Below, piece after piece: positions 1 through 64,000 of a DNA stretch of 64,000 nucleotides. The notes beneath the pieces were generated by a model that was not told the origin of the DNA, made no database searches, and saw only the letters and a list, made by a program, of their open reading frames with translations. The translations under genes and the position numbers were made by a program. How positions within the stretch are numbered: the stretch's first letter is position 1; each line of letters begins with the position of its first letter. The stretch is from Mycobacteriales bacterium (GTDB lineage: Bacteria > Actinomycetota > Actinomycetes > JADGOV01), in contig JBBSIN010000001.1 of the NCBI GenBank assembly GCA_038232055.1, positions 15,633 through 79,632 on the forward strand, read 5' to 3'.

Positions 1-1
1 C

Positions 2-151
2 GAGGTCTGGCCGCTGATCGAGACCGGCGCCATCCGTCCGGTGATCGACCGGGTGCTTCCGCTCTCCGAGGCGGCCGAGGCGCACCGTGCCGTTGAAGCC
101 GGCGGGCACGTCGGCAAGATCGTGCTCACGGCGGGACGGCGGACACCGTGA
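2..151 (+). CDS. Zn-dependent quinone oxidoreductase / MDR-family alcohol dehydrogenase, C-terminal fragment (5' partial)
   Basis: Frame 2 translates to ...EVWPLIETGAIRPVIDRVLPLSEAAEAHRAVEAGGHVGKIVLTAGRRTP*, a typical MDR/Qor C-terminus. Stop TGA at 149-151. Confidence 0.5.
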   Translation, partial: EVWPLIETGAIRPVIDRVLPLSEAAEAHRAVEAGGHVGKIVLTAGRRTP

Positions 152-1058
152 GCTGGTAGCAGTCGTGCAGGAACTGGCGCCGCATGCCGACGGACTCGTA
201 GAGACGCAGCGCACCCGTCGAGTTCTCGATATCGACGCCGAGCGCGACCTGAGGGAACCCCAGGCCGGCGAACCGCGCGAACGACATCCGCAGCAGCAGC
301 CGGCCCAGCCCCCGACCACGGAAAGCGCGTCGTACGCCGAGCCCCTGGACCCATCCCAGACCCTCGAGCCGCCGGCCGATGAGGGCCGCCGCCAGTTCGC
401 CGTCGTACTCCGCCAGTAGCCACAGGCTGCGGTCGTAGCCGGCGCGCGCTTGCTGCCGCTCTCGCCAGCTCTCGAGCGTCTCGGCGGTGCTGCCGAAGTG
501 CTCGGCGAAGGCCTCGGTCAGGACGACGTGCACTGCGGTCTCGTCCGCGTCGGCCCCAGCGCGTACGACGACCCGATCCGGCGGGTCCGGGGCCACCGTC
601 CCCGGCCCGACGTCGGCGATCATCCTGGCGAACTGGCGCACGCCGTTCCAGCCGGCCGCCCGCAGCGCTCGCCCAGTCCGTTTGTCGCCTCCCGCCGGCG
701 CCCACACGGTAGCGACCGTCGATGCGGTGTCGTAGGCACGGGCGTGCTCCGCCGCGCGCACGCCGATCCTTGCCAGCAGGTCGGCGTAGAGCGCGTCCGG
801 CGCGTCCGGGTGCACGTAGACCTCCGCGTCGACGGAAGCCCCCGCCGAGCGGGTCGTCGCGGCGGCGTAGCCCACCGCACGGCCGCCGTTGGTGGCGAGC
901 CACGCGTCGGAGTCGAGGTCGATCCCCGGCCGGGTCAGCTCCTCCACCGCGTCGGCGAGCTCGTAGTCGACGACACCGATCTCGGCGAGGTCGTCGGCGG
1001 CGGCGAGGGCGAAGAGGGCCGGGGCGTCGGAGGGCCGCGGACGGCGGACGGCGTACAC
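126..1058 (-). CDS. GNAT-family N-acetyltransferase, two-domain
   Basis: 310-aa ORF with two acetyl-CoA binding motifs (VRRAFRGRGLGRLLL and a second R-x-x-G-x-G region). Convergent overlap with the upstream fragment. Not clearly MshD. Confidence 0.6.
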   Translation of the reverse strand: MYAVRRPRPSDAPALFALAAADDLAEIGVVDYELADAVEELTRPGIDLDSDAWLATNGGRAVGYAAATTRSAGASVDAEVYVHPDAPDALYADLLARIGVRAAEHARAYDTASTVATVWAPAGGDKRTGRALRAAGWNGVRQFARMIADVGPGTVAPDPPDRVVVRAGADADETAVHVVLTEAFAEHFGSTAETLESWRERQQARAGYDRSLWLLAEYDGELAAALIGRRLEGLGWVQGLGVRRAFRGRGLGRLLLRMSFARFAGLGFPQVALGVDIENSTGALRLYESVGMRRQFLHDCYQLTVSAVPP

Positions 1059-1120
1059 GGGTCGACACGGTGCCGGGAACCGGCAGGGGAGAGCAAGCCG
1101 TTTTCGGGGAGACTAGGAGG

Positions 1121-1669
1121 ATGCCCGAAGCCAACGAAGACAGTGCAGCACCGCAGTCCCGGCCGCAGGTCGTCGTCGTCGGCCCGAACGGGATGGCCAT
1201 GGGTGGTGGCGAACCAGACTCGGCCCAGTCCGGCGACCCCTCCCCGACCGACCTCGTCGAACAGCCGGCGAAGGTCATGCGGATCGGGACGATGATCAAG
1301 CAGCTGCTCGACGAGGTGCGGGCGGCACCCCTCGACGAGGCCGCCCGGGCTCGCCTGCGAGAGATCCACTCGCGGTCCATCCACGAGCTGGAGGAGGGGT
1401 TGGCCCCGGAGCTGCGGGAGGAGCTGGAGCGGCTGTCGCTGCCGTTTGCCGACGGCGGCGTGCCGAGCGAACCGGAGCTGCGGGTGGCCCAGGCCCAGCT
1501 CGTCGGCTGGCTGGAGGGTCTCTTCCATGGCATCCAGACCGCGCTGTTCGCGCAGCAGATGGCCGCGCGGGCCCAGCTGGAGGAGATGCGCCGGCGTGCG
1601 TTGCCGCCTGGCGTGTCGCCGGACGCGGCGCAGGGTCCCGCGTTCGGCGGCTCCGGGCCCTATCTGTAG
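1121..1669 (+). CDS. bpa: Bacterial proteasome activator Bpa/PafE
   Basis: AGGAGG 5 nt upstream of ATG 1121. Protein ...LVEQPAKVMRIGTMIKQLLDEVRAAPLDEA...LVGWLEGLFHGIQTALFAQQMAARAQL... ending GSGPYL matches the recalled M. tuberculosis Rv3780 Bpa (C-terminal GQYL-type motif). The long Arg-rich upstream extension in the ORF track (722..) is rejected. Confidence 0.85.
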   Translation: MPEANEDSAAPQSRPQVVVVGPNGMAMGGGEPDSAQSGDPSPTDLVEQPAKVMRIGTMIKQLLDEVRAAPLDEAARARLREIHSRSIHELEEGLAPELREELERLSLPFADGGVPSEPELRVAQAQLVGWLEGLFHGIQTALFAQQMAARAQLEEMRRRALPPGVSPDAAQGPAFGGSGPYL

Positions 1670-2457
1670 GGCAGCAGTCGCTCCAGCACCTGGGCGACCC
1701 CGTCGTCGTCGTTGCTGTCGGTGTGCTCCGGTACGGCGTCGAGGACGCTGGCATGCGCGTTCGCCACCGCGACCGCCCGACCGGCCCAGGCCAGCATCGG
1801 CAGGTCGTTCGGCATGTCGCCGAACGCGAGCACGTCGGCGGCGCCGACGCCACGCTCGGTGCAGAGCAGCTCGAGGGTCGACGCCTTGCTCACGCCGCTG
1901 GCGCTGATCTCGATCAGGCCCTCGCGGCTGGAGTGGGTCAGCTCGGCGAGGTCTCCCACGACGTCGCGGGCGGCGGCGAGAAGGGCGTCGGCGTCGAGTC
2001 CGCCGTGGCGCACGAGGAGCTTTGCGGCCGGTTCGGCGACGAGCTCGTCCACCGCAGCGCCGACCGCATCGTCGGGGAGCGGCCAGCGGGGCCGGTAGCC
2101 GGGGCCGTAGCCGAACCCGGCGGCGCGCTCGACGGCGAAGGCTGCCTCCGGGAAGGCGTCCCGCACCACCCGGACGACCGCGGCCGCCGCCGCCGGTGCG
2201 AGCAGGTGCTCCTCGACCACTCGACGCGCACCGAGGTCGTAGACCAGAGCGCCGTTCGCGCAGATCGCAAGGCCGCGCTGGCCCGTGGCGTCGGCAATCG
2301 GGTCCAGCCAGCGGGGCGGCCGACCGGTCACGAAGACGACGAGCACGCCGGCGTCCTCCATGGCGGAGAGCGCGTCGGTCGTACGCCGCGAGATCGTGCC
2401 GTCGCTGCGCACGATGGTCCCGTCGAGATCGGTCGCGACGACCCGGGGAAGCGTCAC
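1660..2457 (-). CDS. HAD-IIB (Cof-type) hydrolase
   Basis: [10 protein letters not shown]...VTGRP...[10 protein letters not shown] motifs. GTG start at 2457 overlaps the serS stop (GTGA). Confidence 0.7.
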
Positions 2458-3716
2458 CGGAGGGGCTCGAGCACCTCGCGTCCGAGGTACGGCCGCAGCG
2501 CCGTCGGCAATCGCACCGACCCGTCGGCCTGCTGGTGCACCTCGAGCAGCACGACGATCGTGCGGGCGACCGCGCACAGGGTGCCGTTGAGGGTCGCCAG
2601 CGGCTCGACCGTGTCGGCGTTGCGCATCCGGATCCCGAGCCGACGGGCCTGGAAGGTCGTGCAGTTCGACGCCGACGTCACCTCCAGCCACCGCTGCTGG
2701 GAGGGCAGCCAGGCCTCGCAGTCGAACTTGCGTGCCGCGCTGCCGCCGAGGTCCCCGGCCGCGATGTCCAGGACCCGGTAGGGCAACTCCAGCTTGGCGA
2801 GGAACTCCTTCTCCCAGCCGAGCAGCCGACGGTGCTCGTCGACGGCCTCCGCAGGTCGGCAGAAGGAGAACATCTCGACCTTGTCGAACTGGTGCACCCG
2901 GATGATGCCGCGGGTGTCGCGGCCGTGCGATCCTGCCTCGCGGCGAAAGCACGTGGAGAACCCGGCGTAGCGGCGCGGCAGCGTGTCGCCGTCGAGAATC
3001 TCCTCCGAGTGGTACGCCGCGAGCGGCACCTCGCTGGTGCCCACGAGGTAGAGCTCGTCCTCCGCCGTCCGGTAGACCTCGCTGGCGTGCGCGCCGAGGT
3101 AGCCGGTGCCCTCCATCGCCGCCGGCCGCACGAGGGCCGGCGCGATCACCGGCACGAAACCGGCCTCGACGGCCTGCGCGACGGCGAGGTTGACCAGAGC
3201 CAGTTCGAGCAGCGCGCCGACACCGGTGAGGAAGTAGAAGCGGGCGCCGGAAACCTTCGCTCCGCGCTCCATGTCGATCGCGCCGAGCATCTCCCCGAGC
3301 TCGAGGTGGTCGCGGACCGGGAAGTCGTATCCCGCCCGCACGCCGACCTCCTCCACCACGACGGAGTCCTCCTCGCCGCCCGGCGCCACGCCCTCGGCCA
3401 CGACGTTGGGGATGGCGAGCAACGCCTCGCGCAGCCGGGCGTCGACGTCGCCCTGCCGCGCCTCGGCCTCCTTGACCGCCCCGGCGAGGTTTCTGGCCTT
3501 GGCGAGCAGCGCCTGCTTGTCCGCCCCGCCGGCGCGGGCGACGTCCTTGCCGAGCGACTTCTGCTCGGCGCGCAGCTCGTCGAAGCGGCGTACGGCGGAC
3601 CGGCGGTGCTCGTCGGCGTCGAGCAAGGCGTCGACGAGCCCGGGATCGTCGCCCCGCGCGCGCTGTGAGGCGCGGACCCGCTCCGGGTCGTCCCGCACCA
3701 GCCGCAGGTCGATCAT
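2454..3716 (-). CDS. serS: Seryl-tRNA synthetase
   Basis: 420 aa with an N-terminal coiled coil and class II aaRS motifs ([16 protein letters not shown]...). Full-length SerS architecture. Confidence 0.9.
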
Positions 3717-3758
3717 GCGGCCGAGCCTAACCCGCGACCGCTGGCTAGGGTCCTAGCT

Positions 3759-4508
3759 GTGACCAGTGCGGACCAGGGCGCCGGCTACCTGGGTGCCGGC
3801 TACCTTGATCTGGGCTTCGCCAAGCTCGACACCGCTCGGGCCGAGCGCACCGGCGATCCGGAGGTCGTCTACGCCGAGGGCAAGACGGCCGAGGAGACGG
3901 TCGCCCTGCTACGCGCGCTGCGCGACACCGAGCCCGACCGGCCGGCGCTCGCCACCCGAGTTCCGGCGGCCGTCGCCGACGCGGTGCGAGCGGCGTTCCC
4001 GCCCGTCGTCATCGACGCCCAGGCCGGCTGTGTCGCAGTCGGCGACCTGCCGGAGCCGGCCGGCACGGTGTGCGTGGTGTCCGCCGGCACGAGCGACGGC
4101 CGGGTCGCTGCCGAGGCGGCTTTCGTCGCGAGAGCCTTTGGTGCTGGGGTGCAGCGGATCGCGGACGTGGGGGTGGCCGGTCTGCACCGGCTGCTCGACG
4201 TCCGCCCGGCACTCGCCGCCGCCGACTGCCTCGTCGTCGTGGCCGGGATGGAGGGCGCCCTGCCGAGCGTCGTCGGCGGCCGTGTCGGCACCCCACTCGT
4301 CGCCGTACCCACGAGTGTCGGCTACGGGGCCTCGTACGGCGGGCTGGCGGCGCTGCTCGCGATGCTGAACTCCTGCTCGCCGGGGGTGGTCGTCGTCAAT
4401 ATCGACAACGGGTTTGGTGCCGGGGTCTTCGCAGCCCGGGTCGCGCGCCGGGTGGCGGCGGGGGCGGCGGGAGCGGCGGGGCGGGTCGGGTCAGGTCGCG
4501 AGTCGTGA
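3759..4508 (+). CDS. larB: LarB-like PurE-family carboxylase/hydrolase (nickel-pincer nucleotide biosynthesis)
   Basis: 249 aa. PurE-like motif VVSAGTSD, followed by CLVVVAGMEGALP. GTG start. Sits directly upstream of a DUF111/LarC gene with a 4-nt overlap. Confidence 0.7.
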   Translation: MTSADQGAGYLGAGYLDLGFAKLDTARAERTGDPEVVYAEGKTAEETVALLRALRDTEPDRPALATRVPAAVADAVRAAFPPVVIDAQAGCVAVGDLPEPAGTVCVVSAGTSDGRVAAEAAFVARAFGAGVQRIADVGVAGLHRLLDVRPALAAADCLVVVAGMEGALPSVVGGRVGTPLVAVPTSVGYGASYGGLAALLAMLNSCSPGVVVVNIDNGFGAGVFAARVARRVAAGAAGAAGRVGSGRES

Positions 4509-5719
4509 CGCGACTCGGCTGGTGGGACTGCTCGGCCGGCGCGAGCGGCGACATGTGCCTCGGCGCGCTCGCCGACGCCGGCGTACCGCTCGATCTCATG
4601 CAGTCGGCCATCGACGCCGTCGGCACCGAGCGGGTCACCCTCACCGCATCCGAGGTGGAGCGGCACGGCGTGGCCGCGACCAAGGTCGACGTCCACGCGC
4701 CGCGCACGGCGGTCGTGCGAACTTGGGCCAACGTCCGCGACGTCCTCGAGCACGCGAACATCGAGGAGCCGGTGCGCGCGGTCGCGCTCGGCGCGTTCGC
4801 CCGGCTCGCAGAGGCCGAGGCGGTCGCGCACCGGACGTCTCCGGAACTCGTGCACTTCCACGAGGTCGGCGGGCTCGACGCGATCGCCGACATCGTCGGC
4901 GCGGCCGCGGGCCTGCACGCGCTCGCGCTGGACCGGATGACCGGCTCGGCGGTGACGCTCGGCGGTGGCATGGTCCGCGGGGAGCACGGGCTGCTGCCGG
5001 TGCCGGCTCCGGCGGTGCTCACGCTGCTCACCGCGGCCGGTGCGCCGGTCGTGGGCGGCCCGGCGCCGTACGAGATGTGTACGCCGACCGGCGCGGCCCT
5101 GCTCGCCGCCACGGTGACCCGATGGGGTCCGCTGCCGCCGATGCGGATCTCCGCCGTGGGCACCGGTGCGGGCGGCCGCGACGTGGACGAATTGCCGAAC
5201 GTGCTGCGGCTCGTCGTCGGGCTCGTCGTCGACCCGGCGGCCGGCGAGGAGGCCGCGACGGAGTCGAGCGCCGAGCCGCTGCTCATCGAGACGAATGTCG
5301 ACGACCTCGACCCGCGGCTGTGGCCGGCGGTGCTCGCTCGACTGCTCGACGCCGGGGCGGCCGACGCCTGGCTGACCCCGATCCTGATGAAGAAGGGCCG
5401 GCCGGCGCACACCCTCTCGGTACTCGTCGCGTCCGACCGGGCCGACGCCGCCCGCCGGGTGATGTTCACGGAGACGTCGACGATCGGGGTCCGGGAGCGG
5501 CGGGTGAGCAAGCGCGCGCTCGAGCGCGACGTCGTGGAGGTGCACCTCTCCGGGATCCGGATCCGGGTCAAGACGGCCCGGCTCGACGGCGAGATCGTCA
5601 ACGCCTCCCCCGAGTACGACGACGTGGCGGCGGCCGCCGTACAGCTCGGCCGGCCGATGAAGGCAGTCCTCGCCGCTGCGGTCGCGGCGGCCTCCGGAAT
5701 CCTCGACGGGGGCGCGTGA
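4505..5719 (+). CDS. larC: LarC-like nickel insertion protein (DUF111)
   Basis: N-terminus VTRLGWWDCSAGASGDMCLGALADAGV (the D-C-x-x-G-x-S-G-D-M signature) and C-terminal LTPILMKKGRP...TIGVRER. GTG 4505 overlaps the larB stop. Confidence 0.75.
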   Translation: MTRLGWWDCSAGASGDMCLGALADAGVPLDLMQSAIDAVGTERVTLTASEVERHGVAATKVDVHAPRTAVVRTWANVRDVLEHANIEEPVRAVALGAFARLAEAEAVAHRTSPELVHFHEVGGLDAIADIVGAAAGLHALALDRMTGSAVTLGGGMVRGEHGLLPVPAPAVLTLLTAAGAPVVGGPAPYEMCTPTGAALLAATVTRWGPLPPMRISAVGTGAGGRDVDELPNVLRLVVGLVVDPAAGEEAATESSAEPLLIETNVDDLDPRLWPAVLARLLDAGAADAWLTPILMKKGRPAHTLSVLVASDRADAARRVMFTETSTIGVRERRVSKRALERDVVEVHLSGIRIRVKTARLDGEIVNASPEYDDVAAAAVQLGRPMKAVLAAAVAAASGILDGGA

Positions 5720-6306
5720 ACCTCGTCGTCGCCGCTACCGCATTCGGCCTTCTGCTGCCTGCGGAGCTGCCGGACAAGACGCTCGTCGCGACGCTGGTCC
5801 TCGCGACCCGCTATCGGCCGCGGCCGGTCTGGGTGGGAGTGTCGCTCGCGTTTGCCGTGCAGAGCCTGACCGCTGTCGTCGCCGGCGGGCTGGTGTCGGC
5901 GCTGCCGCGCCGGCTCGTGTTGGCGGCCACGTCCGTCCTCTTCGCGGTCGGGTGCTACGTGCTGCTCTTTCGCTCCGAGTCGAAAGGAGTCGACGAGCCG
6001 GCGGCGGCCGTCGAGGGGCCGCCCACCGCCCGCCGGATCGCCGGGACCAGCTTCGGCGTCCTGTTCGTCGCCGAGTGGGGCGACTTCTCGCAGTTGCTCA
6101 CCGCCGGTCTAGCGGCACGCTTTCGCGACCCGGTCAGCGTCTTCGTCGGCTCGTGGGCCGCGCTCGCCGTCGTCGCCGCGGTGGCCGTGACCGCCGGTCG
6201 CGGGCTGCAGCGGGTGGTACCGCTCGAGAAGGTGCGCCGGGTTGCTGGAGTGCTCTTCGGCCTGCTCGCGGTGGTCACGGCCCTGCAGGCCGCCGGAGTG
6301 GGGTGA
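5716..6306 (+). CDS. UPF0016 / GDT1-TMEM165 family cation (Mn2+/Ca2+) transporter
   Basis: Two E-x-G-D-(KR)-(TS)-type motifs (ELPDKT, EWGDFSQ) in a 196-aa polytopic protein. GTG 5716 overlaps the larC stop. Confidence 0.7.
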   Translation: MNLVVAATAFGLLLPAELPDKTLVATLVLATRYRPRPVWVGVSLAFAVQSLTAVVAGGLVSALPRRLVLAATSVLFAVGCYVLLFRSESKGVDEPAAAVEGPPTARRIAGTSFGVLFVAEWGDFSQLLTAGLAARFRDPVSVFVGSWAALAVVAAVAVTAGRGLQRVVPLEKVRRVAGVLFGLLAVVTALQAAGVG

Positions 6307-6343
6307 GTGACCAGCGGAGTGGGGTAAGTGACCTGGGAAGATC

Positions 6344-6425
6344 GTCCGAGTGCCGGTCCGAGTGCCGGTCCGAGGAGATCATGCTCCTTGACCTGCGGAT
6401 ATATGACTGCTGCTCCTCGGACTGC
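6344..6425. repeat. Composite short tandem repeat element: (GTCCGAGTGCCG)x2.5, spacer containing ACCTGCGGA and ATATGA, then (TGCTCCTCGGAC)x2
   Basis: Read directly from the sequence. GTCCGAGGAG and CTCCTCGGAC are reverse complements, giving an inverted array. A sibling element lies at 17781-17910. Confidence 0.6.
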
Positions 6426-6490
6426 TCCTCGGACCGAGGCGGGCGGGGGGGCAGGGCGCGGGCAGGCCCCGGCGTGGGCAGGGCAGACGC

Positions 6491-6522
6491 CGACGGCCCC
6501 GCCGATTAGGGCGGGGCCGTCG
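6491..6522. terminator. GC-rich perfect hairpin (12-bp stem, 5-nt loop GATTA) between convergent genes
   Basis: GACGGCCCCGCC gatta GGGCGGGGCCGTC. Lies 32 nt beyond the stop of the minus-strand gene at 6553. No U-tract, which is common in high-GC actinobacteria. Confidence 0.5.
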
Positions 6523-6552
6523 GGTTGCTGCTGGAAGCCGTACCAGCCGGGA

Positions 6553-7434
6553 TCAGCGGGTGCGCTCCTCCGTGGCGGAGGTGGTGCCGCCATCCGGGTA
6601 GACGCCGCTGGTGCTCTCGCCGCCTTCGGTGTCGATCTGCTCCTTACGGACCTGCTCGCTCACCTCACGCTGGTCGGTGACGGTCTCCTTGTCGAGGCGT
6701 ACCCGCTCGACCGGGACGGTCTCCTTGTCGACGACCGGCCGCTCCTCGGTGAGGGTGATCTCGTGCTCCTCCTCGGACAGCCCGGGACCGGAGGTCGCCT
6801 GGCCGATGTTGGCATCGGTGATCGGCTCGCGCTCGACCCGCACCTCTTCCCGGCTGACCGGCACGGTCTGCGTGACGTTCTCGGTCACGACGTACTTCCG
6901 CAGCCGTGCGCGGCCGGTCTCGACCTGCTCCTTGCCGACGCTGAGCCGCTCCTCGGAGCGCGTCATCGCGTCGTCCGTCGTGGGCCCGCTGACGTCGCGG
7001 CCGACCGGTTCACGCCCGGTCGTGGTGCCCGTACCGGCAGTGCCGGAGGCGTAGGTTCCGGCGCCGGTGGCGCTCAGGTCGTCGCCGGTGGACATGCCCT
7101 CGGTCGTGGTCCGCGCGTGCGGGCCGGTGAGGCCGTAGTGCATGTACAGGCGGTCCTCCTCCTCGGGCGTGATCTCACCGTCCGGGTCGACGCCCGGCGC
7201 ATCCTTGACCAGGTCCTTGGGGTACGGGACCACGAGGTCGTCGTCGTCGACCCGTGCCTCGTCGAGCGGCACGAAGTTGGCCTTGCCGCCGAACATGCCG
7301 GTGTTGACCGTCACGAACGTCGGATGGCCGTCCTCGCGGTCGGCGTACATCTGGTCGATCTTGCCGATCTTCTGCCCGTCGTTGCCGACGACGGTGCGGC
7401 CGGCGAGGGTCTGGAAATCTTCCTGACCAAGCAT
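6553..7434 (-). CDS. PRC-barrel plus DUF2382 (YsnF/AvaK-like) stress-associated protein
   Basis: N-terminal PRC-barrel-like segment (TLAGRTVVGNDGQKIGKIDQMYAD...), a Gly/Thr-rich linker, and a C-terminal DUF2382-like repeat (LRKYVVTENVTQTVPVSREEVRVEREPI...). The first 290 codons of the track ORF are antisense to the epimerase gene and are rejected. Confidence 0.55.
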   Translation of the reverse strand: MLGQEDFQTLAGRTVVGNDGQKIGKIDQMYADREDGHPTFVTVNTGMFGGKANFVPLDEARVDDDDLVVPYPKDLVKDAPGVDPDGEITPEEEDRLYMHYGLTGPHARTTTEGMSTGDDLSATGAGTYASGTAGTGTTTGREPVGRDVSGPTTDDAMTRSEERLSVGKEQVETGRARLRKYVVTENVTQTVPVSREEVRVEREPITDANIGQATSGPGLSEEEHEITLTEERPVVDKETVPVERVRLDKETVTDQREVSEQVRKEQIDTEGGESTSGVYPDGGTTSATEERTR

Positions 7435-7545
7435 GCGGGCCCCTCCTTCTTCCATATGTTGGGGTTTGGTGCTGTCCCTGCCCCATCCCTGGGGTTGCGT
7501 AACCGTCGCACCGGCCTTTCCTGGGTGGCACGTACCGTCGCAGGC

Positions 7546-8637
7546 GTGCGCGTCCTCGTCACCGGCGGTGCCGGCTTCGTCGGCTCCCACGTCGTCGACG
7601 CACTGCTCGCCGGCGGAGACGCGGTCCGGGTCCTCGACGTGCTCCTGCCGGCGGCACACGGCATCGGTGAGGTGCCCGCGTACGTCGACCCGCGCGCCGA
7701 GATGGTCATCGGGGACGTCGGCGACGCCGATGTCGTACGCCGCGTGCTGACCGGCGTCGATGCGGTCTGCCACCAGGCGGCGATGGTCGGTCTCGGCGTC
7801 GACGTCGCCGACCTGCCCGCCTACGCCGCCAACAACGACCTCGGGACGGCGGTGCTGCTCGCCGGCATGGCCGAGGCCGGGGTGAAAAGCATGGTCCTGG
7901 CCTCCTCGATGGTCGTCTACGGCGAGGGCCGCTACACCTGCATCCACCACGGCGTGGTCCGTCCCGGACCGCGTGCCCGGGCCGACCTCGCGGCCGGACG
8001 CTTCGAGCCGCGGTGCCCGCGGTGCGGAGCCGACCTCGCCACGGCCGGCGTGCCGGAGGACGCGCCGCTCGACCCGCGCAACGCCTACGCCGCCACCAAG
8101 GTGGCGCAGGAGCATCTCGCCGCCGCCTGGTCGCTGTCCACGGGTGGCGCGGTCACGGCGCTGCGCTACCACAACGTCTACGGGCCGCGGATGCCGCGCG
8201 ACACGCCGTACGCCGGGGTCGCTTCGATCTTCCGGTCGGCGCTGGCGGCGGGCCGACCGCCGCAGGTATTCGAGGACGGTGGGCAGCGGCGCGACTTCGT
8301 CCACGTCCGCGACGTCGCGCGGGCGAACGTCGTCGCGCTGACCGCTCCGACGGCGCTAGCCGCGCCGCGGGACGGTTTCGCGGCCTACAACGTGGCGAGC
8401 GGCGAGCCACACACCGTGGCTGAGATGGCGGCGGCTCTCGCGGCGGAGTACGGCGGTCCGGCGCCGGTCGTGACCGGCGAGTACCGGCTGGGCGACGTCC
8501 GGCACGTGGTCGCGGACCCCGGTCGGGCGCAGCGCGAGCTGGGCTTGCGCGCCCGGGTCGACTTCGCCGAGGGGATGCGCGAGTTCGCGACCGCCCCGCT
8601 GCGCGGCGAGCCAGCGCCCGACCAAGCGCGCGGCTAA
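7546..8637 (+). CDS. NAD-dependent epimerase/dehydratase (SDR extended family) with a Cys-rich insertion
   Basis: [18 protein letters not shown] Rossmann N-terminus and a YAATK catalytic motif. Insertion CIHHG...CPRCG between the core strands. Confidence 0.75.
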
Positions 8638-9653
8638 CCGGGGACGGGAAGCGGCAGCCGTACGACGAACCGGCAACCGTTCTCAGTGTTCTCGACGGCG
8701 ATCTCGCCGTCGTGGGCCTCCACGATGCCCCGCGCGATAGCGAGCCCGAGGCCGGCGCCGCCGTCGTGCGGCGTCCGCGCGGCCGTGCCGCGGAAGGCGA
8801 CGTCGAAGACCCGGCCGAGGTCGGAGTCCGGGATGCCGCCGCACGCATCGGTCACCGCGACGTACGCGCGCGCGCCGTCGGCCGCGCCGACGACCTCGAC
8901 CGTGCCGTCGCTCGGCGTGTGCCGGATCGCGTTGACGAGTAGGTTGCGCAGCACCCGGCCGATCTCGTCGGCGTCGGCGGCGACCGGCAGGTCGGTCTCG
9001 GCGTGCCCCCGAAGCTGCACTCCCTTGGCCCGGGCCATCGGCTCGGCGCGCTCGAGCGCCTCGGCCACCAGGTCGGCGAGTGCCACCCGTTCGACCGAGA
9101 GCCGGAGCGCACCGGCCGAGATCCGCGAGAGCTCGAACAGGTCACCGACCATGTCGGCCAGCCGGTCGGTCTCCACCCGGATCCGCCGGCAGTAGCGCGT
9201 GACCGTCTCCGGGTCGTCGACCACGCCGTCCTCGATCGCCTCCGCCATGGCGCGTACGCCGGCGAGCGGGGTGCGCAGGTCGTGGCTCATCCAGGCGACC
9301 AGCTCTCGCCGGCTGCTCTCCAGCATCCGCTCGCGCTCCTGCTCGACGCCGAGGCGCTGGTGTCCCGCCTCGCTCCGCGCGAGGACGAGGGCGACCGGGA
9401 TGCCGGCCAGACCGGCGACGACGGCGACGAGCAGGACGACGTCGTACTGCGCCTGGGACGGGAACATCAGCAGTCCGCTGGCGACCGCCGCGGCCGCGAC
9501 CGTGATGGCCGGCACGAGCGCCACCACCGCGACGGACAGCGCGATCGAGCGTCGGCGGAACCGGCGGAGGACGACCAGGCCGACCGCGGCGACGGCGGCC
9601 GCGACGGCGGCCGCGACGCCCACCACTTCGACGATCTCCGAGGCCGGGATCAC
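8634..9653 (-). CDS. Sensor histidine kinase (two TM helices, no extracytoplasmic sensor domain)
   Basis: HisKA H-box [10 protein letters not shown] plus HATPase motifs ([24 protein letters not shown]). GTG 9653 lies immediately after the stop of the upstream response regulator. Confidence 0.75.
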
Positions 9654-10360
9654 GGCGCCTCCTCCACGGGCTCGTAGCGGTACCCGACGCCCCAGATCGT
9701 GACCAACCGAGCCGGTGCCGCCGGATCTTGCTCGATCTTCTCGCGAAGGCGGCGGACGTGCACGGTGACCGTGGCCACGTCGCCGAAGGTCCAGCCCCAC
9801 ACCAGCTCCAGCAGCTCGGTCCGGCTGAACGCGCACCGCGGATGGCGGAGCAGGAACACCAGCAGGTCGTACTCGCGCGCCGTGAGGGCCAGCGGCTCGC
9901 CGCGGAAGGTCGCCGAATGCGCGCCGGCATCGACGGCGAGGTCGCCGTCGACCATGCGGCCGCCCTCCGCGGCGGCGAGCGGCGTCGCGGCCCGCCGCAG
10001 GACCGAGCGCACCCGCAGCACGAGCTCCCGCGGGCTGAACGGCTTGGTGACGTAGTCGTCGGCGCCGACCTCGAGCCCGAGGATGCGGTCGGCCTCCTCC
10101 CCGAGCGCGGTGAGCATCACGACCGGGACGGGCGAGGTCGCCCGCAGCGCGCGGCACACCTCGAGCCCGTCGATGCCGGGCAGCATGAGGTCGAGGATGA
10201 CGAGGTCGGGCGGGCGCTCCCGCGCCGCTTCCAGCGCGGCGGCGCCGTCACCGACCGTCTCCACCACGAAGCCGTCACGTTGCAGGTAGCGCGTGACGAC
10301 CTCGGCGACGGTCGGGTCGTCGTCGACGACGAGGACGCGGCTCGGCCTACTCATCGGCAC
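9650..10360 (-). CDS. OmpR-family response regulator
   Basis: REC domain (VLVVDDDP...D...LMLPG..G) and a winged-helix C-terminus (...[11 protein letters not shown]). Confidence 0.8.
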
Positions 10361-10375
10361 GGCCTTTTCGTCGGA

Positions 10376-11725
10376 TCACCATGGCGACACCACGACGGCC
10401 TGTACGGCGAGGGCGACGACGGCCTGCGCGGCGAGCCACGACCGGCCGCGTCCCGGCAGCGCGGCCGTGGCGACGAGGATCCAGGGCGCGAACGGCAGCC
10501 AGATCCGCTCCACCTCGCCGCGGGAGAAGCCGCCGAGGTCACTTACCGCGACCGCCAGCAGGGCCGCGCCGACGAGCAGCCACAGTCGTCGGTCACGGAG
10601 CCGGCTCAGGCCCGCGGCCGCCGCTGGACCGACGAGCACGGCCAGCAGCGCGAGGTCGCCGAGCAGGAAGTACCAGTAGAGCCGCCCTGCGCCGTGCCCG
10701 CGCGACCACTCGACGGAGGTGGCGGCGACTCCGGCCGGCCACCAGAAGCCGGCGACGGCGAAGGCGACGAAAACGGCAGCGAGCCCGGCGGCGGCGACGG
10801 CGAGCACGCGTGGCCGTCGCAGGCCGACCGCGAGCGCCAGCGCCCCGAGCGGCAGCAGGCCGTAGGACAGGAACAGCATGCCGCCGAGCAGCAGTCCGGC
10901 CGCGACCGCCGGCGCCGCGGCCCGGCGGCCGGTCGCGTGCGCCGCCACCGCGAGCAGCGCAACTCCCCACGCCGAGACGCCGAGGAAGAGAGCGTCCATG
11001 CTCGTCGCCACCCAGAGCGCGGCGGGCGCCAGCACGAGGAAGGGCAGCGTGCGCCGCGCCGCCGCCTCCCCGTCGAGCGTGCGTACGGTCACCGCCACCG
11101 CGGCCGCGGCCGAGGCCCCCGCGGCGATCACCACGGCGGCCTGCCAACCCGGGCCGGGCAGCCCCAGCCACTCGAGCAGCTTCACGACGAGCACCGGTCC
11201 CGGCGGGTGCCCGCGGGTATGCGTGGAGTAGCTCGGCAGGTCGGTCACGAAGGTGCGCAAAAAGGCGCCGACGCCGGAATCGAGCGCCGGCAGGGTCGTC
11301 CGGTAGTCCTCCACCCGGGCCAGCGGAGCGCTGAGCCGGGCCCAGCCATCGCTCGCGGCGAGCGCCACCGCCCAGAGGGCCGTCGCGCCCCAGGACGCGG
11401 CGAGAAGCTGTCGCCAGCGCAGCCGCGCGGCGGCGACCGGGCCGAGACCCACGACGAGGGCGGCTACCGCGACCGCGGGAAGCAGCGACAGCCCGGGCCG
11501 CACGTCGACCTGACCGATGAACGGAGGAAGTGGCCCGACGAAGAGGTTCGTGCCCGGCTGGAGCAGCTGGCCCCATGCGACGGCAGCACCGATCAGCACC
11601 AGCCAGGCCGACACCGCAAGAACGACCGGACCACGCCGACGGGCGCCATCGCGGGCACGCGGAAACGTCGCGGCGTGCAGCGTCGCGACCATGGCGCGAG
11701 CGTAGGCGGAGATGGCGCCCGTCAC
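10376..11725 (-). CDS. Polytopic integral membrane protein, possibly a GT-C-type glycosyltransferase
   Basis: About 12 predicted TM segments, rich in Ala, Leu and Trp. Divergent neighbour of the GT2, DUF2064 and methyltransferase genes. The start codon is uncertain (GTG 11725 or ATG 11692). Confidence 0.45.
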   Translation of the reverse strand: MTGAISAYARAMVATLHAATFPRARDGARRRGPVVLAVSAWLVLIGAAVAWGQLLQPGTNLFVGPLPPFIGQVDVRPGLSLLPAVAVAALVVGLGPVAAARLRWRQLLAASWGATALWAVALAASDGWARLSAPLARVEDYRTTLPALDSGVGAFLRTFVTDLPSYSTHTRGHPPGPVLVVKLLEWLGLPGPGWQAAVVIAAGASAAAAVAVTVRTLDGEAAARRTLPFLVLAPAALWVATSMDALFLGVSAWGVALLAVAAHATGRRAAAPAVAAGLLLGGMLFLSYGLLPLGALALAVGLRRPRVLAVAAAGLAAVFVAFAVAGFWWPAGVAATSVEWSRGHGAGRLYWYFLLGDLALLAVLVGPAAAAGLSRLRDRRLWLLVGAALLAVAVSDLGGFSRGEVERIWLPFAPWILVATAALPGRGRSWLAAQAVVALAVQAVVVSPW

Positions 11726-11802
11726 GCCCTTCAGGATCTGCCGTTCTCGCTCTGTAAGGTCCCCGCGGCCGAGATGGAAACGCCGGCGGCTAGCGTTGGG
11801 AC

Positions 11803-12453
11803 GTGGAGATCGACGTCGTGCTGCCGTGCCTCGACGAGGCCGCCGCGCTGCCGTGGGTCCTCGGCCGGATGCCGGCCGGGTTCCGCGCGATCGTCGCCGA
11901 CAACGGCTCCACCGACGACTCGGCAGCCGTCGCGCGCGCGTACGGCGCCCACGTCGTCACCGTGCGACAGCGCGGCTTCGGCGCAGCCTGCGCCGGCGGG
12001 CTGGCCGTCGCCACCAACGAAATCGTCTGCTTCCTCGACGCCGACGCGTCGCTGGACCCGCGTCAGCTGCCCTGGGTCGTCGACCCGGTGGTCGCAGGCG
12101 AGGCCGACCTGGTCCTCGGCCGGCGGATGCCGCGCGGTCGCGGCGCATGGCCGGTCCACGCCCGGCTCCTCAACGCGCTGCTCGCCAGGCACCTGCGCCG
12201 ACGTACCGGCTACGCCCTGCACGACCTCGGCCCGATGCGCGCCGTACGCCGCGACGCCCTCCTCGCGCTCGCCCTCGTCGACCGGCGGTTCGGCTACCCG
12301 TTGGAGATGGTCACGCGGGCCGCTGGCGCAGGATGGCGGGTGACCGAGGTGCCGGTCGACTACCTGCCCCGCACCGGGCGGTCGAAGGTGAGCGGAACCG
12401 TCCGAGGCACCGTGCGGGCCGTCCGCGACATGCGGGCGGTGCTCGCCCAGTGA
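11803..12453 (+). CDS. GT2-family glycosyltransferase (polyprenyl-phosphate sugar synthase-like catalytic domain)
   Basis: IDVVLPCLDEAAAL...DNGSTDDS...FLDADAS (DxD) motifs. 216 aa. Confidence 0.75.
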   Translation: MEIDVVLPCLDEAAALPWVLGRMPAGFRAIVADNGSTDDSAAVARAYGAHVVTVRQRGFGAACAGGLAVATNEIVCFLDADASLDPRQLPWVVDPVVAGEADLVLGRRMPRGRGAWPVHARLLNALLARHLRRRTGYALHDLGPMRAVRRDALLALALVDRRFGYPLEMVTRAAGAGWRVTEVPVDYLPRTGRSKVSGTVRGTVRAVRDMRAVLAQ

Positions 12454-13115
12454 CACTCGCCGGCACCCTCGCGGCCCAGGTCCTGGTGCTCGCCAAGGCA
12501 CCGGTCCCCGGCCTCGTCAAGACGAGGCTGACGCCGCCGTACAGCTGCACGGAGGCGGCGGGGCTGGCCGCCGCGGCGCTGGAGGACACGCTCGACGCCG
12601 TGGCGGCGACCCGGGTGGCTCGGCGAGTGCTCGTCCTGGACGGCCCGTCCGGCGGCTGGCAGCGGCCGGGTCTCGACGTGGTGCCGCAGCGGGGCGGCCG
12701 CCTCGACGAGCGACTGGCTGCGGCGTACGACGACGCCTGGGCCGGCCGGGCGCTGCCGATGCTGCTGATCGGCATGGACACGCCGCAGGCCGGGTCGGAG
12801 CTACTCACCGCCGCCGTCCGGGAGCTGCTGGGCGACGGGGTGGACGCCGTCCTCGGACCGGCGGTCGACGGCGGCTTCTGGGCACTCGGGCTACGCCGCC
12901 CGGACGCCCGGTTGCTGCTCGGCGTACCGATGTCGCTGCCCGTCACCGGTGCCGCGCAGCAGGCCCGGCTGCGGTTCGCCGGCCTGCGCGTCGCCGCGCT
13001 GCCGATGCTCACCGACGTCGACACCCCGGAGAGCGCCGCGCGGGTCGCCGCCGCGCTGCCGGAGTCGCGGTTCGCCGCGCTGCACGGGCGGCTACGGCGG
13101 GAGGGAGCGGCATGA
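12450..13115 (+). CDS. DUF2064 / TIGR04282-like nucleotidyltransferase-fold protein
   Basis: GTG overlaps the GT2 stop. VLAKAPVPGLVKTRL...DGGFWALG motifs, typical of the GT2-associated transferase-1 family. Confidence 0.55.
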   Translation: MTLAGTLAAQVLVLAKAPVPGLVKTRLTPPYSCTEAAGLAAAALEDTLDAVAATRVARRVLVLDGPSGGWQRPGLDVVPQRGGRLDERLAAAYDDAWAGRALPMLLIGMDTPQAGSELLTAAVRELLGDGVDAVLGPAVDGGFWALGLRRPDARLLLGVPMSLPVTGAAQQARLRFAGLRVAALPMLTDVDTPESAARVAAALPESRFAALHGRLRREGAA

Positions 13116-13741
13116 CGGCGACCGCCCTCGACGTCTACGCGCACGGGCTCGGCGGCGGCGACGTGCTGGTCGAGTACGACGACGGCAGTGTGTGGACCCT
13201 GCCCGTCGCACGGTGGCGACAGCGACTCCTTCCAGGCGACGAAAGATTGCTCGCCCGCCTCACTGGCCCCGTGCTCGACGTCGGATGCGGCCCCGGCCGG
13301 CTCACCGCGGCGCTCACCGCTCGGGGCGTGCCAGCCCTCGGTATCGACATCTGCCCGGAGGCCGTCGCCCTCACCAAGGCGAACGGTGCCCTCGCCGTAC
13401 GCCGCGACGTCTTCTCCACGCTGCCGGGGGTCGGACGCTGGCCGACCGTGCTGCTCGCGGACGGCAACGTCGGCATCGGCGGTCGACCGGTTCTCCTGCT
13501 GCGCCGGATCGCGGAGCTGCTCGGGCCCGGCGGTTGCGTCCACGTGGAGACCGACCCGCCCGGGCGGGAGTCGCGTCCGGTGTGGGCGCGACTGCACGGC
13601 GGTGGCATGACGAGCAGGTGGTTCGCCTGGGCGCACGTCACCGCGGGTGACATCGCGGCGTTCGGCGTACGCGCGGGCTTGCGGCGTACCGACTGCTGGA
13701 CGGAGGCGGGCCGGTGGTTCTCGGTGCTCACCGGCTGCTGA
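13112..13741 (+). CDS. Class I SAM-dependent methyltransferase
   Basis: ATGA overlap with the upstream gene. SAM motif VLDVGCGPGRLTAAL. Confidence 0.65.
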   Translation: MTATALDVYAHGLGGGDVLVEYDDGSVWTLPVARWRQRLLPGDERLLARLTGPVLDVGCGPGRLTAALTARGVPALGIDICPEAVALTKANGALAVRRDVFSTLPGVGRWPTVLLADGNVGIGGRPVLLLRRIAELLGPGGCVHVETDPPGRESRPVWARLHGGGMTSRWFAWAHVTAGDIAAFGVRAGLRRTDCWTEAGRWFSVLTGC

Positions 13742-14946
13742 ACCGGCCGCTACCGCGGCCACCTGACCTGCTGAGGCAGGGGCCGCTGCGGGCCGGCGCG
13801 TTCACCAGCCGCCTGCACGACGAGCGGGTCGCCGCACGCCTCGGGGTCGCCCTCGGCATCTCGTTCAGCGTGTGCTTCCTCACCGGGCTGTTGAGCCACG
13901 CCATCCAGCAACCGCCCGGGTGGTTCCTCTGGCCGCCGCGGCCGGTCAACCTCTACCGCGTCACCCAAGGGCTGCACGTCCTGACCGGGCTGGCCTCGAT
14001 CCCGCTTCTCCTCGCGAAGCTGTGGACCGTCTACCCGAAGCTCTGGGAGTGGCCCCCGGTGCGCTCCATCGCGCACGCCGTCGAGCGGATCGCGCTCGCG
14101 GTGCTGGTCGGCGGCGCCACGCTCCAGCTGTTCACCGGCCTGGCCAACATCGCCTACTGGTATCCGTTCCGCTTCTTCTTCACGAGGACCCACTACTGGA
14201 CGGCGTGGATCACGATCGGCGCGCTGCTCATCCACGTCGGCACGAAGGTCTCCATCGCCCGCGCCGCCCTGGCTACGCCCCTCGACCAATCCCTCGACCA
14301 ACCCCTCGACCAGCCCGCAGAGCCGGAGCAACCCGACGAGCCGGACCCGCCCGGTCTCTCACGGCGTGGCTTCCTCACCTCCGTCGGCGTCGCCAGCGGC
14401 GTCGTCGTGGTGGCGACCGCCGGCCAGACCGTGCCGGGGCTCACCCGCCTCGACCTGCTCGGTGCGCGGCGACCGGACATCGGCTCGCAGGGGCTCCCGG
14501 TCAACAAGAGCGCCAAGGGCTCCGGAGTGACCAAGCTCGCCAGCGACCCGGCGTACCGGCTGCGGGTCGACGGCCCGCGCGGCTTCACGCTGTCGCTCGA
14601 CGAGTTGCGTGCTCTGCCGCAGCGCACGGTCGCGTTGCCGATCACCTGCGTCGAGGGCTGGAGCGTTGGGGCGCGCTGGAGTGGCGTGCCCATGGGCGAA
14701 CTCCTCGACCGTGCCGGGGCGCCGCGGGACGCACGGGTGCGCGTCGAGTCGCTGCAGAAGGGCGGCCTCTACCGGACGTCGGTCCTCGACCCGTCGCACG
14801 CGCGCGACCGGCTCACGCTGCTCGCCCTGCGGGTCAACGGCGAGGAGCTCGACCTCGACCACGGCTTCCCGTGCCGGCTCATCGCCCCGAACCGACCGGG
14901 GGTCCTGCAGACGAAGTGGGTGGCCCGCCTGGAGGTGCTGACATGA
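13714..14946 (+). CDS. Membrane-anchored molybdopterin-dependent (sulfite-oxidase-fold) oxidoreductase
   Basis: N-terminal block of about 190 aa with five or six TM helices. PLDQSLDQPLDQP repeat linker. Internal twin-arginine-like SRRGFLTSVGVASGVVVVATAG. C-terminal Moco domain (...ALPITCVEGWS...HGFPCRLIAPNRPG). Confidence 0.65.
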   Translation: MVLGAHRLLNRPLPRPPDLLRQGPLRAGAFTSRLHDERVAARLGVALGISFSVCFLTGLLSHAIQQPPGWFLWPPRPVNLYRVTQGLHVLTGLASIPLLLAKLWTVYPKLWEWPPVRSIAHAVERIALAVLVGGATLQLFTGLANIAYWYPFRFFFTRTHYWTAWITIGALLIHVGTKVSIARAALATPLDQSLDQPLDQPAEPEQPDEPDPPGLSRRGFLTSVGVASGVVVVATAGQTVPGLTRLDLLGARRPDIGSQGLPVNKSAKGSGVTKLASDPAYRLRVDGPRGFTLSLDELRALPQRTVALPITCVEGWSVGARWSGVPMGELLDRAGAPRDARVRVESLQKGGLYRTSVLDPSHARDRLTLLALRVNGEELDLDHGFPCRLIAPNRPGVLQTKWVARLEVLT

Positions 14947-15398
14947 CGACGCTCTCCGGGCGCGACGAGCCCCGCCCATGGCGCGGCCGCTTCCTGCTCT
15001 ACGGCGTCGGTGCGGCCGCGATCCTCTGGGGGCTGCGGGGCATCGTCGTCGACGCGGCCGTCACCCAGCCCGTCAACTGGGCGGTCTTCTTCGTCTTGGG
15101 AGTCCTCGGGCACGACGTCCTGCTGGCGCCCATCGTCTTCGTGGTGGCGCTCGTCGGCGTACGCCGCCTCCCGGCGAGATACCGCTCCCTCGTCCAGGCC
15201 GGCGTTGTCGTGAGCGGCCTCGTCACGCTCGTCGCGCTGCCCGTCGTACTCGGCTTCGGCCGACGACCGGACGTGCCGTCGCAGCTGCCGCTCCCCTACC
15301 TCCGCAACCTGCTGCTGATCCTCGCCCTGGTGTGGGCCGCCGTGGCCGTGCTTGTCGTACGCCGAAGGATTCAGCGTTCCCGTGCGGTCATGGAGTAG
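14943..15398 (+). CDS. Small membrane protein (4 TM), hypothetical
   Basis: ATGA overlap with the oxidoreductase stop. Hydrophobic 151-aa product. Confidence 0.45.
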   Translation: MTTLSGRDEPRPWRGRFLLYGVGAAAILWGLRGIVVDAAVTQPVNWAVFFVLGVLGHDVLLAPIVFVVALVGVRRLPARYRSLVQAGVVVSGLVTLVALPVVLGFGRRPDVPSQLPLPYLRNLLLILALVWAAVAVLVVRRRIQRSRAVME

Positions 15399-16273
15399 CG
15401 CAGCTTCGCCATCATGTTCTCGGCTCCGGGCACGATGCCGCTCTGCTCGAAGAGTTCCGGGACGCGCTCGGCAAGCTGCTCCGGCGTCCAGCGCTGCGAC
15501 TCGTTCTCGATAGCGGCGGCGCTGGTGAACGGCCGGTAGATCTCGACCGCGTCGCCCTGGACGCCGAGCACCTTGCCGCTGATGTGCGCCGCCTCGTCGC
15601 TGCACAGGTAGGCGACCAGCGGCGCCACGTTGTCCGGATGCCAGAAGTCGAACCCCTGCTGCTCGCCGGCCGGAATCGACCCGTAGGCGCCCTCCGTCAT
15701 CCGGGTCCGTGCCGCGGGCGCGATTGCGTTGCAGGTGACCCCGTAGCGGGCCATCTCCTGGGCGACGATCGTGGAGAACGCCGCGATGCCGGCCTTCGCC
15801 GCGCCGTAGTTGGCCTGCCCGAAGTTGCCGAGCAGTCCCGAGGTGCTGGCGGTGCAGACGATCCGACCGGGGCGGCCCTCGGCCTTCCAGTACTCACAGG
15901 CGAAGTGCGTCGGCGCGTAGTGTCCCCGCAGGTGCACCTTGATCACCGTGTCCCACTCGTCGGGCGTCATCTTCCCGACCGTGCGGTCGCGCAGGATGCC
16001 GGCGTTGTTGACCAGTGCGTCGAGCCCGCCATACTCCTCGATCGCCTGGCGGACCAGGTCACGCGCGTCGTCGAACTCGGAGCAGTCGCCGGAGTTGAGT
16101 ACGGCGCCGCCGCCAGTTCGCCTGATCTCGTCGACGACGGCGCGCCCGGCCTCGGCGTCGAGCTCGTTGACGACGACCCGGGCGCCGGCGCGGGCGAGCT
16201 CGATCGCCTCGCCCCGGCCAATGCCGCGGCCCGCTCCGGTGACGATCGCTACCTTGCCGTCGAGCAATCCCAT
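15371..16273 (-). CDS. SDR-family oxidoreductase (3-oxoacyl-ACP reductase-like)
   Basis: GKVAIVTGAGRGIG...NNAG...Y-x-x-x-K (YGAAKAG). 300 aa. Confidence 0.8.
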   Translation of the reverse strand: MGLLDGKVAIVTGAGRGIGRGEAIELARAGARVVVNELDAEAGRAVVDEIRRTGGGAVLNSGDCSEFDDARDLVRQAIEEYGGLDALVNNAGILRDRTVGKMTPDEWDTVIKVHLRGHYAPTHFACEYWKAEGRPGRIVCTASTSGLLGNFGQANYGAAKAGIAAFSTIVAQEMARYGVTCNAIAPAARTRMTEGAYGSIPAGEQQGFDFWHPDNVAPLVAYLCSDEAAHISGKVLGVQGDAVEIYRPFTSAAAIENESQRWTPEQLAERVPELFEQSGIVPGAENMMAKLRYSMTARER

Positions 16274-16324
16274 GAGCGCGAATCTAGCGACTGCCGACCA
16301 CCCGATTCCCGCTAGGCTTCCGCG

Positions 16325-17539
16325 GTGAGCGAAGCGCGGCATCGCGTCGACAGCGAGGTGGGGCGCCTGCGGACGGTGCTGCTGCACCGGCCCGGCGCGG
16401 AGCTCAAGCGGCTCACCCCGCGCAACAACGACGAGCTGCTCTTCGACGGCATCCCGTGGGTGGACCGTGCACAGGCCGAGCACGACGCCTTCGCGGCCCG
16501 GCTGCGCGACCGTGGCGTCGAGGTCCTCTACCTCGCCGAGCTGCTCGCCGAGACACTCCAGGAGGCGGCGGCTCGCGAGCACGTGCTCGACAGCGCGCTG
16601 GTCCCCGGTGCGATCGGGCCGACGCTGGCGCGGGAGCTGCGCGGCTACCTCGGGGAGCTCACGCCGTACGACCTGGCCGAGGTGGTCATGGCCGGGATGT
16701 CGCACGAGGAGCTGCCGTTTACCGGCGGGGTCGTCGATCGGATGACCGGGGTCGACGACTTCGTCATCCGGCCGCTCGCCAACCTGCTGTTCACCAGGGA
16801 CTCCAGCGTGTGGGTCGACGCCCAGGTCGCCGTCACCCAGCCGTCGATGCCGGCGCGGCGTCGGGAGAGCGCGGTGACCGGCACGATCTACACCTACCAT
16901 CCGCGTTTCGCGGGAACGCCGTTGCTCTACCGCGGGCATCCGGACGACGAGGCCTGGCTGGAAGGCGGTGACGTGCTCGTTCTCGCGCCGGGCGTCCTCG
17001 CGGTCGGCGTCGGGCAGCGGACGACGCCGGCTGGAGTCGAGTCGTTTACGCTCCGCGTCTTCGCCGCGGGCGTGGTCCACACGGTGCTCGCCGTGCCGAT
17101 CGAGCAGGGCCGCGCGACGATGCATCTCGACACCGTCTGCACGATGGTGGACCGTGACGCCGTCGTGATGTACCCGCCGGTCGCCGACACGCTCGCGGCG
17201 TACGTCCTCACGCCCGCCGGGGCCGGCGGCGTACGGGTCGACGGGCCGGAACCCTTCCTGGTGGCGGCCGCCAAGGCGATGGGGATCGACACGCTGCGGC
17301 TCATCGACACCGGGCTCGATCCGATCACCGCGGAGCGGGAGCAGTGGGACGACGGCAACAACACGCTGGCGATCGCGCCGGGTGTCGTCGTCGCGTACGA
17401 ACGAAACACCGAGACGAACGCTCGTCTCGCCGACGCCGGCATCGAGGTCATCGCGATCGCGGGCAGCGAGCTGGGCAGTGGGCGCGGTGGGCCGCGGTGC
17501 ATGTCGTGCCCGATCCTGCGCGACCCGCTAACCGACTGA
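16325..17539 (+). CDS. arcA: Arginine deiminase
   Basis: 404 aa. Conserved ADI blocks ([32 protein letters not shown]) and the catalytic Cys near the C-terminus ([10 protein letters not shown]). Confidence 0.85.
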
Positions 17540-17566
17540 GCCCCCGGTCAGGCAACCTGCCGACGA

Positions 17567-17660
17567 CGGTCCTGACGACCGGTCCTGGCGACCGGTCCTG
17601 GTGACCGCCGCCACTTGACCGCCGCCACTTGACCGCCGCCACTTGACCGCCGCCGAACCA
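17567..17660. repeat. Tandem repeats: (CGGTCCTGRCGAC)x3 followed by (CGCCGCCACTTGAC)x4
   Basis: Seen directly in the sequence, in the 640-bp non-coding gap between the convergent arcA and anti-sigma-factor genes. Confidence 0.7.
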
Positions 17661-17780
17661 GCGATCTCCTTCGCTCGCCGTGTGGTGGCTGGGGATCGGT
17701 TCTGGAGATCGTTAGGCGACAATGGCGCACGCGAAGGAGATCGTTCAGCCGCCGGAGGTCGTCGGAGGGCGCGTCCCAGT

Positions 17781-17910
17781 GATCGTCCGAGGAGCTGTCC
17801 GAGATCGTCCGAGTGATCGTCCGAGGAGACGGCGGCGTACCACCTGCGGAAACGGCCTCGAAATTCCTCGGACACGTGCTCGGACACGTGCTCGGACAAG
17901 TGCTCGGACA
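17781..17910. repeat. Composite element: four GTCCGAG copies, spacer containing ACCTGCGGA, then four CTCGGAC copies (as CACGTGCTCGGACA x3.5)
   Basis: Same inverted heptamer-array architecture and shared spacer motif as 6344-6425. Confidence 0.65.
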
Positions 17911-17949
17911 ATCTTGGTGACGGCCGGCGCCTGTCACCGGACTTCGAAC

Positions 17950-18020
17950 CGAGCGGCTGGCCGCTCAGAGAAACCGCTCAGAGAAGCCGCCCACAAGCCG
18001 CCCAGAAGCCGCCCAAAGAA
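17950..18020. repeat. Tandem repeats: (CCGCTCAGAGAA)x2 and (AAGCCGCCCA)x3
   Basis: Seen directly in the sequence. Confidence 0.6.
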
Positions 18021-18179
18021 AAGGCCCGAGCGCCACCGACGGGGGATGCGGCAGCGCTCGGGCACTTCTAGGGTAACCCGTCGGCGGGAAATGTAACCCC
18101 GCCATTCGGGTCACGCTGTGGTGTCGCATGACGGCGGCGCCGGATTCCGTGGGGTGTCGCGTGGCGACGTGGCGCCGGG

Positions 18180-18656
18180 TCAGACCGCGGCGGCGACTTT
18201 GTCGGCGGATGCTAGTTCCACGGTCGCCCAGACCGTCGTCTCGCGCCCACCGCGGTCGCGCTGGACTCCCCACTCGCCGCAGAGCGCCTCGACGATGGAC
18301 AGGCCGCGACCACCCGTGGCGGACTCGGACACGCTTCGGAGGGCCGGCATCGTGACACCGCCGCCGTCGGTGACGGCCACGGACAAGACTGATCCGCCGA
18401 GGCGCCATTCCACGCCGACCGTGCCGTCCGGCAGGGCGTGCGCGTGCCGCAGCGCGTTGCCCATCAGTTCGGAGAGCACGATCATGGCGTCGTCGACGAC
18501 GGGCGCCGGTACCCCGGTCCGGCCGAGTTGGCCGCAGACGAGCTGCCGGGCGAGCGACGCGCTGTCCAGCGCGTACGGCAGGGACAGGACGGCCATGAAC
18601 CGTTCCACCCCCGTCGGGCAGCCTGTCAGAGTCAGTGAGCCCAGGGTTCCCGGCAT
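18180..18656 (-). CDS. Anti-sigma regulatory factor (RsbW-like Ser/Thr kinase, HATPase_c)
   Basis: ...MIVLSELMGNALRHA...GGRGLSIVEAL... The start could also be ATG 18596. No cognate anti-anti-sigma or sigma gene is adjacent. Confidence 0.6.
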   Translation of the reverse strand: MPGTLGSLTLTGCPTGVERFMAVLSLPYALDSASLARQLVCGQLGRTGVPAPVVDDAMIVLSELMGNALRHAHALPDGTVGVEWRLGGSVLSVAVTDGGGVTMPALRSVSESATGGRGLSIVEALCGEWGVQRDRGGRETTVWATVELASADKVAAAV

Positions 18657-18681
18657 TTGCTTTCTCAAAACGGTCTTTACG

Positions 18682-19476
18682 TCAGCGCCGTAGGCGCCGC
18701 AGTACACGCCGGGGGCGGTTCGTGATGATTGCGTCCACGCCCAGCGAGAGGCAGAGCTCCACGTCGTCGGGATCGTCGACAGTCCACACGTGTACGGCGC
18801 CGCCTCGGGCATGAACCCGGTCGACGTAGTGCGGATGACGGCGTACGACGGCGATCGACGGCCCGGCGATCGGCACCCGTGCCGGCAGCGAACCGTCGCG
18901 GTGGCGCACCGGCACCCAGCGCATGAGGAAGACGGTGGGCAACTCGGGCGCGAGCAGGTGTATTCGGCGCAGGCTCGTCGAGGAGAAGCTCATCACCCGG
19001 ACGTTGGCGCGGCCCGGCCGGGGACGATCCATCCCGAACTCCGCGAGCACGTCGACCAGCGCCCGCTCGACGAGGCCGGCGTACCGCGTCGGGTGCTTGG
19101 TTTCGATCGCCAGTTCCACCGGCCGCGCCGCCTCTTCGACGAGGCGCAGCAGCCGCTGGAGCGTCAGCACCTGCGTCCGGTCGCGGTCCGGCTCCTCCGG
19201 CTCGTCGTCTCGCGAGACCAAGCCCTCGGCATACCAGGACCCGAAGTCCAGCTCGGCGAGGTCGGCCAGCTCGAGTGTCGACACGACACCGCGCCCGTTG
19301 GACGTTCGGTCGATGCGCCGGTCATGGACGCACACGAGTACGCCGTCGCGGGTGAGCCGGACGTCGCACTCGAGCGCGCCGGAGCCCACGTCGATGGCCT
19401 GCCGGAAAGCGGCGAGCGTGTGCTCGGGCACCGCCTCGGAGGCCCCGCGATGCGCCACGACCTGCGGCACCGCCAT
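18682..19476 (-). CDS. glpQ: Glycerophosphodiester phosphodiesterase
   Basis: VVAHRGASEAVPEHTLAAF...ECDVRLTRDG..VCVHD (GP-PDE motifs). 264 aa. Confidence 0.75.
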   Translation of the reverse strand: MAVPQVVAHRGASEAVPEHTLAAFRQAIDVGSGALECDVRLTRDGVLVCVHDRRIDRTSNGRGVVSTLELADLAELDFGSWYAEGLVSRDDEPEEPDRDRTQVLTLQRLLRLVEEAARPVELAIETKHPTRYAGLVERALVDVLAEFGMDRPRPGRANVRVMSFSSTSLRRIHLLAPELPTVFLMRWVPVRHRDGSLPARVPIAGPSIAVVRRHPHYVDRVHARGGAVHVWTVDDPDDVELCLSLGVDAIITNRPRRVLRRLRR

Positions 19477-19532
19477 GACCGGTGAGTTCAGGACCGGCAC
19501 TGCTGCCCCCGTATGGGCAACGTCACGGGAAT

Positions 19533-20198
19533 CTACGGTAGTCGCCACTCCTCGCGGCCGTACGCCATGTCCCAGAAAAGAAGCTCGTAGCGGGCCGTCA
19601 GCCGAAAGTGCTCGTGCATGCGGTCCTCCTGGGGCGCCGAGACCGTAGACCCCACCTCGTCGGTCAGGCAGAGCACGTCGGCGACGACGTAGGCGAACTC
19701 CTCGCCGCTGTAGGTGTCGATCCAGCGTTGGTAGCGGGCGTCGGTCGAGCCGCGGCCGACCAGCTCGGCGCCGACCCGCTGGTAGATCCAGTAGCACGGC
19801 AAGACCGCGGCGAGCCCGTCCTCGAAGGAGCCGCCGTACGCCGTCGCGAGCAGATAGCTCGTGTATGCCCGGTTGGTCGGTGCGACCGGAGTGCGCTCGA
19901 CGTCCGCCGGGTCGAGCCCGAGCTCGGGCAGCAGCGACTCGTGCAGGGGCCGCTCGACGTCGAGCGCGCCCGCGGCGTGCCGGGCGAACATCGCCACCTG
20001 CCGCGGCTGGTAGGCCTTGGCGCCGACGACGGCCAGCGCGCGCGCGTAGTCGACGAGGTAGCGGGCGTCCTGCGCGACGTAGAACCCGAACGCGGCCGGG
20101 TCGAGGGTGCCGTCGCTCAGCCCGGTGAGGAACGGGTGCTCGAGGATCGCGGCGTACGTCGGCTCAATGCCGGCCCAGAGCCGCTGGGTCAGCGTCAC
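19533..20198 (-). CDS. tenA: TenA-family thiaminase II / aminopyrimidine aminohydrolase
   Basis: HPFLTGLSDGTLDPAAFGFYVAQDARYLVDYARALA. GTG 20198 overlaps the cytX stop. Confidence 0.8.
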   Translation of the reverse strand: MTLTQRLWAGIEPTYAAILEHPFLTGLSDGTLDPAAFGFYVAQDARYLVDYARALAVVGAKAYQPRQVAMFARHAAGALDVERPLHESLLPELGLDPADVERTPVAPTNRAYTSYLLATAYGGSFEDGLAAVLPCYWIYQRVGAELVGRGSTDARYQRWIDTYSGEEFAYVVADVLCLTDEVGSTVSAPQEDRMHEHFRLTARYELLFWDMAYGREEWRLP

Positions 20199-21562
20199 CT
20201 GGTGCGTCGTTCCAGCGGTGCCAGGGCGACCGTCGCGGCAGCCGCCACCATGAAGGAGAGCAGCGAGGCGCTCATCCAGGTCGCCGGGGCGAAGCCGACG
20301 GCGTCCGCCAGGCCGGTCCACCGGTCCCGCCACCATCCGATGTAGCCGGGGTTGACGAGCTGGTACGCCGCGAAGCCGAGCGCCCACGGCAAGATCATCA
20401 GCCAACGGGAGGGGGCGTGCTCGGAGACGTCCCACGAGCCGCTGCGGCGCAGCAGGTAGTAGTCGACGACGAAGACGGCGAACATCGGCACGAACACCGA
20501 GCCGAGCAGGACGAGGGAGTTGTAGTAGTCGCCGATGTCGAGGGTGAGCGCGGCCAGTGTGGCGAGCCCGCCGACCACCACGGCGAGCAGCCGGCGGTCG
20601 AGCAGCGGGCGCAGGTTCTGCACGGATACGACGGTCGAGTACGTGTCGGCAAAGCACTGGTCCAGCTCGCGCAGGACAAGGACGCCGAACGCCAGCCAGC
20701 CGACCGGCACGGCGATGAACGCGGCAAACACGTCGTGCTGCAGCACCCCGGCGTCGGCGCTCGCGCTGACCACCGTGGACAGCGCGATGAGCCCGAGCGC
20801 GTAGTAGGCGACCTGCGTGACGGCGTAGCCGCCGACCGCGCCGAGAAAGGCCGACCGCACGGTGCGCGAGTGTCGCGAGTAGTCGCTGGCGAGCGGGACC
20901 CAGGAGACCGCGACCGCGATCGCGAAGTCGGCAGCGAGCCAGAAGTCGCCCCAGGACCCCCTGGTCAGCGACGGCAGCGGGTTGCGGAGCAGCTGAACGT
21001 AGAGGTACGCCGTCGCGACGAGCACGGCACCCAGCGCGTACCGGCGGAGCACCCGGACCGCGCCGAGGGGTCGCAGCGCCATCAGCGTCGCGAGCGTCCC
21101 GGCCGCCACGACGTAGGGCCAGCGAGCGCCGTGCCACGGCAGCAGCTGCTGGGCCGCCGAGGTGATCACGACGATCTCGAAGATGGTCCAGCCGACGAGC
21201 TGCAGCACGTTGAGGACGGTCGGCAGGTACGACGCGCGCACCCCGAGCAGCCCCCGCAGCAGCACCATGGACGGTGCGCCGGTGCGCGCCCCCGGCACCG
21301 CGGCCAGCCCGATCAGCAGCGAGCCGAGGAGCGTGCCGACGACGAGCGCGACGAACGCCGCCACGAGTGAGAGCTGCGCGCCACCGGTCGGGGCGAGCAG
21401 GTAGATCGCGCCGACCGGCCCCAGCAGGCTGACCCCGAGGTTGCCCCAGAGCCCGAGCTGGTCGAGCAGGCTCAGCGTCCGCGGGGCCGGCTCGGCGAGG
21501 GTGTGCGGCGCCTCGGCGGCGCTGCGTCGGTTCCGGGTGTCCTGCTCGACGACAGTCGACAT
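20195..21562 (-). CDS. cytX: NCS1-family permease, putative hydroxymethylpyrimidine transporter CytX
   Basis: 455-aa protein with 12 TM segments, of the cytosine/purine permease type. Sits between a TPP riboswitch and tenA. Confidence 0.7.
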   Translation of the reverse strand: MSTVVEQDTRNRRSAAEAPHTLAEPAPRTLSLLDQLGLWGNLGVSLLGPVGAIYLLAPTGGAQLSLVAAFVALVVGTLLGSLLIGLAAVPGARTGAPSMVLLRGLLGVRASYLPTVLNVLQLVGWTIFEIVVITSAAQQLLPWHGARWPYVVAAGTLATLMALRPLGAVRVLRRYALGAVLVATAYLYVQLLRNPLPSLTRGSWGDFWLAADFAIAVAVSWVPLASDYSRHSRTVRSAFLGAVGGYAVTQVAYYALGLIALSTVVSASADAGVLQHDVFAAFIAVPVGWLAFGVLVLRELDQCFADTYSTVVSVQNLRPLLDRRLLAVVVGGLATLAALTLDIGDYYNSLVLLGSVFVPMFAVFVVDYYLLRRSGSWDVSEHAPSRWLMILPWALGFAAYQLVNPGYIGWWRDRWTGLADAVGFAPATWMSASLLSFMVAAAATVALAPLERRTR

Positions 21563-21563
21563 G

Positions 21564-21656
21564 CGCGCTCCCTACGCCGGCATTACCCGGACAGGTTCGG
21601 CGGTCGGCGACCCGGTCAATCGCCCTCTCAGCCCGGTCGGTCCGAGCTCCCGCGAA
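21564..21656 (-). promoter_or_regulatory. TPP (THI-box) riboswitch
   Basis: Minus-strand RNA ...ACCGGGCUGAGAGGGCGAUUGACCGGGUCGCCGACCGCCGAACCUGUCCGGGUAAUGCCGGCGUAGGGAGCGCGCAUG carries the canonical CUGAGA and ACCUG..CCGGGUAAUGCC..GGGA blocks. The SD-like GGGAG sits inside the closing helix, 7 nt from the AUG. Confidence 0.8.
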
Positions 21657-21681
21657 TGTCAGCCAGCGTACGCCGCGCCGG

Positions 21682-22578
21682 TCACGACCGGGTGACGCGG
21701 CGCAGCGCCCGAAGCCGCCCGTCCGCCACCGCGATGCCGACGACGACTACCCCGGCGCCGACGAAGTCGTTCCAGCCGATGTGCTCGCTGAGGACGGCGA
21801 CGCCCAGCGCCACCGCGACGAGCGGGACGACGTAGGTGACCGTCGACGCGCTGGTGGCGCCGATCTCGCCGATGAGCCCGTAGAAGATGATGTACGCGAT
21901 GCCGGTGCCCAGCGCGCCGAGGGCGAGTACCGCGAGGATGACCCGCAGCGAGAGCGTCGGCGCGCGCGTCGTCCAGAGCGGCACGGCGACGAGCAGCACC
22001 ACGGTCGCGCAGATCAGCTGGCCGAACGCGAGGGTGAGCGGCGAGTGACCCCGGCCGGACAGGAACCGCCGGGCATAGACGATGGCCACACCGTACGACG
22101 CGCCGGCCGCGAGGCAGGCCAGCTGCCCGAAGAGCGACGACCCGCCGACGCCGCGCCATGGCGCGATGACGACGACCACGCCGAGGAAACCGAGGACGAG
22201 CCCGGCGAGACGCCGGCGCGTCGGTCGCTCCTCCGGCAGCGCGGCCATCGCGACGAGCAGCGTGAACAGCGGTGTCGTCGCGTTGTAGATACCGGCGAGG
22301 CTCGACGCCACGCGCTGCTCGCCCCATGCGAACAGGAAGAACGGCAGCAGGTTGGCGACCAGGCTGACGACGGTGAGGTGCAGCCAGGTGCCGGCGTCTC
22401 GCGGCAGGCTTCCCCTGCGCGCGGCGACGATCGCGCCGAGGGCCGCCGTACCCAGCGCGATCCGGCCGAGCACGACCTGCATGGGCGCGAGACCCTCGAT
22501 CGAGACCTTGATCAGCAGGAAGCTGCAACCCCAGATCGCCGCGAGCAGCAGCAGTCGCAGCAGCGCGTTGACCGACAT
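21682..22578 (-). CDS. EamA/DMT-superfamily transporter
   Basis: 10-TM protein with duplicated EamA halves (LLAAIWGCSFLLIK...). The 5' extension of the track ORF is rejected. Confidence 0.7.
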   Translation of the reverse strand: MSVNALLRLLLLAAIWGCSFLLIKVSIEGLAPMQVVLGRIALGTAALGAIVAARRGSLPRDAGTWLHLTVVSLVANLLPFFLFAWGEQRVASSLAGIYNATTPLFTLLVAMAALPEERPTRRRLAGLVLGFLGVVVVIAPWRGVGGSSLFGQLACLAAGASYGVAIVYARRFLSGRGHSPLTLAFGQLICATVVLLVAVPLWTTRAPTLSLRVILAVLALGALGTGIAYIIFYGLIGEIGATSASTVTYVVPLVAVALGVAVLSEHIGWNDFVGAGVVVVGIAVADGRLRALRRVTRS

Positions 22579-22621
22579 CCGGCTCGGCGCCACAGCGCTG
22601 CGGGCCTCGGTCGCGGTCACG

Positions 22622-24208
22622 ATGTGGGACAACTCCGGTCTTCGGGGGCACCATTCCCCTGTGCCGGATGCTGTGATCGTCGGTGGTGGCCACAACGGGC
22701 TGGTCTGCGCCTGCTATCTGGCCCGTGCGGGCCTCGACGTGCTCGTGCTCGAGCAGTCCGGCAAGCTCGGCGGCGGCAGCCGCACCGACGAGTCCGTCCC
22801 CGGCTACCGCTTCGACACGCACTCGGTGGCTCACAACATTCTCAACATGACCGACATCCCGGCCGAGCTCCGGCTCGCCGCGGCTGGCCTGGAGTACGTC
22901 GAGATGGACCCCTTCTCGATCTCCGTCGGCGCCGACGGCGCCATCGTGCGGTTCTTCCGGTCGGTCGAGGCGACCGTCGAGTCGATCCGCGAGGTGGAGC
23001 CGGCCGACGCCGACCGCTACGCCGCCTGGATGCGCGACGCCCTGCCGCTGATCCGCTCGGTGGTCACCGGCGTCGAGGCGGGAGCGTCCCGCCGGCGCGC
23101 GCTCTCGCAGCTGCCGGGCCGGGCCGTCGCGGCGGCCCGGTCGCTTGCCCGATTCGGCGGCCCGCAGGGGCTCGGAGCAGCGCTCGCTGCGCCGTACGCC
23201 CGGGTGCTGGCAGAACGTCTCGGGTCGGAGCGGGTACGGGCGCCGGTGGCCGCGTTCGCGGCGCACACCTCGGCGTCGCCGGCCGCCGCGGGGAGTGCGC
23301 TGTTCGCCTACTGGCAGGCGGCCTATCACCTGTTCGGACAGTGGCACGCCCGCGGTGGCGCCCAAGGCCTGACCGACGCGCTGGCCAGGCGGCTCACGTC
23401 GTACGGCGGCTCCTGGCGGGTCGACGCCCCCGTGGCGCGGATCTGCCGGACCGGCGACCGGGTGACCGGTGTCGAACTGGAGTCCGGCGAGCGGGTTCTC
23501 GCGTCCACGGTCGTGACCGCGCTCGACCCTCGGACAGCGCTCCTCGACCTGCTCGACCCGCCGCTTGCCGGCGCGCCGGCCGACGAGCTGCGGGCGACGC
23601 ACTCCGGCAACGCGGTGCAGATGCTCGTGCACCTCGCGGTAGACCGGCTGCCGGCGTATCCCGGCGCCCGGCCCGGTGACTGGCACGGCCTGCAGTCCTA
23701 CGTCGACTCGGTCGACGGGCTCGCGGCCGGGTTCGCCGCAGCCGAGGACCGCCGGCTGCCCGAGGACCCGGTGCCGGCGTACGCGTTCACGACCTCCTCG
23801 CTCGACGACACGCTTGCACCGCCCGGCGGCCACACCGTCTACCTGGCGTGCCCGTGCGCGCCGTACCACGTGCGCGGCGGTTGGCCGGCGCAGGCCGAGC
23901 GCTTCGCGGCGCGGATGATCGACGTCGTGGAGTCGCGGGCTCCCGGTTTCCGGGCCTCGATCCAGGGCGGGGTCATCCGCACGCCGGCCGACATGGCCGC
24001 CGAGCTGCGCTGGCCGGGCGCACACCCGATGTACCTCGACATCTCGCTCGACCAGCTCGGCTTCCTCCGGCCGACCCGCTCCCTCGGCGGGCACGACACC
24101 CCCGTGGGGGGCCTGTTCGTCAGCGGCGCGGGCACCGCTCCGGTCGGCGGCATCGCCGGGTCGCCAGGGCGGGCCGCCGCGAAGGCGGTGCTGAAGCGCC
24201 GCGCGTAG
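22622..24208 (+). CDS. FAD-dependent oxidoreductase, phytoene-desaturase (CrtI/amine-oxidase) family
   Basis: DAVIVGGGHNGLVCACYLARAG dinucleotide-binding motif. C-terminal block ...VGGLFVSGAGTAPVGGIAGSPG. Confidence 0.65.
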   Translation: MWDNSGLRGHHSPVPDAVIVGGGHNGLVCACYLARAGLDVLVLEQSGKLGGGSRTDESVPGYRFDTHSVAHNILNMTDIPAELRLAAAGLEYVEMDPFSISVGADGAIVRFFRSVEATVESIREVEPADADRYAAWMRDALPLIRSVVTGVEAGASRRRALSQLPGRAVAAARSLARFGGPQGLGAALAAPYARVLAERLGSERVRAPVAAFAAHTSASPAAAGSALFAYWQAAYHLFGQWHARGGAQGLTDALARRLTSYGGSWRVDAPVARICRTGDRVTGVELESGERVLASTVVTALDPRTALLDLLDPPLAGAPADELRATHSGNAVQMLVHLAVDRLPAYPGARPGDWHGLQSYVDSVDGLAAGFAAAEDRRLPEDPVPAYAFTTSSLDDTLAPPGGHTVYLACPCAPYHVRGGWPAQAERFAARMIDVVESRAPGFRASIQGGVIRTPADMAAELRWPGAHPMYLDISLDQLGFLRPTRSLGGHDTPVGGLFVSGAGTAPVGGIAGSPGRAAAKAVLKRRA

Positions 24209-24227
24209 TGCTGCGAGACTCCCCGGC

Positions 24228-25667
24228 ATGACGACGCACTACGACATCATCGTCGTCGGTGCCGGCGCTGCCGGGCTGGCGGCGGCGCGGGCCGCGAAGA
24301 GCGCCGGCCGGTCGGTGGCGCTCGTGGAGGAGGCTCGCCCGGGAGGTGACTGCACGCACTACGGCTGCGTCCCGAGCAAGACCCTGATCGAGTCGGCGCG
24401 CCGCGTGCACGCCGCGTGCAGCGGCGAGGAGTACGGCTTCCGGGCCGACGTCGAGGTCGACTTCCCGGCGGTGATGTCCCGCGTGCGCGCGGCGATCGAC
24501 GCCATCGAGCAGGACGAGTCGCCGGCGCTGCTCGCGCGCCAGGGCATCGACCTCATCCGGGAGCACGCCCGCTTCGTCACCCCGGCCGCGGTCGAGGTCG
24601 ACGGCCGGCGGGTCTCGGCGGAGCGGTTCGTCCTCGCCACCGGCGGGGCCGCGACCGTCCCGCCCATCCCGGGGCTGCGCGAGTCGGCGTATCTCACCAA
24701 CCGCACGATCTTCGACCTGACCGAGCGACCGGAGCATCTCGTCGTCCTCGGCGGCGGACCGATCGGCAGCGAGCTCGCACAGGCCTTCCGCCGGCTGGGT
24801 TCCCGGGTGACGATCGTGCAGAGCGGGTCGCGGCTGGTCCCCAAGGACGAGCCGGAGGCGTCGCGCGTGCTGCGAACCGTGTTCGAGCGCGAGGGCGTGA
24901 CAGTGCTGACCGGCGCCGAGGCGGCCCGCGTATCGGCCGGACCGACCGTGCACCTCGCCGGGGGCGGGACGGTCACCGGGAGCCACCTCCTCGTCGCGCT
25001 CGGCCGGCACCCGGTCACCGACCGGCTCGAGCTCGACGTGGCCGGCGTCGAGCGTACGGAGCGAGGTCTCGTCCGGGTCGACGACTACCTCCGGACCACC
25101 GCGGAGCACATCTACGCGGTGGGTGACTGCGCCGCGCCGATGCAGTTCACGCACCTCGGTGACGAGCAGGGCCGCTTGGCGGCGCGCAACGCCTTCGCCC
25201 CCTCCGGCCGGCCGGGACTGCTCGGCGGCCGGACGAAGTGGCGGGCGGTCATCCCGTGGGTCACCTTCACCGAGCCCGAGGTCGCGCACGTGGGATGCAC
25301 CGAGGCCGAGGCATACCGGGCGTACGGCGACGACGCGCTCGTCTCGTACGTGCCGATGGCGTCGCAGGATCGGGCTCGGTGCGCCGGCGAGACCGACGGC
25401 TTCGTCAAGATGATCGCCGCGCCCCGCGCGCCGTACGTGTCGGCGCGGGCCCTCTACAAGCTGGTCGGCATGACCGCGGTCACGCCGGTGGCCGGCGAGA
25501 TGATTGCCGAGGGGGCACTCGCGGTGGCGACCGGCATGCTGGCCGGTCGCATCGCGCAGACCGTCCACGCCTACCCGACGTGGTCGCTCGCGACCAGGCT
25601 GGCCGCCGCGCAGCTCTTCGGCACGTGGGGCGGGCACACCGCCCGCCCCGCCCGACCCGACCGCTGA
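24228..25667 (+). CDS. Pyridine nucleotide-disulfide oxidoreductase (class I, redox-active CxxxxC)
   Basis: YDIIVVGAGAAG, GGDCTHYGCVPSK, a second Rossmann motif (VVLGGGPIGSE), and a C-terminal dimerisation domain. Confidence 0.75.
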   Translation: MTTHYDIIVVGAGAAGLAAARAAKSAGRSVALVEEARPGGDCTHYGCVPSKTLIESARRVHAACSGEEYGFRADVEVDFPAVMSRVRAAIDAIEQDESPALLARQGIDLIREHARFVTPAAVEVDGRRVSAERFVLATGGAATVPPIPGLRESAYLTNRTIFDLTERPEHLVVLGGGPIGSELAQAFRRLGSRVTIVQSGSRLVPKDEPEASRVLRTVFEREGVTVLTGAEAARVSAGPTVHLAGGGTVTGSHLLVALGRHPVTDRLELDVAGVERTERGLVRVDDYLRTTAEHIYAVGDCAAPMQFTHLGDEQGRLAARNAFAPSGRPGLLGGRTKWRAVIPWVTFTEPEVAHVGCTEAEAYRAYGDDALVSYVPMASQDRARCAGETDGFVKMIAAPRAPYVSARALYKLVGMTAVTPVAGEMIAEGALAVATGMLAGRIAQTVHAYPTWSLATRLAAAQLFGTWGGHTARPARPDR

Positions 25668-25689
25668 CCGAGGCCTGGGAGTAGCCCGC

Positions 25690-26553
25690 TTACTTGAGCA
25701 GGCGGGAAAGGCGGCGGTCGGCGAGCGGCTTGCCACCGGTCTGGCAGGTCGGGCAGTACTGGAGCGACTTGTCGGCGAACGACACCTCGCGGATCACGTC
25801 TGCGCAGACCGGGCACGGCTGGCCGGTACGGCCGTGCACCCGCAGCCCGACCTTCTTCTCCGCCTTGAGGTCGCCAGCCGCGAGCCCGCGCGCCCGCTCG
25901 ACCGCGTCTTCGAGCGACCCGACGAGGGCGGCGTGCAGCCGGCGTATGTCCTCGGTGCCGAGTGCGGTCGCGGGCTTGAACGGCGACAGCCGCGCCGCGT
26001 GCAGCACCTCGTCGGAGTACGCGTTGCCCACGCCGGCCAGCACCGACTGGTCGGTCAGCACGCCTTTCAGCTGGGCTCGCCCGGCCGCCGCGAGCAGCGC
26101 GGCGAGCGCGTCGACCGTGAACGCCGGGTCGAGCGGGTCGGTGCCGAGCCGCGCCACCCCCGGGACGATTCTGGGGTCGCGGACGACGTACGCGGCGAGC
26201 CGCTTCTGGGTGCCCGCTTCGGTGAGGTCGAAGCCGGAGCCGTCGTCGAGGTGCACCCGCAGCGCGAGCGGGCCCTTCCCGGGCCGCGGCGGGGCAGGTG
26301 CAAGCGCCTCCCGCCAGCGCAGCCAGCCGGCTCGGGCGAGGTGGAGCACGAGGTGTACGCCGTCGACGTCGAGATCGAGGAACTTCCCGTAGCGCGCCAC
26401 CCCGGTGACTATGAGGCCGTGCAGTGCCGTCACGGGCGGGTCGAAGGTCTTCAGCACGCTGATGGCCGCGACATCGACGCGTGCGACGACCCGCCCGACC
26501 AGGCGCTCCCGCAGGAACGCGGCGAGCGCCTCCACCTCGGGCAGCTCCGGCAT
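25690..26553 (-). CDS. Formamidopyrimidine/endonuclease VIII-family DNA glycosylase
   Basis: MPELPEVE N-terminus and a C-terminal zinc finger (CPVCADVI...CPTCQ). Confidence 0.8.
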   Translation of the reverse strand: MPELPEVEALAAFLRERLVGRVVARVDVAAISVLKTFDPPVTALHGLIVTGVARYGKFLDLDVDGVHLVLHLARAGWLRWREALAPAPPRPGKGPLALRVHLDDGSGFDLTEAGTQKRLAAYVVRDPRIVPGVARLGTDPLDPAFTVDALAALLAAAGRAQLKGVLTDQSVLAGVGNAYSDEVLHAARLSPFKPATALGTEDIRRLHAALVGSLEDAVERARGLAAGDLKAEKKVGLRVHGRTGQPCPVCADVIREVSFADKSLQYCPTCQTGGKPLADRRLSRLLK

Positions 26554-26640
26554 GGGTCCATTGTCGCGTGCCCTGCCCCGGAAACGGGCCGGGCCCGCCG
26601 CGAAGATCCGCGGCGGGCCCAGCTCCGGTGTGACTGTCGG

Positions 26641-28314
26641 CTATCGCAGCTCGACGTTGGTGAAGATGTCGGTTTCACCGATGCCGGTGCGGTTGATGGC
26701 CGTGAAGCGACCGTCGGTCCACACCGGGTAGACGTGGGTCCGGCTCACCGCGAGACCGTTGTAGTCCCCGATGAAGGCGCCGCTGGTGAAGAAGCCCCGG
26801 TCGGGGTTCCATGACGCCGTGCTGATCCGCCGGCTGCTCCAGGTCCGGCCGTTGTTGACCGAGTGGGCCTGCCACGTGTTGATGTTGTGGTTGGCCCGGT
26901 CCTGGCGCCGGTCGAACCAGATCGCGTAGAGGTGGCGGTTGCCGCCGCTCGCGATCCACGGGAAGAACTGGTCGTTACGGGCGGCCCCGTTCGGGGTCCG
27001 CGAGAGGACCCGCGAGTCCGACCAGTGCAGGCCGCCGTCTCGGGACTGCTGGTAGGAGATGTCGGCCTTCGAGCGCCGACGGTTGATGTTGTTCTGGTAG
27101 ACGTAGGTCAGCACGCCCGAGTCGTACGCCATGGAGATCGTGTTCGGCGCCCGGAAGGACGTCGGGGGCAGCGTGTCGTCGAGGCCGGCGTCGCGGAAGT
27201 CGCGGTACTGGCCACGCTTGTCGATCTGCACGGCATGCGGCAGGAACGTCCGACCGCCGTCCGACGACCGCTGGAAGAGCAGGTGCGGGTCGAAGGAGTC
27301 GTTGCAGTTCTCCGAGACGAACCCGACGTTCAACGTGCCGTCCGGTCCCACCACGGGGGTCGAGAACTGGTTGGCCGACGTACCGGTGCCATTGCCGCCC
27401 GGTCGGTCCGGCTGGATCTTGGTCTGCTGGAACGTGGTGAGGCTCGGGTTCGCCATGTTGACGGTGTCGGTGTAGCTCAGCTGGAGCGGGCAGTAGTCGC
27501 TGAAGCCGCTCGGCTGGACGTGGAACTTCGTGTAGGTGACGTAGAGCCGGCCGTAGTGCGGGCTAGTGGGCGTGTTGTCGACCGCAATGAGCTCCTTGTC
27601 ATTGAAGATCGAGTCGTCCTCCTCGCCCGTCGTGTAGTTGTAGTTCGACGCGGCAATCGCGGCCGCCCGGCCCGGCGTCCAGGTTCGGCCGTTGTCCTTG
27701 GACGCGTAGACCTGGACCTCAGAGTGCGCCAGCTCGCGGAAGAAACAGAGCTGGCTGAGGTAAAAGACGCGGTCCCGCTTGCTGTAGGCCAGCGCCGGGT
27801 CGCCGCCGCTGCAGAAGTCGCGTGTCGGGGCGAACTGCGGGATGACCGTCGTCGTGAGCCAGGTGTGGCCGCCGTCGAGCGTGCGCATGACCCGCACGCC
27901 ACCGCTCACGTAGTCGTTGGCGCCGGCCACCGCCACGTTCGGGTTGTCCAGGCTCGCGGCGACCGACGTCTCGTTCTGCGGCAGCGGCGGGTCGGAGTCG
28001 GTGTTCATCTGCACGTTCGACCCGAGGCCGGGGTGCGGCGCCGCCACGGACCCGCCTCCCGCCGCTGTGCCCCTCGACGATGTGCCAACGAGCGATGCGC
28101 GGTGGGCCGCCTGGGCGCGGGCCACCTCGGGCTGCGCCTGGGCGCGTACGCCGTTCGAGATGCCGCCCGGAAACTTCTGTACGTGCGTGAGCCAGCGCGG
28201 TGTGCTGGCGCTGCCGCCAGCCGGCGCGTTCGCGCCGGAGGCCTGCGGCGCCGTGGCGCCGACCAGGCCCGCGGCGGTCGTCGCCGCTGCTACCGCTACC
28301 ACCATTTTTCTCAT
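26641..28314 (-). CDS. Secreted BNR/Asp-box repeat protein (exo-alpha-sialidase-like beta-propeller)
   Basis: Signal peptide MRKMVVAVAAATTAAGLVGATAPQASG. Five S/T-x-D-x-G-x-T-W Asp-boxes (LDGGHTW, SKDNGRTW, SSDGGRTF, SRDGGLHW, VNNGRTW). Confidence 0.55.
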   Translation of the reverse strand: MRKMVVAVAAATTAAGLVGATAPQASGANAPAGGSASTPRWLTHVQKFPGGISNGVRAQAQPEVARAQAAHRASLVGTSSRGTAAGGGSVAAPHPGLGSNVQMNTDSDPPLPQNETSVAASLDNPNVAVAGANDYVSGGVRVMRTLDGGHTWLTTTVIPQFAPTRDFCSGGDPALAYSKRDRVFYLSQLCFFRELAHSEVQVYASKDNGRTWTPGRAAAIAASNYNYTTGEEDDSIFNDKELIAVDNTPTSPHYGRLYVTYTKFHVQPSGFSDYCPLQLSYTDTVNMANPSLTTFQQTKIQPDRPGGNGTGTSANQFSTPVVGPDGTLNVGFVSENCNDSFDPHLLFQRSSDGGRTFLPHAVQIDKRGQYRDFRDAGLDDTLPPTSFRAPNTISMAYDSGVLTYVYQNNINRRRSKADISYQQSRDGGLHWSDSRVLSRTPNGAARNDQFFPWIASGGNRHLYAIWFDRRQDRANHNINTWQAHSVNNGRTWSSRRISTASWNPDRGFFTSGAFIGDYNGLAVSRTHVYPVWTDGRFTAINRTGIGETDIFTNVELR

Positions 28315-28420
28315 TCGGCCACCCCTTCGGGCCTCGGACAGAGTGGCTCAAACCCTAGAACGTCCGAAACGTCCTGGCTAGGGGGGTGGCTAGGGGGTTG
28401 GGGCCATTTTGGCCGTGGAC

Positions 28421-29596
28421 TTAGAACGGCGCGGTGCCGAGCGTCACCGTCGCCGTGTGCGAGCTGCCGCCTCGGGTGTACTGGATCGAGATGGTGTCGC
28501 CCGGGCGCTGTGAGCGTACGGCGGCGACGAGTGCGTCGGCGGAGGTGACCGGTCGCTGGCCCACGGCGGTGACCACGTCGCCCTGCCGGAGGCCCGCCTT
28601 GGCGGCCGGACCGCCGGCGACGATCTGGCCGAGCACCGCGCCGTCCTTGGCGCCGTTCGCCACGTCGGTCACCTGCACCCCGGCGTAGGCGTGCTTGGCG
28701 TGACCGGTACGGATCAGCTCGTCGGCGATCGGCTTCGCCTGGTCAACCGGTATCGCGAAGCCGAGACCGATGCTGCCCGACTGCCCGTCCACGGACCCGC
28801 CGAGCGTCGCGATCGCCGAGTTGATGGCGACGACCTCACCGCGCATGTTGACGAGCGGGCCGCCGGAGTTGCCCGGATTGATCGCGGCATCGGTCTGGAT
28901 GGCGTCGAGCACGGTGCTCGTGGTGTCGCTGCCGTTTCCGGCGCCGCCCGTGCGCACCGGCCGGTTCAGCGCGCTCACGATGCCCGAGGTGACGGTGCTC
29001 GTCAGGCCGAGGGGCGAGCCGAACGCGACGACCGGGTCGCCCACCGCGAGAACGCCGGACCGACCGATGGCGGCCGGGGTGAGGCCCTGCGAGTTCTTCA
29101 CCTGGATGACGGCGAGGTCCGACACCGGGTCGCGGCCGACGATCGTGGCCGGCCGGTCACTGCCGTCCGAGAGCCGTACCGTGACCGTCCCGCCATCGGC
29201 ACCTGGCGCCACGACGTGGTTGTTGGTGACGATGTGGCCGGCGCCGTCGAAGACGAATCCGGTGCCCACCCCGCTGCCCTGCGCGCCGCGTACGGAGATC
29301 GAGACGACGCTCGGCAGGACCTTGGCGGCGACGGCGGCGACCGACCCGCTGGGCGCGACTGCCGAAACCGGTACCGCCGTCCCGGCCGTGCTGGTCGCGG
29401 CGGCGGGAGCGGTGTTGTCGTCGAGGGTGGCGGTGACCGCCGCACCGGCACCGCCGCCGACAAGGGCACTGGCGAGGGCGAGCGCGAGGAGGCCGGCCGC
29501 CGGGCGGCGCCGCCGCTTCGGGGGGGAGGGCGGCGCCGCCCAGTTGGTGGGGGGCGTGCTCGGCAGTGGTTCGGTGGGGTATCCCGGCTCGGTCAT
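28421..29596 (-). CDS. pepD: HtrA/DegP-family serine protease with a PDZ domain
   Basis: Pro-rich N-terminus with a TM anchor, GNSGGPL catalytic motif, and a PDZ domain. Lies downstream of mprAB, as in mycobacteria. Confidence 0.8.
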   Translation of the reverse strand: MTEPGYPTEPLPSTPPTNWAAPPSPPKRRRRPAAGLLALALASALVGGGAGAAVTATLDDNTAPAAATSTAGTAVPVSAVAPSGSVAAVAAKVLPSVVSISVRGAQGSGVGTGFVFDGAGHIVTNNHVVAPGADGGTVTVRLSDGSDRPATIVGRDPVSDLAVIQVKNSQGLTPAAIGRSGVLAVGDPVVAFGSPLGLTSTVTSGIVSALNRPVRTGGAGNGSDTTSTVLDAIQTDAAINPGNSGGPLVNMRGEVVAINSAIATLGGSVDGQSGSIGLGFAIPVDQAKPIADELIRTGHAKHAYAGVQVTDVANGAKDGAVLGQIVAGGPAAKAGLRQGDVVTAVGQRPVTSADALVAAVRSQRPGDTISIQYTRGGSSHTATVTLGTAPF

Positions 29597-29678
29597 GACT
29601 CGAGGTTGCCTCGTGGGGCTGAGAGAACCCTGAGCGCCGGCCGAGAGTTCGGAAAGGATCCGGTCGACGCCGACCGCC

Positions 29679-31058
29679 TCACCCGTTCCGCGCCGGTTCC
29701 AGCTCAGCAGCCTGCCGATCGGGGCCGCCCGGTAGCCGCAGCGTGAGCAGCGCGCCGCCGCCGTACGCCGTACCGGCATCCACCGCTCCGCCGTGCTGCT
29801 CGGCGACCTGCCGGACGATGGCGAGACCGAGCCCCGATCCGGGCAGTGTGCGGGCGTCGGCCGCGCGGTAGAACCGGTCGAAGACGTGCGGCCGGTCCTG
29901 GTCGCTGATGCCGGGTCCCTCGTCGGCGACGGAGACCAGGCCGTCGTGCAGCGCGACGCGCACCGTCGCGTTGGGCGGGCTCCACTTCGTCGCGTTGTCC
30001 AGCAGGTTGGTCACTGCGCGTTCGAGGAGGCGACGGTCACCGCGGACAACCCACGGTTGCACGTCGACCTCGAAGCGCAGCCCGCCACCTCGTCGTCGCG
30101 CCCGCTCGACAGCGTCCTGGACGACCACGACAAGATCGACGTCGCTGATCTCCTCGGGACGCGCGTTGTCCCGCGCCAGCTCGACGAGGTCGGTGACCAG
30201 GCCGGAAAGCTCGACGACCTGGCCGCGCACATCGCTGAGCAGCTGCCGTCGGTCCTCCGGCGACAGCCCGGCGCCGCCGTCGGTCTGTGCCAGCAGGTCG
30301 AGGTTTGTGCGCAGGCTGGTCAGTGGTGTACGCAGCTCGTGACCGGCGTCGGCGACGAGACGTCGCTGCCGGTCGCGTGAGTCGGCCAGGGCGGCGAGCA
30401 TCGCGTTGAACGCGAGGGCCAGCCGGGCCAGCTCGTCGTCGCCGCGCACCTCGATCGGCTCCAGCTCCTCGGTGCGGGCCACGTGCTCTGCCGCGGCCGT
30501 CAGCCGCTCAACGGGAGCGAGACCGGCCCGGGCCACGGCCATGCCGGCGCTGGCGGCCACGACGATGCCGACCAGCCCGACGGCGAGCAGGACAAACGTC
30601 AGTCGGCGCAGGACCCGCTCCGACTCGGCGAGCGAGCGGGCGACGACGAGGGCGTAGCCGTTCGGTGTCCGTACGGCGACGACGCGGTAGCGCTGGCCGT
30701 TGAATGACGTGGTCCGCAGCGACCGGTCGCGCCGGCCGGCGGCGACCTGGAGCTCGCCCCGGCCGGGCGGTAGGGCGGTCTCTCCGAAGGCACCGATGCT
30801 GAGCCCGTCGCTGCGCACCAGGGCGATCCGCACGTCGGCGGCACCGAGCGCGGCGGCGGGAATCCGGGACAGCAGGCTGGGGTCACCCAGTGGCCCGGTG
30901 GCGGCCCCTCTGGCTCGCGCGACGAGGGAGGCGTCGACCTGGTGCACCAGCTCGTGCCGCAGCGTGACGTACGCCGCCCCGGCCGCGAGCGCGACCGCGA
31001 TTCCCACGGCGGCTGCAGCGAGCAGGGCCACCCGCGCCCGCAGGGACAGCCCGGTCAC
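29679..31058 (-). CDS. mprB: Two-component sensor histidine kinase MprB-like
   Basis: TM, periplasmic loop, TM, HAMP, HisKA ([12 protein letters not shown]), HATPase (GSGLGLAIV). GTGA overlap with the response regulator. Confidence 0.75.
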
Positions 31059-31735
31059 GGCGGCGACTCGCGGAGGACATAACCCACCCCGCGCACGGTG
31101 TGGACCAGGCGCGCCTCGTCGCCGGCCTCCGTCTTGCGCCGCAGGTAGCCGATGTAGACCTCAAGGGAGTTGGCGGTGGTCGGGAAGTCGTAGCCCCAGA
31201 CATCCTCGAGGATCCGCTCCCGGGTGAGCACCTGGCGCGGATGTCGCAGGAGCAGCTCGAGCAGCGCGAACTCCGTGCGAGTGAGCCGGATGTCACGGTC
31301 GCCGCGGCGTACCTCCCGCGTTCCCGGGTCGAGCGAGAGGTCCGCGAAGCTCAGCACCCCGGCCGGCTCGTCCCGGCGCGCGCGTCGCAGCAACGCCCGC
31401 AGCCGGGCCAGCAGCTCCTCCAGCGCGAACGGCTTCGGCAGGTAGTCGTCGGCGCCGGCGTCGAGGCCCGCGACGCGGTCCGCCACCGAGTCGCGCGCGG
31501 TGAGGACCAGCACCGGCAGGTCGTCGCCGGCGGCCCGCAGCCGGCGGCACGCCTCCAGCCCATCGACTCTCGGCATCATCACATCGAGCACCAGTGCGTC
31601 GGGCCGTCGCTGGGCCACGGCGTCGAGCGCCGCCGCGCCGTCGTTGGCCAGTTCGACGCGGTAGCCGTTGTAGATCAGCGACCGGCGCAGCGACTCCCGT
31701 ACCGCGGCGTCGTCGTCGACGACGAGGATGCGCAT
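31055..31735 (-). CDS. mprA: OmpR-family response regulator MprA-like
   Basis: [16 protein letters not shown]...D..VMMP REC domain plus a winged helix (VRGVGYVL). Confidence 0.8.
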
Positions 31736-31822
31736 GACGATCAGTGTGCGGCGTACAGCTGAGAACCGGCTAAGGACCCGCGGCCGACGCCGCTTCCGGT
31801 GCGAAGCAGTAGCGTCGCTGTC

Positions 31823-33289
31823 ATGGCGACGAGCGACCAGGAACGTCGGGTTCTCGATCGGGTGCCGAAGGGCCTCTACATCGGTGGCGAGTGGCGGAAC
31901 GCGAGCGGTGGCCGAACCCTGTCGGTCGAGGATCCGGCGACGACCGAGTCGCTCTGCGAGGTCGCCGACGCAACGCCGGAGGACGCCATCGCCGCCCTCG
32001 ATGCGGCGTGCAAAGCACAGGCTTCGTGGGCGGTGACCGCGCCCAGGGAGCGCAGTGAGATCCTGCGCCGCTCGTACGAGCTGCTCAACGAGCGGGCCGA
32101 CGAGTTCGCCCTGCTCATGACACTGGAGATGGGCAAGAACGTCACCGAGTCAAAGGCCGAGATCGTCTACGCCGCGGAGTTCTTCCGGTGGTTCGGGGAG
32201 CAGGCGGTGCGGATCGACGGCCGCTGGTCGCGTGAGCCGGGCGGCAAGGGCCGGCTGCTGACGATGCAGCAGCCGGTGGGACCGTGCCTGCTGATCACCC
32301 CATGGAACTTCCCGATGGCGATGGGCACTCGCAAGATCGGTCCGGCGATCGCTGCCGGCTGCACCATGGTCGCCAAGCCCGCCCAGCTGACGCCGCTGTC
32401 GATGAACATGCTCGCCGACGTGCTCGCCGAAGCCGGGCTGCCGGCCGGCGTTCTCAACGTGGTCACCGCCTCCTCGGCCGGGAAGACCGTCGGGCCGTTG
32501 CTGGCCGACCAGCGGCTGCGCAAGATGTCCTTCACCGGCTCGACCCCGGTCGGGAAAAGGCTGATGGAGCAGGCGGCGGGCAACCTGCTCCGGATATCGA
32601 TGGAACTCGGCGGCAATGCGCCGTACCTCGTCTTCGACGACGCCGACCTCGAAGCCGCGGTCGAGCAGGCGATGGTCGCGAAGATGCGCAACATGGGCGA
32701 ATCCTGCGTCGCCGCCAACCGGTTCCACGTGCATGAGTCGATCTCGGAGGAGTTCGCCGCCCGGCTCGCCGAGAAGATGTCCTCGCTCAGGGTGGGCCGC
32801 GGCACCGAGCCGGATACCGACGTCGGGCCGCTCATCGACGACGCCCAGCGGGGCAAGGTGCGCGAGTTGGTCGACGACGCAGTCGAACACGGCGCGAAGG
32901 TGGTGGTCGGCGGCTCGGCGCCGGACCGTCGCGGTTACTTCTTCGACCCGACCGTGATCAGCGGCGTGGAGGAGGACGCGCGGATGTACCGGGAAGAGAT
33001 CTTCGGCCCGGTCGCGCCGGTCTACTCCTTCCGTACCGACGAGGAGGCGCTGGCCGCCGCCAACGGCACCGAGTACGGGCTCGTGGCCTACGTCTTCACC
33101 CGCGACCTCGGCCGGGCGCTGCGCGTCGTCGAGGGGCTCGAGACGGGCATGGTCGGCCTCAACAAGGGGCTGGTGTCCAACCCGGCGGCACCGTTCGGTG
33201 GCGTGAAGTGGTCCGGTTTCGGCCGCGAGGGCGGCTCGGAGGGCATCGAGGAGTACCTCTCGACGAAGTACGTCGCCATCGACGCCTGA
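31823..33289 (+). CDS. gabD: Succinate-semialdehyde dehydrogenase (NAD(P)+)
   Basis: ALDH family with [16 protein letters not shown] and GQ-C-x-A-type motifs ([10 protein letters not shown]). The start could also be ATG 31799. Confidence 0.85.
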
Positions 33290-33375
33290 ACGCTTTCCCC
33301 CCGGGCGCTGGCTAGGAAGCGGCCGACCTGCTGCCGGTATCCTGCCCCTCGGCGGGTCGGGCTTCGACTCGTCGA

Positions 33376-33469
33376 GGAGGCTTCGCCTAGTCCGGTCTAT
33401 GGCGCCGCACTGCTAATGCGGTTGGGGGCTTCAACCCCCTCCCGGGTTCAAATCCCGGAGCCTCCGCCA
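33376..33469 (+). tRNA. tRNA-Ser (anticodon GCU), long variable arm, encoded CCA
   Basis: Manually folded. Acceptor GGAGGCT/AGCCTCC, anticodon loop CUGCUAA, variable arm of 20 nt, T-loop TTCAAAT. Confidence 0.85.
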
Positions 33470-33516
33470 CCCTTCGGTCTGCCGGGGTGAACCCGCCGGC
33501 GCCGAAGGGTTATTTG
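33470..33516 (+). terminator. Intrinsic terminator after tRNA-Ser
   Basis: Hairpin ACCCTTCGG...CCGAAGGGT followed by TATTTG. Confidence 0.5.
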
Positions 33517-33633
33517 CTAGTGCAGAGGACGACATGACGTTCGTAGGGCAGGGCGGCTTGGAATCGCAAGTCTTGCCGATGCTGGACGAGTACCCCGCCG
33601 TCGTCGCAATGGAGGCACCTGCGGAGTCCGACG

Positions 33634-33951
33634 GTGGCTAACTTCGCGCTGAGCCTGGTGCATGGGTCAGGCTGGGACGACTCGCTCGGCATCCGTGAGC
33701 AGGCCGGCTGGGCAGAGCACGCCGCGTTCATGGACGGCTTGGTTGCCGGTGGCTTCATCCTGCTCGGCGGCCCGGTCGGTGACGGTCGGCAGACGCTGCA
33801 CGTGGTCGAAGCGGAGGACGAGCACCAGGTCCGCCTGCGTGTTGCCGAGGATCCGTGGGCGCGCGCCGGACTGCTGCAGGTCGGTTCGATTCAACCTTGG
33901 GCCCTCTGGCTTGACGTCAGAAACGACACGAGCTGGAGAACTGGCAACTGA
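33634..33951 (+). CDS. YciI-like (Dabb/stress-responsive alpha-beta barrel) protein
   Basis: 105-aa product ...GPVGDGRQTLHVVEAEDEHQVRLRVAEDPW..., a typical YCII family member. Local GC looks lower just upstream. Confidence 0.55.
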   Translation: MANFALSLVHGSGWDDSLGIREQAGWAEHAAFMDGLVAGGFILLGGPVGDGRQTLHVVEAEDEHQVRLRVAEDPWARAGLLQVGSIQPWALWLDVRNDTSWRTGN

Positions 33952-34039
33952 CAGGCAGCGGGGCGGGCGACTGCCAGGCCAGCTCGAAGCACCGTGGTGG
34001 CGTTTGCCAGGAGCGCTGACACCGGCGCGTCATCCCCCA

Positions 34040-34225
34040 ATCACGGGATCTCTGCAGCCAACCAGGACAGCACAGCGCCTGACGGGAACCAGCGAGAAAA
34101 GCGCGCTGGTTCGCCAGGCCCTGCGGGCGTTGATCGAGCGCGAGAGCGCACGGCGCCTGTCTCAACTAGCCGGTAGCGAACCTGGCGCGAAGGCGATCCC
34201 GAGACGGCGAACCACGGCTGCGTGA
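34040..34225 (+). pseudogene. vapB: vapB-type RHH antitoxin, 5'-truncated or degenerate (no canonical start codon)
   Basis: The in-frame product ...AQRLTGTSEKSALVRQALRALIERESARRLSQLAGSEPGAKAIPRRRTTAA* matches the C-terminal two-thirds of actinobacterial VapB antitoxins. There is no in-frame ATG, GTG or TTG between the upstream stop and the conserved LTG block. The stop overlaps the vapC GTG. Confidence 0.5.
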
Positions 34226-34599
34226 TCCTCGTCGACACCTCCATCTGGATCGACCACCTCCGCGTCGGCGATCGGAAGCTCTCTGCACTTCTCTGGGACG
34301 GCCACGTACTGTCCCACCCGTTGGTGGTAGGCGAACTCGCACTTGGCCCACTCAGTCGTCGCAGCGAGATCCTCGGGCTCCTCCGCAACCTTCCGCAAGC
34401 GAAGGGTGCGACGGACGCCGAGGTGCTGAACCTCGTCGAGAATCAGCAGCTGTTTGGGCTCGGCATCGGTTACGTCGACGCGCACCTGCTGGCCGCGACG
34501 ATGCTGACAGCAGGTGCAGGCTTGTGGACGCGCAACAAGAAACTCGCGGCGGTCGCCACTCACCTCGGGCTCACCAGCCACCAGGCGCCGAGGGTTTGA
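34222..34599 (+). CDS. vapC: VapC toxin (PIN-domain RNase)
   Basis: MILVDTSIWIDHLR...GELALG...DAHLLAATM. The PIN acidic residues are present. GTGA overlap with the vapB stop. Confidence 0.8.
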   Translation: MILVDTSIWIDHLRVGDRKLSALLWDGHVLSHPLVVGELALGPLSRRSEILGLLRNLPQAKGATDAEVLNLVENQQLFGLGIGYVDAHLLAATMLTAGAGLWTRNKKLAAVATHLGLTSHQAPRV

Positions 34600-34764
34600 G
34601 CGAGATACGCCCTCGTCCTGCAGGTGCAGCGACTACTCGCCGGGCGCAGCCAGCGCGGACGCAAAATCCCTGACCTGTTGGTGGCCGCCGCCGTCACTGG
34701 CCAGGCTGCACGTGGGTGGTGCCAGCGGGCACCGTCGAGTAGCGCCGCCAGCGGTCGCTGCGAA

Positions 34765-34923
34765 CTACCCCTGAGGCTCCGGCGCCGTGTCGTCGCCCTC
34801 GTTGGCGCCGACGGCCTCCTCGGCCGCCTCGCCACCGGTGCTCTCGTCGCCGAGACTGGTGTCGAAGCCGGCGCTGTCGAGGTCGCGGCCGGGGGTGTCG
34901 TTGCCCTCGGTCGGTGTGGTCAT
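34765..34923 (-). CDS. Small acidic protein (52 aa), hypothetical
   Basis: Perfect SD AAGGAGG 7 nt upstream of ATG 34923. Product MTTPTEGNDTPGRDLDSAGFDTSLGDESTGGEAAEEAVGANEGDDTAPEPQG with strongly GC-biased third positions. A + strand ORF also overlaps this region and was not chosen. Confidence 0.4.
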   Translation of the reverse strand: MTTPTEGNDTPGRDLDSAGFDTSLGDESTGGEAAEEAVGANEGDDTAPEPQG

Positions 34924-35031
34924 TGATGCCTCCTTGCTAGGAACGCTCGAGTTGGCAGGAACGCTCGCGCTTGGCAGGAACGCTCGCGGCTAGTGTTCAC
35001 CCCGTCGACAGCACACGCCGCGGGAGGGTGC

Positions 35032-36117
35032 ATGGCACAGGAGGTACGCGGGGTAGTCGCGTCCGAGAAGGGCGCTCCGGTGACCGTGGACACGATCGTC
35101 GTACCGGACCCGGGGCCGGGGGAGGCCGTCGTACGGGTGCAGGCCTGCGGGGTCTGCCACACCGACCTGCACTACCGCGAAGGCGGTATCAACGACGAGT
35201 TCCCCTTCCTCTTGGGTCACGAGGCCGCCGGCATCGTCGAGCAGGTGGGCGACGGCGTGGGCAATGTCGCCGAGGGCGACTACGTGATCCTGGCCTGGCG
35301 TGCGCCGTGCGGCACCTGCCGCGCGTGCCGGCGCGGCGAGCCGTGGTACTGCTTCGGGAGCCTCAACGCGGCGCAGCCCATGACGCTCGCCGACGGGACG
35401 CCGCTCTCGCCGGCGCTCGGCATCGGGGCGTTCGCCGAGAAGACGTTGGTGTCGGCTGCGCAATGCGTGCCAGTGGACCGGCGCGCCGATCCCGCCGCCG
35501 CCGGCCTCGTCGGCTGCGGCGTCATGGCCGGCTTCGGTGCAGCGGCGAACACCGGCGCCGTCCAGCGTGGCGACACGGTCGCGGTCATCGGCTGCGGCGG
35601 CGTCGGCAACGGCGCGGTGGCGGCGGCCGCGCTCGCCGGTGCCCGCAAGGTCATCGCGGTGGACGTTGACCGGCGCAAGCTCGACTGGGCGACCCGCTTC
35701 GGCGCCACCGACACCGTCGACGCGCGCAGCGAGGACGTCGTCGCGCGCATCCGCGAGCTGACCGACGGCTTCGGCGCCAACCTCGTCATCGATGCGGTCG
35801 GGCGGCCCGAGACCTACCGCCAGGCTTTCTACGCCCGCGACCTTGCCGGCACCGTGGTCCTCGTCGGCGTACCGACGCCGGACATGACGATCGACCTGCC
35901 ACTGATCGATGTCTTCGGCCGCGGGGGGGCGCTGAAGTCGTCCTGGTACGGCGACTGCCTTCCGACCCGTGATTTTCCGGCGCTCATCGACCTTTACCTG
36001 CGCGGCAAGCTGGACCTCGACGGGTTCGTGAGCGAGACGATTTCGCTCGACGGCGTCGAGGAGGCGTTCCACAAGATGGAGCGCGGAGAGGTGCTGCGCT
36101 CGGTGGTCATGCTGTGA
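35032..36117 (+). CDS. mscR: S-(hydroxymethyl)mycothiol / S-nitrosomycothiol dehydrogenase (class III ADH)
   Basis: Zn-ADH motifs ([13 protein letters not shown]-x-x-C-x-x-C at CGTCRAC) and a Rossmann motif (GCGGVG). Followed by an MBL-fold hydrolase, the conserved mycobacterial pair. Confidence 0.8.
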
Positions 36118-36737
36118 GGATCGGCCACCTCGTCACGAGCGGCGTCTTCAGCCTCGACGGGCAGGACTTCGACGTCGACAACAACGTCTGGCTCTTCGGC
36201 GATGATCGCGAGGTCCTCGTCGTCGATGCCCCGCACGATGCCGCGGCCATCGCCCGTGCCGCTGGCGACCGCCTGGTCGTCGCGATCGCATGCACCCATG
36301 CGCACAGCGACCACGTCGACGCCGCGCTCGAGCTGGCCGACCGGACCGGCGCGCCGGTGCTGCTGCACCCCGACGACCGCGTGCTGTGGGACCAGACCCA
36401 TCCCGATCGCGGACCCGACGGGTCGCTCGCCGACGGGCAAGTGCTCTCCGTTGGCGGGACCGACGTGCACGTGCTGCACACGCCGGGGCATGCACCCGGG
36501 GCCGTCTGCTTCTACGTTCCTGGCGAGGGCGTGCTCTTCAGTGGCGACACGCTGTTCCAGGGCGGCCCCGGCGCCACCGGACGGTCATACAGCGACTTCC
36601 CGACCATCCTGCGGTCGATCCGTGAGCGGCTGCTTCCCCTGCCGCCGGACACCGTCGTGCACACCGGGCACGGCGACGACACGACGATCGGCGCCGAGGC
36701 CCCGTCGTACGACGACTGGGTCCGGAGAGGTCACTAG
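36114..36737 (+). CDS. MBL-fold metallo-hydrolase (S-formylmycothiol hydrolase-like)
   Basis: THAHSDH motif and ...[12 protein letters not shown] overlap with the mscR stop. Confidence 0.75.
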
Positions 36738-37283
36738 GTGGCGGTTCGGCTCAGCAGCGGCGCTGAGGCAGACGAGATCGCCGTACGCAACCTGATGACG
36801 GCGTACTTCTACGAGATGGCGACCTGGGATCCGGGCATCGCGATCAACCGCTTCGGGCTGCCGGTGTGGGCCGCCAACGGGCCGGGGCCTGCCACGATCG
36901 ACGCGTGCACGCCGCACAACTGGTGGATCCGCGGCGAGTGCCACCGCTACGTGTTCCGCACGGACGATGACGCTGCCGCGGGGTACGCCGTTGTCTGCGA
37001 CAACCGCGGCCACGTGCCGGCGGGCGCCGACTCCTACCTGCTCGACTTCTACGTGACCGGAAAGTACCGGCGGGCCGGGATCGGCAGGCAGGCCGCGACG
37101 ATGCTGCTGGAGCGCCACCCTGGCAGGTGGGCGCTGTACACCCTCGCCGACAACACGACGGCACAGGCATTCTGGCGGACCGTACTCGCGGCAGCCGCGG
37201 ACGACGTGACCGAAGCGGAGGGCGGCACGGAGTTCCGCTTCCGCACCATGAGCGGCACCGTGAGACGGGGGAGTCCATCTTGA
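36738..37283 (+). CDS. GNAT-like acetyltransferase-fold protein
   Basis: 181 aa, ...GKYRRAGIGRQAATMLLE... GTG start directly after the MBL hydrolase stop. Confidence 0.5.
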   Translation: MAVRLSSGAEADEIAVRNLMTAYFYEMATWDPGIAINRFGLPVWAANGPGPATIDACTPHNWWIRGECHRYVFRTDDDAAAGYAVVCDNRGHVPAGADSYLLDFYVTGKYRRAGIGRQAATMLLERHPGRWALYTLADNTTAQAFWRTVLAAAADDVTEAEGGTEFRFRTMSGTVRRGSPS

Positions 37284-39124
37284 GCTCGGTGCCCATCGCC
37301 GACCACGCGTTGCTGTCCGACTGTCATTCGGCGGCACTGGTCAACACGGCTGGGTCGGTGGAGTGGCTCTGCTTCCCGCGGTTCGACAGCCCCTCCGTGT
37401 TCGCCCGGCTTCTCGACGACGACGCCGGTCACTGGTCGATCCGGCCGGTTGAGAAGTACGACGCCAGCCGGCGCTACCTCGACCGGACGATGGTCCTCGA
37501 GACCACGTTCCGCAGCGGCGGCGGGGTCGTCGTGCTGGTCGACGCTCTCGCGGTCGGTCCGGAGAACACCGGGCACCGGCTCGGCGTCGGGTCGCCGCAT
37601 CTGCTCATCCGCGACCTGCGCTGCACCGAGGGCGAGATCGAGCTGGAGATCTCCTACGCGCCGCGCCCGGAGTACGCCCGGGTTTCGCCGCTGCTGCGCG
37701 ACTGCGACGGCGGCATCACGGCCCGCGGCGGCGCGGACTGGCTGGTGCTCACCTCTCCGGTGGAGCTTCGTCGCGACGGGTCGACCGCGACCGGCCGGGT
37801 GCGGCTGCGCGCCGGGGAGTCGCTGACCTTTGCGCTGCACCGCTCGACACTGGAGCAGGAGCCCGCGCACGTCTGGTCGCAGGAGGACCTTGCGGCCCGT
37901 CTCGCCGCGACGGTCGAGGGATGGCGCTCCTGGTCGGCGCTGCACCAGAGCTACGAAGGGCCTTGGCAGGACCTGGTGCACCACGGCGGGCGGGTGCTGC
38001 AGGCGCTGACCTTCCAGCCGAGCGGGGCCATCGTGGCCGCGGCGACGACCTCCCTCCCCGAGGCGGTCGGCGGCGAACGCAACTGGGACTACCGCTACGC
38101 GTGGGTGCGCGATGCCAGCTTCACGATGAAGGCGCTATGGGTCGCGGCTTGCCCCGACGAGGCCGGCGACTTCTTCGCCTTCATGGCCACCGCGGCCGCC
38201 GCCTCGCTCGGGCCGGAGTCGATGCTGCAGATCATGTTCGGGGTCGGCGGCGAGCATGACCTGTCCGAGCGCAGCCTCGAGCACCTGAGTGGCTGGCGGA
38301 ATAGCGCGCCGGTACGCGTCGGCAACGGTGCGTGGAACCAGCAGCAGATCGACGTGTACGGCGAGCTCCTCGACGCCGCGGGACGCCTCGCCGACCAGCT
38401 GGGCGACGTCGACGACGACGTACGGGCGTTCCTCGTCGCGTGTGCCGACACCGCGGCGTCGCGCTGGCACGACACCGACCAGGGCATCTGGGAGGTCCGC
38501 GGCGAGCCAAGGCACTACCTGTACTCCAAGGTCATGTGCTGGGTCGCCCTCGACCGCGCGGTGTCGCTCGCGGAGCGGCTCGGTGCAACGGACAAGGTCG
38601 CCGGCTGGAAGCGCGTTCAGCAGGAGATCCACCAGACCGTGCTTCGCGACGGGTGGAGCGAGCGGGCCGGCGCCTTCACCCAGTACTTCGGCACCGAGAA
38701 CCTCGACGCCTCGGCCCTCATGCTGCCGATCGTCGGCTTCCTGCCGGCCGACGACCCGCGGATGGTTTCGACGATCGACGCGATCGAAAAGCGGCTCAGC
38801 GACGACAACGGGCTCGTCTACCGGTACCGGACCTCCGGTGACGGCGGCGGCGACGGTGACGGGCTGGCCGGCGAGGAGGGCACCTTCTTGCTCTGCACGT
38901 TCTGGCTCGCGCAGGCACTCGCGTTGGCTGGCAACGTCGACCGGGCGAGGACCGTCTTCGAGCGGGCGATCGGCTACGCCAACGACGTCGGGCTGCTGGC
39001 GGAGGAGGTCGACGAGACGACCGGCGAGCTGCTCGGCAACTTCCCGCAGGCGTTCAGCCACATCGGCCTGGTGAACGCGGCGTGGGTGATCAGCGAGGCC
39101 GAGCGTACGGCGGCCGGGGACTGA
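37280..39124 (+). CDS. Glycoside hydrolase family 15 (glucoamylase/trehalase-like (alpha/alpha)6 barrel)
   Basis: TTG start overlapping the upstream stop. ...WDYRYAWVRDASFT... and ...CTFWLAQALALAG... GH15 signatures. Confidence 0.7.
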   Translation: MSSVPIADHALLSDCHSAALVNTAGSVEWLCFPRFDSPSVFARLLDDDAGHWSIRPVEKYDASRRYLDRTMVLETTFRSGGGVVVLVDALAVGPENTGHRLGVGSPHLLIRDLRCTEGEIELEISYAPRPEYARVSPLLRDCDGGITARGGADWLVLTSPVELRRDGSTATGRVRLRAGESLTFALHRSTLEQEPAHVWSQEDLAARLAATVEGWRSWSALHQSYEGPWQDLVHHGGRVLQALTFQPSGAIVAAATTSLPEAVGGERNWDYRYAWVRDASFTMKALWVAACPDEAGDFFAFMATAAAASLGPESMLQIMFGVGGEHDLSERSLEHLSGWRNSAPVRVGNGAWNQQQIDVYGELLDAAGRLADQLGDVDDDVRAFLVACADTAASRWHDTDQGIWEVRGEPRHYLYSKVMCWVALDRAVSLAERLGATDKVAGWKRVQQEIHQTVLRDGWSERAGAFTQYFGTENLDASALMLPIVGFLPADDPRMVSTIDAIEKRLSDDNGLVYRYRTSGDGGGDGDGLAGEEGTFLLCTFWLAQALALAGNVDRARTVFERAIGYANDVGLLAEEVDETTGELLGNFPQAFSHIGLVNAAWVISEAERTAAGD

Positions 39125-39157
39125 CCGGCCAACCGGCCGGGCACGCGGCCGCCTCCG

Positions 39158-40570
39158 CTACAGCCCGTAGGCCTCGAGCAGTCGCAGCCACACCTCACTG
39201 ACCGTGGGAAACGACGGCACCGCGTGCCAGAGCCGGTCGACCGGGACCTCACCGACGATCGCGATCGTCGCCGAGTGCAGCAGCTCCTGCATTCCCGGGC
39301 CGGTGAACGTCGCCCCGACGACGACGCGGCGCGCTTCGTCGACGACGAGCTGGCTGGTTCCGGCGATGCCGTTGCCGAGCGTGTAGGCGCCGGCCACACC
39401 GCCGGTGGGGGTGGTGACCACGCGGACCTCGAGGCCGCTGTCCCGGGCCGACGCTTCGGTGTGCCCCACCGCGCAGACCTGCGGGTCGGTGAACGTGACC
39501 CGCGGGATGGCGCCGTGGTCGGCCCGGTCGGCGGCGTCCTTGCCGAGGATGACGTCGGCGGCGAGTCGCGCCTGGTACTTGCCCATGTGGGTCAGCAGTG
39601 CTCGGCCGTTGCAGTCACCGACGGCGTAGAGCCAACCGCCGTCGACACCCGTCACCCGCAACCTGTCGTCGACGTCGACATATGTTCCGGTCGGTACGCC
39701 GACGCTGTCGAGCCCGATGTCGGCGGTCTTCGGCCGCCGGCCCACCGCGACGAGGATCTCGTCGCCCCTCAGCTCGCGTCCGTCGTCCAGTACGCCGACG
39801 ACCGTGCCGTTCTCCCGCCGGGCGCCGGTCATCCGGACCCCGATGAGGACCGTGATGCCCTCGGCCTCGAACGCCTGGCGCACCTCGTCACCGGCGAACG
39901 GCTCCTCCCGGGCCAGCAACCGCTCGCCGCCCTCGACGACGGTGACCTCGTCGCAGCCCAGGCGCCGGTAGGCCTGCGCCATCTCGGTGCCGACGGTGCC
40001 GCCGCCGAGTACGAGCAGCCGCCGCGGGAGTTTCTTCGCCTCGGTGACGGTGCGGTTGTCCCAGGGCCCGACGTCGGCCAGCCCGGGGATCGGCGGGACC
40101 GCCGGGCCGGTGCCGGTGGCGAGTACGACGGCCCTGCGGGCGGTGACCTGCCGCGTGGGACCGGCGGCTGCAACCACCTCGACGGTCCGCTCGGCCGCGA
40201 GCCGACCGTGGCCGCGGAGCAGCGCGATGCCCTCTCCCTCCAGCCAGGCGACCTGGCCGTCGTCCTTCCAGTCGCTGACCATGTAGTCGCGCTGCGCCAA
40301 CGCGGCGTCGGTGTCCACCTCGCCGGTGACGGCTTCGGCCGCGCCCGGGACCCGACGGGCGGCGGCCAGCACGTCGCCCGGTCGGATCATCGTCTTGCTC
40401 GGGATGCACCCCCAGTACGAGCACTCACCGCCGACCAACTCGACCTCCACCAACGCCACCGAGAGGCCGCCGGCGGCGCACCGGCCGGCTGCGTTCTCCC
40501 CGGCCGGGCCGCCGCCGATCACGACGACGTCGTACTCGCTCACCGCAGTCTCGCCCGCCGTCGCGTTCAC
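39158..40570 (-). CDS. Pyridine nucleotide-disulfide oxidoreductase (class I, CxxxxC)
   Basis: YDVVVIGGGPAG, GGECSYWGCIPSK, and a second NAD motif. Paralogue of the 24228-25667 gene. The start could also be GTG 40543. Confidence 0.7.
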   Translation of the reverse strand: MNATAGETAVSEYDVVVIGGGPAGENAAGRCAAGGLSVALVEVELVGGECSYWGCIPSKTMIRPGDVLAAARRVPGAAEAVTGEVDTDAALAQRDYMVSDWKDDGQVAWLEGEGIALLRGHGRLAAERTVEVVAAAGPTRQVTARRAVVLATGTGPAVPPIPGLADVGPWDNRTVTEAKKLPRRLLVLGGGTVGTEMAQAYRRLGCDEVTVVEGGERLLAREEPFAGDEVRQAFEAEGITVLIGVRMTGARRENGTVVGVLDDGRELRGDEILVAVGRRPKTADIGLDSVGVPTGTYVDVDDRLRVTGVDGGWLYAVGDCNGRALLTHMGKYQARLAADVILGKDAADRADHGAIPRVTFTDPQVCAVGHTEASARDSGLEVRVVTTPTGGVAGAYTLGNGIAGTSQLVVDEARRVVVGATFTGPGMQELLHSATIAIVGEVPVDRLWHAVPSFPTVSEVWLRLLEAYGL

Positions 40571-40578
40571 CGTCGGGC

Positions 40579-42348
40579 TCAGCGCACGCCTGCCGCGCGT
40601 AGCGCGCTGCGCAGGTCGCTCACGTGGGCGTCGCGTTCGGTCAGTGGTGCCAGGCCGTACGCCCGCTCGATCGTCGCCATGATCGAGAGCGTGTCGTGCG
40701 ACGTCGAGTCGACGCCGTCGTGCGGGAGCGAGGAGCCGACCACCAGCGCCGGGACGCGCGTACCGGGGCCGTACTCGTCGTGCGGCCCGCCCGTCGCGCT
40801 CCCCTGTCCGGGCGGCGACACGTGGTCCCACTGCCCGCCGAACTCGTCGTAGGTGACGACGACGAGCGTGTCCTTCGCCTGCGGGCCGCGGGTGACCGCC
40901 TTGAGTAGGTCGACGAGGTGGCTGCTGCCGCTGCTCTCGCTCGCGTAGCCGGGGTGCTCGTTCTCCGCGCCGATCGGCTTGACGAAGCTGACCCTCGGCA
41001 AGTGACCGCCGCGCACGGCGGCGAGGAAGTCCTTCTCGTCCCTGAGGTGGTTGGCGCGGGCCGGCGTACCGGGGGCGTAGCGCGCGAAGTAGTTGAACGG
41101 CTGGTGGTGGTACTGGAAGAGCGCGTTCGGGCAGTACGGGTACGTCGCGCCGCTCGCCGTCTGCGGGTCCTCACAGGTGCCCGGGTCGGAACCGTTCGTC
41201 CAGCCCCGGCCGTCGACCTTGCCGGCCGCGTTGTCCCAGCCGCCGGCGTACCAGGCCCAGCTCACCCGGGCGTGCGAGAGCTCGTCGCCGATCGTCTTGG
41301 GCGAGTGCCGGTCGTCGACCGGCGGCAGGCGCAGCGCGTCGGGAGTGCCGGGCGCGTAGGGCTGGAACCATGGCTGGATCGTGTTGACCGCATAGTTGCC
41401 GCAGGCGAAGCCGGGCTGCGTCGTCGGCTTGTCACAGGACTGGGTCAGCGCGCCGTCGTGCGCTGCCGCCACCGTGGGGGTGTAGAGCGGATAGGTCGAC
41501 GGGAAGCCGTTCGTGTCGAGCACGGCGTGCAGGTCGTCGGTCGAGCGGTCGTCCACCGCCCCCGGGAAGGGCGGCGCGGCCGCGGCGACGAGGTACTGGT
41601 GGTTGAGGAACGAGCCGCCGAACGCGGCCTGGAAGAAGCGCTCCGCGACGACGTAGTTGGGCGCTCCGGCGCTGTGCAGGTACTTGTAGATCGGCAGCTG
41701 GCGGGTGCGGTAATAGCCCTGGGTCAGGCCGGCCGCGTCGCTGCCAGTGCTGTAACGGTCCTGCTTGCCGCCGTCGAGCTGGTACTGCTCCTGGTAGAAG
41801 CGGTGCACGAGATCGCGGGTGCAGCCGCCAGGCTGGCCCTCCCCCTTCCGGACCCCGTTGGGGTAGTAGGCACCGGGCGCCGGGCAGGTCGTGTCGGTCG
41901 GCTTGATGTAGTCGTCGATCGCGAACGGCCGGTTGGCGAAGTGGCTCCCGAACAGCATGCCGTTGGCGTCGTCCGTGCAGGTTGTCCCGAGCGGGTCGGG
42001 CGCTGCCAGGTTGACATCGTCCTGGAGCAGGCAGGCGTAGGTCCGGCCGTCCTGCTTGACCTGGAGCGTGTGACCGAGGCTGGCCGCGCGGCGGCCTTCG
42101 ACCTGCTTGCCGCGGATCGCGCCCCAGTCGCCGTAGAGGTTGTCGAAGCTGTGGTTCTCCTCGTAGACCACGACGAGGTGCTTGTAGTGGCCCAGCACGC
42201 CACTCGACCCGGTGGGAGCTGCGGGAGCTGCGGCAGCGCGAGCCGGGGCAGCGGACGGTGCGGCCGACGCGCCGGGCGAGAGCCCGAGCGTGCCGAGCGC
42301 CGCCGCCGAGACCGCTGCCCCTACGCCGAGTGCCAGCCGATGCCTCAT
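40579..42348 (-). CDS. Secreted phosphoesterase-family protein (non-haemolytic phospholipase C / acid phosphatase AcpA-like)
   Basis: Signal peptide, then HLVVVYEENHSFDNLYG near the N-terminus and ...VVVTYDEFGGQWDHV.. near the C-terminus. Confidence 0.7.
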   Translation of the reverse strand: MRHRLALGVGAAVSAAALGTLGLSPGASAAPSAAPARAAAAPAAPTGSSGVLGHYKHLVVVYEENHSFDNLYGDWGAIRGKQVEGRRAASLGHTLQVKQDGRTYACLLQDDVNLAAPDPLGTTCTDDANGMLFGSHFANRPFAIDDYIKPTDTTCPAPGAYYPNGVRKGEGQPGGCTRDLVHRFYQEQYQLDGGKQDRYSTGSDAAGLTQGYYRTRQLPIYKYLHSAGAPNYVVAERFFQAAFGGSFLNHQYLVAAAAPPFPGAVDDRSTDDLHAVLDTNGFPSTYPLYTPTVAAAHDGALTQSCDKPTTQPGFACGNYAVNTIQPWFQPYAPGTPDALRLPPVDDRHSPKTIGDELSHARVSWAWYAGGWDNAAGKVDGRGWTNGSDPGTCEDPQTASGATYPYCPNALFQYHHQPFNYFARYAPGTPARANHLRDEKDFLAAVRGGHLPRVSFVKPIGAENEHPGYASESSGSSHLVDLLKAVTRGPQAKDTLVVVTYDEFGGQWDHVSPPGQGSATGGPHDEYGPGTRVPALVVGSSLPHDGVDSTSHDTLSIMATIERAYGLAPLTERDAHVSDLRSALRAAGVR

Positions 42349-42462
42349 GACGCCCTCCTCATCGGTGCGGGTCCGATCGTTCCCGGAGGTTCCGGGCGGG
42401 AGGGACGGTACGCCGGTCGCGGCCGTTGCGGGGAGCCCGGGGTGTCGGTCGACACCGAGTCG

Positions 42463-43395
42463 CTAGATCTGGGCGGCCAGATCGCCGCCGAGCAGCTCGA
42501 CGTGGTCGAGGTCGCCGAGATCGAGCACCTGGCAGTAGACCCGGCTCACGCCGAGCTCGGCGAACGGCCCCAGTTGGTCGACGACCTCGCTCACCGTGCC
42601 GACGACGCCGTGCCCGTCGCGCAGGTCGTCGGCGCTGCTGCCGGTCGCCTCGAGGCGGCGACGTGCCTCGGCGTCGTCCCGGCCGACCGCCACGGTCTGC
42701 GCCACCGAGAACGTCAGGCTCCTCGGGTCGCGTCCGCTCTCCTCGCACGCCGCGCGTACCCGGTCGAACTGTCGCCGGCAGACCTCCGGTCCCTCGAACG
42801 CGACGTTGTACTCGTCGGCGAAGCGGGCGGCGAGCATCGGCGTACGCCGCGCGCCTTTGCCGCCGACGATCAGTGGCGGACGCGGCTGCTGAACCGGCTT
42901 CGGCAGCGCCGGCGCGTCGGTGAGCGTGTAGTGCTGACCGTTGAAGGAGTACCTCGTCCCCGGCGGCGTGGACCACAGCCCGGTGACGATCTCGAACTGC
43001 TCCTCCAGCCGGTCGAAGCGTTCGCCGACCGAGGGGAAGGGGACGCCGTACGCCTCGTGCTCGCGCTCGTACCAGCCGGACCCGAGGCCGAGCTCCACCC
43101 GGCCGCCGCTCATCTGGTCGACCTGCGCCACCGCGATGGCGAGTAGGCCCGGGAGCCGGAACGTCGCGGAGGTGACCAGCGTCCCGAGGCGGATGCGGCT
43201 GGTCTCCCTGGCGATGCCGCCGAGGGTGAGCCACGCCTCCGTCGAGCCGGGTCCGGGGTCGCCGGCGCCGATCCGGGCCAGGTGGTCGGAGCGGAAGAAG
43301 GCGTCGAAACCCGCGTCCTCCGCTGTACGCGCGACGCGGAGCAGGTCGTCATAGGTCGCACCCTGCTGTGGTTCGGTGAAGACGCGCAGTTGCAT
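42463..43395 (-). CDS. LLM-class (luciferase-like) F420-dependent oxidoreductase
   Basis: TIM-barrel LLM motifs (FDAFFRSDHL, LGLGSGW). Confidence 0.7.
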   Translation of the reverse strand: MQLRVFTEPQQGATYDDLLRVARTAEDAGFDAFFRSDHLARIGAGDPGPGSTEAWLTLGGIARETSRIRLGTLVTSATFRLPGLLAIAVAQVDQMSGGRVELGLGSGWYEREHEAYGVPFPSVGERFDRLEEQFEIVTGLWSTPPGTRYSFNGQHYTLTDAPALPKPVQQPRPPLIVGGKGARRTPMLAARFADEYNVAFEGPEVCRRQFDRVRAACEESGRDPRSLTFSVAQTVAVGRDDAEARRRLEATGSSADDLRDGHGVVGTVSEVVDQLGPFAELGVSRVYCQVLDLGDLDHVELLGGDLAAQI

Positions 43396-43421
43396 CCCGC
43401 GATTCGACCACGCGCTGCTGC

Positions 43422-44534
43422 TCAGCGCACGACCCGGCCACGCAACACGATCCGCTGCGGCTCGGCGAGCACCCCCAGGTCGGCGAGTGGGTCGGCGGCG
43501 TAGACCACGAAGTCGGCCGGCGCGCCCTCCTCCAGCCGGCCGGGGAGTCCCAGCCACTCCCGGGCGCGCCAGGAGGCGGCACCGAGGGCGTCCTCGGCGG
43601 AGAGGCCGGCGCCGTGCAGGGCGCGTACCTCGTCGGCGATGAGCCCGTGCGGCAGGCTGCCGCCGGCGTCGGTGCCCGCGAAGATCGGCACGCCGGCGTC
43701 GTACGCCGTCCGCACCATGTCACGCGAGCGGGCGTGCAACCGGCGCATGTGGTCGGCGTACGCCGGGAACCGGCTGGCGCGCTCGGCGATCGCCGGGAAC
43801 GTGTCGATGTTGACCAGTGTCGGGACGAGCCCGACCCCACGTCGTGCCATGGTGGCGATCGCCTCGTCGTCGAGCCCGCTGCCGTGCTCGATGCAGTCGA
43901 CGCCGGCGGCGAGCAGCTCGTGCACCGTCTCCTGGTCGAAGGTGTGGGTGGTGACCCTGGCGCCGGCCTGGTGCGCCCGGTCGACCGCCCGCTTGACGGC
44001 GTCGAACGGCCAGCAGGGCGCGAGGTCACCGCTGTCCCGGTCGAGCCAGTCGCCGACGATCTTCACCCAGCCGTCGCCGCGCCGGGCCTGCTCCTCGGCG
44101 GCGTCCGGCAGCGCGTCGGGCTCCAGCTCGATGCCGAAGTTGCGCAGGTAGCGCCGGGTGCGGGCCAGGTGCCGGCCGGCGCGGATGATGCGCGGGAGGT
44201 CGACCCGGTCGTCGATCCAGCGGGTGTCGGCCGCCACTCCGCAGTCGCGCGCGAGCAGCGCGCCGGCATCGCGGTCGGTGCTCGCCTGCCGCTCCTGCTC
44301 GGCCTCGTCGACGGCGCCGTCCGGGCCGAGCCCGATATGGCAGTGCGCGTCGACGAGTCCGGGGACGATCCAGCCTTCAGCGACGGTCTCGGCCGCTGCC
44401 GGCTCGTACGTGACGCGCCCGTCGACGACGTAGAGGTCTCTCTGCTCGCCGTCGGGCAGCACGACGCCGCGGACGTGCAGGACTTCGGGGGCGGGTGCCG
44501 TCACCCGACGTATCTTGCCGTCAGCCTTCTCCAT
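43422..44534 (-). CDS. Amidohydrolase-family metal-dependent hydrolase
   Basis: GLVDAHCHIG (H-x-H) and later His/Asp ligands (...GTDAGG...). Confidence 0.7.
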   Translation of the reverse strand: MEKADGKIRRVTAPAPEVLHVRGVVLPDGEQRDLYVVDGRVTYEPAAAETVAEGWIVPGLVDAHCHIGLGPDGAVDEAEQERQASTDRDAGALLARDCGVAADTRWIDDRVDLPRIIRAGRHLARTRRYLRNFGIELEPDALPDAAEEQARRGDGWVKIVGDWLDRDSGDLAPCWPFDAVKRAVDRAHQAGARVTTHTFDQETVHELLAAGVDCIEHGSGLDDEAIATMARRGVGLVPTLVNIDTFPAIAERASRFPAYADHMRRLHARSRDMVRTAYDAGVPIFAGTDAGGSLPHGLIADEVRALHGAGLSAEDALGAASWRAREWLGLPGRLEEGAPADFVVYAADPLADLGVLAEPQRIVLRGRVVR

Positions 44535-44557
44535 CCCCGACGAGTACCGTCTCGGCG

Positions 44558-45439
44558 ATGGAGATCCGCCGCCACCACGTGCCGACGCCCGACGGGCGCA
44601 CCCTGGACGTCGTCGACGCCGGCGCGGTCGGCGACCCGGCGATCGTCGTACATTCCGGGACGCCGTCGGCGCACACGTTCTACGGGAACCACCTCGCCGA
44701 CGCGGAGCGGCGCGACGCCCGCCTGGTGTCCTACGCCCGGCCGGGCTACCTTTCCTCGACCCGGGCCCCGGGCCGAACCGTCGCCGACGCGGCCACTGAC
44801 GTCGCCACGGTGACGGACTTCCTCGGCGTCGAGCGGTTCGCGACGTGGGGCATCTCGGGCGGTGGGCCGCATGCGCTGGCCTGCGCGGCGCTGTTGCCGA
44901 CGCGAGTCGTCGCGGCGGCGAGCCTCGCCTCGATCGCCCCCTGGCGCGCCGAGGGCCTGGACTTCCTGGGCGGGATGGGGGAGGACAACGTCGTCGAGTT
45001 CACCGCCGCCATGTCGGGTGAGGACGAGCTGCGTCCGCTGCTCGAGACCTTCCGCCAGGGCATGCTGGGCGAGGACGAGGGTGCGCTCGTCGAGCAGATG
45101 CGGACGCTGCTGTCACCGGTCGACGCGGCGGTCTTCACCGACGCGCTCGGCGTCGAGGTGGCACGGTCGCTGCGGGACGGTGTGGCCAGTGGGATCGACG
45201 GCTGGCTCGACGACGACCTGGCATTCGCCCGGCCGTGGGGCTTCGACCTGACCGCGATCTCGGGACCCGTGCAGCTGTGGCAGGGAGAGCAGGACCTCAT
45301 GGTGCCGTTCGCGCACGGACGATGGCTCGCCGCGCACATCCCCGGCGTCGACGCGCACCTCTCGTCGGAGGAGGGGCACCTCACGCTGCTCTCCACACGC
45401 GTGCCGGCCGTGCACGAGTGGCTGCTCGGGCACTTCTGA
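44558..45439 (+). CDS. Alpha/beta-fold hydrolase
   Basis: G-x-S-x-G nucleophile elbow (WGISGGG). 293 aa. Confidence 0.7.
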   Translation: MEIRRHHVPTPDGRTLDVVDAGAVGDPAIVVHSGTPSAHTFYGNHLADAERRDARLVSYARPGYLSSTRAPGRTVADAATDVATVTDFLGVERFATWGISGGGPHALACAALLPTRVVAAASLASIAPWRAEGLDFLGGMGEDNVVEFTAAMSGEDELRPLLETFRQGMLGEDEGALVEQMRTLLSPVDAAVFTDALGVEVARSLRDGVASGIDGWLDDDLAFARPWGFDLTAISGPVQLWQGEQDLMVPFAHGRWLAAHIPGVDAHLSSEEGHLTLLSTRVPAVHEWLLGHF

Positions 45440-45442
45440 GGC

Positions 45443-46348
45443 GTGGTACGCGAGCTGGTCGTCCTCGGCACTGCGGCGCAGGCGCCGACCCGTGACCGCA
45501 ACCACAATGGCTACCTGCTGCGCTGGGACGACGAGGCGATCCTCTTCGATCCTGGTGAGGGGACGCAGCGCCAGCTGCTCCTCGCCGGCGTGCCGAGTAC
45601 GGCGATCACCCGGATCTGCCTGACCCACCTGCACGGGGACCACTGTCTCGGACTGCCCGGCGTACTGGCGCGCATGGCGCTCGACGACGTCCCGCACGTC
45701 GTCCCGCTCTACTTTCCCGCCGAGGGTGCCGAGGTGGTGTCGCACCTGCTTGCCCTGGGCACCGGCCGGCCGGAGGTGCGGTTGCATCCGCTGTCGGCGG
45801 ACGGTGAGATCGGGACCGGCGCGTCGTTCTCGTTGGTGGCGCGCGCTCTGGACCACCGCGTTTCGGCGTACGGGTATCGGGTGTCGGAGCCAGCCGGCCG
45901 GCGGATGCTGCCGGACCGGCTGGCCGCTTCCGGCATCGGCGGCACCGCGGTCGGCGAGCTGCAACGGGCGGGTTCGCTGCTGGTCGGCGACCGGATCGTG
46001 CAGCTGACCGAGGTTTCGGCACCGCGGCGTGGACAGGTGTTCGCGTTCGTGATGGACACCCGCGTTTGCTCCGGCGCTGCGGCCCTGGCGGAGGAAGCGG
46101 ACCTGCTGGTGTGCGAGTCGACGTACGCCTCGACCGAGGAGTCGCTGGCGGAGGCGCACCGGCATCTGACGGCGGCGCAGGCCGGCCGGATCGCCCGCGC
46201 CGCCGGTGCCCGTCGGCTGGTTCTGACCCACTTCTCGCAGCGCTACCGCGACGTCGAGGTGCTGCTGGCCGAGGCTGCGGCGCTCTTCCCCGACGTGGTC
46301 GCGGCCCATGACCTGATGCGGATTCCGATTGGGCGTTCTGACGCGTGA
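45443..46348 (+). CDS. rnz: Ribonuclease Z (tRNA 3'-processing endoribonuclease)
   Basis: LTHLHGDHCLGLPG MBL motif. About 300 aa, with the short-form RNase Z layout. Confidence 0.8.
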   Translation: MVRELVVLGTAAQAPTRDRNHNGYLLRWDDEAILFDPGEGTQRQLLLAGVPSTAITRICLTHLHGDHCLGLPGVLARMALDDVPHVVPLYFPAEGAEVVSHLLALGTGRPEVRLHPLSADGEIGTGASFSLVARALDHRVSAYGYRVSEPAGRRMLPDRLAASGIGGTAVGELQRAGSLLVGDRIVQLTEVSAPRRGQVFAFVMDTRVCSGAAALAEEADLLVCESTYASTEESLAEAHRHLTAAQAGRIARAAGARRLVLTHFSQRYRDVEVLLAEAAALFPDVVAAHDLMRIPIGRSDA

Positions 46349-46424
46349 TGGCCTGTCTCGGCGCGGTACGGGCGACGTCCGTTCCGGTACCCTTGCAGGG
46401 TCGGTGCGCCACGGCGCGCGGCAT

Positions 46425-46497
46425 GCGCTCGTAGCTCAACGGATAGAGCATCTGACTACGGATCAGAAGGTTGGGGGTTCGAGTCCCTCCGAGCGCG
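46425..46497 (+). tRNA. tRNA-Arg (anticodon ACG), no encoded CCA
   Basis: Manually folded. Acceptor GCGCTCG/CGAGCGC, anticodon loop CUACGGA, T-loop TTCGAGT. Confidence 0.85.
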
Positions 46498-46658
46498 CTG
46501 AGTAAGTCCAGGTCACAGCGTTGCAGCGTTGCGCTCCGGTCACCGAGAGCCGCTCGCTTCTACCGGATCTTCTACCGGATGACGCGAGACGAGCCGGTAT
46601 GAAGCAGTAGAGAACTAGACGGAGCCCCCGCTCCGCTGTCTCGCAGGCCCCGAGCGAA

Positions 46659-48607
46659 ATGCAAGTGCGCATACGTGTGTCGCAGCCGGCGTGTACAACC
46701 GATGGCGTGCCTTGGGAGCCCACACCCGAGCAGCAGGCCATCATCGAACACGATTTGGGTCGTCACGCGCGCGTGCTCGCCGGGCCCGGCACGGGCAAGA
46801 GCGCCACCGTCATCAGGATGATGCTCCGAGCGGCCGAGCAGCTCGGTCGCCGAGGCAAGCTCCTCACGTTCACGCGGGCGGCCACAAACGAGCTCCGCGA
46901 GAAGGTCGCAGAGCATCCAGAGCACCTGGCGACGCCGAGCACGGTGCACTCGTTCTCGATCGCAACCCTTCTCGCCAACGAAGGAACCAGCGGCCTGCCG
47001 GAGCCGATTCGGCTTGCCGACGATTGGGAGTGGTCGGAGCTGATCCGCCAGCACCTCAAGGTCTTGGTGGACTGCGACGTCCGAATGATCGACCGGGCGC
47101 GGGCAGAGATGGCGTCGAACTGGGAGTCCCTCGAGCCAGCCGAAGACCCAGACCTGCCCGAGGACGTGCGCAACCGATTCGCCGGGATCTGGGAGCACCA
47201 CCGTCGGGTCTTCGGCTACGCGTTGCTCGCCGAGCTGCCGTTTCGACTTCTTCGCGCGCTCGAAGACCATCCCGATCTCAACATCGGGGACTGGGAGTAC
47301 CTGGTCGTGGACGAGTACCAGGACCTCAACCAGTGCGATCTGTCTGTCCTGAGGCAGATCACCCACCGCGGCCGAGTCCTGGTGGCCACGGGCGACGACG
47401 ACCAGTCGATCTACTCGTTCAGGCGGGCGCACCCAATCGGCATCCGGCGCTTCGTTACCGACGACTATCCGACGGCGGCTGATCTCACGCTCACGATCAG
47501 CCAGCGATGCGCAACACAAGCGCTCGCATGGGCTCGACACGTCATCGAAGGGCTACCCGGGAGACCGCCACGGCCGGCCCTGAACCCCGCGCCGCATTGC
47601 GTGGAGGGCGTGGCCCGCTACCTTTGCTTCCCGAGCTGGCCACGGGAAGCGGACGGAGTGGCGCGCCTCGCCAAGTGGCTCATCGACAACCAGGGATCGC
47701 CCCCGAAGACATCGCGGTGATGTTCCGAAGCAACTTCAACAACGCTTGGTCGACGCCGTTGACGGAGCGACTGGAGCACTACGGCGTGCCAGTCATCAAC
47801 GCCGGAGCGGTCGCCGAGATGCTTGCCGATCCCGAGAATCGGCGATTGCTCGCCCTGGCACGACTCGTCGTTAACCGCGCGGACTCCCTGGCGTGGTGGA
47901 CACTTCTTCACCTAACACCGGGCGTCGGGCCCGTGGTCCGTGACCACTTCTACGACGGCGCCGAGCAGCACGGGCGCACCTTCGCGGGCCAACTCCTCAC
48001 CGAGCACGCGGATGACTTCCAGGGCCTCGGCGGAGCTTCGGCAACTCGGGTTCGCACCACCGTCAACGCGGCCATGGCGGTGACCGAAGCGGTCGACATC
48101 GAGGGAGCTGACCTTGGCGACGCGGGGTGGGGAGAGTGGCTGGTCGGCAATGCTGACGTGTTCGGCGGATGCAACGAGGACTTCGCCGAGCTCTTGCGGG
48201 ATCTTGATGGCTTGGTCGACAGGACGGAAGGTCTCGGGCGATTTCTCGGTCAGATCCAGCCCGTCGGCACGGACCTTCGCTCCGGTCGAGCCGCGGGCGC
48301 GGTCCGCCTCATGACTATGGCGAGCTCAAAGGGGCTCACTGTGAAGGCGGCGATCATCGTGGGCGTCGAGGAAGGCGTTGTGCCGCTCGCTGACCGCGAT
48401 CCCGGTGAAGAACGTCGCCTTCTCTACGTCGCGATGACCCGTGCCACTGACAACCTCTACGCAACTTGGTCGGGCCAGCGCACCGGCCCCACCGCTCGAA
48501 CCGGGGCTCCCCGTGTCGGCGCCGGACGCAATCGATCGCCCCTGCTTACGCATGGGCCGGTCCAGTCTGAGCACGGCAACGCCTACCTGGATGCCCTCGG
48601 CGCTTAG
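46659..48607 (+). pseudogene. UvrD/Rep-like SF1 helicase, frameshifted at a C5 run (~47700-47704)
   Basis: Frame A carries the Walker A (AGPGTGKSAT) and the LVVDEYQDLN motif. Frame B continues with GIAPEDIAVMFRSN and a UvrD_C block (...VGVEEGVVPL...LLYVAMTRA). The switch sits at GGGATCGCCCCCGAAG. Confidence 0.6.
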
Positions 48608-48650
48608 ACCCTCGGAAGGTCAGCGGACTGCGGGTTGACCGGCCCGTACA

Positions 48651-49583
48651 TCAGCAGCTGGCCGCTTGGTCCCCCGCCCGGCCTCTCAGGAGCCTCCAGA
48701 TCGGATTCGTGACGCTTCCAAAGACGTAGCGCTGCGCCTTCAGGAAGTTGAGGTTCTGGAAGCACTCGAGCGACGGCGTGCCATCGGCGTTTCGGAACCA
48801 CCCGTCCACGCCGCCGCGACTCGCCGTGGTCGTGCCGCCTCTGCCCGATTGGAGAATCAACACGTGCGAGTCATCGACAGGCACGTCGGCGAAGACGCTG
48901 ACTCGCCCGAACCGGTCGCGCTCGGCCATGGCCTTGACGGGCGTGTCGCTGGTGATCAGTTCGTCTCGGTCGAAATCCAACAGGGTCCACGCGAAGTCGT
49001 TGAGGAGTTCGGCGGTGTGTTGGCGGAGCGCGAGGACGACGCCGCCACCGACGATGCCTCTCGGCTCGCTACCGCCCAAGCGTGGTCCCCGAATGAGGTC
49101 GATCTGTTCGCGCGTGAGCGCTTGAACCTCGTCGTCCGTGAGTTCGGCGCGGACCCGGTCCAGAGTGGACGAGACGAAGCGCCGGAGGGCGTCGCCATGG
49201 CTCGGCACGCGCAACTGCTGGGCTGCCACGAACGCAGCAACGTCCTCGCGTCGCTCGTCAGTGAGCGCATCGACCCCTTGGGTGGCGAGAAGACGGAAGG
49301 CCGGCGCAGCGCAACTCTCGATGTTGGACAGAAGCCGTTCGACTGCTGTCCGGGCGAGGATCGGGTGGTCAAGGTCGTAGAGCCCCTCGGCGTAGGCGAC
49401 GTCCTTCGGCCTTGCCGTGACGTACTCGCCGGTCGTCTTGTCGAACACCCCGATCTGGCGCTTCGAGCCGAACTGGCGCAGGTACCACTGTGGAACGAAG
49501 TGATGCTTGCGCGGCTCCTGAATGACCGGGGCTTGAGGACGCTCTCCCGGTTGTGAGCGCCGTGCGGAGCGATCAGTGCTCAC
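48651..49583 (-). CDS. DUF4238-like protein (paralogue 1)
   Basis: Conserved N-terminal HHFVPQWYLRQF motif. The GTG at 49583 is the only in-frame start before the motif and overlaps the upstream stop (GTGA). The Arg-rich 5' extension in the track ORF is rejected. Confidence 0.5.
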   Translation of the reverse strand: MSTDRSARRSQPGERPQAPVIQEPRKHHFVPQWYLRQFGSKRQIGVFDKTTGEYVTARPKDVAYAEGLYDLDHPILARTAVERLLSNIESCAAPAFRLLATQGVDALTDERREDVAAFVAAQQLRVPSHGDALRRFVSSTLDRVRAELTDDEVQALTREQIDLIRGPRLGGSEPRGIVGGGVVLALRQHTAELLNDFAWTLLDFDRDELITSDTPVKAMAERDRFGRVSVFADVPVDDSHVLILQSGRGGTTTASRGGVDGWFRNADGTPSLECFQNLNFLKAQRYVFGSVTNPIWRLLRGRAGDQAASC

Positions 49584-50563
49584 GCGGGCTGACGACCTTG
49601 CTGCCGAACGACCCGCTTCTGCACACGAATCTCGTCGCCCTCGGCCAGGGCACCGAGCGTCTCGACGCCCCACCTCGGCCGCTCGAGGAGGTCTCCGATC
49701 TCGATCGGCGGGTCGTCGGGGTGCTGGAAGATCCATCGGTGAGCGCCGCTTGCGACGAAGCGATTGATGATCTCGGCCCGCTTGGGCTTGGCATCTACGA
49801 CCCGTTCGTCTCCGGAGAGGAGCAGGGCGATCGCGCGTTGCCTGTCGATCGGCATGTAGATGGCATCTGCGCTCGCAATGCCGAGAGGGTGCGTCTCGAG
49901 GTCTCGATCTGGGCGGACCCATAGCGCGACGGGCTGGTCGCTGACGAGGAGGGCAGGCTCGTCGAATCGCAGTAGGCGGACCCGGCGACGGAAGTAGAGG
50001 TCGGGATGGATGCCGTTGAGTGCAAGCAGACCCATCTGCTGCACCGCCGCCGACTGCGAGGGCACGACCTTCCAGTCCGAGGTCAGGAGTTGCTCACGCC
50101 ATGCTGCGACCGCCGCGTCATCGAATGCCCGTCCGTCCTTCTTGAGTTGAGGCCGCAGGCGTTCCGTCGTCAGCCGGGGCCGTAGCTCCTCCTTCGCCAT
50201 CAGGGTGGCGAGCTCGGAGATCTCCTCGCGAAACGACCATCCACGAACTGCCTGAAAGGCAACGAAGAGCATCAGGTCGAACCGATCCTGGTCGGTCAGG
50301 TTGAGTTCGTCCCGTGCGAACCTATCGAACAACCGCGAGGCTCGACCCTCGAAGTCCGCCAGCGAGATCTCGATCTGATTGCTGGGAGCAAGGTGGCTGA
50401 AGGCGGGATCAATGTCGACGTCGTAGAAGCCGGCCTCTCGGCACGCGCGCGTGACCGTCATCGGGATGCGAACTCCGCCGGCGCGCGGAGTGGCCAGCAG
50501 GCGCTCGCGCTCGCCGGCGAACCGACGGAGCAGCATCTGCGGGACGATGTGATCGCGGGCCAT
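49580..50563 (-). CDS. DUF4238-like protein (paralogue 2)
   Basis: N-terminus MARDHIVPQMLLRRFA. 327 aa. Translationally coupled to paralogue 1. Confidence 0.55.
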   Translation of the reverse strand: MARDHIVPQMLLRRFAGERERLLATPRAGGVRIPMTVTRACREAGFYDVDIDPAFSHLAPSNQIEISLADFEGRASRLFDRFARDELNLTDQDRFDLMLFVAFQAVRGWSFREEISELATLMAKEELRPRLTTERLRPQLKKDGRAFDDAAVAAWREQLLTSDWKVVPSQSAAVQQMGLLALNGIHPDLYFRRRVRLLRFDEPALLVSDQPVALWVRPDRDLETHPLGIASADAIYMPIDRQRAIALLLSGDERVVDAKPKRAEIINRFVASGAHRWIFQHPDDPPIEIGDLLERPRWGVETLGALAEGDEIRVQKRVVRQQGRQPA

Positions 50564-50636
50564 CCGTCGTCAGTGTGCCGCGGAGTTCACCGCGCTCACC
50601 CGATGATTTCGTGTGTTCCCGGAGCCTCGGCGTTGC

Positions 50637-51845
50637 TCAGGCCGGACCCGGAGCTGAAGCGCCTCGACCGGGGTCGTCGTTAGGTGCCGCCATCAGCCTC
50701 GAGAACACCGCTGCGGCTTCGGCCTGCATCCCGGGGAGCACCCAGCCGTAGACGTCGAGGGTGAAGCTCGCCGTCGCGTGGCCGAGCCGCTCACTCACGA
50801 CCTTGATCGGCACGCCGGCCTTGAGCAGCAGCGTCGCGTGGGTGTGGCGGACGTCGTGGAAGCGGACCCTGGGCAGCCCGCTGCGGGCGACGATGCGCTC
50901 GAACGTGGAGCTGAGTAGTTCGGGGTGCGTGAGCGTGCCATCAGCGCGGGCGAAGACGAGGCCGTGGTCGTCGTAGCCGGCGCCGAGCAGAAGGCGCTCT
51001 TCGGCCTGCTTGCGACGCCACCCCTGCAGCGCGCGCACAACGTCGTCGTTGACGTCGATGGTGCGCCTCCCGTGCGAGGTCTTCACGTCCGTGAGCCGAA
51101 CGTCGTAGTTGACCACCACAGCGTTCTGCCGAACGTGGATGAGTTTGGCGTCGAGGTCGACGTCGGCCCAGCGCAGCCCGGCCACCTCGCCGCGTCGCAT
51201 GCCGGTGTGCGCGGCGAGCACGAACGCCGGCGCCAGGCGCACGCCGTCGAGGGAGGCCAGGAAGGTCTGGAGCTGCGCGCTCGTCCACACATGCATCTCG
51301 CCTTCGCGCTTCGTGCTGGTGCTCCGCTTCGGCGGGTCGGCGAGGGACGCCGGGTTCCGGTTGAGCGCTCCCTTGCGCACCGCGTCACCGAGCGCCTTGC
51401 GCAGGATGCGGTGCACATAGCGAACGCTGCCTGAGCTCAGCCCCGGTCCGTCGCCGCTCTTGTTGCGGCGCCCGGACTCGAGCAGCCGGCCGTAGAGCGC
51501 GTCGAGATCCTCCGGGGCGAGTCGGCCGAGCGGCACCTTGCCGAGCGTCGGCAGGACGTGGAGCCGGATGTTGCTCTCGTAAGAGTGGAACGTCGTCGCC
51601 TTGAGCTGGCTGCGCTGCGCGGGTAACCACCGCTCGGTGAGGTACTCACCGAGGGTGACCTTGTCGGGAGCGCGGTACTCGCCGTCGTTGTGGCGCTTGA
51701 CCAGGTCGGTGACGAGCTTGTCGGCGTCGGCCTTGCGGGTCCCCGCCGGGTACCAGCGGCGACGCTCCTTGCCGGTGGCTGGGTCGACGCCTTCGTAGAT
51801 GACGGCGTAGTAGCGGTTGCCCTTCTTCGCTGTGTAGCCGCGCAC
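50637..51845 (-). CDS. int: Tyrosine site-specific integrase (phage-integrase family)
   Basis: AAGGAGG 6 nt upstream of GTG 51845. N-terminal SAM-like/AP2 domain (GNRYYAVIYEG..) and a catalytic C-terminus with R...HDVRHTHATLLL...LGHATASFTLDVYGWV (R-H-R-Y). Confidence 0.85.
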   Translation of the reverse strand: MRGYTAKKGNRYYAVIYEGVDPATGKERRRWYPAGTRKADADKLVTDLVKRHNDGEYRAPDKVTLGEYLTERWLPAQRSQLKATTFHSYESNIRLHVLPTLGKVPLGRLAPEDLDALYGRLLESGRRNKSGDGPGLSSGSVRYVHRILRKALGDAVRKGALNRNPASLADPPKRSTSTKREGEMHVWTSAQLQTFLASLDGVRLAPAFVLAAHTGMRRGEVAGLRWADVDLDAKLIHVRQNAVVVNYDVRLTDVKTSHGRRTIDVNDDVVRALQGWRRKQAEERLLLGAGYDDHGLVFARADGTLTHPELLSSTFERIVARSGLPRVRFHDVRHTHATLLLKAGVPIKVVSERLGHATASFTLDVYGWVLPGMQAEAAAVFSRLMAAPNDDPGRGASAPGPA

Positions 51846-51862
51846 CTGCGGCCTCCTTAGCG

Positions 51863-52612
51863 TCAGCGCTTGTCGCGCGTCTGCTTGCGGGGAGCGTCCG
51901 CTCCCGATCCGGCTCGTGCCGGCTCGTCCGCCGTGCCGGCTCGTGCCGCCTTGTCCGCCGACCGCTTGCCTGGCGGCTTTGCGAAGTCGCTGTCGTTGGT
52001 GTGCTCGGCCAGGAACCCGCGGATGCCGACCTGGCGGAGGTGGTCGACCCAGCGACCGAGTTCGTCGACGGCGGTGTCGAGGCTGTCGGCGTGCTGGTCG
52101 ACCAGCGCCAGCAGGAGCTCCTTGCGGCGGTCCCTGTAGTTCCACCGCTTCACGTGTGAGGCGATGCCGGTGACCTTCTCCGCGGCCTCGTCGGCGTCGG
52201 AGGGATCGACGATGCCGTGCTCCCGCAGCCGCTCGTAGACCGGCGGGAGCATCTCGGGGGAGCCCATCAGCCACATGTAGAGCTCGTTGGACTGGCTGTT
52301 GGTGCCGCGCAGGAACCGCCGCTCGCCCGGTGGCGGGAGCAAGAACCAGATGATCGGCAGGTCGAAGACCATGGCGAACACGAGCAGCTCGTGGGCGTCG
52401 AACTCCCGCCGACGGTCGCCGTCCCAAGCCCGCTCAATCGATGAGACGCCGGCCTGCGTCATGCGCTGGCCCATGTACGGCTCGAGCTCGGCCGCGAACT
52501 GGTCCTGGGTCCATCCCCGCAGCTCGCGGGCGGCACGCACGTTGTAGGCGACGATCTGGTTGAGGTCGACCTCGGGACGCGGGGGCGGCGTGTTCTTGGA
52601 CCGTCGTGCCAC
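51863..52612 (-). CDS. XRE-family HTH transcriptional regulator with an uncharacterised C-terminal domain
   Basis: HTH QIVAYNVRAARELRGWTQDQFAAEL...VSSIERA. Start set at the in-frame GTG. Confidence 0.6.
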   Translation of the reverse strand: MARRSKNTPPPRPEVDLNQIVAYNVRAARELRGWTQDQFAAELEPYMGQRMTQAGVSSIERAWDGDRRREFDAHELLVFAMVFDLPIIWFLLPPPGERRFLRGTNSQSNELYMWLMGSPEMLPPVYERLREHGIVDPSDADEAAEKVTGIASHVKRWNYRDRRKELLLALVDQHADSLDTAVDELGRWVDHLRQVGIRGFLAEHTNDSDFAKPPGKRSADKAARAGTADEPARAGSGADAPRKQTRDKR

Positions 52613-52752
52613 GCTTCTGACTCTACACGGTCTACCGCTTGTGTCGCCACTAGCCAGACATCGTGGATGCGGGTACAGTCCACGCGCCGTTCTCCGAGCG
52701 GAGAGCACGAGCCGGAGGTTGTTCCGTGGCAGGACGCAGATCGCTACCGCTG

Positions 52753-53139
52753 ATGACGGTCAGCGTGGTGGAGGCCGCAGACCTCCTGGGCGTCGGCCGC
52801 ACGAAGGCGTACGACATGACCCGCGAGTGGCGTGCGAACGGCGGCGAATCAGGGCTGCCGGTCATCGACTGCAGCAACACCCTGCGGGTCCCCCTCTACC
52901 CGCTCGCCGAGATGCTCGGCGTCGAGGTGTCCCACCTCGTGGCGGTGCTGCGCGACGCGACCGCAGCCGAACCAGCGGCGACGGCTGAACCCGCAGTCTC
53001 GGCCGAGCCTCCAACGCCGGCCGCACCGTCGACCCTCGAGCCCGTCCCGACCGCGACGCCGAAGGCCGCGCGCAACCGGCGCAAGCCCGCCATCCCGAGC
53101 AACCAGCTCGACCTCTTCGAGCACCCAACCGCGAGCTGA
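52753..53139 (+). CDS. Excisionase/MerR-like HTH DNA-binding protein with a Pro/Ala-rich tail
   Basis: MTVSVVEAADLLGVGRTKAYDMTREW. Divergent from the integrase-regulator pair. Confidence 0.5.
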   Translation: MTVSVVEAADLLGVGRTKAYDMTREWRANGGESGLPVIDCSNTLRVPLYPLAEMLGVEVSHLVAVLRDATAAEPAATAEPAVSAEPPTPAAPSTLEPVPTATPKAARNRRKPAIPSNQLDLFEHPTAS

Positions 53140-53220
53140 CGCCGTGACCGACCACCTCTCCCACCCGGACGACCCACTGCCAAACAGACAAGTGCCCGCA
53201 AGCGGGAACGTGAGCGCGCC

Positions 53221-56170
53221 GTGCTGCGCGTGACCACCATCCTCGCCCACAGCGCGCCGGCATCGGCGCGCTACTACACCCGCTACCTGACCGGCGACGG
53301 GCCCGACGCCGAAGGCCACTGGCTCGGCCGGCGAGCCACCACCTTGGGCCTCTCCGGACGAGTCGAGACCGACGACCTCGAAGCCATCCTCTCCGGGCAC
53401 GACCCGACCACCGGACGACAGCTCGGGTACCCGCTCGTCGACCGCGTCGACAGCAAGGGCCGCATCATCCGTGCCGTCGCCGGCTTCGACGCCACGTTCT
53501 CGGCGCCCAAGTCGCTGTCGGTGTGGTGGGGCCTCACCGGGACCCCGGGCTGCTCGAGGCGCACAACCTCGCCGTCGGAGCCGTCCTCGACCACATCGAG
53601 CAGTACGGCGCCACAACCCGCATCCGCGTGGATGACGCCCGCCAGCACCCGGATGTCGACGGGCTCATCATGGCCGCCTTCCCGCAGGCCACGTCCCGGG
53701 AGGACGATCCCCAGCTGCACACCCACGTGGTGATCTCCGCCAAGGTGCTCGCACCCGACGGGCGATGGCTGGCGCTCGACGGCCGCTACCTCAAGCGCAA
53801 GCAGCGCGCCCTCGGCGGCCTCTACCAGTCGGTGCTGCGCGTCGAGCTGACCAGCCGTTACGGCGTCGCCTGGGGACCAATCGAAAAGGGGCAGGCCGAG
53901 ATTGCCGGGATGCCGAAGGAGTTGCTCGACGCGTTCTCCAAGCGAACCGCCCAGGTCGACGCAGCCCTCGCCGACAAGATCACCGAGTTCCGCGAGCGTG
54001 AGGGACGCGACCCGACCCGCTGGGAACGAGCAGCGCTCACCCGCGAGGCGTCCGAGGACACTCGCGCCAAGAAGACGCACGCGTCACCCGGCGACCTCGG
54101 GAGCCACTGGCGCGACCAGGCCGAGGCGCTCGGCTGGAGCCCGGCCCGGCTCCTGGAGCGCATGTGGGACTCGGCGCGCACGCACCCGACGCCGGAGCCG
54201 CCAACCGTGGTCGACGTCATCGAGCAGCTCTCCGCCGCCGGCTCGGCTTGGAACCGTGCCGACGTCCTCCAGGCCGTCTGCGACCTGACGCCGCCAGTCG
54301 CAGGAGTGCACGGGCAGCGGTGGGCAGCAGCGGTCGAGCGCGCCTGTGACCGTGTGATCGAGACCTGCACCACCCTCGACCCGCCGTCGGAACGCTCACC
54401 GCGGCGAGCTTCGGACGGCCGGTCCATCTGGATCGCCCCCATCGAACCGCACCTGACCACTGAGGCTGTCCTCGCCCAGGAGGAACGGATCCTGCTCTTC
54501 GCCATCGACGCCCACGACACGCCCGCTCGCCGTCGCCCACTCTGGACAGGAGCGGTCTCGACGTCCTCCAGGCCGACGCCTCAGCCGCAGTCGCCGGCGA
54601 TGACCCGCTCGTCCTCGTCGTCGGTCCCGCCGGCACCGGCAAGACAACCACGCTCCGGCGGGCCGCCGCCGCCCTCGGCGCCCAAGGCTGCCATGTCTTC
54701 GCCGTCGCACCCACCGCCAAGGCGGCCAAGGTCCTCCGGGACGAGACCGGGATCCAGTCCGCCACGGTCGCCAAGCTGCTCCACGAGTGGCGCAACCGGC
54801 AGCCCCACGACGAGTACCGGCTCCCGCCGGGCACCACGCTGATCGTCGACGAGGCAGGGATGCTGGGGACCGGAAACCTCGACGCCCTCACACAGCTGGC
54901 CGCGTCCCAGAGGTGGCGATTGGTGCTCGTCGGCGACCCCCGCCAACTCCAAGCCGTCGGACGAGGCGGCATGTTCGACGAGCTGTGCCGCACCGCGCGC
55001 GTCCACGAGCTCGCAACGATCCACCGCTTCCGCCACCGCTGGGAGCAAGCAGCCTCGCTACGGCTCCGCGCCGGCAGCTCCGCGGCCCTGGACGCCTACT
55101 TCCGGCACGGGCGAGTCGGCACCGGCACGTTCGAGGCGCTCAGCGCCGACATCGCCTGCCAGTGGATGGACCACCGCGCCGCCGGTCGATCCGTCGCCGT
55201 CGTCGCCGAGACCAACGAACACGTCGACGCGCTCAACCACGCCATCCAGGAACTCCGGCGGGAGCACGGCCAGCTCGGCGAGCGCGCAGCCCGCATCGCC
55301 GGCGGCGAGTCAGCCGCAGTCGGAGACGTCGTCGTGACCCGCCGCAACAACCGCGAGCTGCGGACGAGCAGCGGCGAACCGGTCCGCAACCGCGACCGCT
55401 GGACCGTCACCGCCATCGGACGCGACGGAAGCCTCACTGCGTCCCACGAACACGGACACGGGCAGCTCGCCCTCCCCACCGACTATGCGCGCGAGCACGT
55501 TCGGCTCGGCTACGCCGCCACCGCCCACGGCCACCAAGGCGACACCGTCGACGTCAGCTTGACCGTCGTCACCGCCGCCACCACCCATCGCAGCCTCTAC
55601 GTCGGCGCCACCCGAGGCCGCGATCTCAACCGTCTCCTCGTCGTGACGGAGGATCCCAACCTGGCACGCGACGTCCTCGAAGAGGTACTGACGAACGACC
55701 GGGCCGACCTTCCCGCCGTCGCCCAGCGCCGTCACCTCGCGAGCCAGGAGCCGCGGTACGGCCGTGAGACCGAAGACCGAGTGGCTGCCGCTCGTCGGGC
55801 TCTTGCCGAGGTGGAAGAACGGACGGAGCCACACCTCCGCCCTTTTCGGGAGGCGGAGCATGCCGTCGAGGAGGCACAGCGCGACGTATGGGCCGCTCGC
55901 CGGGCTGCAGACGACGCGCCTGTCCTGCGGCGGCGAGCTGCCAACCGCGACCTCACAGCGGCCGAGTCACGACTCGGTGGCGCACGGGAGCAGCTCGACC
56001 ACGCCCTCGGACGCGCAGCACCACTCCTGGCCGAGCAGCACGCCGTCGAGGACGAACTGCGAGACGCAGAACGCGATCTGTCGTCGGCGCGGCTGCGTGA
56101 GCGGATGGACGCGCTCACCCGTCCGGCACCGGAGCGTTCCCTCGATCGAGGAATGGAGATCGAGCGATGA
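53221..56170 (+). pseudogene. MobF (TrwC/TraA-type) relaxase fused to a RecD-like helicase, with at least two frameshifts
   Basis: Relaxase motifs (YYTRYL, SAPKSLSVWW, LHTHVVISAKV) sit in frames A and B. P-loop helicase motifs (VVGPAGTGKTT, LIVDEAGML, ...VGDPRQLQAV) sit in frame C. Frame changes occur near 53535-53560 (G/C runs) and near 54538-54545 (CACTCTGG, a CT dinucleotide). Confidence 0.65.
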
Positions 56171-56222
56171 CGACGCGAGGCCGGTCGTTTCACGGCTGCC
56201 GCCGGGGGGCAGGCCGCTCGCC

Positions 56223-59200
56223 CTACCGCGCTGACGCGGTGAAGTCCTCCAGCGTGGCGAAGATGGTTTCGAGGTCGGCCTCGACGAAGATGGCTTCAGG
56301 TCCCTGAGGTGCAACCCCGTCGTACGGCGTTTCGTACACGCGACCCGGTTCGACCATTCCACGCTGAGTGAGCTCGTTGATGATCAGGTTCACAAACTCG
56401 ATCTGATTCTTGCTGTAGCGCTTGTCGTCGAGGAAGTCCGCAAACGCCGCCTTAGCTGCCGCCCGGTCCAGCCCGACGAGTGACCTTGCGAAGAGACCGA
56501 AGCTCCCCGTCCGCTTCGCCGCCTCGGCGAACGTTTCGTCGTCTCCGATCCCGGCCGCAATCAGGATCCGCTGCAGGTCCGCGATGTCCTGCGCCGTCAG
56601 CGGCGCGCCGGAGCGGACCTTCGCTACCGCTGCTTCGGCAAGGTGCTCCTTGAGAAAATGCTCCGCCTTCTTGCGGAACTGCAGGAACTCGGTACTGCCG
56701 GCCGCCGAGCCGGCACCTGGCAGCACGATCTCGCCGGCTTCGCCGATCTCGTCGACGAAGTCGGAGTAGATGACCTTCCGCTTCAAGCGCTCGATCAACG
56801 GCACGAGCAGCCGCAGCCTCTTGCGCACCTCTTCGAGCATCGGGTAGCTGACGTCCGTCCACCACTCGTCGGTCTGCACGTCCTGAATGAGCTCGAGGTG
56901 CGCTGCGATAGCAGGGATGACCTGCTGGTCTTCGAGCGCGCTTGCGATCTGCATGACCTTGCGTCGCTCGCCCTCGAACGGCCGGCCCTGCAGGAGCGCG
57001 AGCTGTGCGCTCAGGAGGAGGACGTCGAACCGCTTGGCTTCCTCATGCTCAGGGTCGAGCTGCGCCGGCAGCCTTGCGACCCGATCCGCCAGCGCAGCAA
57101 GGTCTCCGACCGACAGGCTCTCCCACGGCTCCTCTTCGCGGAAGCGCTCGACGAGCTGGAGGTGTGGCCGAACGAGGAAGTTGTCCGGGTTCATCGACGC
57201 GATGGCGTCGCGCAACGTTGCCGCGACGGTCGCGCGTTCGTCACCGTGCGAGTGGATCTCATCGAAGGTCTGGATGAGTTCGAGCCGTGACTTGAAGATC
57301 TGCTCGCTCAAGGGCACCGAGTCAGACGGCTCTGCCGGCGGGAGCTCTTGGCTGAAGTACTCGAGGTTCTGACAGAAGTCGAAGACCTTGAACTCGGTCT
57401 TGTCGTCGCCGGGCCCGAAGAGGTCCGGTCGCAGCCGCGTGCCTCGGCCGATCATCTGCCAGAACTTAGTCTTCGAGCGGAGGAGCTTGAAGAACACGAG
57501 GTTGACGATCTCGGGCACGTCGATTCCGGTGTCGAGCATGTCGACCGAGATGGCGATGTGCGCCGCCTTCTCCGGCGTCGAGAAGTCGTCGATCAGGCTC
57601 TGTGCGTACTTAACGCTGTGGGTGACGACGCGGGCGAAGTTGCCGTTGTCGAGATGCGGGTAGTTGGCGACGAACCGCTCGTAGATGTAGTCAGCGTGCC
57701 GCTGGTTCTTGGCGAAGATGATCGTCTTGCCGAGCCGATCCCCACCGGCGACGCGGATGCCCTGGGTCATGAGGTGCTCGAGCACCTTGTCGACCGTGTC
57801 CTCGTTGAAGAGGAACTTGTTCAGGGCGGCAGGGTCCACCTCGTCGGGAGGATCGAGCGGGTTGCCCTCCTCGTCCTCGCCCCACTCGAACTCGTCCCAG
57901 TCGTCCTTCTCGTCGTCCGACAGGTTCTTGTACTTGATGCCCTCGCGGATGAACTTGACCGGCACCGACACACCTTTCGGCGGGACGAGGTAGCCGTCGC
58001 CGATGGCCTCCTCCAATGAGTACGCATCCGTGGGAACACCTGTCTCGAGATCGAAGAGGTCGTAGGTGTTCTTGTCGACCTCGTCCTTGGGAGTCGCCGT
58101 CAGCCCGACGAGCAGCGAGTCGAAGTACTCGAAGATGCCGCGGTACTTCCGGTACACCGAGCGGTGCGCCTCGTCGATCACGACGAGGTCGAAGTGGCCC
58201 ACCCCGAATCGACGCGTTCCGTCGTTGCGGTACTCGTCGATCTTGCCGACCATCGTCTGATAGGTGGACACGTAGACCCTGCCGTCCTCGCCGCCCTCCG
58301 ATACGAGGTTCACGGGCGCCGACTGCGGCAGGTGCTCCTTGAAGGCGTTCACGGCCTGCTTGACGAGCGCAGTCCGATCGGCGAGGAACAGGACGCGCTT
58401 CGCCACGTTGGCGCGCATCAACAGGTCAGTGAGAGCGATGACGGTCCGGGTCTTGCCAGCGCCGGTTGCCATGACGAGGAGCGCCTTTCGCTGCTTGTCG
58501 ACCTCGAATCGCTCGGAGATGGCTCGGATGGCTCGCTCCTGGTAGAAGCGCTCAACGATCGCGCCGTTCGTGTCGAGCGTCACGAGCGAACGCCGCGTCG
58601 TCCGCCGCTGCATCGCGAGCTGCAGCTCGTCCTTTGTCAGGAACCCCTGGACCGACCGCGGCGGGTACTGCGTGTCGTCCCACAGCCAGTGCTCGTAGCC
58701 GTTCGAGTAGAAGATCACCGGCCGCTGGCCGGTCGCCGCTTCGAGACAGTCCGCGTAGAGCTTCGCCTGCTGCTGGCCCGTCTGGGGCGACACCAGCGTC
58801 TTCTTCGCTTCGACGATCGCGTGTGGCAGCCCGTCGTCGCCCCACAGCACATAGTCGACGTAGCCGACGCCGGAGCCGGAGGGCATGCCGTGCACCTCGA
58901 ACTCCCGGTCGCGGCCCTCTGTCAACGTCCAACCCGCCTCGGCGAGGAGCGCGTCGATCTTGAACCGACGAGTCTCGAGTTCGGACCAGTCGTACGACTC
59001 GATGGGGATCGCTTCGGCGGCCTTCTTTGCTGCCGCGACCTCAGCGATCAACGCGGCGCGCTCAGCCTCGAGCTGCTCGACCGTCTTGGCCAGCTCCGCG
59101 ACACGCGCCCGAGCGAGCGCAGTGTCCTCGGCCTCTCGGGCAAGACGCTCTTCAAGTTCGAGCCGCTCGGTGAGCGATGCCGGCTCGTGCCGCTCGAACG

Positions 59201-59630
59201 ACGCCAGCTTCTTCGGATCGAACTTGAGGCTGAGGTCGGGTTTCGATGAGCGCCCGTAGGTGTAGGCGAGCCAGAAGCAGAACTGGAACAGCGCCGAGAT
59301 GACCTCGACTGCCTCGAGCTGTGTTGGTGGCTTCGCCTCGTGGACCGCGCGATTGCCGGCGCGCTGGATCTTCTTGGCGACGTTGTAGACGAGGCCGCTC
59401 GCCAGCGCCTTGAAAGCCGGCTCGTTCAGGTAAGCGTTGAGCTGGTCCTCGTACGGCTGCGACAGCGACCGGTCGTAGCGGTAGACCCACTTGACGCCTG
59501 ACTCAAGCGCCTTGCGAGCGTAAATCATCGCCGGTCCCGGATCGGAGAGCGCGTGGCTCTCGGCCCACGATGCCGTGGCGAACTCGTCGCGGAACTCCGC
59601 TTCGAGGAAGAAGAACTGTGACTCGCTCAC
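56223..59630 (-). CDS. hsdR: Type I restriction enzyme R subunit
   Basis: 1135 aa. Nuclease region, DEAD-box SF2 motors (MATGAGKT, VVIDEAHRS) and a C-terminal helical domain. Stop overlaps the hsdS start. Confidence 0.85.
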   Translation of the reverse strand: MSESQFFFLEAEFRDEFATASWAESHALSDPGPAMIYARKALESGVKWVYRYDRSLSQPYEDQLNAYLNEPAFKALASGLVYNVAKKIQRAGNRAVHEAKPPTQLEAVEVISALFQFCFWLAYTYGRSSKPDLSLKFDPKKLASFERHEPASLTERLELEERLAREAEDTALARARVAELAKTVEQLEAERAALIAEVAAAKKAAEAIPIESYDWSELETRRFKIDALLAEAGWTLTEGRDREFEVHGMPSGSGVGYVDYVLWGDDGLPHAIVEAKKTLVSPQTGQQQAKLYADCLEAATGQRPVIFYSNGYEHWLWDDTQYPPRSVQGFLTKDELQLAMQRRTTRRSLVTLDTNGAIVERFYQERAIRAISERFEVDKQRKALLVMATGAGKTRTVIALTDLLMRANVAKRVLFLADRTALVKQAVNAFKEHLPQSAPVNLVSEGGEDGRVYVSTYQTMVGKIDEYRNDGTRRFGVGHFDLVVIDEAHRSVYRKYRGIFEYFDSLLVGLTATPKDEVDKNTYDLFDLETGVPTDAYSLEEAIGDGYLVPPKGVSVPVKFIREGIKYKNLSDDEKDDWDEFEWGEDEEGNPLDPPDEVDPAALNKFLFNEDTVDKVLEHLMTQGIRVAGGDRLGKTIIFAKNQRHADYIYERFVANYPHLDNGNFARVVTHSVKYAQSLIDDFSTPEKAAHIAISVDMLDTGIDVPEIVNLVFFKLLRSKTKFWQMIGRGTRLRPDLFGPGDDKTEFKVFDFCQNLEYFSQELPPAEPSDSVPLSEQIFKSRLELIQTFDEIHSHGDERATVAATLRDAIASMNPDNFLVRPHLQLVERFREEEPWESLSVGDLAALADRVARLPAQLDPEHEEAKRFDVLLLSAQLALLQGRPFEGERRKVMQIASALEDQQVIPAIAAHLELIQDVQTDEWWTDVSYPMLEEVRKRLRLLVPLIERLKRKVIYSDFVDEIGEAGEIVLPGAGSAAGSTEFLQFRKKAEHFLKEHLAEAAVAKVRSGAPLTAQDIADLQRILIAAGIGDDETFAEAAKRTGSFGLFARSLVGLDRAAAKAAFADFLDDKRYSKNQIEFVNLIINELTQRGMVEPGRVYETPYDGVAPQGPEAIFVEADLETIFATLEDFTASAR

Positions 59631-60226
59631 AGCTCGCCTCTGAAAGCGCGCTGCTGAAGCGCTCCCAGCAGCGTGTTGAGCGTCTCGAGACTACGGCGAC
59701 GCTCGGTTCGAAGATCGACGACCGAGTCGAGAACGGCGGCGATTCTGTGTTGCTCAGTGAGGGCCGGCGCCGGTATCGGAAACTGGCGCAACTGCGAGAG
59801 GTTGATCCGAGGGCGCGTCTGTCCGTGCGCCAATGACGCTGCGTGCGATTGCGCTCGGCCCGAGTTCAAGTAGTGGACGAGGTAGCGCGCTGAGGCTTGT
59901 TCGGGATTACATCGCAGCTGGATGTAGTCCGCCTTGTTCAGCGCGAGCGGTATGAAGTCGGGCAGAACAGCCGCCCGCAAGATCGGATCGCCGAGCGTCG
60001 CGATGAGGACATCTCCAGGACGGCACTCATGTTTGCTGAGCTTCGCGAAGTGATCCGTCGAGATGAACGCGCGATCGCGATCGTCAAACTCTCCGACCGC
60101 GATGTTCTGCAGGCGAACCACCCGAACTCCGCCCTCGACGTAGTGCTCGCTCTTGAGATTCGAACCAAACGGCCCATCCTGCAGCTTCAATGCCAGATCG
60201 CCGAGGGGCACCATGGGAACGCTCAC
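59627..60226 (-). CDS. hsdS: Type I RM specificity subunit, half-size (single target-recognition domain)
   Basis: 199 aa with one TRD plus one conserved coiled-coil region (...LTEQHRIAAVLDSVDL...). 4-nt overlaps with both hsdM (upstream) and hsdR (downstream). Confidence 0.7.
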   Translation of the reverse strand: MSVPMVPLGDLALKLQDGPFGSNLKSEHYVEGGVRVVRLQNIAVGEFDDRDRAFISTDHFAKLSKHECRPGDVLIATLGDPILRAAVLPDFIPLALNKADYIQLRCNPEQASARYLVHYLNSGRAQSHAASLAHGQTRPRINLSQLRQFPIPAPALTEQHRIAAVLDSVVDLRTERRRSLETLNTLLGALQQRAFRGEL

Positions 60227-61767
60227 TTGAGCATGGCCTTCAGCTCGTCCAAGCCCTTCTGGATTCGCTCCTCGATCGCTGTCAGCTCATCGATGAGTTC
60301 TAGAGGCTGCGGGAACTCGACCTCGCGGTACGGCGTCTCCTGGTAGCGGTTGATCGAGAGGTCGTAGCCAGCTGATGCCACTTCGGACTTGGGAACACAG
60401 AACGATTGATCGTCGCGTCTCCGGCCGCGTTCGTTCCCATCTCGCTTCCGCCACCGTGCGAGCACGTCGGGAAGGTTGTTCTTCGCACGCTCGTCCTCAG
60501 TGAGGACTGCGGTGGCGCCGAGCTTGGACTCTGGGAGGAGCGGGGTTCGCTTGTCGTCGAGGCTTCGGCCATCGGCGTGCAGGTCGTAGAACCAGATGTG
60601 GTCGGTGCCTCCCGAGTTCGTCTTGGTGAACAGCAGGATCGCCGTCGAGACGCCCGCGTACGGCTTGAACACGCCAGACGGCAGCGAGACGATCCCATCG
60701 AGCTTCTGATCCTCGACGAGCATCCGCCGGAGTGCCTTGTGAGCGTTCGTAGATCCGAAGAGAACGCCATCCGGGACGATGACAGCCGCGCGCCCGCCGG
60801 GCTTGAGAAGTCGTAGAAACAGGGCGAGAAAGAGCAGCTCTGTCTTCTTCGTCTTCACGACTTGGAGCAGATCCTTCGCGGTCGACTCATAGTCGAGGCT
60901 GCCGGCGAAAGGCGGGTTGGCCAGGACGAGGCTGTAGGCCTCGATGTCGTTCGCATGGTCCTGGGCGAGGCTGTCGCGGTAGGCGATCGCGGGGTTCTCG
61001 ATGCCATGCAGCTGCATGTTCATCGACCCGATGCGGAGCATCGTGTTGTCGAAGTCATAGCCATGGAACATCGACTCGTGGAAGTGCTGGGCATGAGTCG
61101 CGTCGGCCAGCACCGTCGGGTGGTGGCGGCGGAGGTACTCGCCAGCACCGACCAGGAAGCCAGCGGTACCGACGGCTGGATCGCAGATGGTGTCCTTGGG
61201 AGTCGGCGCCATCATCTCGACCATCAGCTCGATGATGTGGCGCGGCGTTCGGAACTGGCCGTTCTGCCCTGCCGTGGCGATCTTGGCGAGCATGTACTCG
61301 TAGACGTCGCCCTTGGTGTCGCGGTCCTCCATCGGGATGGCGTCGAGACCATCGACCGCCTTCTGGAGGAGTCCGGGTGTCGGGATGGTGAACCGCGCAC
61401 CACGCATGTGCTTCCCATGCGTCGTCGTCGCCGTGCGCTCCTGGAGGAACGGGAAGACGTAGTTCTCGACGACGTCGTACATCTCGTTGGCCGGCATGTT
61501 CTTCAGCCGATCCCAGCGCAGGTCCGCGTACGGTCGACCCGTTGTCTGCCCCTCGGGCGTGAACGTGCCATCCGGGAAGATCGGGCGCTCGATGGCAGCG
61601 CCCGTGCGGTTCGCCTTCCGTTCGGCTCGGGTCTCTGCCTCGTCGAGGCCCTTGATGAACAGCAGGAGCGTCAGCTGTTCCATGACTTCGAGCGGATTAG
61701 AGATTCCGCCAGACCAGAAGTCGCTCCAGACCGCGTCGATCCTCGTCTTGAGCTCGCCGGTAATCAT
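60223..61767 (-). CDS. hsdM: Type I RM N6-adenine DNA methyltransferase subunit
   Basis: N-terminal HsdM_N, an N6_Mtase domain with LANPPFAGS (NPPF motif) and a SAM-binding (F/Y)xDPAxGTAGFL. ATG 61767. Confidence 0.85.
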   Translation of the reverse strand: MITGELKTRIDAVWSDFWSGGISNPLEVMEQLTLLLFIKGLDEAETRAERKANRTGAAIERPIFPDGTFTPEGQTTGRPYADLRWDRLKNMPANEMYDVVENYVFPFLQERTATTTHGKHMRGARFTIPTPGLLQKAVDGLDAIPMEDRDTKGDVYEYMLAKIATAGQNGQFRTPRHIIELMVEMMAPTPKDTICDPAVGTAGFLVGAGEYLRRHHPTVLADATHAQHFHESMFHGYDFDNTMLRIGSMNMQLHGIENPAIAYRDSLAQDHANDIEAYSLVLANPPFAGSLDYESTAKDLLQVVKTKKTELLFLALFLRLLKPGGRAAVIVPDGVLFGSTNAHKALRRMLVEDQKLDGIVSLPSGVFKPYAGVSTAILLFTKTNSGGTDHIWFYDLHADGRSLDDKRTPLLPESKLGATAVLTEDERAKNNLPDVLARWRKRDGNERGRRRDDQSFCVPKSEVASAGYDLSINRYQETPYREVEFPQPLELIDELTAIEERIQKGLDELKAMLK

Positions 61768-61777
61768 CGAACGTCGC

Positions 61778-62029
61778 CTACCGCGTACGCCCACCGGCCG
61801 CGCGCCACCGCTCCATCTCGGCTCGGCAGTTCGAACCCGCGGGACCGAAGCCATGCTCGACGAGAAACTCCCCGACGCTGCCGTACCGGAGGTTGATTAC
61901 AGCAGCCTCGGCGAACTTGTCGTGACCCGGGACGAAGAAGTTTCCAGTTGTCGTCTCAGCGCCACACCCGCACCAGCAGTCACCCGTCGGCAGCAGCCGC
62001 CCGGCGCGGTCCCTGATCGTCTCAGCCAT
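61778..62029 (-). CDS. Small Cys-rich protein (83 aa), hypothetical
   Basis: GGAGG 6 nt upstream of ATG 62029. MAETIRDRAGRLLPTGDCWCGCGAE...GHDKF...C... Sits 10 nt upstream of hsdM. Confidence 0.4.
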   Translation of the reverse strand: MAETIRDRAGRLLPTGDCWCGCGAETTTGNFFVPGHDKFAEAAVINLRYGSVGEFLVEHGFGPAGSNCRAEMERWRAAGGRTR

Positions 62030-62155
62030 GCAAGGCCTCCATCCAAGAACTGATGTCTTGGAGTTTGGCCTTGGCGGCCCCTCCAAAGGAAGACCACTGA
62101 AGGCATGACTACATCGAGCTACGGCTTGACTTCGGCGGAGGCCAGGCGGCGCGGC

Positions 62156-62827
62156 CTACCCGAGCTGGAGGCCGTGGAGCGCGAGCGCGGCGCGAAGGTC
62201 CTCGTCATCGCCCCCGAACTCGGTGACGTCGATGACGCCTGGAGCCGCTGGCTCGAAGATCGTCCAGTTCTGCAGATCGTCGCCGTGCTTCGAGAGGTAC
62301 GCGAGTCCGTTCCAACGTCTCGCGCCGCCGGACGTCTGCCCGAACACGTAACGCGAGACGTGCTGCGTGAACGCGCGCGGCGCGGTGAGTCGGAGAGTTG
62401 CAGCATCCAGATCGTGCAGACCGTGGTGGACGACCCGCGCAGCCAGCGCGGTCCGTAGTTCCGCGAGCGACTCGTGGTGTCCGACATCGGCGTAGTCGCC
62501 GACGAGGGTGGCCCGTCCGACGCGGCGCTGGTCGACCCAGGCTGCTGGGACGATCCCGGGTGCCGGCGGCTCCTCGTCGCCTTCCTCGCCGACGATGGCT
62601 TGCAGCTCCGCGACGACCTCGATGTCCGGGCGGTAGTAGGCGAGACACTCGACGAAGGTCGCGACGCGTTGCGTCGAGGCGTACAGGACTCTGTAGATGC
62701 CTTGCGGGTCGTCGTAGCGGTTGCCGAACGTGCCGTCAGCCTCGGCGTAGGCCCAGTCCGGCCACGCCCACGGGTCTGGCCGGCGCCCGAGACGGAAGAC
62801 CTCCGCGGGTACGTCGGCCTGTCTCAC
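62156..62827 (-). CDS. RES-domain toxin
   Basis: ...GNRYDDPQGIYRVLYASTQRVATFVECLA... (R...E...S-type core). Lies downstream of the antitoxin and overlaps it by 4 nt. Confidence 0.65.
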   Translation of the reverse strand: MRQADVPAEVFRLGRRPDPWAWPDWAYAEADGTFGNRYDDPQGIYRVLYASTQRVATFVECLAYYRPDIEVVAELQAIVGEEGDEEPPAPGIVPAAWVDQRRVGRATLVGDYADVGHHESLAELRTALAARVVHHGLHDLDAATLRLTAPRAFTQHVSRYVFGQTSGGARRWNGLAYLSKHGDDLQNWTIFEPAAPGVIDVTEFGGDDEDLRAALALHGLQLG

Positions 62828-63237
62828 CCGCCGACGAGGAAGGCTCGCGCCGCAGCGAGAACGAGCAGACCGACCTCGTCGAGATCACCGTCGCGGAGGA
62901 GTCGAGCCGGCGAGCGGTCCTCGAGGTGAGGATTCAACCCCTGGAACCATGCCTGGACGACGCGTGGCGCGTCGTGCTCGCTTAACAAGAGCGCTACCTG
63001 GAGCGCGAAGCGGAGACGGTCCTCGACCTCGCCCGACTTCGCCTCGCGAGTCCCGTCGGCCCACTGGTGGACCGCTCGCGTCTCGCGAACTCCGCCGATG
63101 TATGCAACGAGCCGAGGGGTGAGCAGATCTCTCAGTTCCTTCGCCGCTGTCGCGAAGGGCACCCGCATCGCGTGCTCATGGGCCTGCAACTCCGGCCTGC
63201 TCATCGTGGCTCCGGCCATGTCACCACCATACAGCAC
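62824..63237 (-). CDS. Xre-like antitoxin of the RES-Xre system (DUF2384/MbcA-ParS family)
   Basis: 137 aa, ...LVAYIGGVRETRAVHQWADG...WFQGLNPHL..., characteristic of MbcA/ParS antitoxins. Confidence 0.6.
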   Translation of the reverse strand: MLYGGDMAGATMSRPELQAHEHAMRVPFATAAKELRDLLTPRLVAYIGGVRETRAVHQWADGTREAKSGEVEDRLRFALQVALLLSEHDAPRVVQAWFQGLNPHLEDRSPARLLRDGDLDEVGLLVLAAARAFLVGG

Positions 63238-63436
63238 CCGAAATCACAGTACAATCACATTCCGAACCACAGCCTAACGCTCGGACCCGCACGGTCATCC
63301 AGCGTGCGACCCACCCAGGGGAACGCGCCGCCGCCTCCCGGCCACTCCAGGCGAAGCCGTCCGGAAGGGGCGACAGCACCGCCCACGAGGTGGCACGTGT
63401 GCGAATACTGGTCGGGTTATGCAGGACGAGACCTCA

Positions 63437-63466
63437 CGGTGGTCTGCGGCGCGGTGGTCTGCGGCG
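63437..63466. repeat. Perfect 15-bp tandem duplication (GGTGGTCTGCGGCGC x2)
   Basis: Seen directly in the sequence, in the AT-richer promoter region upstream of the terminal partial gene. Confidence 0.6.
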
Positions 63467-63507
63467 CGCCGACCCCGGCACGACACGAGACCCCGAGCGC
63501 GCGTCTA

Positions 63508-64000
63508 ATGCCCCCGGACAGACTGAACTCGGGCTTCGATGCAATTCGCCCCTGGCGAGGCTCGACCGCTCGCGGATTCGAGGAACTCTGCTACCAGCTG
63601 TTCAAGTCGGACGCTCCGGAGGGCGTACGAGCGATTCGCACGGGCAACCCGGACGGCGGCGTTGAGTGGTACGCGACCCTTGCCGACGGCGCAGAGTGGG
63701 GGTGGCAAGCCAAGCACGTACACGACGTCGATTCCCTTCTTGACGGCATGACCGAGAGCGTCAGGGCCGTCGTGCGTGATCGGCCGAAGGTCACCAAGCT
63801 GACGTTTCTCATCTCGTCCAACCTCGACACTGCCGTCGGACGTGGTCGCCGCAAGTCCCAGCGCCAGAAGTACGACGACAAGGTGGAGTTCTGGCACACG
63901 TCGATCGCGGGTGCGGCCGACATCGACTTCGAGCTGGTCCAAGAGAGCGACATCCTCAACCGCTTGGCGCTTCCCGAACACGAGGGAAGGCGGTGGTTCT
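63508..64000 (+). CDS. Hypothetical protein, 3' partial; possible N-terminal Mrr-like PD-(D/E)xK nuclease motif
   Basis: Open frame with no stop before the window end, so it is absent from the ORF track. MPPDRLNSGFDAIRPWRGSTARGFEELCYQLF...NPDGGVEWYATLADGAEWGWQAKHV (D..E.. then QAK). Confidence 0.45.
   Translation, partial: MPPDRLNSGFDAIRPWRGSTARGFEELCYQLFKSDAPEGVRAIRTGNPDGGVEWYATLADGAEWGWQAKHVHDVDSLLDGMTESVRAVVRDRPKVTKLTFLISSNLDTAVGRGRRKSQRQKYDDKVEFWHTSIAGAADIDFELVQESDILNRLALPEHEGRRWF

Follow-up and report, generated by a model that had tools for sequence, protein, structure and literature searches.

Two copies of a palindromic heptamer-array element between convergent genes of a Mycobacteriales bacterium

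Two loci of the window analysed here (the whole stretch of 64,000 nucleotides of DNA of an uncultured, high-GC Mycobacteriales actinobacterium) carry the heptamer GTCCGAG in two opposed arrays around a common centre. Comparison of the two sequences supports the conclusion that both are copies of one structured palindromic element and not coincidental microsatellites. We tentatively read it as a lineage-specific, non-autonomous palindromic element, the heptamers of which may be phased binding sites for a putative oligomeric DNA-binding protein.

Results

Architecture of the two loci

Locus 1 (6344-6434) comprises three forward and two reversed copies of GTCCGAG, locus 2 (17785-17909) four of each. 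The gene calls place both loci in gaps between convergent genes, as had been stated for locus 1 in the first-pass annotation of this DNA. Locus 1 is found in a gap of 246 bp (6307-6552) between a GDT1-family gene on the plus strand and a PRC/DUF2382 gene on the minus strand, locus 2 in a gap of 640 bp (17540-18179) between an arginine deiminase gene (plus) and a HATPase_c_2 gene (minus). The genes around both loci are ordinary and syntenic with those of relatives. The two cores, which are 11 kb apart, are in direct orientation, and both copies are oriented alike relative to the upstream gene, which for two loci only is not significant. Locus 1 is no assembly artefact, because an independent assembly (Logan SRR24807094, L001) matches it at 100% over 1462 bp. 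The parts of the two elements are the following.

6344..6374, plus strand: left arm of locus 1, three GTCCGAG at 6344, 6356 and 6368, 12-nt period (TRF)
6368..6422, plus strand: 55-nt core of locus 1, GTCCGAG-N16-ACCTGCGGA-N16-CTCGGAC, 0 mismatches
6391..6399, plus strand: central 9-mer ACCTGCGGA of locus 1, sequence read directly
6416..6434, plus strand: right arm of locus 1, two CTCGGAC at 6416 and 6428, 12-nt period, linkers identical
17773..17825, plus strand: left arm of locus 2, four GTCCGAG at 17785, 17797, 17807 and 17819, preceded by a degenerate copy, GTCCCAG, at 17773
17819..17873, plus strand: 55-nt core of locus 2, colinear with the core of locus 1
17842..17850, plus strand: central 9-mer ACCTGCGGA of locus 2
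17867..17909, plus strand: right arm of locus 2, four CTCGGAC at 17867, 17879, 17891 and 17903, 12-nt period

The left-arm unit of locus 1, GTCCGAGTGCCG, is repeated 2.6 times with 100% matches (TRF) and identical TGCCG linkers, the right-arm unit, CTGCTCCTCGGA, 2.1 times. Inside the central 9-mer of this locus lies CCTGCGGA, which equals the right-arm unit CCTCGGA with one inserted G. In locus 2 the left-arm steps are 12, 12, 10 and 12 nt with linkers that are not alike, and the right-arm unit, CTCGGACACGTG, is present in 3.7 copies. From centre to centre the steps are 12-12-24.5-23.5-12 in locus 1 and 12-10-12-24.5-23.5-12-12-12 in locus 2; the heptamer sites of both loci follow a lattice of roughly 12 bp, from which, taken strictly, the 10-nt left-arm step of locus 2 departs. 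The opposed arrays form inverted arms of 24-37 nt with 73-83% complementarity. The letters of both loci read as they had first been described, except that the AT-rich ATATGA is no spacer feature of the element, locus 2 being without it.

Conservation within the core and chance expectation

The layout GTCCGAG-spacer-CTCGGAC, which the two loci had been said to share, proved to be a common 55-nt core that aligns without gaps. The core motifs (GTCCGAG, ACCTGCGGA and CTCGGAC) are identical at 23 of 23 positions, with no indel and with both spacings at 16 nt. In contrast, the spacers are identical at 9 of 32 positions against a random expectation of 29% (motifs versus spacers, Fisher p = 2e-8), and the probability of 23/23 motif identity at the spacer identity rate is about 2e-13. 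All 13 heptamers are identical as well (13/13), though neither the sequence nor the length of the linkers is constant from arm to arm and from locus to locus. Because the motifs are identical throughout while the spacers match at the random level, constraint acts on the word, on the centre and on their spacing, and the sequence between them is free; therefore coincidental slippage is excluded. The first-pass annotation had itself named a lack of further genomic copies, together with two unrelated loci, as a sign of microsatellite-like slippage instead of an element; slippage is contradicted by the motif identity and the two identical 16-nt spacings. Fixed motifs and spacing amid randomised positions are a clean natural experiment, which marks the bases that matter.

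The whole 64-kb window contains 29 heptamers against 29.2 expected, so there is no overall excess, but 13 of the 29 are concentrated in the two loci, which span 91 and 125 bp. The pattern GTCCGAG-N16-ACCTGCGGA-N16-CTCGGAC has exactly two matches in the window, even with three mismatches allowed, and 0 in shuffles. A word-independent detector, defined as any 7-mer twice in tandem with its reverse complement twice in tandem within 120 nt, returned just the two loci in the window. It gave no hit in relatives (about 60 kb) and on average 0.02 per shuffle. Chance clustering of the heptamers is ruled out by these shuffle results and by the identity of the motifs only.

Flanking repeats and comparison with relatives

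Both gaps contain further repeats and hairpins, which are given here with their coordinates.

6294..6335, plus strand: 21-nt tandem duplication (CGGAGTGGGGTGAGTGACCAG / CGGAGTGGGGTAAGTGACCTG)
6436..6489, plus strand: G-rich filler with GGGCAGGG twice, between element and terminator, not in the orthologous gap of L128
6490..6523, no strand assigned: terminator hairpin common to the convergent genes, 14-bp perfect stem and 6-nt loop, aligned with L128 and L127
17556..17654, plus strand: 13-nt unit GACGACCGGTCCT in about 3 copies, then 14-nt unit TGACCGCCGCCACT in 3.8 perfect copies
17645..17760, no strand assigned: 'hairpin A', a second palindrome of unrelated sequence, with 30-nt arms at 17645-17674 and 17731-17760 that are 77% complementary and each contain AGGAGATC
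17961..18015, plus strand: short arrays, 13-nt unit CCGCTCAGAGAAA in 2.3 copies and 11-nt unit AAGCCGCCCAC in 2.9 copies
18024..18063, no strand assigned: conserved hairpin downstream of the arginine deiminase gene with the invariant loop CGACGGGGGATGC, orthologous in five lineages

In four relatives with arginine deiminases of 80-85% identity (L004, L005, L006 and L137) only 13-30 nt separate the stop codon from the conserved hairpin, compared with about 484 nt in the window. The gap of L128, the GDT1 protein of which is 71% identical, measures 57 bp and is essentially the hairpin alone, against 246 bp in the window; in the GDT1 relatives the terminator hairpin starts 15 nt past the stop codon. 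Before the hairpins this genome has about 185 extra bases on the GDT1 side and about 480 on the deiminase side, and the G-rich filler belongs to this lineage-specific extra DNA. At the orthologous sites, which the first-pass annotation had proposed to check, the elements are absent from the relatives, which have the conserved terminator hairpin only. As these alignments show, the DNA was added in this lineage alone, after the stop codon and ahead of a terminator hairpin of greater age. On the same comparison the hairpin at 6490..6523 is judged pre-existing, conserved in relatives and separate from the element, and the one at 18024..18063 likewise older than the element and separate from it. 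That the two copies delimit a composite transposon or an island was rejected, the 11-kb interval between them being syntenic with relatives that lack the sites.

Seven of the 12 perfect 10-22-nt tandem duplications of the window fall in the two gaps (886 bp). The first copy of the 21-nt duplication holds the final codons of the GDT1-family gene together with its TGA stop (6304-6306), which shows that short tandem duplication occurred in place at locus 1. The units of one arm often match each other perfectly down to their linkers, and for that reason arm length is taken to drift by slippage. Coding repeats were considered for the loci and rejected: none of the array periods of 10, 11, 13 and 14 nt, of which 13 and 14 nt are those of the arrays flanking locus 2, is divisible by 3, gene calling based on GC3 places no gene in either gap, and no ORF runs through the centre in parallel at the two loci.

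The heptamer pair resembles the stem of the local arginine deiminase terminator (GCCCGAG/CTCGGGC, loop with TGCGG) at 6 of 7 positions, although not colinearly; that the pair may have descended from this stem is a weak lead. ACCTGCGGA and GATCA-CTCCTT are reminiscent of the 16S rRNA 3' end, but in inverted order, for which reason this likeness was judged coincidental.

Search for further copies

No third copy was found in the 64-kb window by mismatch-tolerant scans for the core or by a scan for inverted 8-mer pairs, which also covered the relatives, nor is there a further copy in about 60 kb of relatives. A covariance model run over the window and the relatives returned the two loci only, the next match having E = 0.64. 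Among 185,579 species-representative genomes, which do not include the source genome, the core pattern has no real match; the two matches obtained are at chance level and come from unrelated phyla (Alloprevotella, Gemmatimonas). It has 0 matches in JGI metagenome contigs. Half-patterns and array patterns gave chance-level matches and no arrays in viral contigs, and both gaps gave no match in BLAST searches against plasmids and phages. Rfam yielded no match at the gathering threshold, and relaxing the cut-off to E <= 5 added nothing but noise of at most 15.6 bits, where the thresholds are 38-97.

Tandem GTCCGAG arrays as such are present in metagenomes with at least 120 matches, nearly all of them one-directional. 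None shares the architecture described here, and those inspected look like coding repeats in which Ser/Asp/Glu or Pro/Ser/Glu codons abound. The CTCGGACAnTGTCCGAG palindromes of one phage group have adjacent half-sites in another arrangement and were judged unrelated. Of the element family that had been suggested, two copies of one element remain, and none beyond these two was found in the window, the relatives and the public collections.

Comparison with known systems

By analogy, the closest described architecture is the iteron of the Streptomyces theta plasmid pWTY27, to which the rep/iteron loci of pFP1 and pFP11 are similar and in which a 7-8-bp word is found about five times each way. 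The pWTY27 origin contains five GTGGGAAC and five TTCCCAC, which is one word on opposite strands, within a discontinuous inverted repeat of roughly 105 bp; RepA multimers footprint the arms of this repeat (IR2) while the loop stays free, and other direct and inverted repeats are crowded around it, as they are around our element (PMC3583192). Measured against the published description of the pWTY27 and pFP11 origins, the element has the same opposed arrays of a single word (3+2 and 4+4). The word itself is different, however, and a central 9-mer at a fixed 16-bp spacing is undescribed for pWTY27. Moreover, the plasmid origin adjoins repAB, whereas the element is chromosomal, without a rep gene and in a syntenic setting.

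The clt loci of actinomycete conjugative plasmids and the postulated clt-like chromosomal sequences (clc), which TraB reads, are similar in their short words (7-9 bp), in their phased direct arrays with inverted repeats and in their location in non-coding DNA at gene 3' ends. Examples are the four TGACACC of pWTY27, the nine 9-bp repeats of pJV1 and the 8-bp repeats within a 14-bp direct repeat of pSVH1 (PMC3583192, PMC4447253). Phased direct repeats are also found in the element, with 7-bp words at a 10-12-bp period and the additional 13- and 14-nt arrays of locus 2. In contrast to clt loci, which have described words of 8 bp, the element is absent from close relatives and the window has no TraB gene; opposed arrays with a centre are no defining clt feature.

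REP, BIME and REPIN sequences resemble the element as small, non-coding, lineage-variable palindromic DNA between convergent genes near terminators, and as inverted doublets they can form long hairpins (PMC3733652). A REP unit is an imperfect palindrome of 20-40 nt with a stem of 5-13 bp, a short loop and, at one end, a conserved unpaired GTAG or CGTC tag (PMC3733652). The unit of the element is instead the non-palindromic GTCCGAG with linkers of 3-5 nt, and pairing is found between opposite arms only. GTAG is missing, and CGTC overlaps just 4 of the 13 heptamers, as (AT)CGTCCGAG. REP families number tens to thousands of copies per genome and have a RAYT gene flanked by the repeat; the 64 kb analysed here contain 2 copies of the element, and a Pfam scan of the called ORFs of the window revealed no RAYT or IS200/IS605-type gene.

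The ends of Mu, Tn7 and IS21-type transposons contain repeated short transposase-binding words, which share one orientation within an end and face the other way at the opposite end. Like a MITE or a transposon end the element is non-coding, present or absent between relatives and found at a harmless intergenic site. With regard to terminal inverted repeats, the opposed heptamer arrays could act as inverted ends; the outer ends of locus 2, GATCGTCCGAG and GATTGTCCGAG, match at 10 of 11 positions, and those of locus 1 are unmatched beyond the heptamer. No direct repeat brackets either element as a target-site duplication, the 21-nt duplication being tandem and one-sided, and similarity over the whole length is lacking (9/32 outside the motifs). 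The window yielded no parent IS with the ends of the element and no gene for a cognate transposase, and with about 90-150 bp the element is extremely short.

Plasmid centromeres such as R1 parC, P1 parS and TubR-tubC (12-bp iterons) have phased iterons around a core, on which a higher-order nucleoprotein complex is formed. The element likewise has two blocks of short iterons with a period of about 11-12 bp, which flank a distinct central segment. R1 parC and tubC have every iteron in direct orientation, and such centromeres adjoin par genes on plasmids, while the arrays of the element are opposed, outside a plasmid and without adjacent par genes.

Predicted folding and an RNA-level role

Both loci were folded as the first-pass annotation had proposed, and both copies are predicted to form long interrupted hairpins on either strand, with z-scores of -3.3 to -6.0 (plus strand: -3.3 and -6.0). 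The fold energies of the two strands are -52.4 versus -52.1 and -84.1 versus -81.4 kcal/mol. Equal folding on both strands is as expected of a palindrome at the DNA level. Cruciform extrusion is unlikely because the centre spans roughly 41 nt, which points to the binding of double-stranded DNA. Selection for pairing only would permit covariation and selection for a recognised word would not, and the heptamers are invariant in 13 of 13 cases.

On the basis of the folding predictions the element could also act at the RNA level, which we consider rather unlikely. It would then be part of the 3' UTR of the plus-strand gene or an independent small RNA, with a long interrupted hairpin and a conserved loop motif ACCUGCGGA, and could stabilise the mRNA, insulate the convergent genes from each other as an additional or bidirectional terminator, or offer a platform to an RNA-binding protein. 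Strong structures are predicted, and both copies lie in the same orientation between the plus-strand stop codon and the terminator, so that they would be transcribed as 3' UTR; recognition loops typically have such a conserved 9-mer within a 'loop' that is free elsewhere. However, the minus strand folds about equally well, and compensatory variation is absent from heptamers that are all of one sequence. A consensus scan of both gaps revealed no intrinsic terminator or U-tract, no sigma-70 promoter was found in them, and Rfam gives no family, E <= 5 included. The ancestral terminators persist downstream, the relatives do without the element, and an exact 16/16-nt spacing with free sequence would be unusual in a loop.

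Discussion

Four mechanisms had been offered in the first-pass annotation. An array of protein sites and a MITE/REP-like repeat fit best, the latter without strict REP membership. A hairpin of an ncRNA or insulator could apply but is disfavoured by the single sequence of all 13 heptamers, which do not covary.

A different cis-acting role at the DNA level, for the host or for a conjugative element, is an unlikely explanation. The element could be a clt-like chromosomal sequence (clc) read by a TraB/FtsK-type double-stranded DNA translocase of an actinomycete conjugative element, or a centromere-like or nucleoid-protein loading lattice. Actinomycete clt loci consist of 7-9-bp direct repeat arrays together with inverted repeats (PMC3583192, PMC4447253), and chromosomal clt-like sequences were proposed for chromosome mobilisation (PMC4170104, PMC11571958, PMC3429521). 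The 13- and 14-nt direct arrays of locus 2 and the conservation of the motifs only, which agrees with recognition by a protein, would fit such a role. The window has no traB/ftsK-like, rep or par gene, however, and its sole mobile island (46.4-64 kb) has a relaxase of the TrwC type and is therefore not of the TraB type. Described TraB recognition sequences are direct repeats, for which opposed arrays around a fixed centre are no stated feature. The sites are absent in the relatives, and two of them 11 kb apart would be an odd density for a sparse chromosomal signal.

It is improbable that the element is a neutral by-product, that is, hairpin-forming gap sequence grown by replication slippage and intrastrand template switching with motifs that have no reader, and as a full explanation this is strongly disfavoured. 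The perfect units within arms, the 21-nt duplication across the stop codon and the many unrelated 11-21-nt arrays in the same gaps are what such processes would leave behind, and opposed-array palindromes of other words are sporadic in unrelated metagenomic and viral DNA. The shared heptamer, the single-copy 9-mer and both 16-nt spacings amid randomised sequence stay unexplained (23/23, about 2e-13), and slippage is unable to homogenise a single-copy centre.

Very improbable is a site for site-specific recombination, either attP-like with arm-type sites or of the serine-integrase type with roughly 50 bp, of which the two direct copies could recombine: the att sites of large serine integrases resemble the 55-bp core in size and outline (outer inverted 7-mers, asymmetric centre) and the opposed arrays look like arm-type sites, but there is no adjacent recombinase, the only integrase is 33 kb away (50637-51845, tRNA-Arg island), the 11-kb interval is syntenic housekeeping DNA common to relatives without the sites, and ACCTGCGGA has no flanking inverted core-type sites.

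The rigid core is an inward-facing pair of GTCCGAG, each 16 bp from the central ACCTGCGGA, extended outwards by more heptamers on the roughly 12-bp lattice, direct in the left arm and inverted in the right. In the preferred reading as a protein-docking element, a putative sequence-specific protein would oligomerise along double-stranded DNA in two opposed arrays, comparable to Rep on the opposed iterons of actinomycete plasmids or to a transposase on the multi-site ends of transposons. The element would probably be selfish, non-autonomous DNA that settled where insertion does no harm, and the heptamer number per arm may alter by replication slippage between neighbouring words. Several observations speak against this reading. 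Only two copies are known from the window and the collections searched, neither element has a definable target-site duplication or sharp termini, and a comparison of the called ORFs of the window with Pfam gave no transposase, rep or traB gene near either locus. The conserved central 9-mer is unaccounted for by a simple transposon-end model, and the same orientation of both copies relative to the upstream gene would be predicted by an RNA model likewise.

More speculatively, and with some doubt, one could see here a new kind of actinobacterial nucleoprotein assembly site with a rigid 7-16-9-16-7 core, outward 12-bp-phased opposed arrays and a lineage-specific oligomeric reader. Either it would represent mobile DNA of a new, non-autonomous and very small class, or it would be a chromosomal signal for transfer or segregation that was acquired with a conjugative element; its arms would be VNTR-like.

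Judged from its sequence, the element appears confined to this lineage and is most likely the protein-docking site of a selfish or plasmid-like element. With just two copies in view and none in a relative, it has less practical weight. Strains probably differ in the number of heptamers per arm, which would make the arms useful strain markers. If the RNA reading were true, 3' UTRs would have gained about 0.2-0.5 kb of structured sequence before the ancestral terminator. If instead the protein-lattice reading is true, the element would be a compact sequence handle for finding a DNA-binding protein in an uncultured Mycobacteriales/Frankiales-like lineage, which could be a transposase, Rep-like or TraB-like. 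Opposed iteron arrays, which are known from the origins and transfer loci of actinomycete plasmids, would then also be dispersed in the chromosome.

Structure of the element

Both loci carry copies of GTCCGAG (left arm) and of its reverse complement CTCGGAC (right arm) around a common 9-mer. The opposed arrays, which the first-pass annotation had noticed from the sequence, are borne out by the positions of the sites at both loci.

Sites at locus 1 (6344-6434) and locus 2 (17785-17909)
6344, 6356, 6368: GTCCGAG, locus 1, left arm
6391: ACCTGCGGA, locus 1, centre
6416, 6428: CTCGGAC, locus 1, right arm
17785, 17797, 17807, 17819: GTCCGAG, locus 2, left arm
17842: ACCTGCGGA, locus 2, centre
17867, 17879, 17891, 17903: CTCGGAC, locus 2, right arm

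Over the whole window the heptamer is not enriched (29 copies vs 29.2 expected), and 13 of the 29 fall within these two short stretches. Exactly 16 nt lie on each side between the 9-mer and the innermost heptamers at both loci, and therefore the 55-nt core GTCCGAG-N16-ACCTGCGGA-N16-CTCGGAC matches twice without mismatch; shuffled sequences gave no match even with three mismatches permitted. A word-independent detector, which accepts any tandem 7-mer whose reverse complement stands in tandem no more than 120 nt further on, picked out these loci alone in the window (0.02 hits per shuffle) and had no hit in about 60 kb of relatives' sequence. Locus 1 is reproduced exactly in Logan SRR24807094, which was assembled independently. 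The finding is real and not random, and the evidence is stronger than had been noticed at first.

The cores of both loci align without gaps, with 23 of 23 motif positions but only 9 of 32 spacer positions identical (Fisher p = 2e-8); 29% spacer identity is expected at random for this composition. Measured from centre to centre, the steps run 12-12-24.5-23.5-12 in locus 1 and 12-10-12-24.5-23.5-12-12-12 in locus 2, so that all sites stand on a lattice of about 12 bp with one vacant position on each side of the centre. A degenerate copy, GTCCCAG, is found at 17773, one lattice step beyond the left arm of locus 2. The central CCTGCGGA equals the right-arm unit CCTCGGA with one additional G. The 12-nt units inside an arm are often perfect including their linkers (TGCCG, CTGCT and ACGTG, each twice), and these linkers vary in sequence and length between arms and between loci.

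The word AGGAGATC, common to both loci, occurs seven times in the window (1.4 expected), three times in the loci. GATC is found about seven times within 165 bp at locus 2 (17660-17825), where this G+C predicts about 0.4, and locus 1 has two (6340-6380). Both excesses may perhaps be part of the recognised sequence.

Genomic setting and orthologous sites

The window is a piece of actinobacterial chromosome (about 72% G+C), and the best protein matches of its genes are to uncultured Mycobacteriales/Frankiales-type assemblies. Genes were called from third-position GC and named by Pfam. Both loci lie between convergent genes.

Gaps and flanking genes
5716-6306, +: GDT1-family cation transporter, upstream of locus 1
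6307-6552: locus 1 gap, 246 bp
6553-8115, -: PRC/DUF2382 gene, downstream of locus 1
16325-17539, +: arginine deiminase, upstream of locus 2
17540-18179: locus 2 gap, 640 bp
18180-18608, -: HATPase_c_2 gene, downstream of locus 2

The 11 kb separating the loci are occupied by ordinary genes (two-component system, glycosyltransferases, molybdopterin oxidoreductase, short-chain dehydrogenase).

Syntenic contigs of relatives were retrieved via homologues of the flanking proteins. In four of them (L004, L005, L006, L137), whose arginine deiminases are 80-85% identical, a conserved hairpin follows 13-30 nt past the stop codon; in the window this hairpin stands about 484 nt past it.

Arginine deiminase 3' hairpin
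Window: 18024-18063
L004: 11238-11279
L005: about 1985-2021
L006: about 11253-11290
L137: about 1922-1960

Over the five lineages the loop of this hairpin, CGACGGGGGATGC, does not vary, and compensatory changes are seen in four pairs of its stem. Such conservation exceeds the need of a plain terminator, so the hairpin is possibly a structured RNA element of the 3' end or a loop that binds a protein. At the GDT1 site of another relative (L128, GDT1 71% identical) the gap measures 57 bp and is essentially one hairpin, GACGGCCCCGCC...GGCGGGGCCGT, which corresponds to 6490-6523 of the window, where about 185 additional bases precede it. The comparison of presence and absence proposed at the outset found the hairpins alone in these relatives. 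Their short distances from stop codon to hairpin indicate that both elements and the accompanying arrays are lineage-specific additions, each placed between the stop codon and an older terminator common to the convergent genes. Around the loci and between them the genes otherwise stand in the order of the relatives; therefore the pair does not bound an island.

In the closest relative (L127, 3595-4346) the GDT1-PRC/DUF2382 gap contains another insertion, peculiar to that lineage, of an ORF of 154 aa without annotation plus about 360 bp, so that this gap is a recurrent landing site for extra DNA.

Repeats packed around the loci

Both gaps are crowded with other short tandem arrays; seven of the window's 12 perfect tandem duplications of 10-22 nt sit in these 886 bp.

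Repeats accompanying the element
6294-6335: 21-nt tandem duplication, locus 1; copy 1 comprises the last GDT1-family codons and the TGA stop
17556-17654: 13-nt and 14-nt arrays, locus 2
17645-17674 and 17731-17760: arms of a second palindrome of unrelated sequence, locus 2
17961-18015: 13-nt and 11-nt arrays, locus 2

The second 21-nt copy has TAA where the first has TGA, and this is clearly an in-place duplication event. Most periods cannot be divided by three, and the arrays are therefore not coding repeats. A G-rich tract between element and terminator (6436-6489), missing from the orthologous gap of L128, contains several G runs and two GGGCAGGG octamers, an FtsK KOPS-like word; it is a G-quadruplex candidate.

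Other features of the window

A 19-nt unit, AGGAACGCTCGCGTTGGC, is repeated 2.7 times at 34939-34988 (TRF score 84) between a short ORF (34765-34923, -) and a zinc alcohol dehydrogenase gene (35032, +); it resembles an operator array. A TPP riboswitch (21552-21663, -; 55.6 bits) precedes a cytosine/purine/thiamine-type permease and a TenA gene in an ordinary arrangement. tRNA-Ser(GCT) (33376-33469) is followed by a patch of reduced coding density with a PIN-domain (VapC-like) gene (34222-34599), which may be a small toxin-antitoxin insertion. The only mobile island of the window follows tRNA-Arg(ACG) at 46.4 kb (46425-64000) and is lower in G+C (62-68%).

Genes of the island
50637-51845, -: tyrosine integrase
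53523-54842 and 54860-56170: TrwC relaxase, split into two ORFs
56223-59630: type I restriction hsdR
60223-61767: type I restriction hsdM

Together with a UvrD-like helicase fragment, two DUF4238 genes and HTH/excisionase-like genes, they probably represent a decayed integrative mobilisable element.

Searches for further copies

With spacers of 14-18 nt the core pattern gave two chance-level matches (Alloprevotella, Gemmatimonas) in 185,579 species-representative genomes, a collection which excludes the window's own genome, as the pattern did not retrieve its source, and none in JGI metagenome contigs. Arrays of three tandem GTCCGAG are frequent in metagenomes; among the matches listed nearly all run in one direction only, and the inspected ones read as coding repeats with many Ser/Asp/Glu or Pro/Ser/Glu codons. 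Neither gap had a BLAST match among plasmid and phage records, and an Rfam search of both loci gave none at either threshold. A covariance model of the 79-nt core recovered only the two loci among the window and relatives, and mismatch-tolerant scans revealed no solitary or degenerate copy. Of the proposed element family there thus stands the core shared by two loci, with no further copy in these searches.

Viral contigs gave chance-level half-matches and a phage group with adjacent CTCGGAC/GTCCGAG half-sites. These phages (IMG/VR contigs L130, L132, L133 and L135, about 63% G+C) carry several CTCGGACAnTGTCCGAG palindromes and additional GTCCGAG in an operator-like non-coding region; the half-sites agree but the layout differs, and the arrangement is probably unrelated to the element. 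The viral or plasmid-like contig IMGVR_UViG_2974727448_000001 (144 kb, 73-77% G+C) has, at two places, large opposed arrays of GGCCATCC-containing units with periods of 13-16 nt. The two places are mutually reverse complementary (L129, 4065-4226; L134, 2443-2604), which hints at a linear replicon whose terminal inverted repeats have the same array-then-inverted-array architecture in another word.

Interpretation

Among described architectures the origin of pWTY27, a Streptomyces plasmid, comes closest: there five GTGGGAAC and five TTCCCAC, one word on opposite strands, form a discontinuous inverted repeat of about 105 bp that is footprinted by RepA multimers with the loop left free (PMC3583192). 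Actinomycete clt loci likewise combine phased arrays of 7-9-bp words with inverted repeats (PMC3583192, PMC4447253), and chromosomal clt-like sequences read by TraB have been proposed (PMC4170104, PMC11571958, PMC3429521). Neither group can take in the element, since both call for an adjacent or cognate gene and the window has no rep or traB gene. Two options of the first-pass annotation fall in their strict sense: a REP/REPIN, as the unit is not itself palindromic and lacks a conserved GTAG or CGTC tag, and a MITE, as the copies show no target-site duplication and no similarity over their whole length (spacers 9/32).

We tentatively read the loci as a selfish non-autonomous element with phased putative protein-binding sites. 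An RNA-level 3' UTR hairpin is rather doubtful. Both loci do fold into the long interrupted hairpin suspected earlier (z-scores -3.3 to -6.0), on both strands alike (locus 1, -52.4 and -52.1 kcal/mol; locus 2, -84.1 and -81.4 kcal/mol). If base-pairing alone were selected, covarying pairs would be tolerated, yet GTCCGAG is kept by all 13 heptamers. An intrinsic terminator is rejected, since there is no U-tract and the orthologous terminators stand apart from the element. A cis site related to the host or to conjugation, to which the clt resemblance would fit, is unlikely. Pure slippage is improbable: it can homogenise units within an arm, but cannot maintain a single-copy centre or one word at two loci, and so leaves the shared core unexplained. 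A recombination site is very improbable.

Uniform heptamers, strand-symmetric folding energy, 12-bp phasing and a centre which, at 41 nt, is too long to extrude readily as a cruciform all suggest that a putative oligomerising protein recognises double-stranded DNA in a sequence-specific manner. Arm length would drift by slippage. With two copies visible, a partner protein that is only putative and nothing related found in the searches, the case is moderately interesting. The most fitting description is a palindromic heptamer-lattice element, specific to this lineage, which came to rest in two 'safe' 3' gaps. The loci are not recent copies, which would match in their spacers, nor old neutral copies, whose motifs would have decayed. 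Given also the limits of slippage, selection holds the word, the centre and the spacing; its target is the host or else the ability of the element to propagate.

Follow-up and report, generated by a model that had tools for sequence, protein, structure and literature searches.

Tandem arrays, palindromes and a conserved hairpin RNA in the convergent gap downstream of arcA in a Mycobacteriales bacterium

The 640-bp convergent gap (17540-18179) between the stop of arcA and the end of an anti-sigma-like gene, analysed here within a 64,000-nucleotide stretch of DNA (the window), carries at its right end a strand-specific RNA structure that is conserved in relatives together with its -10 box, and on its left several arrays of short tandem repeats and two long palindromes that lack coding signal and are absent from relatives. 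On balance we consider it probable, if narrowly so, that a conserved small-RNA and terminator module was joined here by non-coding DNA that owes its growth to a dispersed palindromic element together with local tandem duplications. The gap is thus a natural example of how a compact high-GC genome can quickly grow by ~0.5 kb of non-coding sequence where two genes converge, and the most solid by-product of the analysis is a candidate small RNA family with an anti-Shine-Dalgarno-like C-rich loop, absent from Rfam and with a fixed address by arcA/DUF5926.

The gap and its tandem arrays

The left flank of the gap is arcA (16325-17539, plus strand), encoding an arginine deiminase (Pfam ADI, E=2.8e-112) and displaying phased GC3. 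The gene is apparently leaderless, as TAGGCT is followed by 6 nt and then by the GTG start, and a -10-like box lies immediately 5' of the arcA start in most loci. The right flank is a convergent minus-strand gene for an anti-sigma-like HATPase_c_2 protein of 138 aa, which probably extends over 18180-18596; its start was picked so that the product agrees in length with the 138-aa orthologue of the related locus L081, and exactly this product is recorded in Logan. A reading of this DNA made from the sequence alone had named both genes in this way, and Pfam bore it out on both. It had also seen no credible open reading frame between them, which agrees with the GC content by codon position, flat at ~0.65-0.75 over 17500-18160 and strongly phased in both flanking genes, and with a Pfam search of the gap ORFs that returned no match.

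Tandem Repeats Finder (TRF) identified six arrays in 17540-18179 with periods of 13, 14, ~12, 12, 13 and 11 bp, scores of 53-106 and units that are 92-100% identical, and the several repeat families of the sequence-only reading are therefore real. However, tandem arrays account for only 248 of the 640 bp (39%), so the gap is not filled with them as that reading had it. Dinucleotide shuffles of the gap (n=200) gave a mean TRF coverage of 0.6 bp and a maximum of 45, and coverage amounts to 1.0% for the remainder of the window and 1.05% for related actinobacterial loci totalling 996,716 bp. The arrays of these related loci mostly have periods that are multiples of 3, and those with a period of 10, 11, 13 or 14 number 7 per Mb as against 4 in the gap; the narrow 11-14 bp range of periods is unusual against this background and is not predicted by plain slippage. 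Of the ten non-coding arrays that the window contains, all but one are found either at the gap or at one other locus, described below as copy 1.

Array A (17562-17607) consists of 3.1-3.2 copies of a 13-mer (GACGACCGGTCCT / CGGTCCTGGCGAC, 92% matches) and is joined through a common GACCG to array B (17602-17654), in which 3.8 copies of the 14-mer TGACCGCCGCCACT are 100% identical (TRF score 106); these are the 13-mer x3 and 14-mer x4 noted earlier. The two following arrays are formed by a GATCGTCCGAG-type unit of ~12 bp in 4.9 copies (17772-17827) and by 3.7 copies of CTCGGACACGTG (17867-17910). Array E (17961-17990) holds 2.3 copies of the 13-mer CCGCTCAGAGAAA and array F (17984-18015) 2.9 copies of the 11-mer AAGCCGCCCAC, which had been misread as a 12-mer x2 and a 10-mer x3. 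Arrays A, B, E and F were recovered both by TRF and by repeat search. The units of E and F are the same but for indels, and on the minus strand the two arrays directly prolong the U-tract of the hairpin RNA (CUUUUCUUUGGGCGG CUUCUGGGCGG CUUGUGGGCGG CUUCUCUGAGCGG UUUCUCUGAGCGG). In total, extra tandem copies make up ~186 of the roughly 510 excess bp in the gap. CRISPR arrays also place short repeats in non-coding DNA; however, they have repeats of ~23-50 bp with unique spacers of similar length, whereas the units of the gap are 11-14 bp long, contiguous, spacer-less and of several unrelated types, with no cas genes nearby, and we agree with the earlier reading that this is not a CRISPR array.

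In six relatives the gap downstream of arcA measures 128, 160, 90, 62, 3 and 15 bp and holds no arrays, the ArcA proteins of these relatives being, in the same order, 85, 81, 80, 83, 78 and 79% identical to that of the window. Since relatives at 78-85% ArcA identity have gaps of 3-160 bp without repeats, the ~470 bp at 17550-18015, which comprise the tandem arrays and the two long palindromes, are lineage-specific, and the gap is indeed unusual for a compact genome, as had been suspected. No ArcA relative closer than 85% identity was found in the databases; the best match in a scan of genome contigs with ArcA was 72% identical, and closer relatives were obtained solely from metagenome contigs by protein search. 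When the gap was compared with 86 loci by BLAST, the hairpin alone matched.

The sequence is supported by a single independent assembly (Logan, run SRR24807094), in which contig L091 equals window positions 17796-19271 save for one SNP and reproduces arrays E and F, and contig L089 is exactly identical to the copy-1 locus. Copy numbers are the same in both assemblies over 17796-18015 and at copy 1, the SNP lying elsewhere. An assembly artefact is thus ruled out by the Logan contigs for 17796-18179 and for copy 1, with arrays A and B (17562-17654) falling outside the coverage of the second assembly.

A conserved strand-specific RNA structure

The sole part of the gap that is conserved in relatives is a hairpin at 18012-18073 on the strand opposite arcA, recovered by the covariance model R1 (65.6 bits). 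Its stem-loop runs from 18063 to 18024, with a 15-bp stem and a 10-nt loop CAUCCCCCGU, and is followed by the U-tract CUUUUCUUU from 18023 to 18014. In the stem alignment 98% of 405 cells are paired and compensatory changes occur in 9 of the 15 pairs; the covariation score is 0.493 versus 0.244 for shuffles (0 of 500 reach 0.493), and slid controls score at most 0.15. The minus sense has 30 G.U pairs and the plus sense 0, with 31 mismatches on the latter. Together, the compensatory changes and the minus-sense G.U pairs establish a conserved secondary structure. The loop is invariant across the family, with the consensus (G)YRUCCCCCGUC(R) and its five Cs, the C-rich loop of the window being AUCCCCCGUC. 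Promoter-like elements lie upstream on the same strand (18070-18097): a -10 box TACCCT at 18075 to 18070, 6 nt ahead of the first paired base, and a -35-like GTTACA/TTACAT at 18097 to 18091. A TANNNT box ending 6-9 nt upstream of the stem is conserved in 27 of the 28 members, and many have TTGnnn ~17 nt further upstream.

The hairpin is present in 28 of the 87 sequences searched, always as exactly one copy per locus and beside arcA, and never elsewhere in the ~1 Mb searched. The carriers include Nocardioides, Marmoricola, Actinomadura, Spirillospora and uncultured Mycobacteriales- and Frankiales-like lineages. Among them are the cultured Nocardioides zeicaulis CCM 8654 (L041), Nocardioides aequoreus NRRL B-24464 (L030), Actinomadura chibensis NBRC 106107 (L023) and Actinomadura craniellae LHW63021 (L073), and the hairpin is kept whether its upstream gene is DUF5926, anti-sigma or TenA.

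An alternative is that the hairpin is a terminator only, possibly a bidirectional one, for the converging genes, with the TANNNT box being incidental. In every locus the hairpin lies between converging genes, in 18 of the 28 loci it is found 3-167 nt past the stop of a same-strand SEC-C/DUF5926 gene, and on the minus strand of the window the 15-bp GC-rich stem leads into CUUUUCUUU as in an intrinsic terminator, which a simple terminator scanner had missed because the loop is longer than 8 nt. The U-tract is weak in many relatives. However, an invariant 10-nt loop is needless for termination, a -10-like hexamer lies at a fixed distance in 27 of the 28 loci, and in 9 loci the hairpin stays next to arcA where DUF5926 is gone and the upstream gene is a different one. 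Moreover, 36 loci keep the DUF5926-arcA pair without a hairpin, indicating that it is not generally needed for termination of the DUF5926 gene. We therefore regard a role in termination alone as doubtful.

The conserved structure and its -10 box rather make the hairpin RNA a candidate small RNA. It would be ~50-60 nt long and be transcribed from a putative start on the strand opposite arcA, with its own -10 box TACCCT, and its stem and U-tract would double as an intrinsic terminator. The RNA may also halt convergent transcription from arcA. We infer that it could act in trans, its C-rich loop pairing with G-rich ribosome-binding sites in the manner of 6C; the window has two other CGACGGGGG sites, both in Shine-Dalgarno regions. 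Pairing of the loop with the arcA ribosome-binding site was rejected, as arcA appears to be leaderless and would thus offer no such site.

The closest known counterparts are the 6C small RNA of Actinobacteria (RF01066; PMC6486639) and CcsR1-type small RNAs with a C-rich loop (RF02791). Like these, the hairpin RNA is a small hairpin RNA of high-GC bacteria whose C-rich loop is complementary to G-rich Shine-Dalgarno sequences, its independent transcription being putative. Whereas 6C has two loops, each of at least six Cs, the present RNA forms one hairpin only, with five Cs in its loop, and unlike both 6C and CcsR1 it has a fixed genomic address beside arcA or DUF5926. It neither matched the RF01066 model nor showed two C-rich hairpins, and Rfam gave no match at gathering score or at E<=10, the best model being CcsR1 with 17 bits versus a gathering score of 65.

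A second hairpin, GUGACCCGAAUGGCGGGG-UUACAUUU-CCCGCCGACGGGUUACCC, was predicted by minimum-free-energy folding at 18070-18113 on the minus strand, in the 3' region of the anti-sigma-like gene, and is probably the terminator of that gene. It overlaps the promoter-like region of the small RNA and is not conserved in L081. The right end of the gap (~18012-18113) would represent an old conserved module, composed of the hairpin RNA and the upstream terminator hairpin of the anti-sigma-like gene.

Palindromes and the GTCCGAG/CTCGGAC composite

The sequence-only reading passed over not only the conserved hairpin RNA at the right end of the gap but also two palindromes, H2 (17645-17762) and H3 (17765-17925), which occupy a large share of the gap outside the tandem arrays. 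H2, detected by inverted and direct repeat search and by folding, has arms of 30 nt (17645-17674 and 17731-17760) that are 77% complementary, carries GGAGATCGTT twice and folds on the plus strand with -62.9 kcal/mol (z=-4.8). H3, delimited by TRF, heptamer positions and inverted repeats, is copy 2 of a GTCCGAG/CTCGGAC composite, which that reading had correctly recognised in the gap. Four GTCCGAG spaced by 12, 10 and 12 bp form its left array (17772-17827), a centre of 41 nt with ACCTGCGGA follows (17826-17866), and four CTCGGAC with a period of 12 bp form its right array (17867-17910). With arms of 27-37 nt and folding energies of -88.9 (plus strand, z=-6.5) and -87.2 kcal/mol (minus strand), z being about -6.5 on both, H3 is a hairpin of the terminal-inverted-repeat kind.

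Copy 1 (locus 6294-6434, composite itself 6344-6434), characterised by TRF, sequence, alignment and the Pfam domains of its neighbours, sits in another convergent gap, between a GDT1 gene (plus strand) and a PRC-DUF2382 gene (minus strand). A 21-bp tandem duplication at 6294-6333 spans the last codons and the stop of the GDT1 gene, and the composite consists of GTCCGAGTGCCG x2.6 on the left (6344-6374), a 41-nt centre with ACCTGCGGA at an offset equal to that in copy 2, and CTGCTCCTCGGA x2.1 on the right (6410-6434). These two are the only copies in the 64-kb window; they lie 11 kb apart, both in convergent gaps, and have in common the heptamers, the 12-bp phase, the length of the centre and the ACCTGCGGA offset. 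Their arms hold 3/2 heptamers in copy 1 and 4/4 in copy 2, and none of the 13 deviates from the motif, in contrast to the diverged spacers and 41-nt centre. The likeness between the two loci is confined to the heptamers, 19-24 nt and one 9-mer. Perfect heptamers among diverged spacers hint at a sequence-specific constraint that a neutral model would leave unexplained.

The composite was found in none of the 86 related loci; the closest relative lacks copy 1 in its orthologous gap, and it lacks copy 2 as well. Plasmid and phage collections, searched with the gap by BLAST, gave nothing, and no similarity to the composite emerged from plasmid, phage or metagenome searches: two JGI metagenome contigs that matched GTCCGAG-N5-GTCCGAG ... 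CTCGGAC-N5-CTCGGAC were rejected as unrelated low-GC hairpins downstream of 23S-rRNA-IVS-protein genes. We could not place the repeat architecture of the composite in any described family.

Two copies of a lineage-specific composite with long hairpins in convergent gaps raise the question of whether a non-autonomous mobile element has transposed here, be it the ~470-bp insert in its entirety or each palindrome together with the arrays beside it. Like REP/BIME, BOX elements of Streptococcus pneumoniae and MITEs, the composite is dispersed, extragenic at 3' ends between convergent genes, and forms a very stable hairpin with a variable number of internal modules, the difference in heptamers per arm recalling the variable module numbers of BOX; the arrays also cluster around the composites. 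Unlike in these families, the arms are tandem arrays of a non-palindromic heptamer in 12-bp phase, and only two copies are known (64 kb). No direct repeat indicative of a target-site duplication was seen at the composite ends, the flanks of the relatives are too diverged to define boundaries, and neither terminal repeats with such a duplication nor a transposase or RAYT gene were recognised. The limited likeness of the two loci also speaks against an element. Neither copy 1 nor any other part of the window has a counterpart to arrays A, B, E and F or to palindrome H2, and the copy-1 21-bp duplication and array F stem from local sequence (a gene end and a terminator tail, respectively), indicating that these were made in place. 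We therefore find it unlikely that the insert, or either palindrome with the arrays next to it, is mobile.

Less likely still, the arrays could be protein-recognition sites, with the 12-bp-phased GTCCGAG heptads arranged directly and then inverted around the ACCTGCGGA centre and serving in conjugation (as chromosomal clt-like sites of a TraB/FtsK-type translocase), in partition (as a centromere-like site) or in transposition (as subterminal transposase sites). This would fit the perfect heptamers with diverged spacers and centre, the phase fixed at 12 bp and the equal inner distance of 41 nt at both loci; moreover, the equal stability of the composite on both strands suggests a DNA-level palindrome and not a strand-specific RNA. 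A precedent exists in Streptomyces, where TraB binds the direct 8-bp repeats of clt regions and the chromosome has been proposed to carry clt-like sequences (PMC4447253, PMC11571958). The composite is likewise actinobacterial and non-coding, with a short motif (7-8 bp) in direct orientation, four GTCCGAG at 10-12-bp spacing preceding four inverted ones. Its motif is 7 bp long and differs in sequence from the published clt repeats. In contrast to clt, it has an inverted second array and several unrelated arrays alongside. Furthermore, a single protein cannot account for all six unrelated units of the gap, regulatory operators would be oddly placed in a convergent 3' gap, and no TraB/FtsK-like, AICE, Rep, Par or transposase gene was seen in the window. 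The absence of plasmid or phage matches, and of the composite from the 86 related loci and, save for the low-GC hairpins, from JGI metagenome contigs, weighs against recognition sites as well. A conjugative element near the tRNA at 46425-46497 was considered and rejected, as the low-GC island following this tRNA contains a split UvrD-like helicase gene and DUF4238 genes but no TraB or AICE genes.

A more specific version, in which the heptad arrays are recognition arrays for a DNA-binding or -translocating protein, for instance a binder of clt-like chromosomal transfer sites or of centromere-like sites, and the surrounding 11-14-bp duplications are the footprint of the DNA transactions of this protein, is improbable to a slightly greater degree. 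If true, the duplications would have arisen from staggered cleavage and fill-in or from stalled forks, and the gap would mark a chromosomal cis-site, of a kind new for uncultured Actinomycetota; likewise, if bound by a protein, the heptamer composite would define a new cis-element. Finally, although ORFs of 124-129 aa occur on both strands (e.g., minus-strand ORFs 17528-17911 and 17548-17937) and its predicted fold is more stable than those of shuffles (plus strand, z=-4.6; minus strand, z=-5.2), it is very improbable that the gap encodes a repetitive small protein or a long structured non-coding RNA, given the flat codon-position GC, the periods of 11, 13 and 14 that disrupt any reading frame, the lack of Pfam and Rfam matches, the conservation in relatives of nothing but the hairpin, and a fold stability that is due to the palindromes and equal on both strands.

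Probable growth of the left part of the gap

In the explanation that we prefer, growth of an intergenic region around palindromes and duplications, the left part (~17550-18015) would be non-coding DNA that is specific to this lineage and separates the arcA stop from the hairpin. It would have grown in two ways, through the arrival of hairpin-forming palindromic DNA, including the second GTCCGAG/CTCGGAC copy, and through repeated local tandem duplications of 11-14 bp, seeded from local sequence. We infer slipped-strand mispairing or template switching around the hairpins as the route of these duplications. Signs of duplication in situ are the 92-100% identity of the array units, the motif common to arrays A and B at their junction, the single unit behind E and F and its continuation of the U-tract, and the inclusion of the GDT1 stop in the copy-1 duplication. 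Because it lies beyond two converging stops and the small-RNA terminator, the left part may be only weakly purged by selection. Most likely the arrays have no sequence-specific function and would evolve neutrally; at most they may act as hairpins at the 3' end of the arcA transcript. Intergenic growth would here have come about through hairpin elements and duplications of 11-14 bp.

Mycobacterial VNTR/MIRU loci have units of ~40-100 bp, usually of one family per locus. The copies in the gap resemble those of VNTR loci in being head-to-tail, near-identical and intergenic, with copy-number change by slippage being likely, but differ in that six unit families of 11-14 bp are packed within 460 bp. 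The gap may serve as a strain-typing locus. Intergenic runs of short units that contain a heptamer, at several or many loci per genome, are also known from Beggiatoaceae and cyanobacteria, where the heptamer TAACTGA is contiguous, usually located upstream of genes and present in hundreds per genome (PMC4679880), whereas the GTCCGAG heptamers have 5 nt between them, face an inverted array and are located in 3' gaps.

A search within the gap for larger-scale periodicity or a hidden long duplication found neither. Seven GATC sites occur within 180 bp of the gap, a clustering that is accounted for by the repeated units themselves and was discarded as a separate signal. Repeat search further revealed an imperfect 20-nt direct repeat (TGTGGTGTCGCATGACGGCG / TGGGGTGTCGCGTGGCGACG, 80% identity) with its copies 33 bp apart at 18117-18169, which could be due to chance.

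The conserved hairpin RNA beside arcA

In the 640-bp gap (17540-18180) between arcA (16325-17539, plus strand) and the convergent anti-sigma-like HATPase_c_2 gene (18180-18596, minus strand), the conserved hairpin RNA at the right end is a more valuable result than the repeat block to its left. This hairpin (18024-18063) was found again directly after arcA in many loci and, aligned in the minus sense, has a 15-bp stem and an invariant 10-nt loop, CAUCCCCCGU. Over 27 sequences, pairing was kept in 98% of 405 pair cells with compensatory changes in 9 of 15 stem pairs, and the covariation score was 0.493 compared to 0.244 in shuffles (0/500 reaching 0.493) and at most 0.15 with the pairing partners slid. 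A 16-sequence set held 30 G.U pairs in the minus sense, whereas the same positions in the plus sense gave 31 mismatches and no G.U, an asymmetry pointing to the minus-strand RNA, opposite the arcA strand, as the molecule under selection.

Searched with a covariance model, 28 of 87 sequences gave exactly one copy each, and ~1 Mb yielded no other match; carriers include, by record title, Nocardioides, Marmoricola, Actinomadura, Spirillospora and uncultured Mycobacteriales- and Frankiales-like bins. The copies lie in the window (18012-18105, minus strand) and in the related loci L005, L007, L008, L016, L018, L019, L023, L025, L027, L030, L031, L035, L041, L043, L044, L047, L051, L063, L069, L073-L075 and L080-L084. 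In 27 of the 28 members a TANNNT hexamer ends 6-9 nt upstream of the stem's first paired base; the remaining member is truncated by its locus end. Many members have TTGnnn ~17 nt further up. The hexamers are similar in style to the boxes before apparently leaderless arcA genes. In most loci (window 16300-16327; arcA starts in ~25 loci) arcA appears leaderless, with a TAGGCT/TAGAGT-type -10 box 6-7 nt before ATG/GTG and no Shine-Dalgarno sequence. In the window, the hairpin stem is followed by CUUUUCUUU.

The Rfam search of the gap matched nothing; for the hairpin, no Rfam 15 family scored above threshold (best CcsR1, 17 bits against 65, likewise a C-rich-loop small RNA), and we regard it as a candidate new small-RNA family absent from that release. 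The C-rich loop of 6C RNA was shown to pair with G-rich ribosome-binding sites (PMC6486639). By analogy, we infer that the hairpin is transcribed independently as a small RNA of ~50-60 nt and that this RNA would use its C-rich loop to pair with such sites, in the manner of 6C- or CcsR-type RNAs while belonging to neither family. Besides the hairpin itself, the 9-mer complementary to the loop, CGACGGGGG, occurs at only two window sites, 5704-5712 and 18608-18616 (minus strand), in the ribosome-binding regions of the GDT1 and anti-sigma-like genes; this supports loop pairing weakly, since G-rich words are expected upstream of start codons anyway. A plain terminator is a possible but doubtful alternative. 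For 18 of the 28 loci, a same-strand SEC-C/DUF5926 gene convergent with arcA ends 3-167 nt before the hairpin; in nine (including the window, L081, L082 and L084) the DUF5926 gene is gone and the hairpin still stands beside arcA, and 36 further loci have the gene without the hairpin. Further along the window, a TPP riboswitch (21552-21663, minus strand) lies upstream of cytosine/purine-type permease, TenA and GDPD genes, which are oriented toward the anti-sigma-like gene and the gap.

Extent and anatomy of the repeat block

Species representatives included no close relative (best ArcA identity 72%), and a protein search gave metagenomic relatives with 78-85% ArcA identity. Downstream of arcA, the gap measures 128 bp in L081, the closest relative (85% identity, gene order as in the window), 160 bp in L082 (81%), 90 bp in L083 (80%), 62 bp in L084 (83%), 3 bp in L085 (78%) and 15 bp in L086 (79%), with arrays in none of the six. 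Given these short, array-free gaps, and since a BLAST search of all fetched loci with the gap sequence matched only 18022-18068, ~470 bp at roughly 17550-18015 are specific to the lineage of the window.

TRF, run on 16500-19500, called six arrays in the gap, bearing out the repeat families described in the sequence-only reading. Its 13-mer x3 and 14-mer x4 were recovered as array A (13-mer x3.1-3.2, 17562-17607) and array B (perfect 14-mer x3.8, 17602-17654), while what it took for a 12-mer x2 and a 10-mer x3 are really array E (13-mer x2.3, 17961-17990) and array F (11-mer x2.9, 17984-18015); the conserved hairpin had escaped it. The other two are a degenerate ~12-bp array built on GATCGTCCGAG (17772-17827) and CTCGGACACGTG x3.7 (17867-17910). 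Neither the arrays nor the composite described below are CRISPR, as that reading had also held. Arrays take up 248 of the 640 bp, compared to a mean of 0.6 bp (maximum 45) when the gap was dinucleotide-shuffled 200 times, 1.0% of the remaining window and 1.05% of the related actinobacterial loci (996,716 bp). In these ~1 Mb, 140 of 185 arrays had periods divisible by three and only 7 had periods of 10, 11, 13 or 14, against four in the gap alone, and no other 640-bp stretch contained more than two distinct short arrays. The gap arrays resemble ordinary slippage repeats in behaviour; their crowding and diversity are exceptional.

About 20 unique bases directly after the arcA stop precede array A, which passes into array B via a common GACCG. 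Two long palindromes follow, H2 (17645-17762; 30-nt arms; -62.9 kcal/mol, z=-4.8) and H3 (17765-17925; -88.9 and -87.2 kcal/mol on the two strands, z ~ -6.5), then ~35 bases with two small hairpins, and finally arrays E and F, indel variants of one unit, which on the minus strand prolong the U-tract of the hairpin RNA. Compared with shuffles, folding of the whole gap is more stable on either strand (z=-4.6 and -5.2), and the gap has no larger hidden periodicity. Removal of the extra tandem copies shortened it by only ~186 bp, leaving ~454 bp, and thus palindromes and unique stretches also contribute to its extra length relative to L081 (128 bp). The GATC density peak of the window, seven sites in 180 bp (17650-17830; ~1 expected), falls within the repeated units GGAGATCGTT and GATCGTCCGAG.

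Two contigs that Logan had assembled independently from run SRR24807094 matched the window. One equals 17796-19271 except for a single SNP, and an assembly artefact at 17796-18179 is essentially excluded; it terminates within the GTCCGAG array, as expected of k-mer assemblers, which leaves arrays A and B outside this confirmation. The SNP (A/G at 18679, upstream of the anti-sigma-like gene) points to two closely related strain variants. The other contig covers the copy-1 locus of the composite described below, equal over 501 aligned bases.

The GTCCGAG/CTCGGAC composite

The window as a whole has no excess of GTCCGAG (29 matches, 29 expected), yet 13 of the matches are concentrated in two clusters, 6344-6434 (copy 1, between the GDT1 and PRC-DUF2382 genes) and 17785-17909 (copy 2, within H3). 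Both consist of direct heptamers in 12-bp phase, exactly 41 nt from the innermost GTCCGAG to CTCGGAC with ACCTGCGGA at equal offset within this centre, and inverted heptamers in 12-bp phase; both occupy convergent gaps immediately past a plus-strand gene. Their local alignment scored 33 compared to 20 +/- 2.5 in shuffles, spanning only 19-24 nt. On these shared features, the composite appears to be a small dispersed family. The two loci hold 9 of the 10 non-coding arrays of the window. Immediately before copy 1, a 21-bp tandem duplication (6294-6333; CGGAGTGGGGTGAGTGACCAG / CGGAGTGGGGTAAGTGACCTG) takes in the last GDT1 codons and stop, indicating that duplications arise in place from local sequence.

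The 85% relative (L081/L090) has neither cluster; its arcA gap measures 128 bp, and 753 bp of unrelated sequence without repeats separate its GDT1 and PRC genes. The latter stretch (L090 3594-4347), to which the composite corresponds in position, has a called 154-aa ORF without Pfam family that may be a gene remnant. The composite or an analogue (heptamer x3 direct, then x2 inverted) was found in none of 86 related loci, and the strict pattern matched only two JGI metagenome contigs, both with unrelated low-GC hairpins. These (L087 349-419, L088 2099-2168) are long hairpins of GTCCGA/GTCCGT hexamer runs just 3' of 23S-rRNA-intervening-sequence-protein genes, periodic and convergent in architecture.

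In behaviour the composite is comparable to intergenic palindromes of the REP, BIME or BOX type, but their defining traits (target-site duplications, many copies, a cognate enzyme) were not seen in the window, and a mobile MITE- or BOX-like element bearing the arrays is an unlikely source of the block. Adjacent arrays filling convergent gaps were also found elsewhere in Actinomycetota bins, showing the phenomenon to be rare rather than unique. At L058 (8709-8933), two 32-mer arrays (x2.5, x4.4) nearly fill a 248-bp convergent gap, every unit containing the palindrome GCCGA-N-TCGGC in a REP/BIME-like cluster. L044, another bin, has two adjoining 22-mer arrays in a 3' intergenic region (11309-11529); the first unit (GTCCCCCGTCGACCCGGGTCTT, x5.6) contains UCCCCCGUCG, a word of the hairpin-RNA loop, and the region gives a weak covariance-model match of 24 bits.

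Origin of the gap

We somewhat favor a composite origin of the gap, with an old functional module at the right end and ~470 bp of young non-coding DNA, grown by palindromes and duplications, on the left. The module would combine a small RNA or terminator with the terminator of the anti-sigma-like gene. The left part may have grown by arrival of hairpin-forming palindromic DNA, one composite copy included, and by repeated 11-14-bp tandem duplications through slippage or template switching near hairpins, growth that would be tolerated because of its position beyond two converging stop codons. Against this reading stand the perfectly conserved heptamers amid drifting spacers and centre, the narrow range of periods and the lack of a traceable origin for over half of the added sequence.

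The arrays could instead be protein-recognition sites, like the clt sites of Streptomyces, clusters of direct 8-bp repeats for a TraB-type translocase (PMC4447253; PMC11571958); no such genes lie within the window and six unrelated units make a single binder unlikely, leaving this reading improbable. A coding product or long non-coding RNA from the gap is very improbable: codon-position GC shows strong phasing in arcA (to ~17500) and the anti-sigma-like gene (from ~18180) and is flat between, and none of the three long gap ORFs has a Pfam family, the flanking genes being assigned to ADI and HATPase_c_2, in agreement with the absence of a credible ORF noted from sequence alone. Overall, the observation made from sequence alone holds, and its interpretation is borne out in part. 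The repeat block is probably striking recent intergenic growth of low function, with the conserved heptamer arrays as its one unexplained feature.

Elsewhere in the window, a region of lower GC (46425-50600; 0.64-0.66 against ~0.71) begins directly after a tRNA (46425-46497) and encodes a UvrD-like helicase split over two ORFs (46659-47717, 47507-48604) along with two DUF4238 genes; it may be an integrated element or a defence island. A 19-mer (AGGAACGCTCGCGTTGGC) repeated x2.7 at 34939-34988, in the divergent promoter region flanked by gene starts at ~34924 (minus strand) and ~35033 (plus strand), looks like operator or iteron sites.

What the first reader, a model, noticed from the sequence alone, without database searches (positions are those of the whole stretch)
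46498..64000. Decaying integrative mobilisable element at tRNA-Arg with defence cargo; right boundary beyond the window
The island starts exactly at the 3' end of tRNA-Arg(ACG). It carries an intact tyrosine integrase with a strong SD, but its relaxase-helicase and a UvrD-like helicase are frameshifted. The RM and toxin-antitoxin cargo are intact. This pattern fits an element whose mobility functions are eroding while its defence genes are kept. I could not find the attR direct repeat of the tRNA 3' end within the window.
Basis: partly seen in the sequence, partly recalled or inferred. Interest (0 to 1): 0.55.

Follow-up and report, generated by a model that had tools for sequence, protein, structure and literature searches.

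The report
Defence-loaded mobilisable island at tRNA-Arg
This is a roughly 22 kb mobile genomic island inserted into a tRNA-Arg gene of an uncultured high-GC actinobacterium; it carries several anti-phage systems and has recently lost its own DNA-transfer enzyme, which makes it a well-documented but ordinary example of a known kind of element.

Summary
tRNA-Arg(ACG) ends at 46498, and GC falls from about 72% to 62-70% from there to the window end. The island is one integrative mobilisable element of about 21.9 kb. attL is the last 45 nt of the tRNA (46454-46498). attR lies about 4.3 kb beyond the window (window-equivalent 68340 onward), seen on an independent assembly contig identical to the window. 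Paired TTCTACCGGA repeats sit just inside both ends, as in a related element at the same tRNA in another genome. The conserved core is integrase, a 249-aa HTH protein, an excisionase-like protein and a TrwC-type relaxase-helicase. Variable defence cargo lies on both sides: two DUF4238 genes, a type I RM system, an MbcA/MbcT-like toxin-antitoxin pair and a full-length Avs2-like gene. The relaxase has two 1-nt deletions and the UvrD-like helicase has one; relatives have intact copies. Substitution patterns suggest the relaxase was broken recently. The integrase, excisionase-like gene and both att sites look intact, so only transfer has been lost, not integration or excision. HsdS is half-size but may still work. 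This is a new member of a known kind, of modest interest.

The parts
46425..46498 (+). tRNA-Arg(ACG), the integration target. The gene is intact.
   Evidence: ARAGORN; Rfam tRNA, 69.3 bits.
46454..46498 (+). attL core: 45 nt running from the anticodon loop to the 3' end of the tRNA. Its first 26 nt are repeated at window-equivalent 68340-68365 (attR, outside the window).
   Evidence: the Logan contig L001 is 100% identical to the window over 2706 nt and ends inside the repeat; the related element has the full 45-nt repeat 22.1 kb apart.
46558..46579 (+). Two TTCTACCGGA repeats 59 nt inside attL, candidate arm-type integrase binding sites. A twin pair lies at 68204-68225, 114 nt inside attR.
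   Evidence: the same motif occurs with nearly the same spacing (59 nt; 113-114 nt) at both ends of the related element. Similarity of the reconstructed attP (about 270 bp) stops just outside the arms.
46707..48607 (+). UvrD-like SF1 helicase pseudogene in hotspot 1. One 1-nt deletion at 47696 (GGAATC has become GGATC).
   Evidence: Pfam UvrD-helicase in the N piece and UvrD_C in the C piece; junction; intact 632-642 aa homologues up to 94% identical; DNA alignment and tblastn in two frames.
48651..49583 (-). DUF4238 paralogue b (310 aa). Its GTG start overlaps the stop of paralogue a (GTGA).
   Evidence: Pfam DUF4238, E=2e-28; start analysis; 27% identity to paralogue a.
49580..50563 (-). DUF4238 paralogue a (327 aa). 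DUF4238 is a validated single-gene anti-phage family.
   Evidence: Pfam DUF4238, E=6e-33, full profile. Rousset et al. 2022, PMC9122126: a DUF4238 protein protects against T7.
50637..51845 (-). Tyrosine integrase, 402 aa, intact.
   Evidence: Pfam Phage_integrase and SAM_3; GTG start behind AAGGAGG; 96% identical to the integrase of the related element; catalytic residues present; dN/dS 0.08-0.10.
51863..52612 (-). XRE-type HTH protein, 249 aa, upstream of the integrase in the same orientation. It is the most conserved gene of the element and a presumed regulator.
   Evidence: Weak HTH_3 hit; 97.6% identical to the homologue in the related element; dN/dS 0.05-0.08; recurs next to integrases in the wider family; nothing recognisable beyond the HTH.
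52613..52725 (.). Conserved divergent intergenic region between the HTH-int and xis-relaxase gene pairs. Presumed promoter/operator region; oriT has not been located.
   Evidence: 85% column identity across three elements. The function is inferred.
52726..53139 (+). Excisionase-like HTH_17 protein, 137 aa from GTG 52726.
   Evidence: Pfam HTH_17 and TIGR01764 'excise', both below threshold; conserved GGAGG-GTG start; 88% identical to the 130-aa homologue.
53221..56170 (+). TrwC-type relaxase fused to an SF1 helicase; a pseudogene. 1-nt deletions at 53541 and 54530, and an in-frame 3-nt deletion at 55768.
   Evidence: Pfam TrwC and AAA_30 on separate ORFs; collinear with aa 1-984 of the intact homologue in three frames; exact lesions, reproduced in the Logan contig L004 with 0 mismatches in 5408 nt.
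56223..59630 (-). hsdR, the type I restriction subunit, 1135 aa, intact.
   Evidence: Pfam ResIII, HSDR_N and EcoEI_R_C; PADLOC REase_I, E=1e-170; 95% identical over the full length to the homologue.
59627..60226 (-). hsdS, half-size specificity subunit (199 aa, one target-recognition domain plus one conserved helix). The ORF is intact.
   Evidence: It matches only half of the S-subunit profiles. Relatives have 390-398 aa. Homodimeric half-S subunits are known to work (PMC3874165).
60223..61767 (-). hsdM, the type I methyltransferase, 514 aa, intact.
   Evidence: Pfam N6_Mtase and HsdM_N; PADLOC MTase_I, E=7e-184, full profile; 85% DNA identity to the 514-aa homologue.
61778..62029 (-). 83-aa ORF of unknown function in hotspot 2.
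   Evidence: Called as a gene on L001. No family hit.
62156..62827 (-). RES-domain toxin, MbcT-like, 223 aa.
   Evidence: 20 of 23 homologues (at least 52% identical) hit Pfam RES; Arg37, Glu60 and Ser158/179 are invariant. The model (pLDDT 86) has MbcT, 6FKG, as its best fold hit (probability 1.00), followed by other RES toxins.
62824..63204 (-). MbcA/NatR/Xre-type antitoxin, 126 aa (possibly 131-137 aa from an upstream start). It overlaps the toxin gene by 4 nt.
   Evidence: The family profile's only PDB match is MbcA, E=0.0012. The model (pLDDT 94) has MbcA, NatR and the P. putida Xre antitoxin as its top fold hits. Weak Pfam Xre_MbcA_ParS_C hit.
63508..64000 (+). Start of an Avs2-like STAND NTPase. 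The full gene is 1533 aa and runs to window-equivalent 68109.
   Evidence: PADLOC Avs2 N-terminal hit in the window. The full-length protein on L001 gives PADLOC Avs2 E=2e-266 (profile 5-1454 of 1504) and NCBIfam Avs2 603 bits, below the cutoff of 1000.

Best explanation
The region is a single integrative mobilisable element (IME) of about 21.9 kb in an uncultured high-GC actinobacterium.

How it inserted. It integrated by tyrosine-integrase recombination between an attP of about 270 bp and the tRNA-Arg(ACG) gene. attP consists of a 45-bp core identical to the 3' part of the tRNA, flanked on each side by a pair of TTCTACCGGA arm repeats. Integration regenerated the tRNA and left attL at 46454-46498 and attR at about 68340-68384.

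Layout. A four-gene core is shared by a family of such elements: the integrase and an XRE-type HTH protein on one strand, and an excisionase-like protein and a TrwC-type relaxase-helicase on the other. On both sides of this core are exchangeable slots filled mostly with anti-phage genes:
- attL to int: a broken UvrD-like helicase and two DUF4238 genes.
- After the relaxase: a type I RM system with a half-size S subunit.
- hsdM to attR: an MbcA/MbcT-like toxin-antitoxin pair and an Avs2-like gene.

Current state. The relaxase has two recent 1-nt deletions, so this copy can no longer start its own conjugative mobilisation. It probably can still excise and reintegrate.

Shown versus inferred. Shown: gene identities, the lesions, the att repeats, and the conservation and variability among relatives. 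Inferred: that the arm repeats bind the integrase, that the element is excision-competent, that it depends on a helper conjugation system, that the cargo is active against phage, and that the TA pair helps retain the element.
For: Boundaries:
- tRNA.
- The attR repeat and arm repeats on contig L001, which is identical to the window.
- The same 45-nt core and arms, with nearly the same spacing, at both ends of a 22.1-kb relative at tRNA-Arg in another genome.

Modularity:
- blastn to that relative matches only attL (86%), int to hsdR (90% over 9 kb), hsdM (85%) and attR (81%). Nothing matches in the two hotspots, hsdS or the flanking chromosome.
- Two further relatives keep the core but carry TIR genes, or a C5-methylase/Vsr/SNF2 set, in the variable slots.
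- The int/HTH/xis/relaxase module recurs in 28 metagenome loci.

Lesions:
-.
- They are reproduced in a second assembly.
- No split genes were found among the core-chromosome ORF pairs examined.
- The relaxase N/S count ratio is 0.63 against 0.43-0.46 in intact lineages.

Cargo identities:
-.

Foreign composition:
-.

No conjugation-pore, coupling-protein or FtsK-like gene was found among the island ORFs scanned.
Against: - Only the first 26 nt of the attR core are actually seen, because the contig ends there. The full 45 nt and the chromosome beyond it are inferred from the relative.
- No empty site from a close relative of the host could be obtained.
- No circular form or attP junction has been observed.
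- oriT was not identified.
- The two assemblies that agree on the frameshifts probably share the same reads, so they are not biologically independent.
- The composition-based scan used as a control for assembly-wide indels did not flag the three known island lesions, so it is insensitive.
- The integrase sits about 4 kb from attL, which is less usual than an att-adjacent integrase. The three relatives share this layout.
Confidence: 0.85

Rival explanations
1. The frameshifts are sequencing or assembly errors, and the element is a fully functional mobilisable element.
For: The source appears to be a metagenome-type assembly. The confirming Logan contigs come from one run, SRR24807094, and may share reads with the source assembly. 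Each lesion is a single-base deletion. The composition-based control scan was insensitive: it did not flag the known lesions.
Against: Two independent deletions hit the same 3-kb gene, while a 1533-aa, a 1135-aa and a 514-aa gene in the island are intact. No split genes were seen among the core-chromosome ORF pairs examined. The deletions are not in long homopolymers. The two assemblies show 0 mismatches over 5408 and 2706 nt.
Confidence: 0.08
2. The region is a composite of two or more islands that accreted in tandem at the tRNA. The helicase/DUF4238 block would be the remnant of a separate element inserted between the tRNA and an older island.
For: The integrase is about 4 kb from attL. Tandem elements at this same tRNA core do exist (L104). 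GC differs between modules.
Against: There is no internal copy of the tRNA core at up to 3 mismatches, and no extra arm repeats, between 46.6 and 68.2 kb. Three relatives have the same layout, with a cargo block between attL and the integrase and the conserved arm repeats only at the two outer ends.
Confidence: 0.06
3. The region is ancient core chromosome or a prophage or phage satellite, not a mobilisable island.
For: None beyond the presence of an integrase and an excisionase-like gene, which phages also have.
Against: The composition is foreign. The same backbone sits at tRNA-Arg in unrelated chromosomal contexts with different cargo. No capsid, terminase, portal or phage replication genes were found among the ORFs scanned. 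A conjugative relaxase is present.
Confidence: 0.02

Closest known systems
Integrative mobilisable elements (IMEs, or 'hitchers') that encode a relaxase but no conjugation pore (reviewed in PMC11389934; surveyed for defence content in PMC10201445)
   Same: A site-specific integrase, flanking att direct repeats at a tRNA 3' end, its own relaxase, no type IV secretion or coupling protein genes, and defence genes as cargo.
   Different: The host is an uncultured high-GC actinobacterium. The relaxase is a TrwC-type relaxase-helicase fusion. The core is a fixed four-gene module with a conserved 249-aa HTH partner of the integrase. In this copy the relaxase is a pseudogene.
Defence hotspots on mobile elements: P2/P4 hotspots (PMC9122126), Pseudomonas PAPI-1 hotspots (PMC12629846), pipolins as bimodular defence platforms (PMC11551731), and integrase-associated defence islands at tRNAs in E. 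coli (PMC10121019)
   Same: A conserved mobile backbone with fixed positions at which unrelated defence systems are swapped between otherwise near-identical elements.
   Different: A different backbone and phylum. Here there are variable slots on both sides of the core, plus an exchangeable RM slot.
Actinomycete integrative and conjugative elements (AICEs such as pSAM2 and SLP1; from my own knowledge)
   Same: Actinobacterial host, tyrosine integrase plus excisionase, and integration into the 3' end of a tRNA gene with regeneration of the tRNA.
   Different: AICEs transfer double-stranded DNA with an FtsK-like TraB and carry a replication gene. Neither is present here, and a single-strand-type TrwC relaxase is present instead.
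MbcT-MbcA (Rv1989c/Rv1990c) and other RES-Xre toxin-antitoxin systems (PDB 6FKG, 6GW6, 8QNL)
   Same: Gene order with the antitoxin first and a 4-nt overlap. Both predicted folds have these proteins as best matches. Arg, Glu and Ser are invariant in the toxin family.
   Different: Sequence identity is low (10-28%). The toxin has about 40-80 extra residues, and its own sequence does not reach the Pfam RES threshold.
NgoAV and engineered half-size HsdS subunits (PMC3874165, section 'Homodimeric S subunits')
   Same: An S subunit with a single target-recognition domain, encoded between intact hsdM and hsdR.
   Different: Function here is untested. In NgoAV the S gene is fragmented, whereas here the 199-aa ORF fits cleanly between hsdM and hsdR with overlapping stop and start codons.

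Membership tests
Integrative mobilisable element (IME) | Site-specific recombinase gene inside the element | tested here: met
   402-aa tyrosine integrase with the catalytic Arg, HxxR, His and Tyr.
Integrative mobilisable element (IME) | Flanking att direct repeats that bound the element | tested here: met
   attL is 46454-46498. The first 26 nt of the same core are at 68340-68365, where the contig ends. The full 45-nt repeat is seen in the relative.
Integrative mobilisable element (IME) | Own relaxase and/or oriT, but no conjugation pore or coupling protein | tested here: inconclusive
   The TrwC-type relaxase gene is present but broken by two frameshifts. No T4SS, T4CP or FtsK-like domain occurs among the island ORFs scanned. 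oriT was not found. The family qualifies, with intact 984-aa relaxases in relatives, but this copy is defective.
Integrative mobilisable element (IME) | Excision and mobilisation by a helper element | not testable with these tools
   This needs read-level junction searches or experiments.
AICE (actinomycete ICE) | FtsK/SpoIIIE-like TraB translocase and a replication initiator | tested here: not met
   No such domain occurs in any island ORF scanned.
Type I restriction-modification system | hsdR, hsdM and hsdS present together as intact ORFs | tested here: met
   hsdR and hsdM match the full length of their profiles and homologues.
Type I restriction-modification system | S subunit with two target-recognition domains | tested here: not met
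   The 199-aa HsdS matches only one half of the S-subunit profiles. Half-S homodimers can be functional.
DUF4238 anti-phage system | Protein with a DUF4238 domain above the Pfam threshold | tested here: met
   Two paralogues score 114.8 and 99.9 bits against a cutoff of 27. Anti-phage activity is known only for an E. coli P2-hotspot homologue and was not tested here.
Avs2 (AVAST type 2) | Full-length match to Avs2 models, covering the STAND NTPase and the sensor region | tested here: inconclusive
   PADLOC Avs2 gives E=2e-266 over profile positions 5-1454 of 1504. NCBIfam Avs2 aligns over its full length but scores 603 bits, below the curated cutoff of 1000.
RES-Xre (MbcTA-like) toxin-antitoxin | Toxin with a RES domain and conserved Arg, Glu and Ser | tested here: met
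   The protein's own sequence has no Pfam hit. However, 20 of 23 homologues hit RES, Arg37, Glu60 and Ser158/179 are invariant, and the best fold matches are MbcT and other RES toxins.
RES-Xre (MbcTA-like) toxin-antitoxin | Cognate Xre/MbcA-type antitoxin encoded immediately upstream | tested here: met
   4-nt overlap. The profile's only PDB match is MbcA, E=0.0012. The fold hits are MbcA, NatR and the Xre antitoxin.
Gabija | GajB-like helicase together with a GajA (OLD-type ATPase/TOPRIM nuclease) | tested here: not met
   The helicase pieces hit GajB profiles, but no GajA-like gene is in the island. Intact homologues of the helicase occur alone on other elements.

The most novel reading that the evidence does not exclude
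The element may represent a so-far undescribed family of actinobacterial mobilisable elements specific for tRNA-Arg(ACG). The family's four-gene core (integrase, a conserved 249-aa HTH protein, an excisionase-like protein and a TrwC relaxase-helicase) would act as a shuttle with defence-gene slots on both sides. If so, the unannotated genes in those slots are good candidates for new anti-phage systems. Examples are the stand-alone 632-aa UvrD-like helicase, the coupled pair of diverged DUF4238 paralogues, the 83-aa ORF, and the 1234-aa and 464-aa ORFs in relative L122. The family would also offer several stages of decay (an intact relative, a copy with a broken relaxase, and a relic with only integrase fragments) for studying how defence islands become fixed in a chromosome.
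Probability: 0.4. Interest if true: 0.45.

Novelty: new member of a known kind. Interest (0 to 1): 0.3.

Why it matters
The finding adds a clearly bounded, well-annotated example of a defence-carrying mobilisable island from a poorly studied, uncultured actinobacterial lineage. Its att sites, candidate arm sites, a conserved four-gene core and three exchangeable cargo positions are all defined. Comparing four close relatives shows defence systems being swapped at fixed positions: DUF4238, ubiquitin-like genes, TIR genes, type I and type II RM, Avs2 and toxin-antitoxin pairs. This is the pattern used elsewhere to discover new defence genes. It also catches the loss of self-transfer at an early stage, which bears on how mobile defence islands become resident. 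None of this would surprise a specialist.

Tried and rejected
1. An exact DNA search of representative genomes for the window's end found nothing.
2. Look-ups of hsdM (wrong start), the antitoxin and hsdR did not reach the 84-kb NCBI source contig. Only Logan contigs of SRR24807094 could be read, so the sequence beyond 68365 is unavailable.
3. An empty-site comparison using the flanking MBL-fold gene failed. The best relatives are only about 60-64% identical, and none of the 25 loci examined has tRNA-Arg next to that gene.
4. I considered whether the helicase and DUF4238 genes form one system. I rejected this because intact helicase homologues occur without DUF4238, and the closest DUF4238 homologue occurs without the helicase.
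5. Gabija was rejected because there is no GajA.
6. A composition signal suggested a minus-strand gene at 55.6-56.4 kb. I rejected this because the relaxase homologue aligns through that stretch at 82% identity.
7. The repeat search inside the island found only chance-level matches apart from the arm repeats.
8. The promoter and terminator scans were uninformative.
10. A third close relative had a gene table but no DNA.
11. My composition-based frameshift scan did not flag the known island lesions, so it is insensitive. I used it only to nominate core ORF pairs for domain checks.

Full report
**Observation.** The window is a high-GC chromosome, at 0.70-0.76 GC over the first 46 kb. tRNA-Arg(ACG) lies at 46425-46498. 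From the tRNA's 3' end to the window end, GC falls to 0.62-0.70. All four island modules correlate with the core's tetranucleotide usage at r = 0.82-0.90, below the 0.91-0.97 seen for 5-kb core chunks.

**Gene map.** I used GC3 frame analysis, start-codon inspection and profile searches. From left to right:
- a UvrD-like helicase in two frames (46707-48607, +);
- two DUF4238 genes (48651-49583 and 49580-50563, -), joined by a GTGA stop/start overlap and 27% identical to each other;
- a 402-aa tyrosine integrase (50637-51845, -), with a GTG start behind AAGGAGG and all catalytic residues;
- a 249-aa XRE-type HTH protein (51863-52612, -);
- an excisionase-like HTH_17 protein (52726-53139, +);
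- a TrwC relaxase and AAA_30 helicase in three frames (53221-56170, +);
- hsdR (56223-59630, -), hsdS (59627-60226, -) and hsdM (60223-61767, -);
- an 83-aa ORF;
- two overlapping small genes (62156-62827 and 62824-63204, -);
- an Avs2-like gene that starts at 63508 and runs off the window.

No conjugation-pore, coupling-protein, FtsK-like, replication or phage structural gene was seen.

**Right boundary.** No repeat of the tRNA 3' end exists in the window, even with 3 mismatches. The source is an 84,172-bp NCBI contig that I could not reach. A Logan assembly contig of run SRR24807094 (L001) is identical to the window over 2706 nt and extends it to window-equivalent 68365. It shows three things:
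- the Avs2-like gene is complete (1533 aa, ending at 68109);
- the contig ends inside a perfect direct repeat of tRNA positions 46454-46479, at 68340-68365, which is what a k-mer assembly does at a repeat;
- the tandem motif TTCTACCGGA-N2-TTCTACCGGA occurs both 59 nt inside attL (46558-46579) and 114 nt inside attR (68204-68225).

**A related element confirms the architecture.** The integrase and HsdR clusters led to a 299,648-bp metagenome contig (L002, L003). It carries the same backbone, also at a tRNA-Arg(ACG) gene and in the same orientation. There the full 45-nt core is repeated exactly, 22.1 kb apart. The same arm motif pairs sit 59 and 113 nt inside the two cores. A reconstructed attP aligns between the two elements only from one arm pair, through the core, to the other arm pair (about 270 bp), and similarity stops just outside the arms. 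I infer that the window's attR is the full 45-nt core at about 68340-68384. The element is then about 21.9 kb, and the arm repeats are integrase arm-type sites.

**Backbone versus cargo.** blastn between the two elements matches only four segments:
- 46425-46586 (tRNA and attL arm, 86%);
- 50689-59686 (int to hsdR, 90% over 9 kb);
- 60342-61826 (hsdM, 85%);
- 68196-68365 (attR arm and core, 81%).

There is no similarity in 46.6-50.7 kb, in hsdS, in 61.8-68.2 kb, or in the chromosome outside the tRNA. In the relative, the first slot holds ubiquitin-like/E2/ThiF genes and an SMC-type ATPase. The last slot holds a second methyltransferase and S gene plus an HTH_17/PIN pair. A third element (gene table only) has four TIR-domain genes in the first slot. 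A fourth (L122) keeps int, HTH, xis-like and an intact 984-aa relaxase, but has a C5-methylase, Vsr and SNF2 helicase where the type I RM sits, and large unannotated ORFs in the first slot. The conserved core is therefore the four genes int, HTH, xis-like and relaxase, with exchangeable and mostly defence-related cargo on both sides. The same four-gene module recurs at lower identity in many of 28 metagenome loci recovered with the relaxase. One of these, L104, shows two elements in tandem at the same tRNA core.

**The lesions.**
- *Relaxase.* The window covers aa 1-984 of the intact 984-aa relaxase collinearly in three frames. The DNA alignment shows two 1-nt deletions, at 53541 and 54530, and an in-frame 3-nt deletion at 55768.
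- *Helicase.* It has a single 1-nt deletion at 47696 (GGAATC to GGATC) relative to an intact 636-aa homologue. Intact homologues of 632-642 aa and up to 94% identity are abundant.
- *Are they real?* A second assembly of SRR24807094 (L004) reproduces the relaxase region with 0 mismatches in 5408 nt. The core-chromosome ORF pairs I examined are separate complete genes, not split ones, although the scan that nominated them was insensitive. Long island genes of 1533, 1135 and 514 aa are intact. Two hits in one 3-kb gene fit real pseudogenisation better than random error.
- *How common?* The relaxase reads in one frame in nearly all family members that cover it, so the broken state is derived.

**Age of the decay.** I compared three sequences (window, L002, L122). 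Relaxase dN/dS is 0.15-0.20 in all pairs. The window-specific counts are 26.3 non-synonymous to 41.7 synonymous changes, a ratio of 0.63, against 0.46 and 0.43 in the two intact lineages. This is far below the ratio expected with no constraint, which I estimate at roughly 2.5-3 from the proportion of non-synonymous sites. The gene was therefore under selection for most of its branch, and the frameshifts are recent. The integrase (dN/dS 0.08-0.10) and the HTH gene (0.05-0.08) are strongly constrained. A more decayed relic exists in other samples (L005, L006). It has an attR-like junction, integrase fragments with a frameshift and an internal deletion, and an intact DUF4238 gene at 94.5% identity.

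**Cargo identities.**
- *DUF4238.* This is a validated single-gene anti-phage system, giving strong protection against T7 (Rousset et al. 2022, PMC9122126). Here there are two diverged, translationally coupled paralogues.
- *Type I RM.* hsdR and hsdM are full length. HsdS is half-size at 199 aa, against 390-398 aa in relatives. Such subunits are known to act as homodimers with palindromic specificity, with NgoAV as a natural example (PMC3874165). The system may therefore still work, but this is untested.
- *Toxin-antitoxin pair.* The two small genes gave no usable Pfam hit themselves. For the 223-aa protein, 20 of 23 homologues hit RES, Arg37, Glu60 and Ser158/179 are invariant, and its model's best fold matches are MbcT and other RES toxins. 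For the upstream 126-aa protein, the family profile's only PDB match is MbcA (E = 0.0012), and its model (pLDDT 94) matches MbcA, NatR and the P. putida Xre antitoxin.
- *Avs2-like protein.* It matches a PADLOC Avs2 profile end to end (E = 2e-266), but scores below NCBIfam's equivalog cutoff.
- *UvrD-like helicase.* It hits GajB profiles, but there is no GajA. Intact homologues sit alone next to integrases on other elements. Its role is unknown.

**Mechanism.** The best-supported reading is a single IME. It integrated by tyrosine recombination into the tRNA 3' end and regenerated the tRNA. It is presumably regulated by the HTH protein and the conserved divergent intergenic region (85% identity across three elements), and excised with the help of the xis-like protein. 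In its intact form it would be mobilised by its TrwC-type relaxase through a helper's conjugation machinery. This copy has lost the relaxase but keeps the integration and excision parts. The toxin-antitoxin pair and the RM system may favour retention of the element. These last steps are inference.

**Comparison with known systems, and verdict.** Defence genes on ICEs and IMEs, and swappable defence hotspots on mobile backbones, are well documented (PMC10201445, PMC10121019, PMC9122126, PMC11551731, PMC12629846). This element is not an AICE, because it has no TraB or Rep genes. It is a new member of a known kind, probably representing an undescribed actinobacterial family.

Noticed in passing
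window 21552-21663 (-): TPP riboswitch (Rfam 55.6 bits, just above the gathering score of 54.3). It lies upstream of a cytosine/purine/thiamine-type permease ORF (20195-21571) and a TENA/THI-4 ORF, so this is probably a thiamine salvage operon.
   Followed up: partly
window 33376-34599: tRNA-Ser(GCT) at 33376-33469 sits in a local GC dip (0.67-0.68 at 32-35 kb). A PIN-domain ORF lies at 34177-34599, about 700 nt downstream. No integrase was found among the ORFs scanned there, so this could be a small islet or a toxin-antitoxin remnant.
   Followed up: partly
window 63438-63467: A perfect 15-nt tandem duplication (GGTGGTCTGCGGCGC, two copies) in the intergenic region between the antitoxin gene and the start of the Avs2-like gene.
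   Followed up: no
L104 1-8200 (contig Ga0070741_10003490): Two copies of the tRNA-Arg core (at 403 and 8109) bracket a 7.7-kb element with a different integrase and a related relaxase. The family's TTCTACCGGA arm pair lies just beyond the inner core. This indicates tandem accretion of two elements at the same tRNA.
   Followed up: partly
L005 and L006 (Logan contigs of SRR25547171 and SRR25547172): A decayed relic of the same family. It has an attR-like junction at the contig start, integrase fragments with a frameshift and an internal deletion, and an intact DUF4238 gene 94.5% identical to the window's.
   Followed up: partly
L007-L013: The 632-aa UvrD-like helicase family is widespread (about 70% identity across many metagenome contigs). 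It recurs next to integrases or ubiquitin-like (Bub-type) defence genes on unrelated elements, always without a GajA partner. Whether it serves element replication or defence is unknown.
   Followed up: partly
L122 11275-18442: In the slot between the integrase and the tRNA-side end, this relative has ORFs of 464, 88, 1234 and 205 aa with no Pfam hit on record. They are candidate uncharacterised defence genes.
   Followed up: no
window 51863-52612 (-): The 249-aa HTH protein upstream of the integrase is the most conserved gene of the element (97.6% identity, dN/dS 0.05-0.08). Only its N-terminal XRE-type HTH is recognisable, and the C-terminal two-thirds match nothing.
   Followed up: partly
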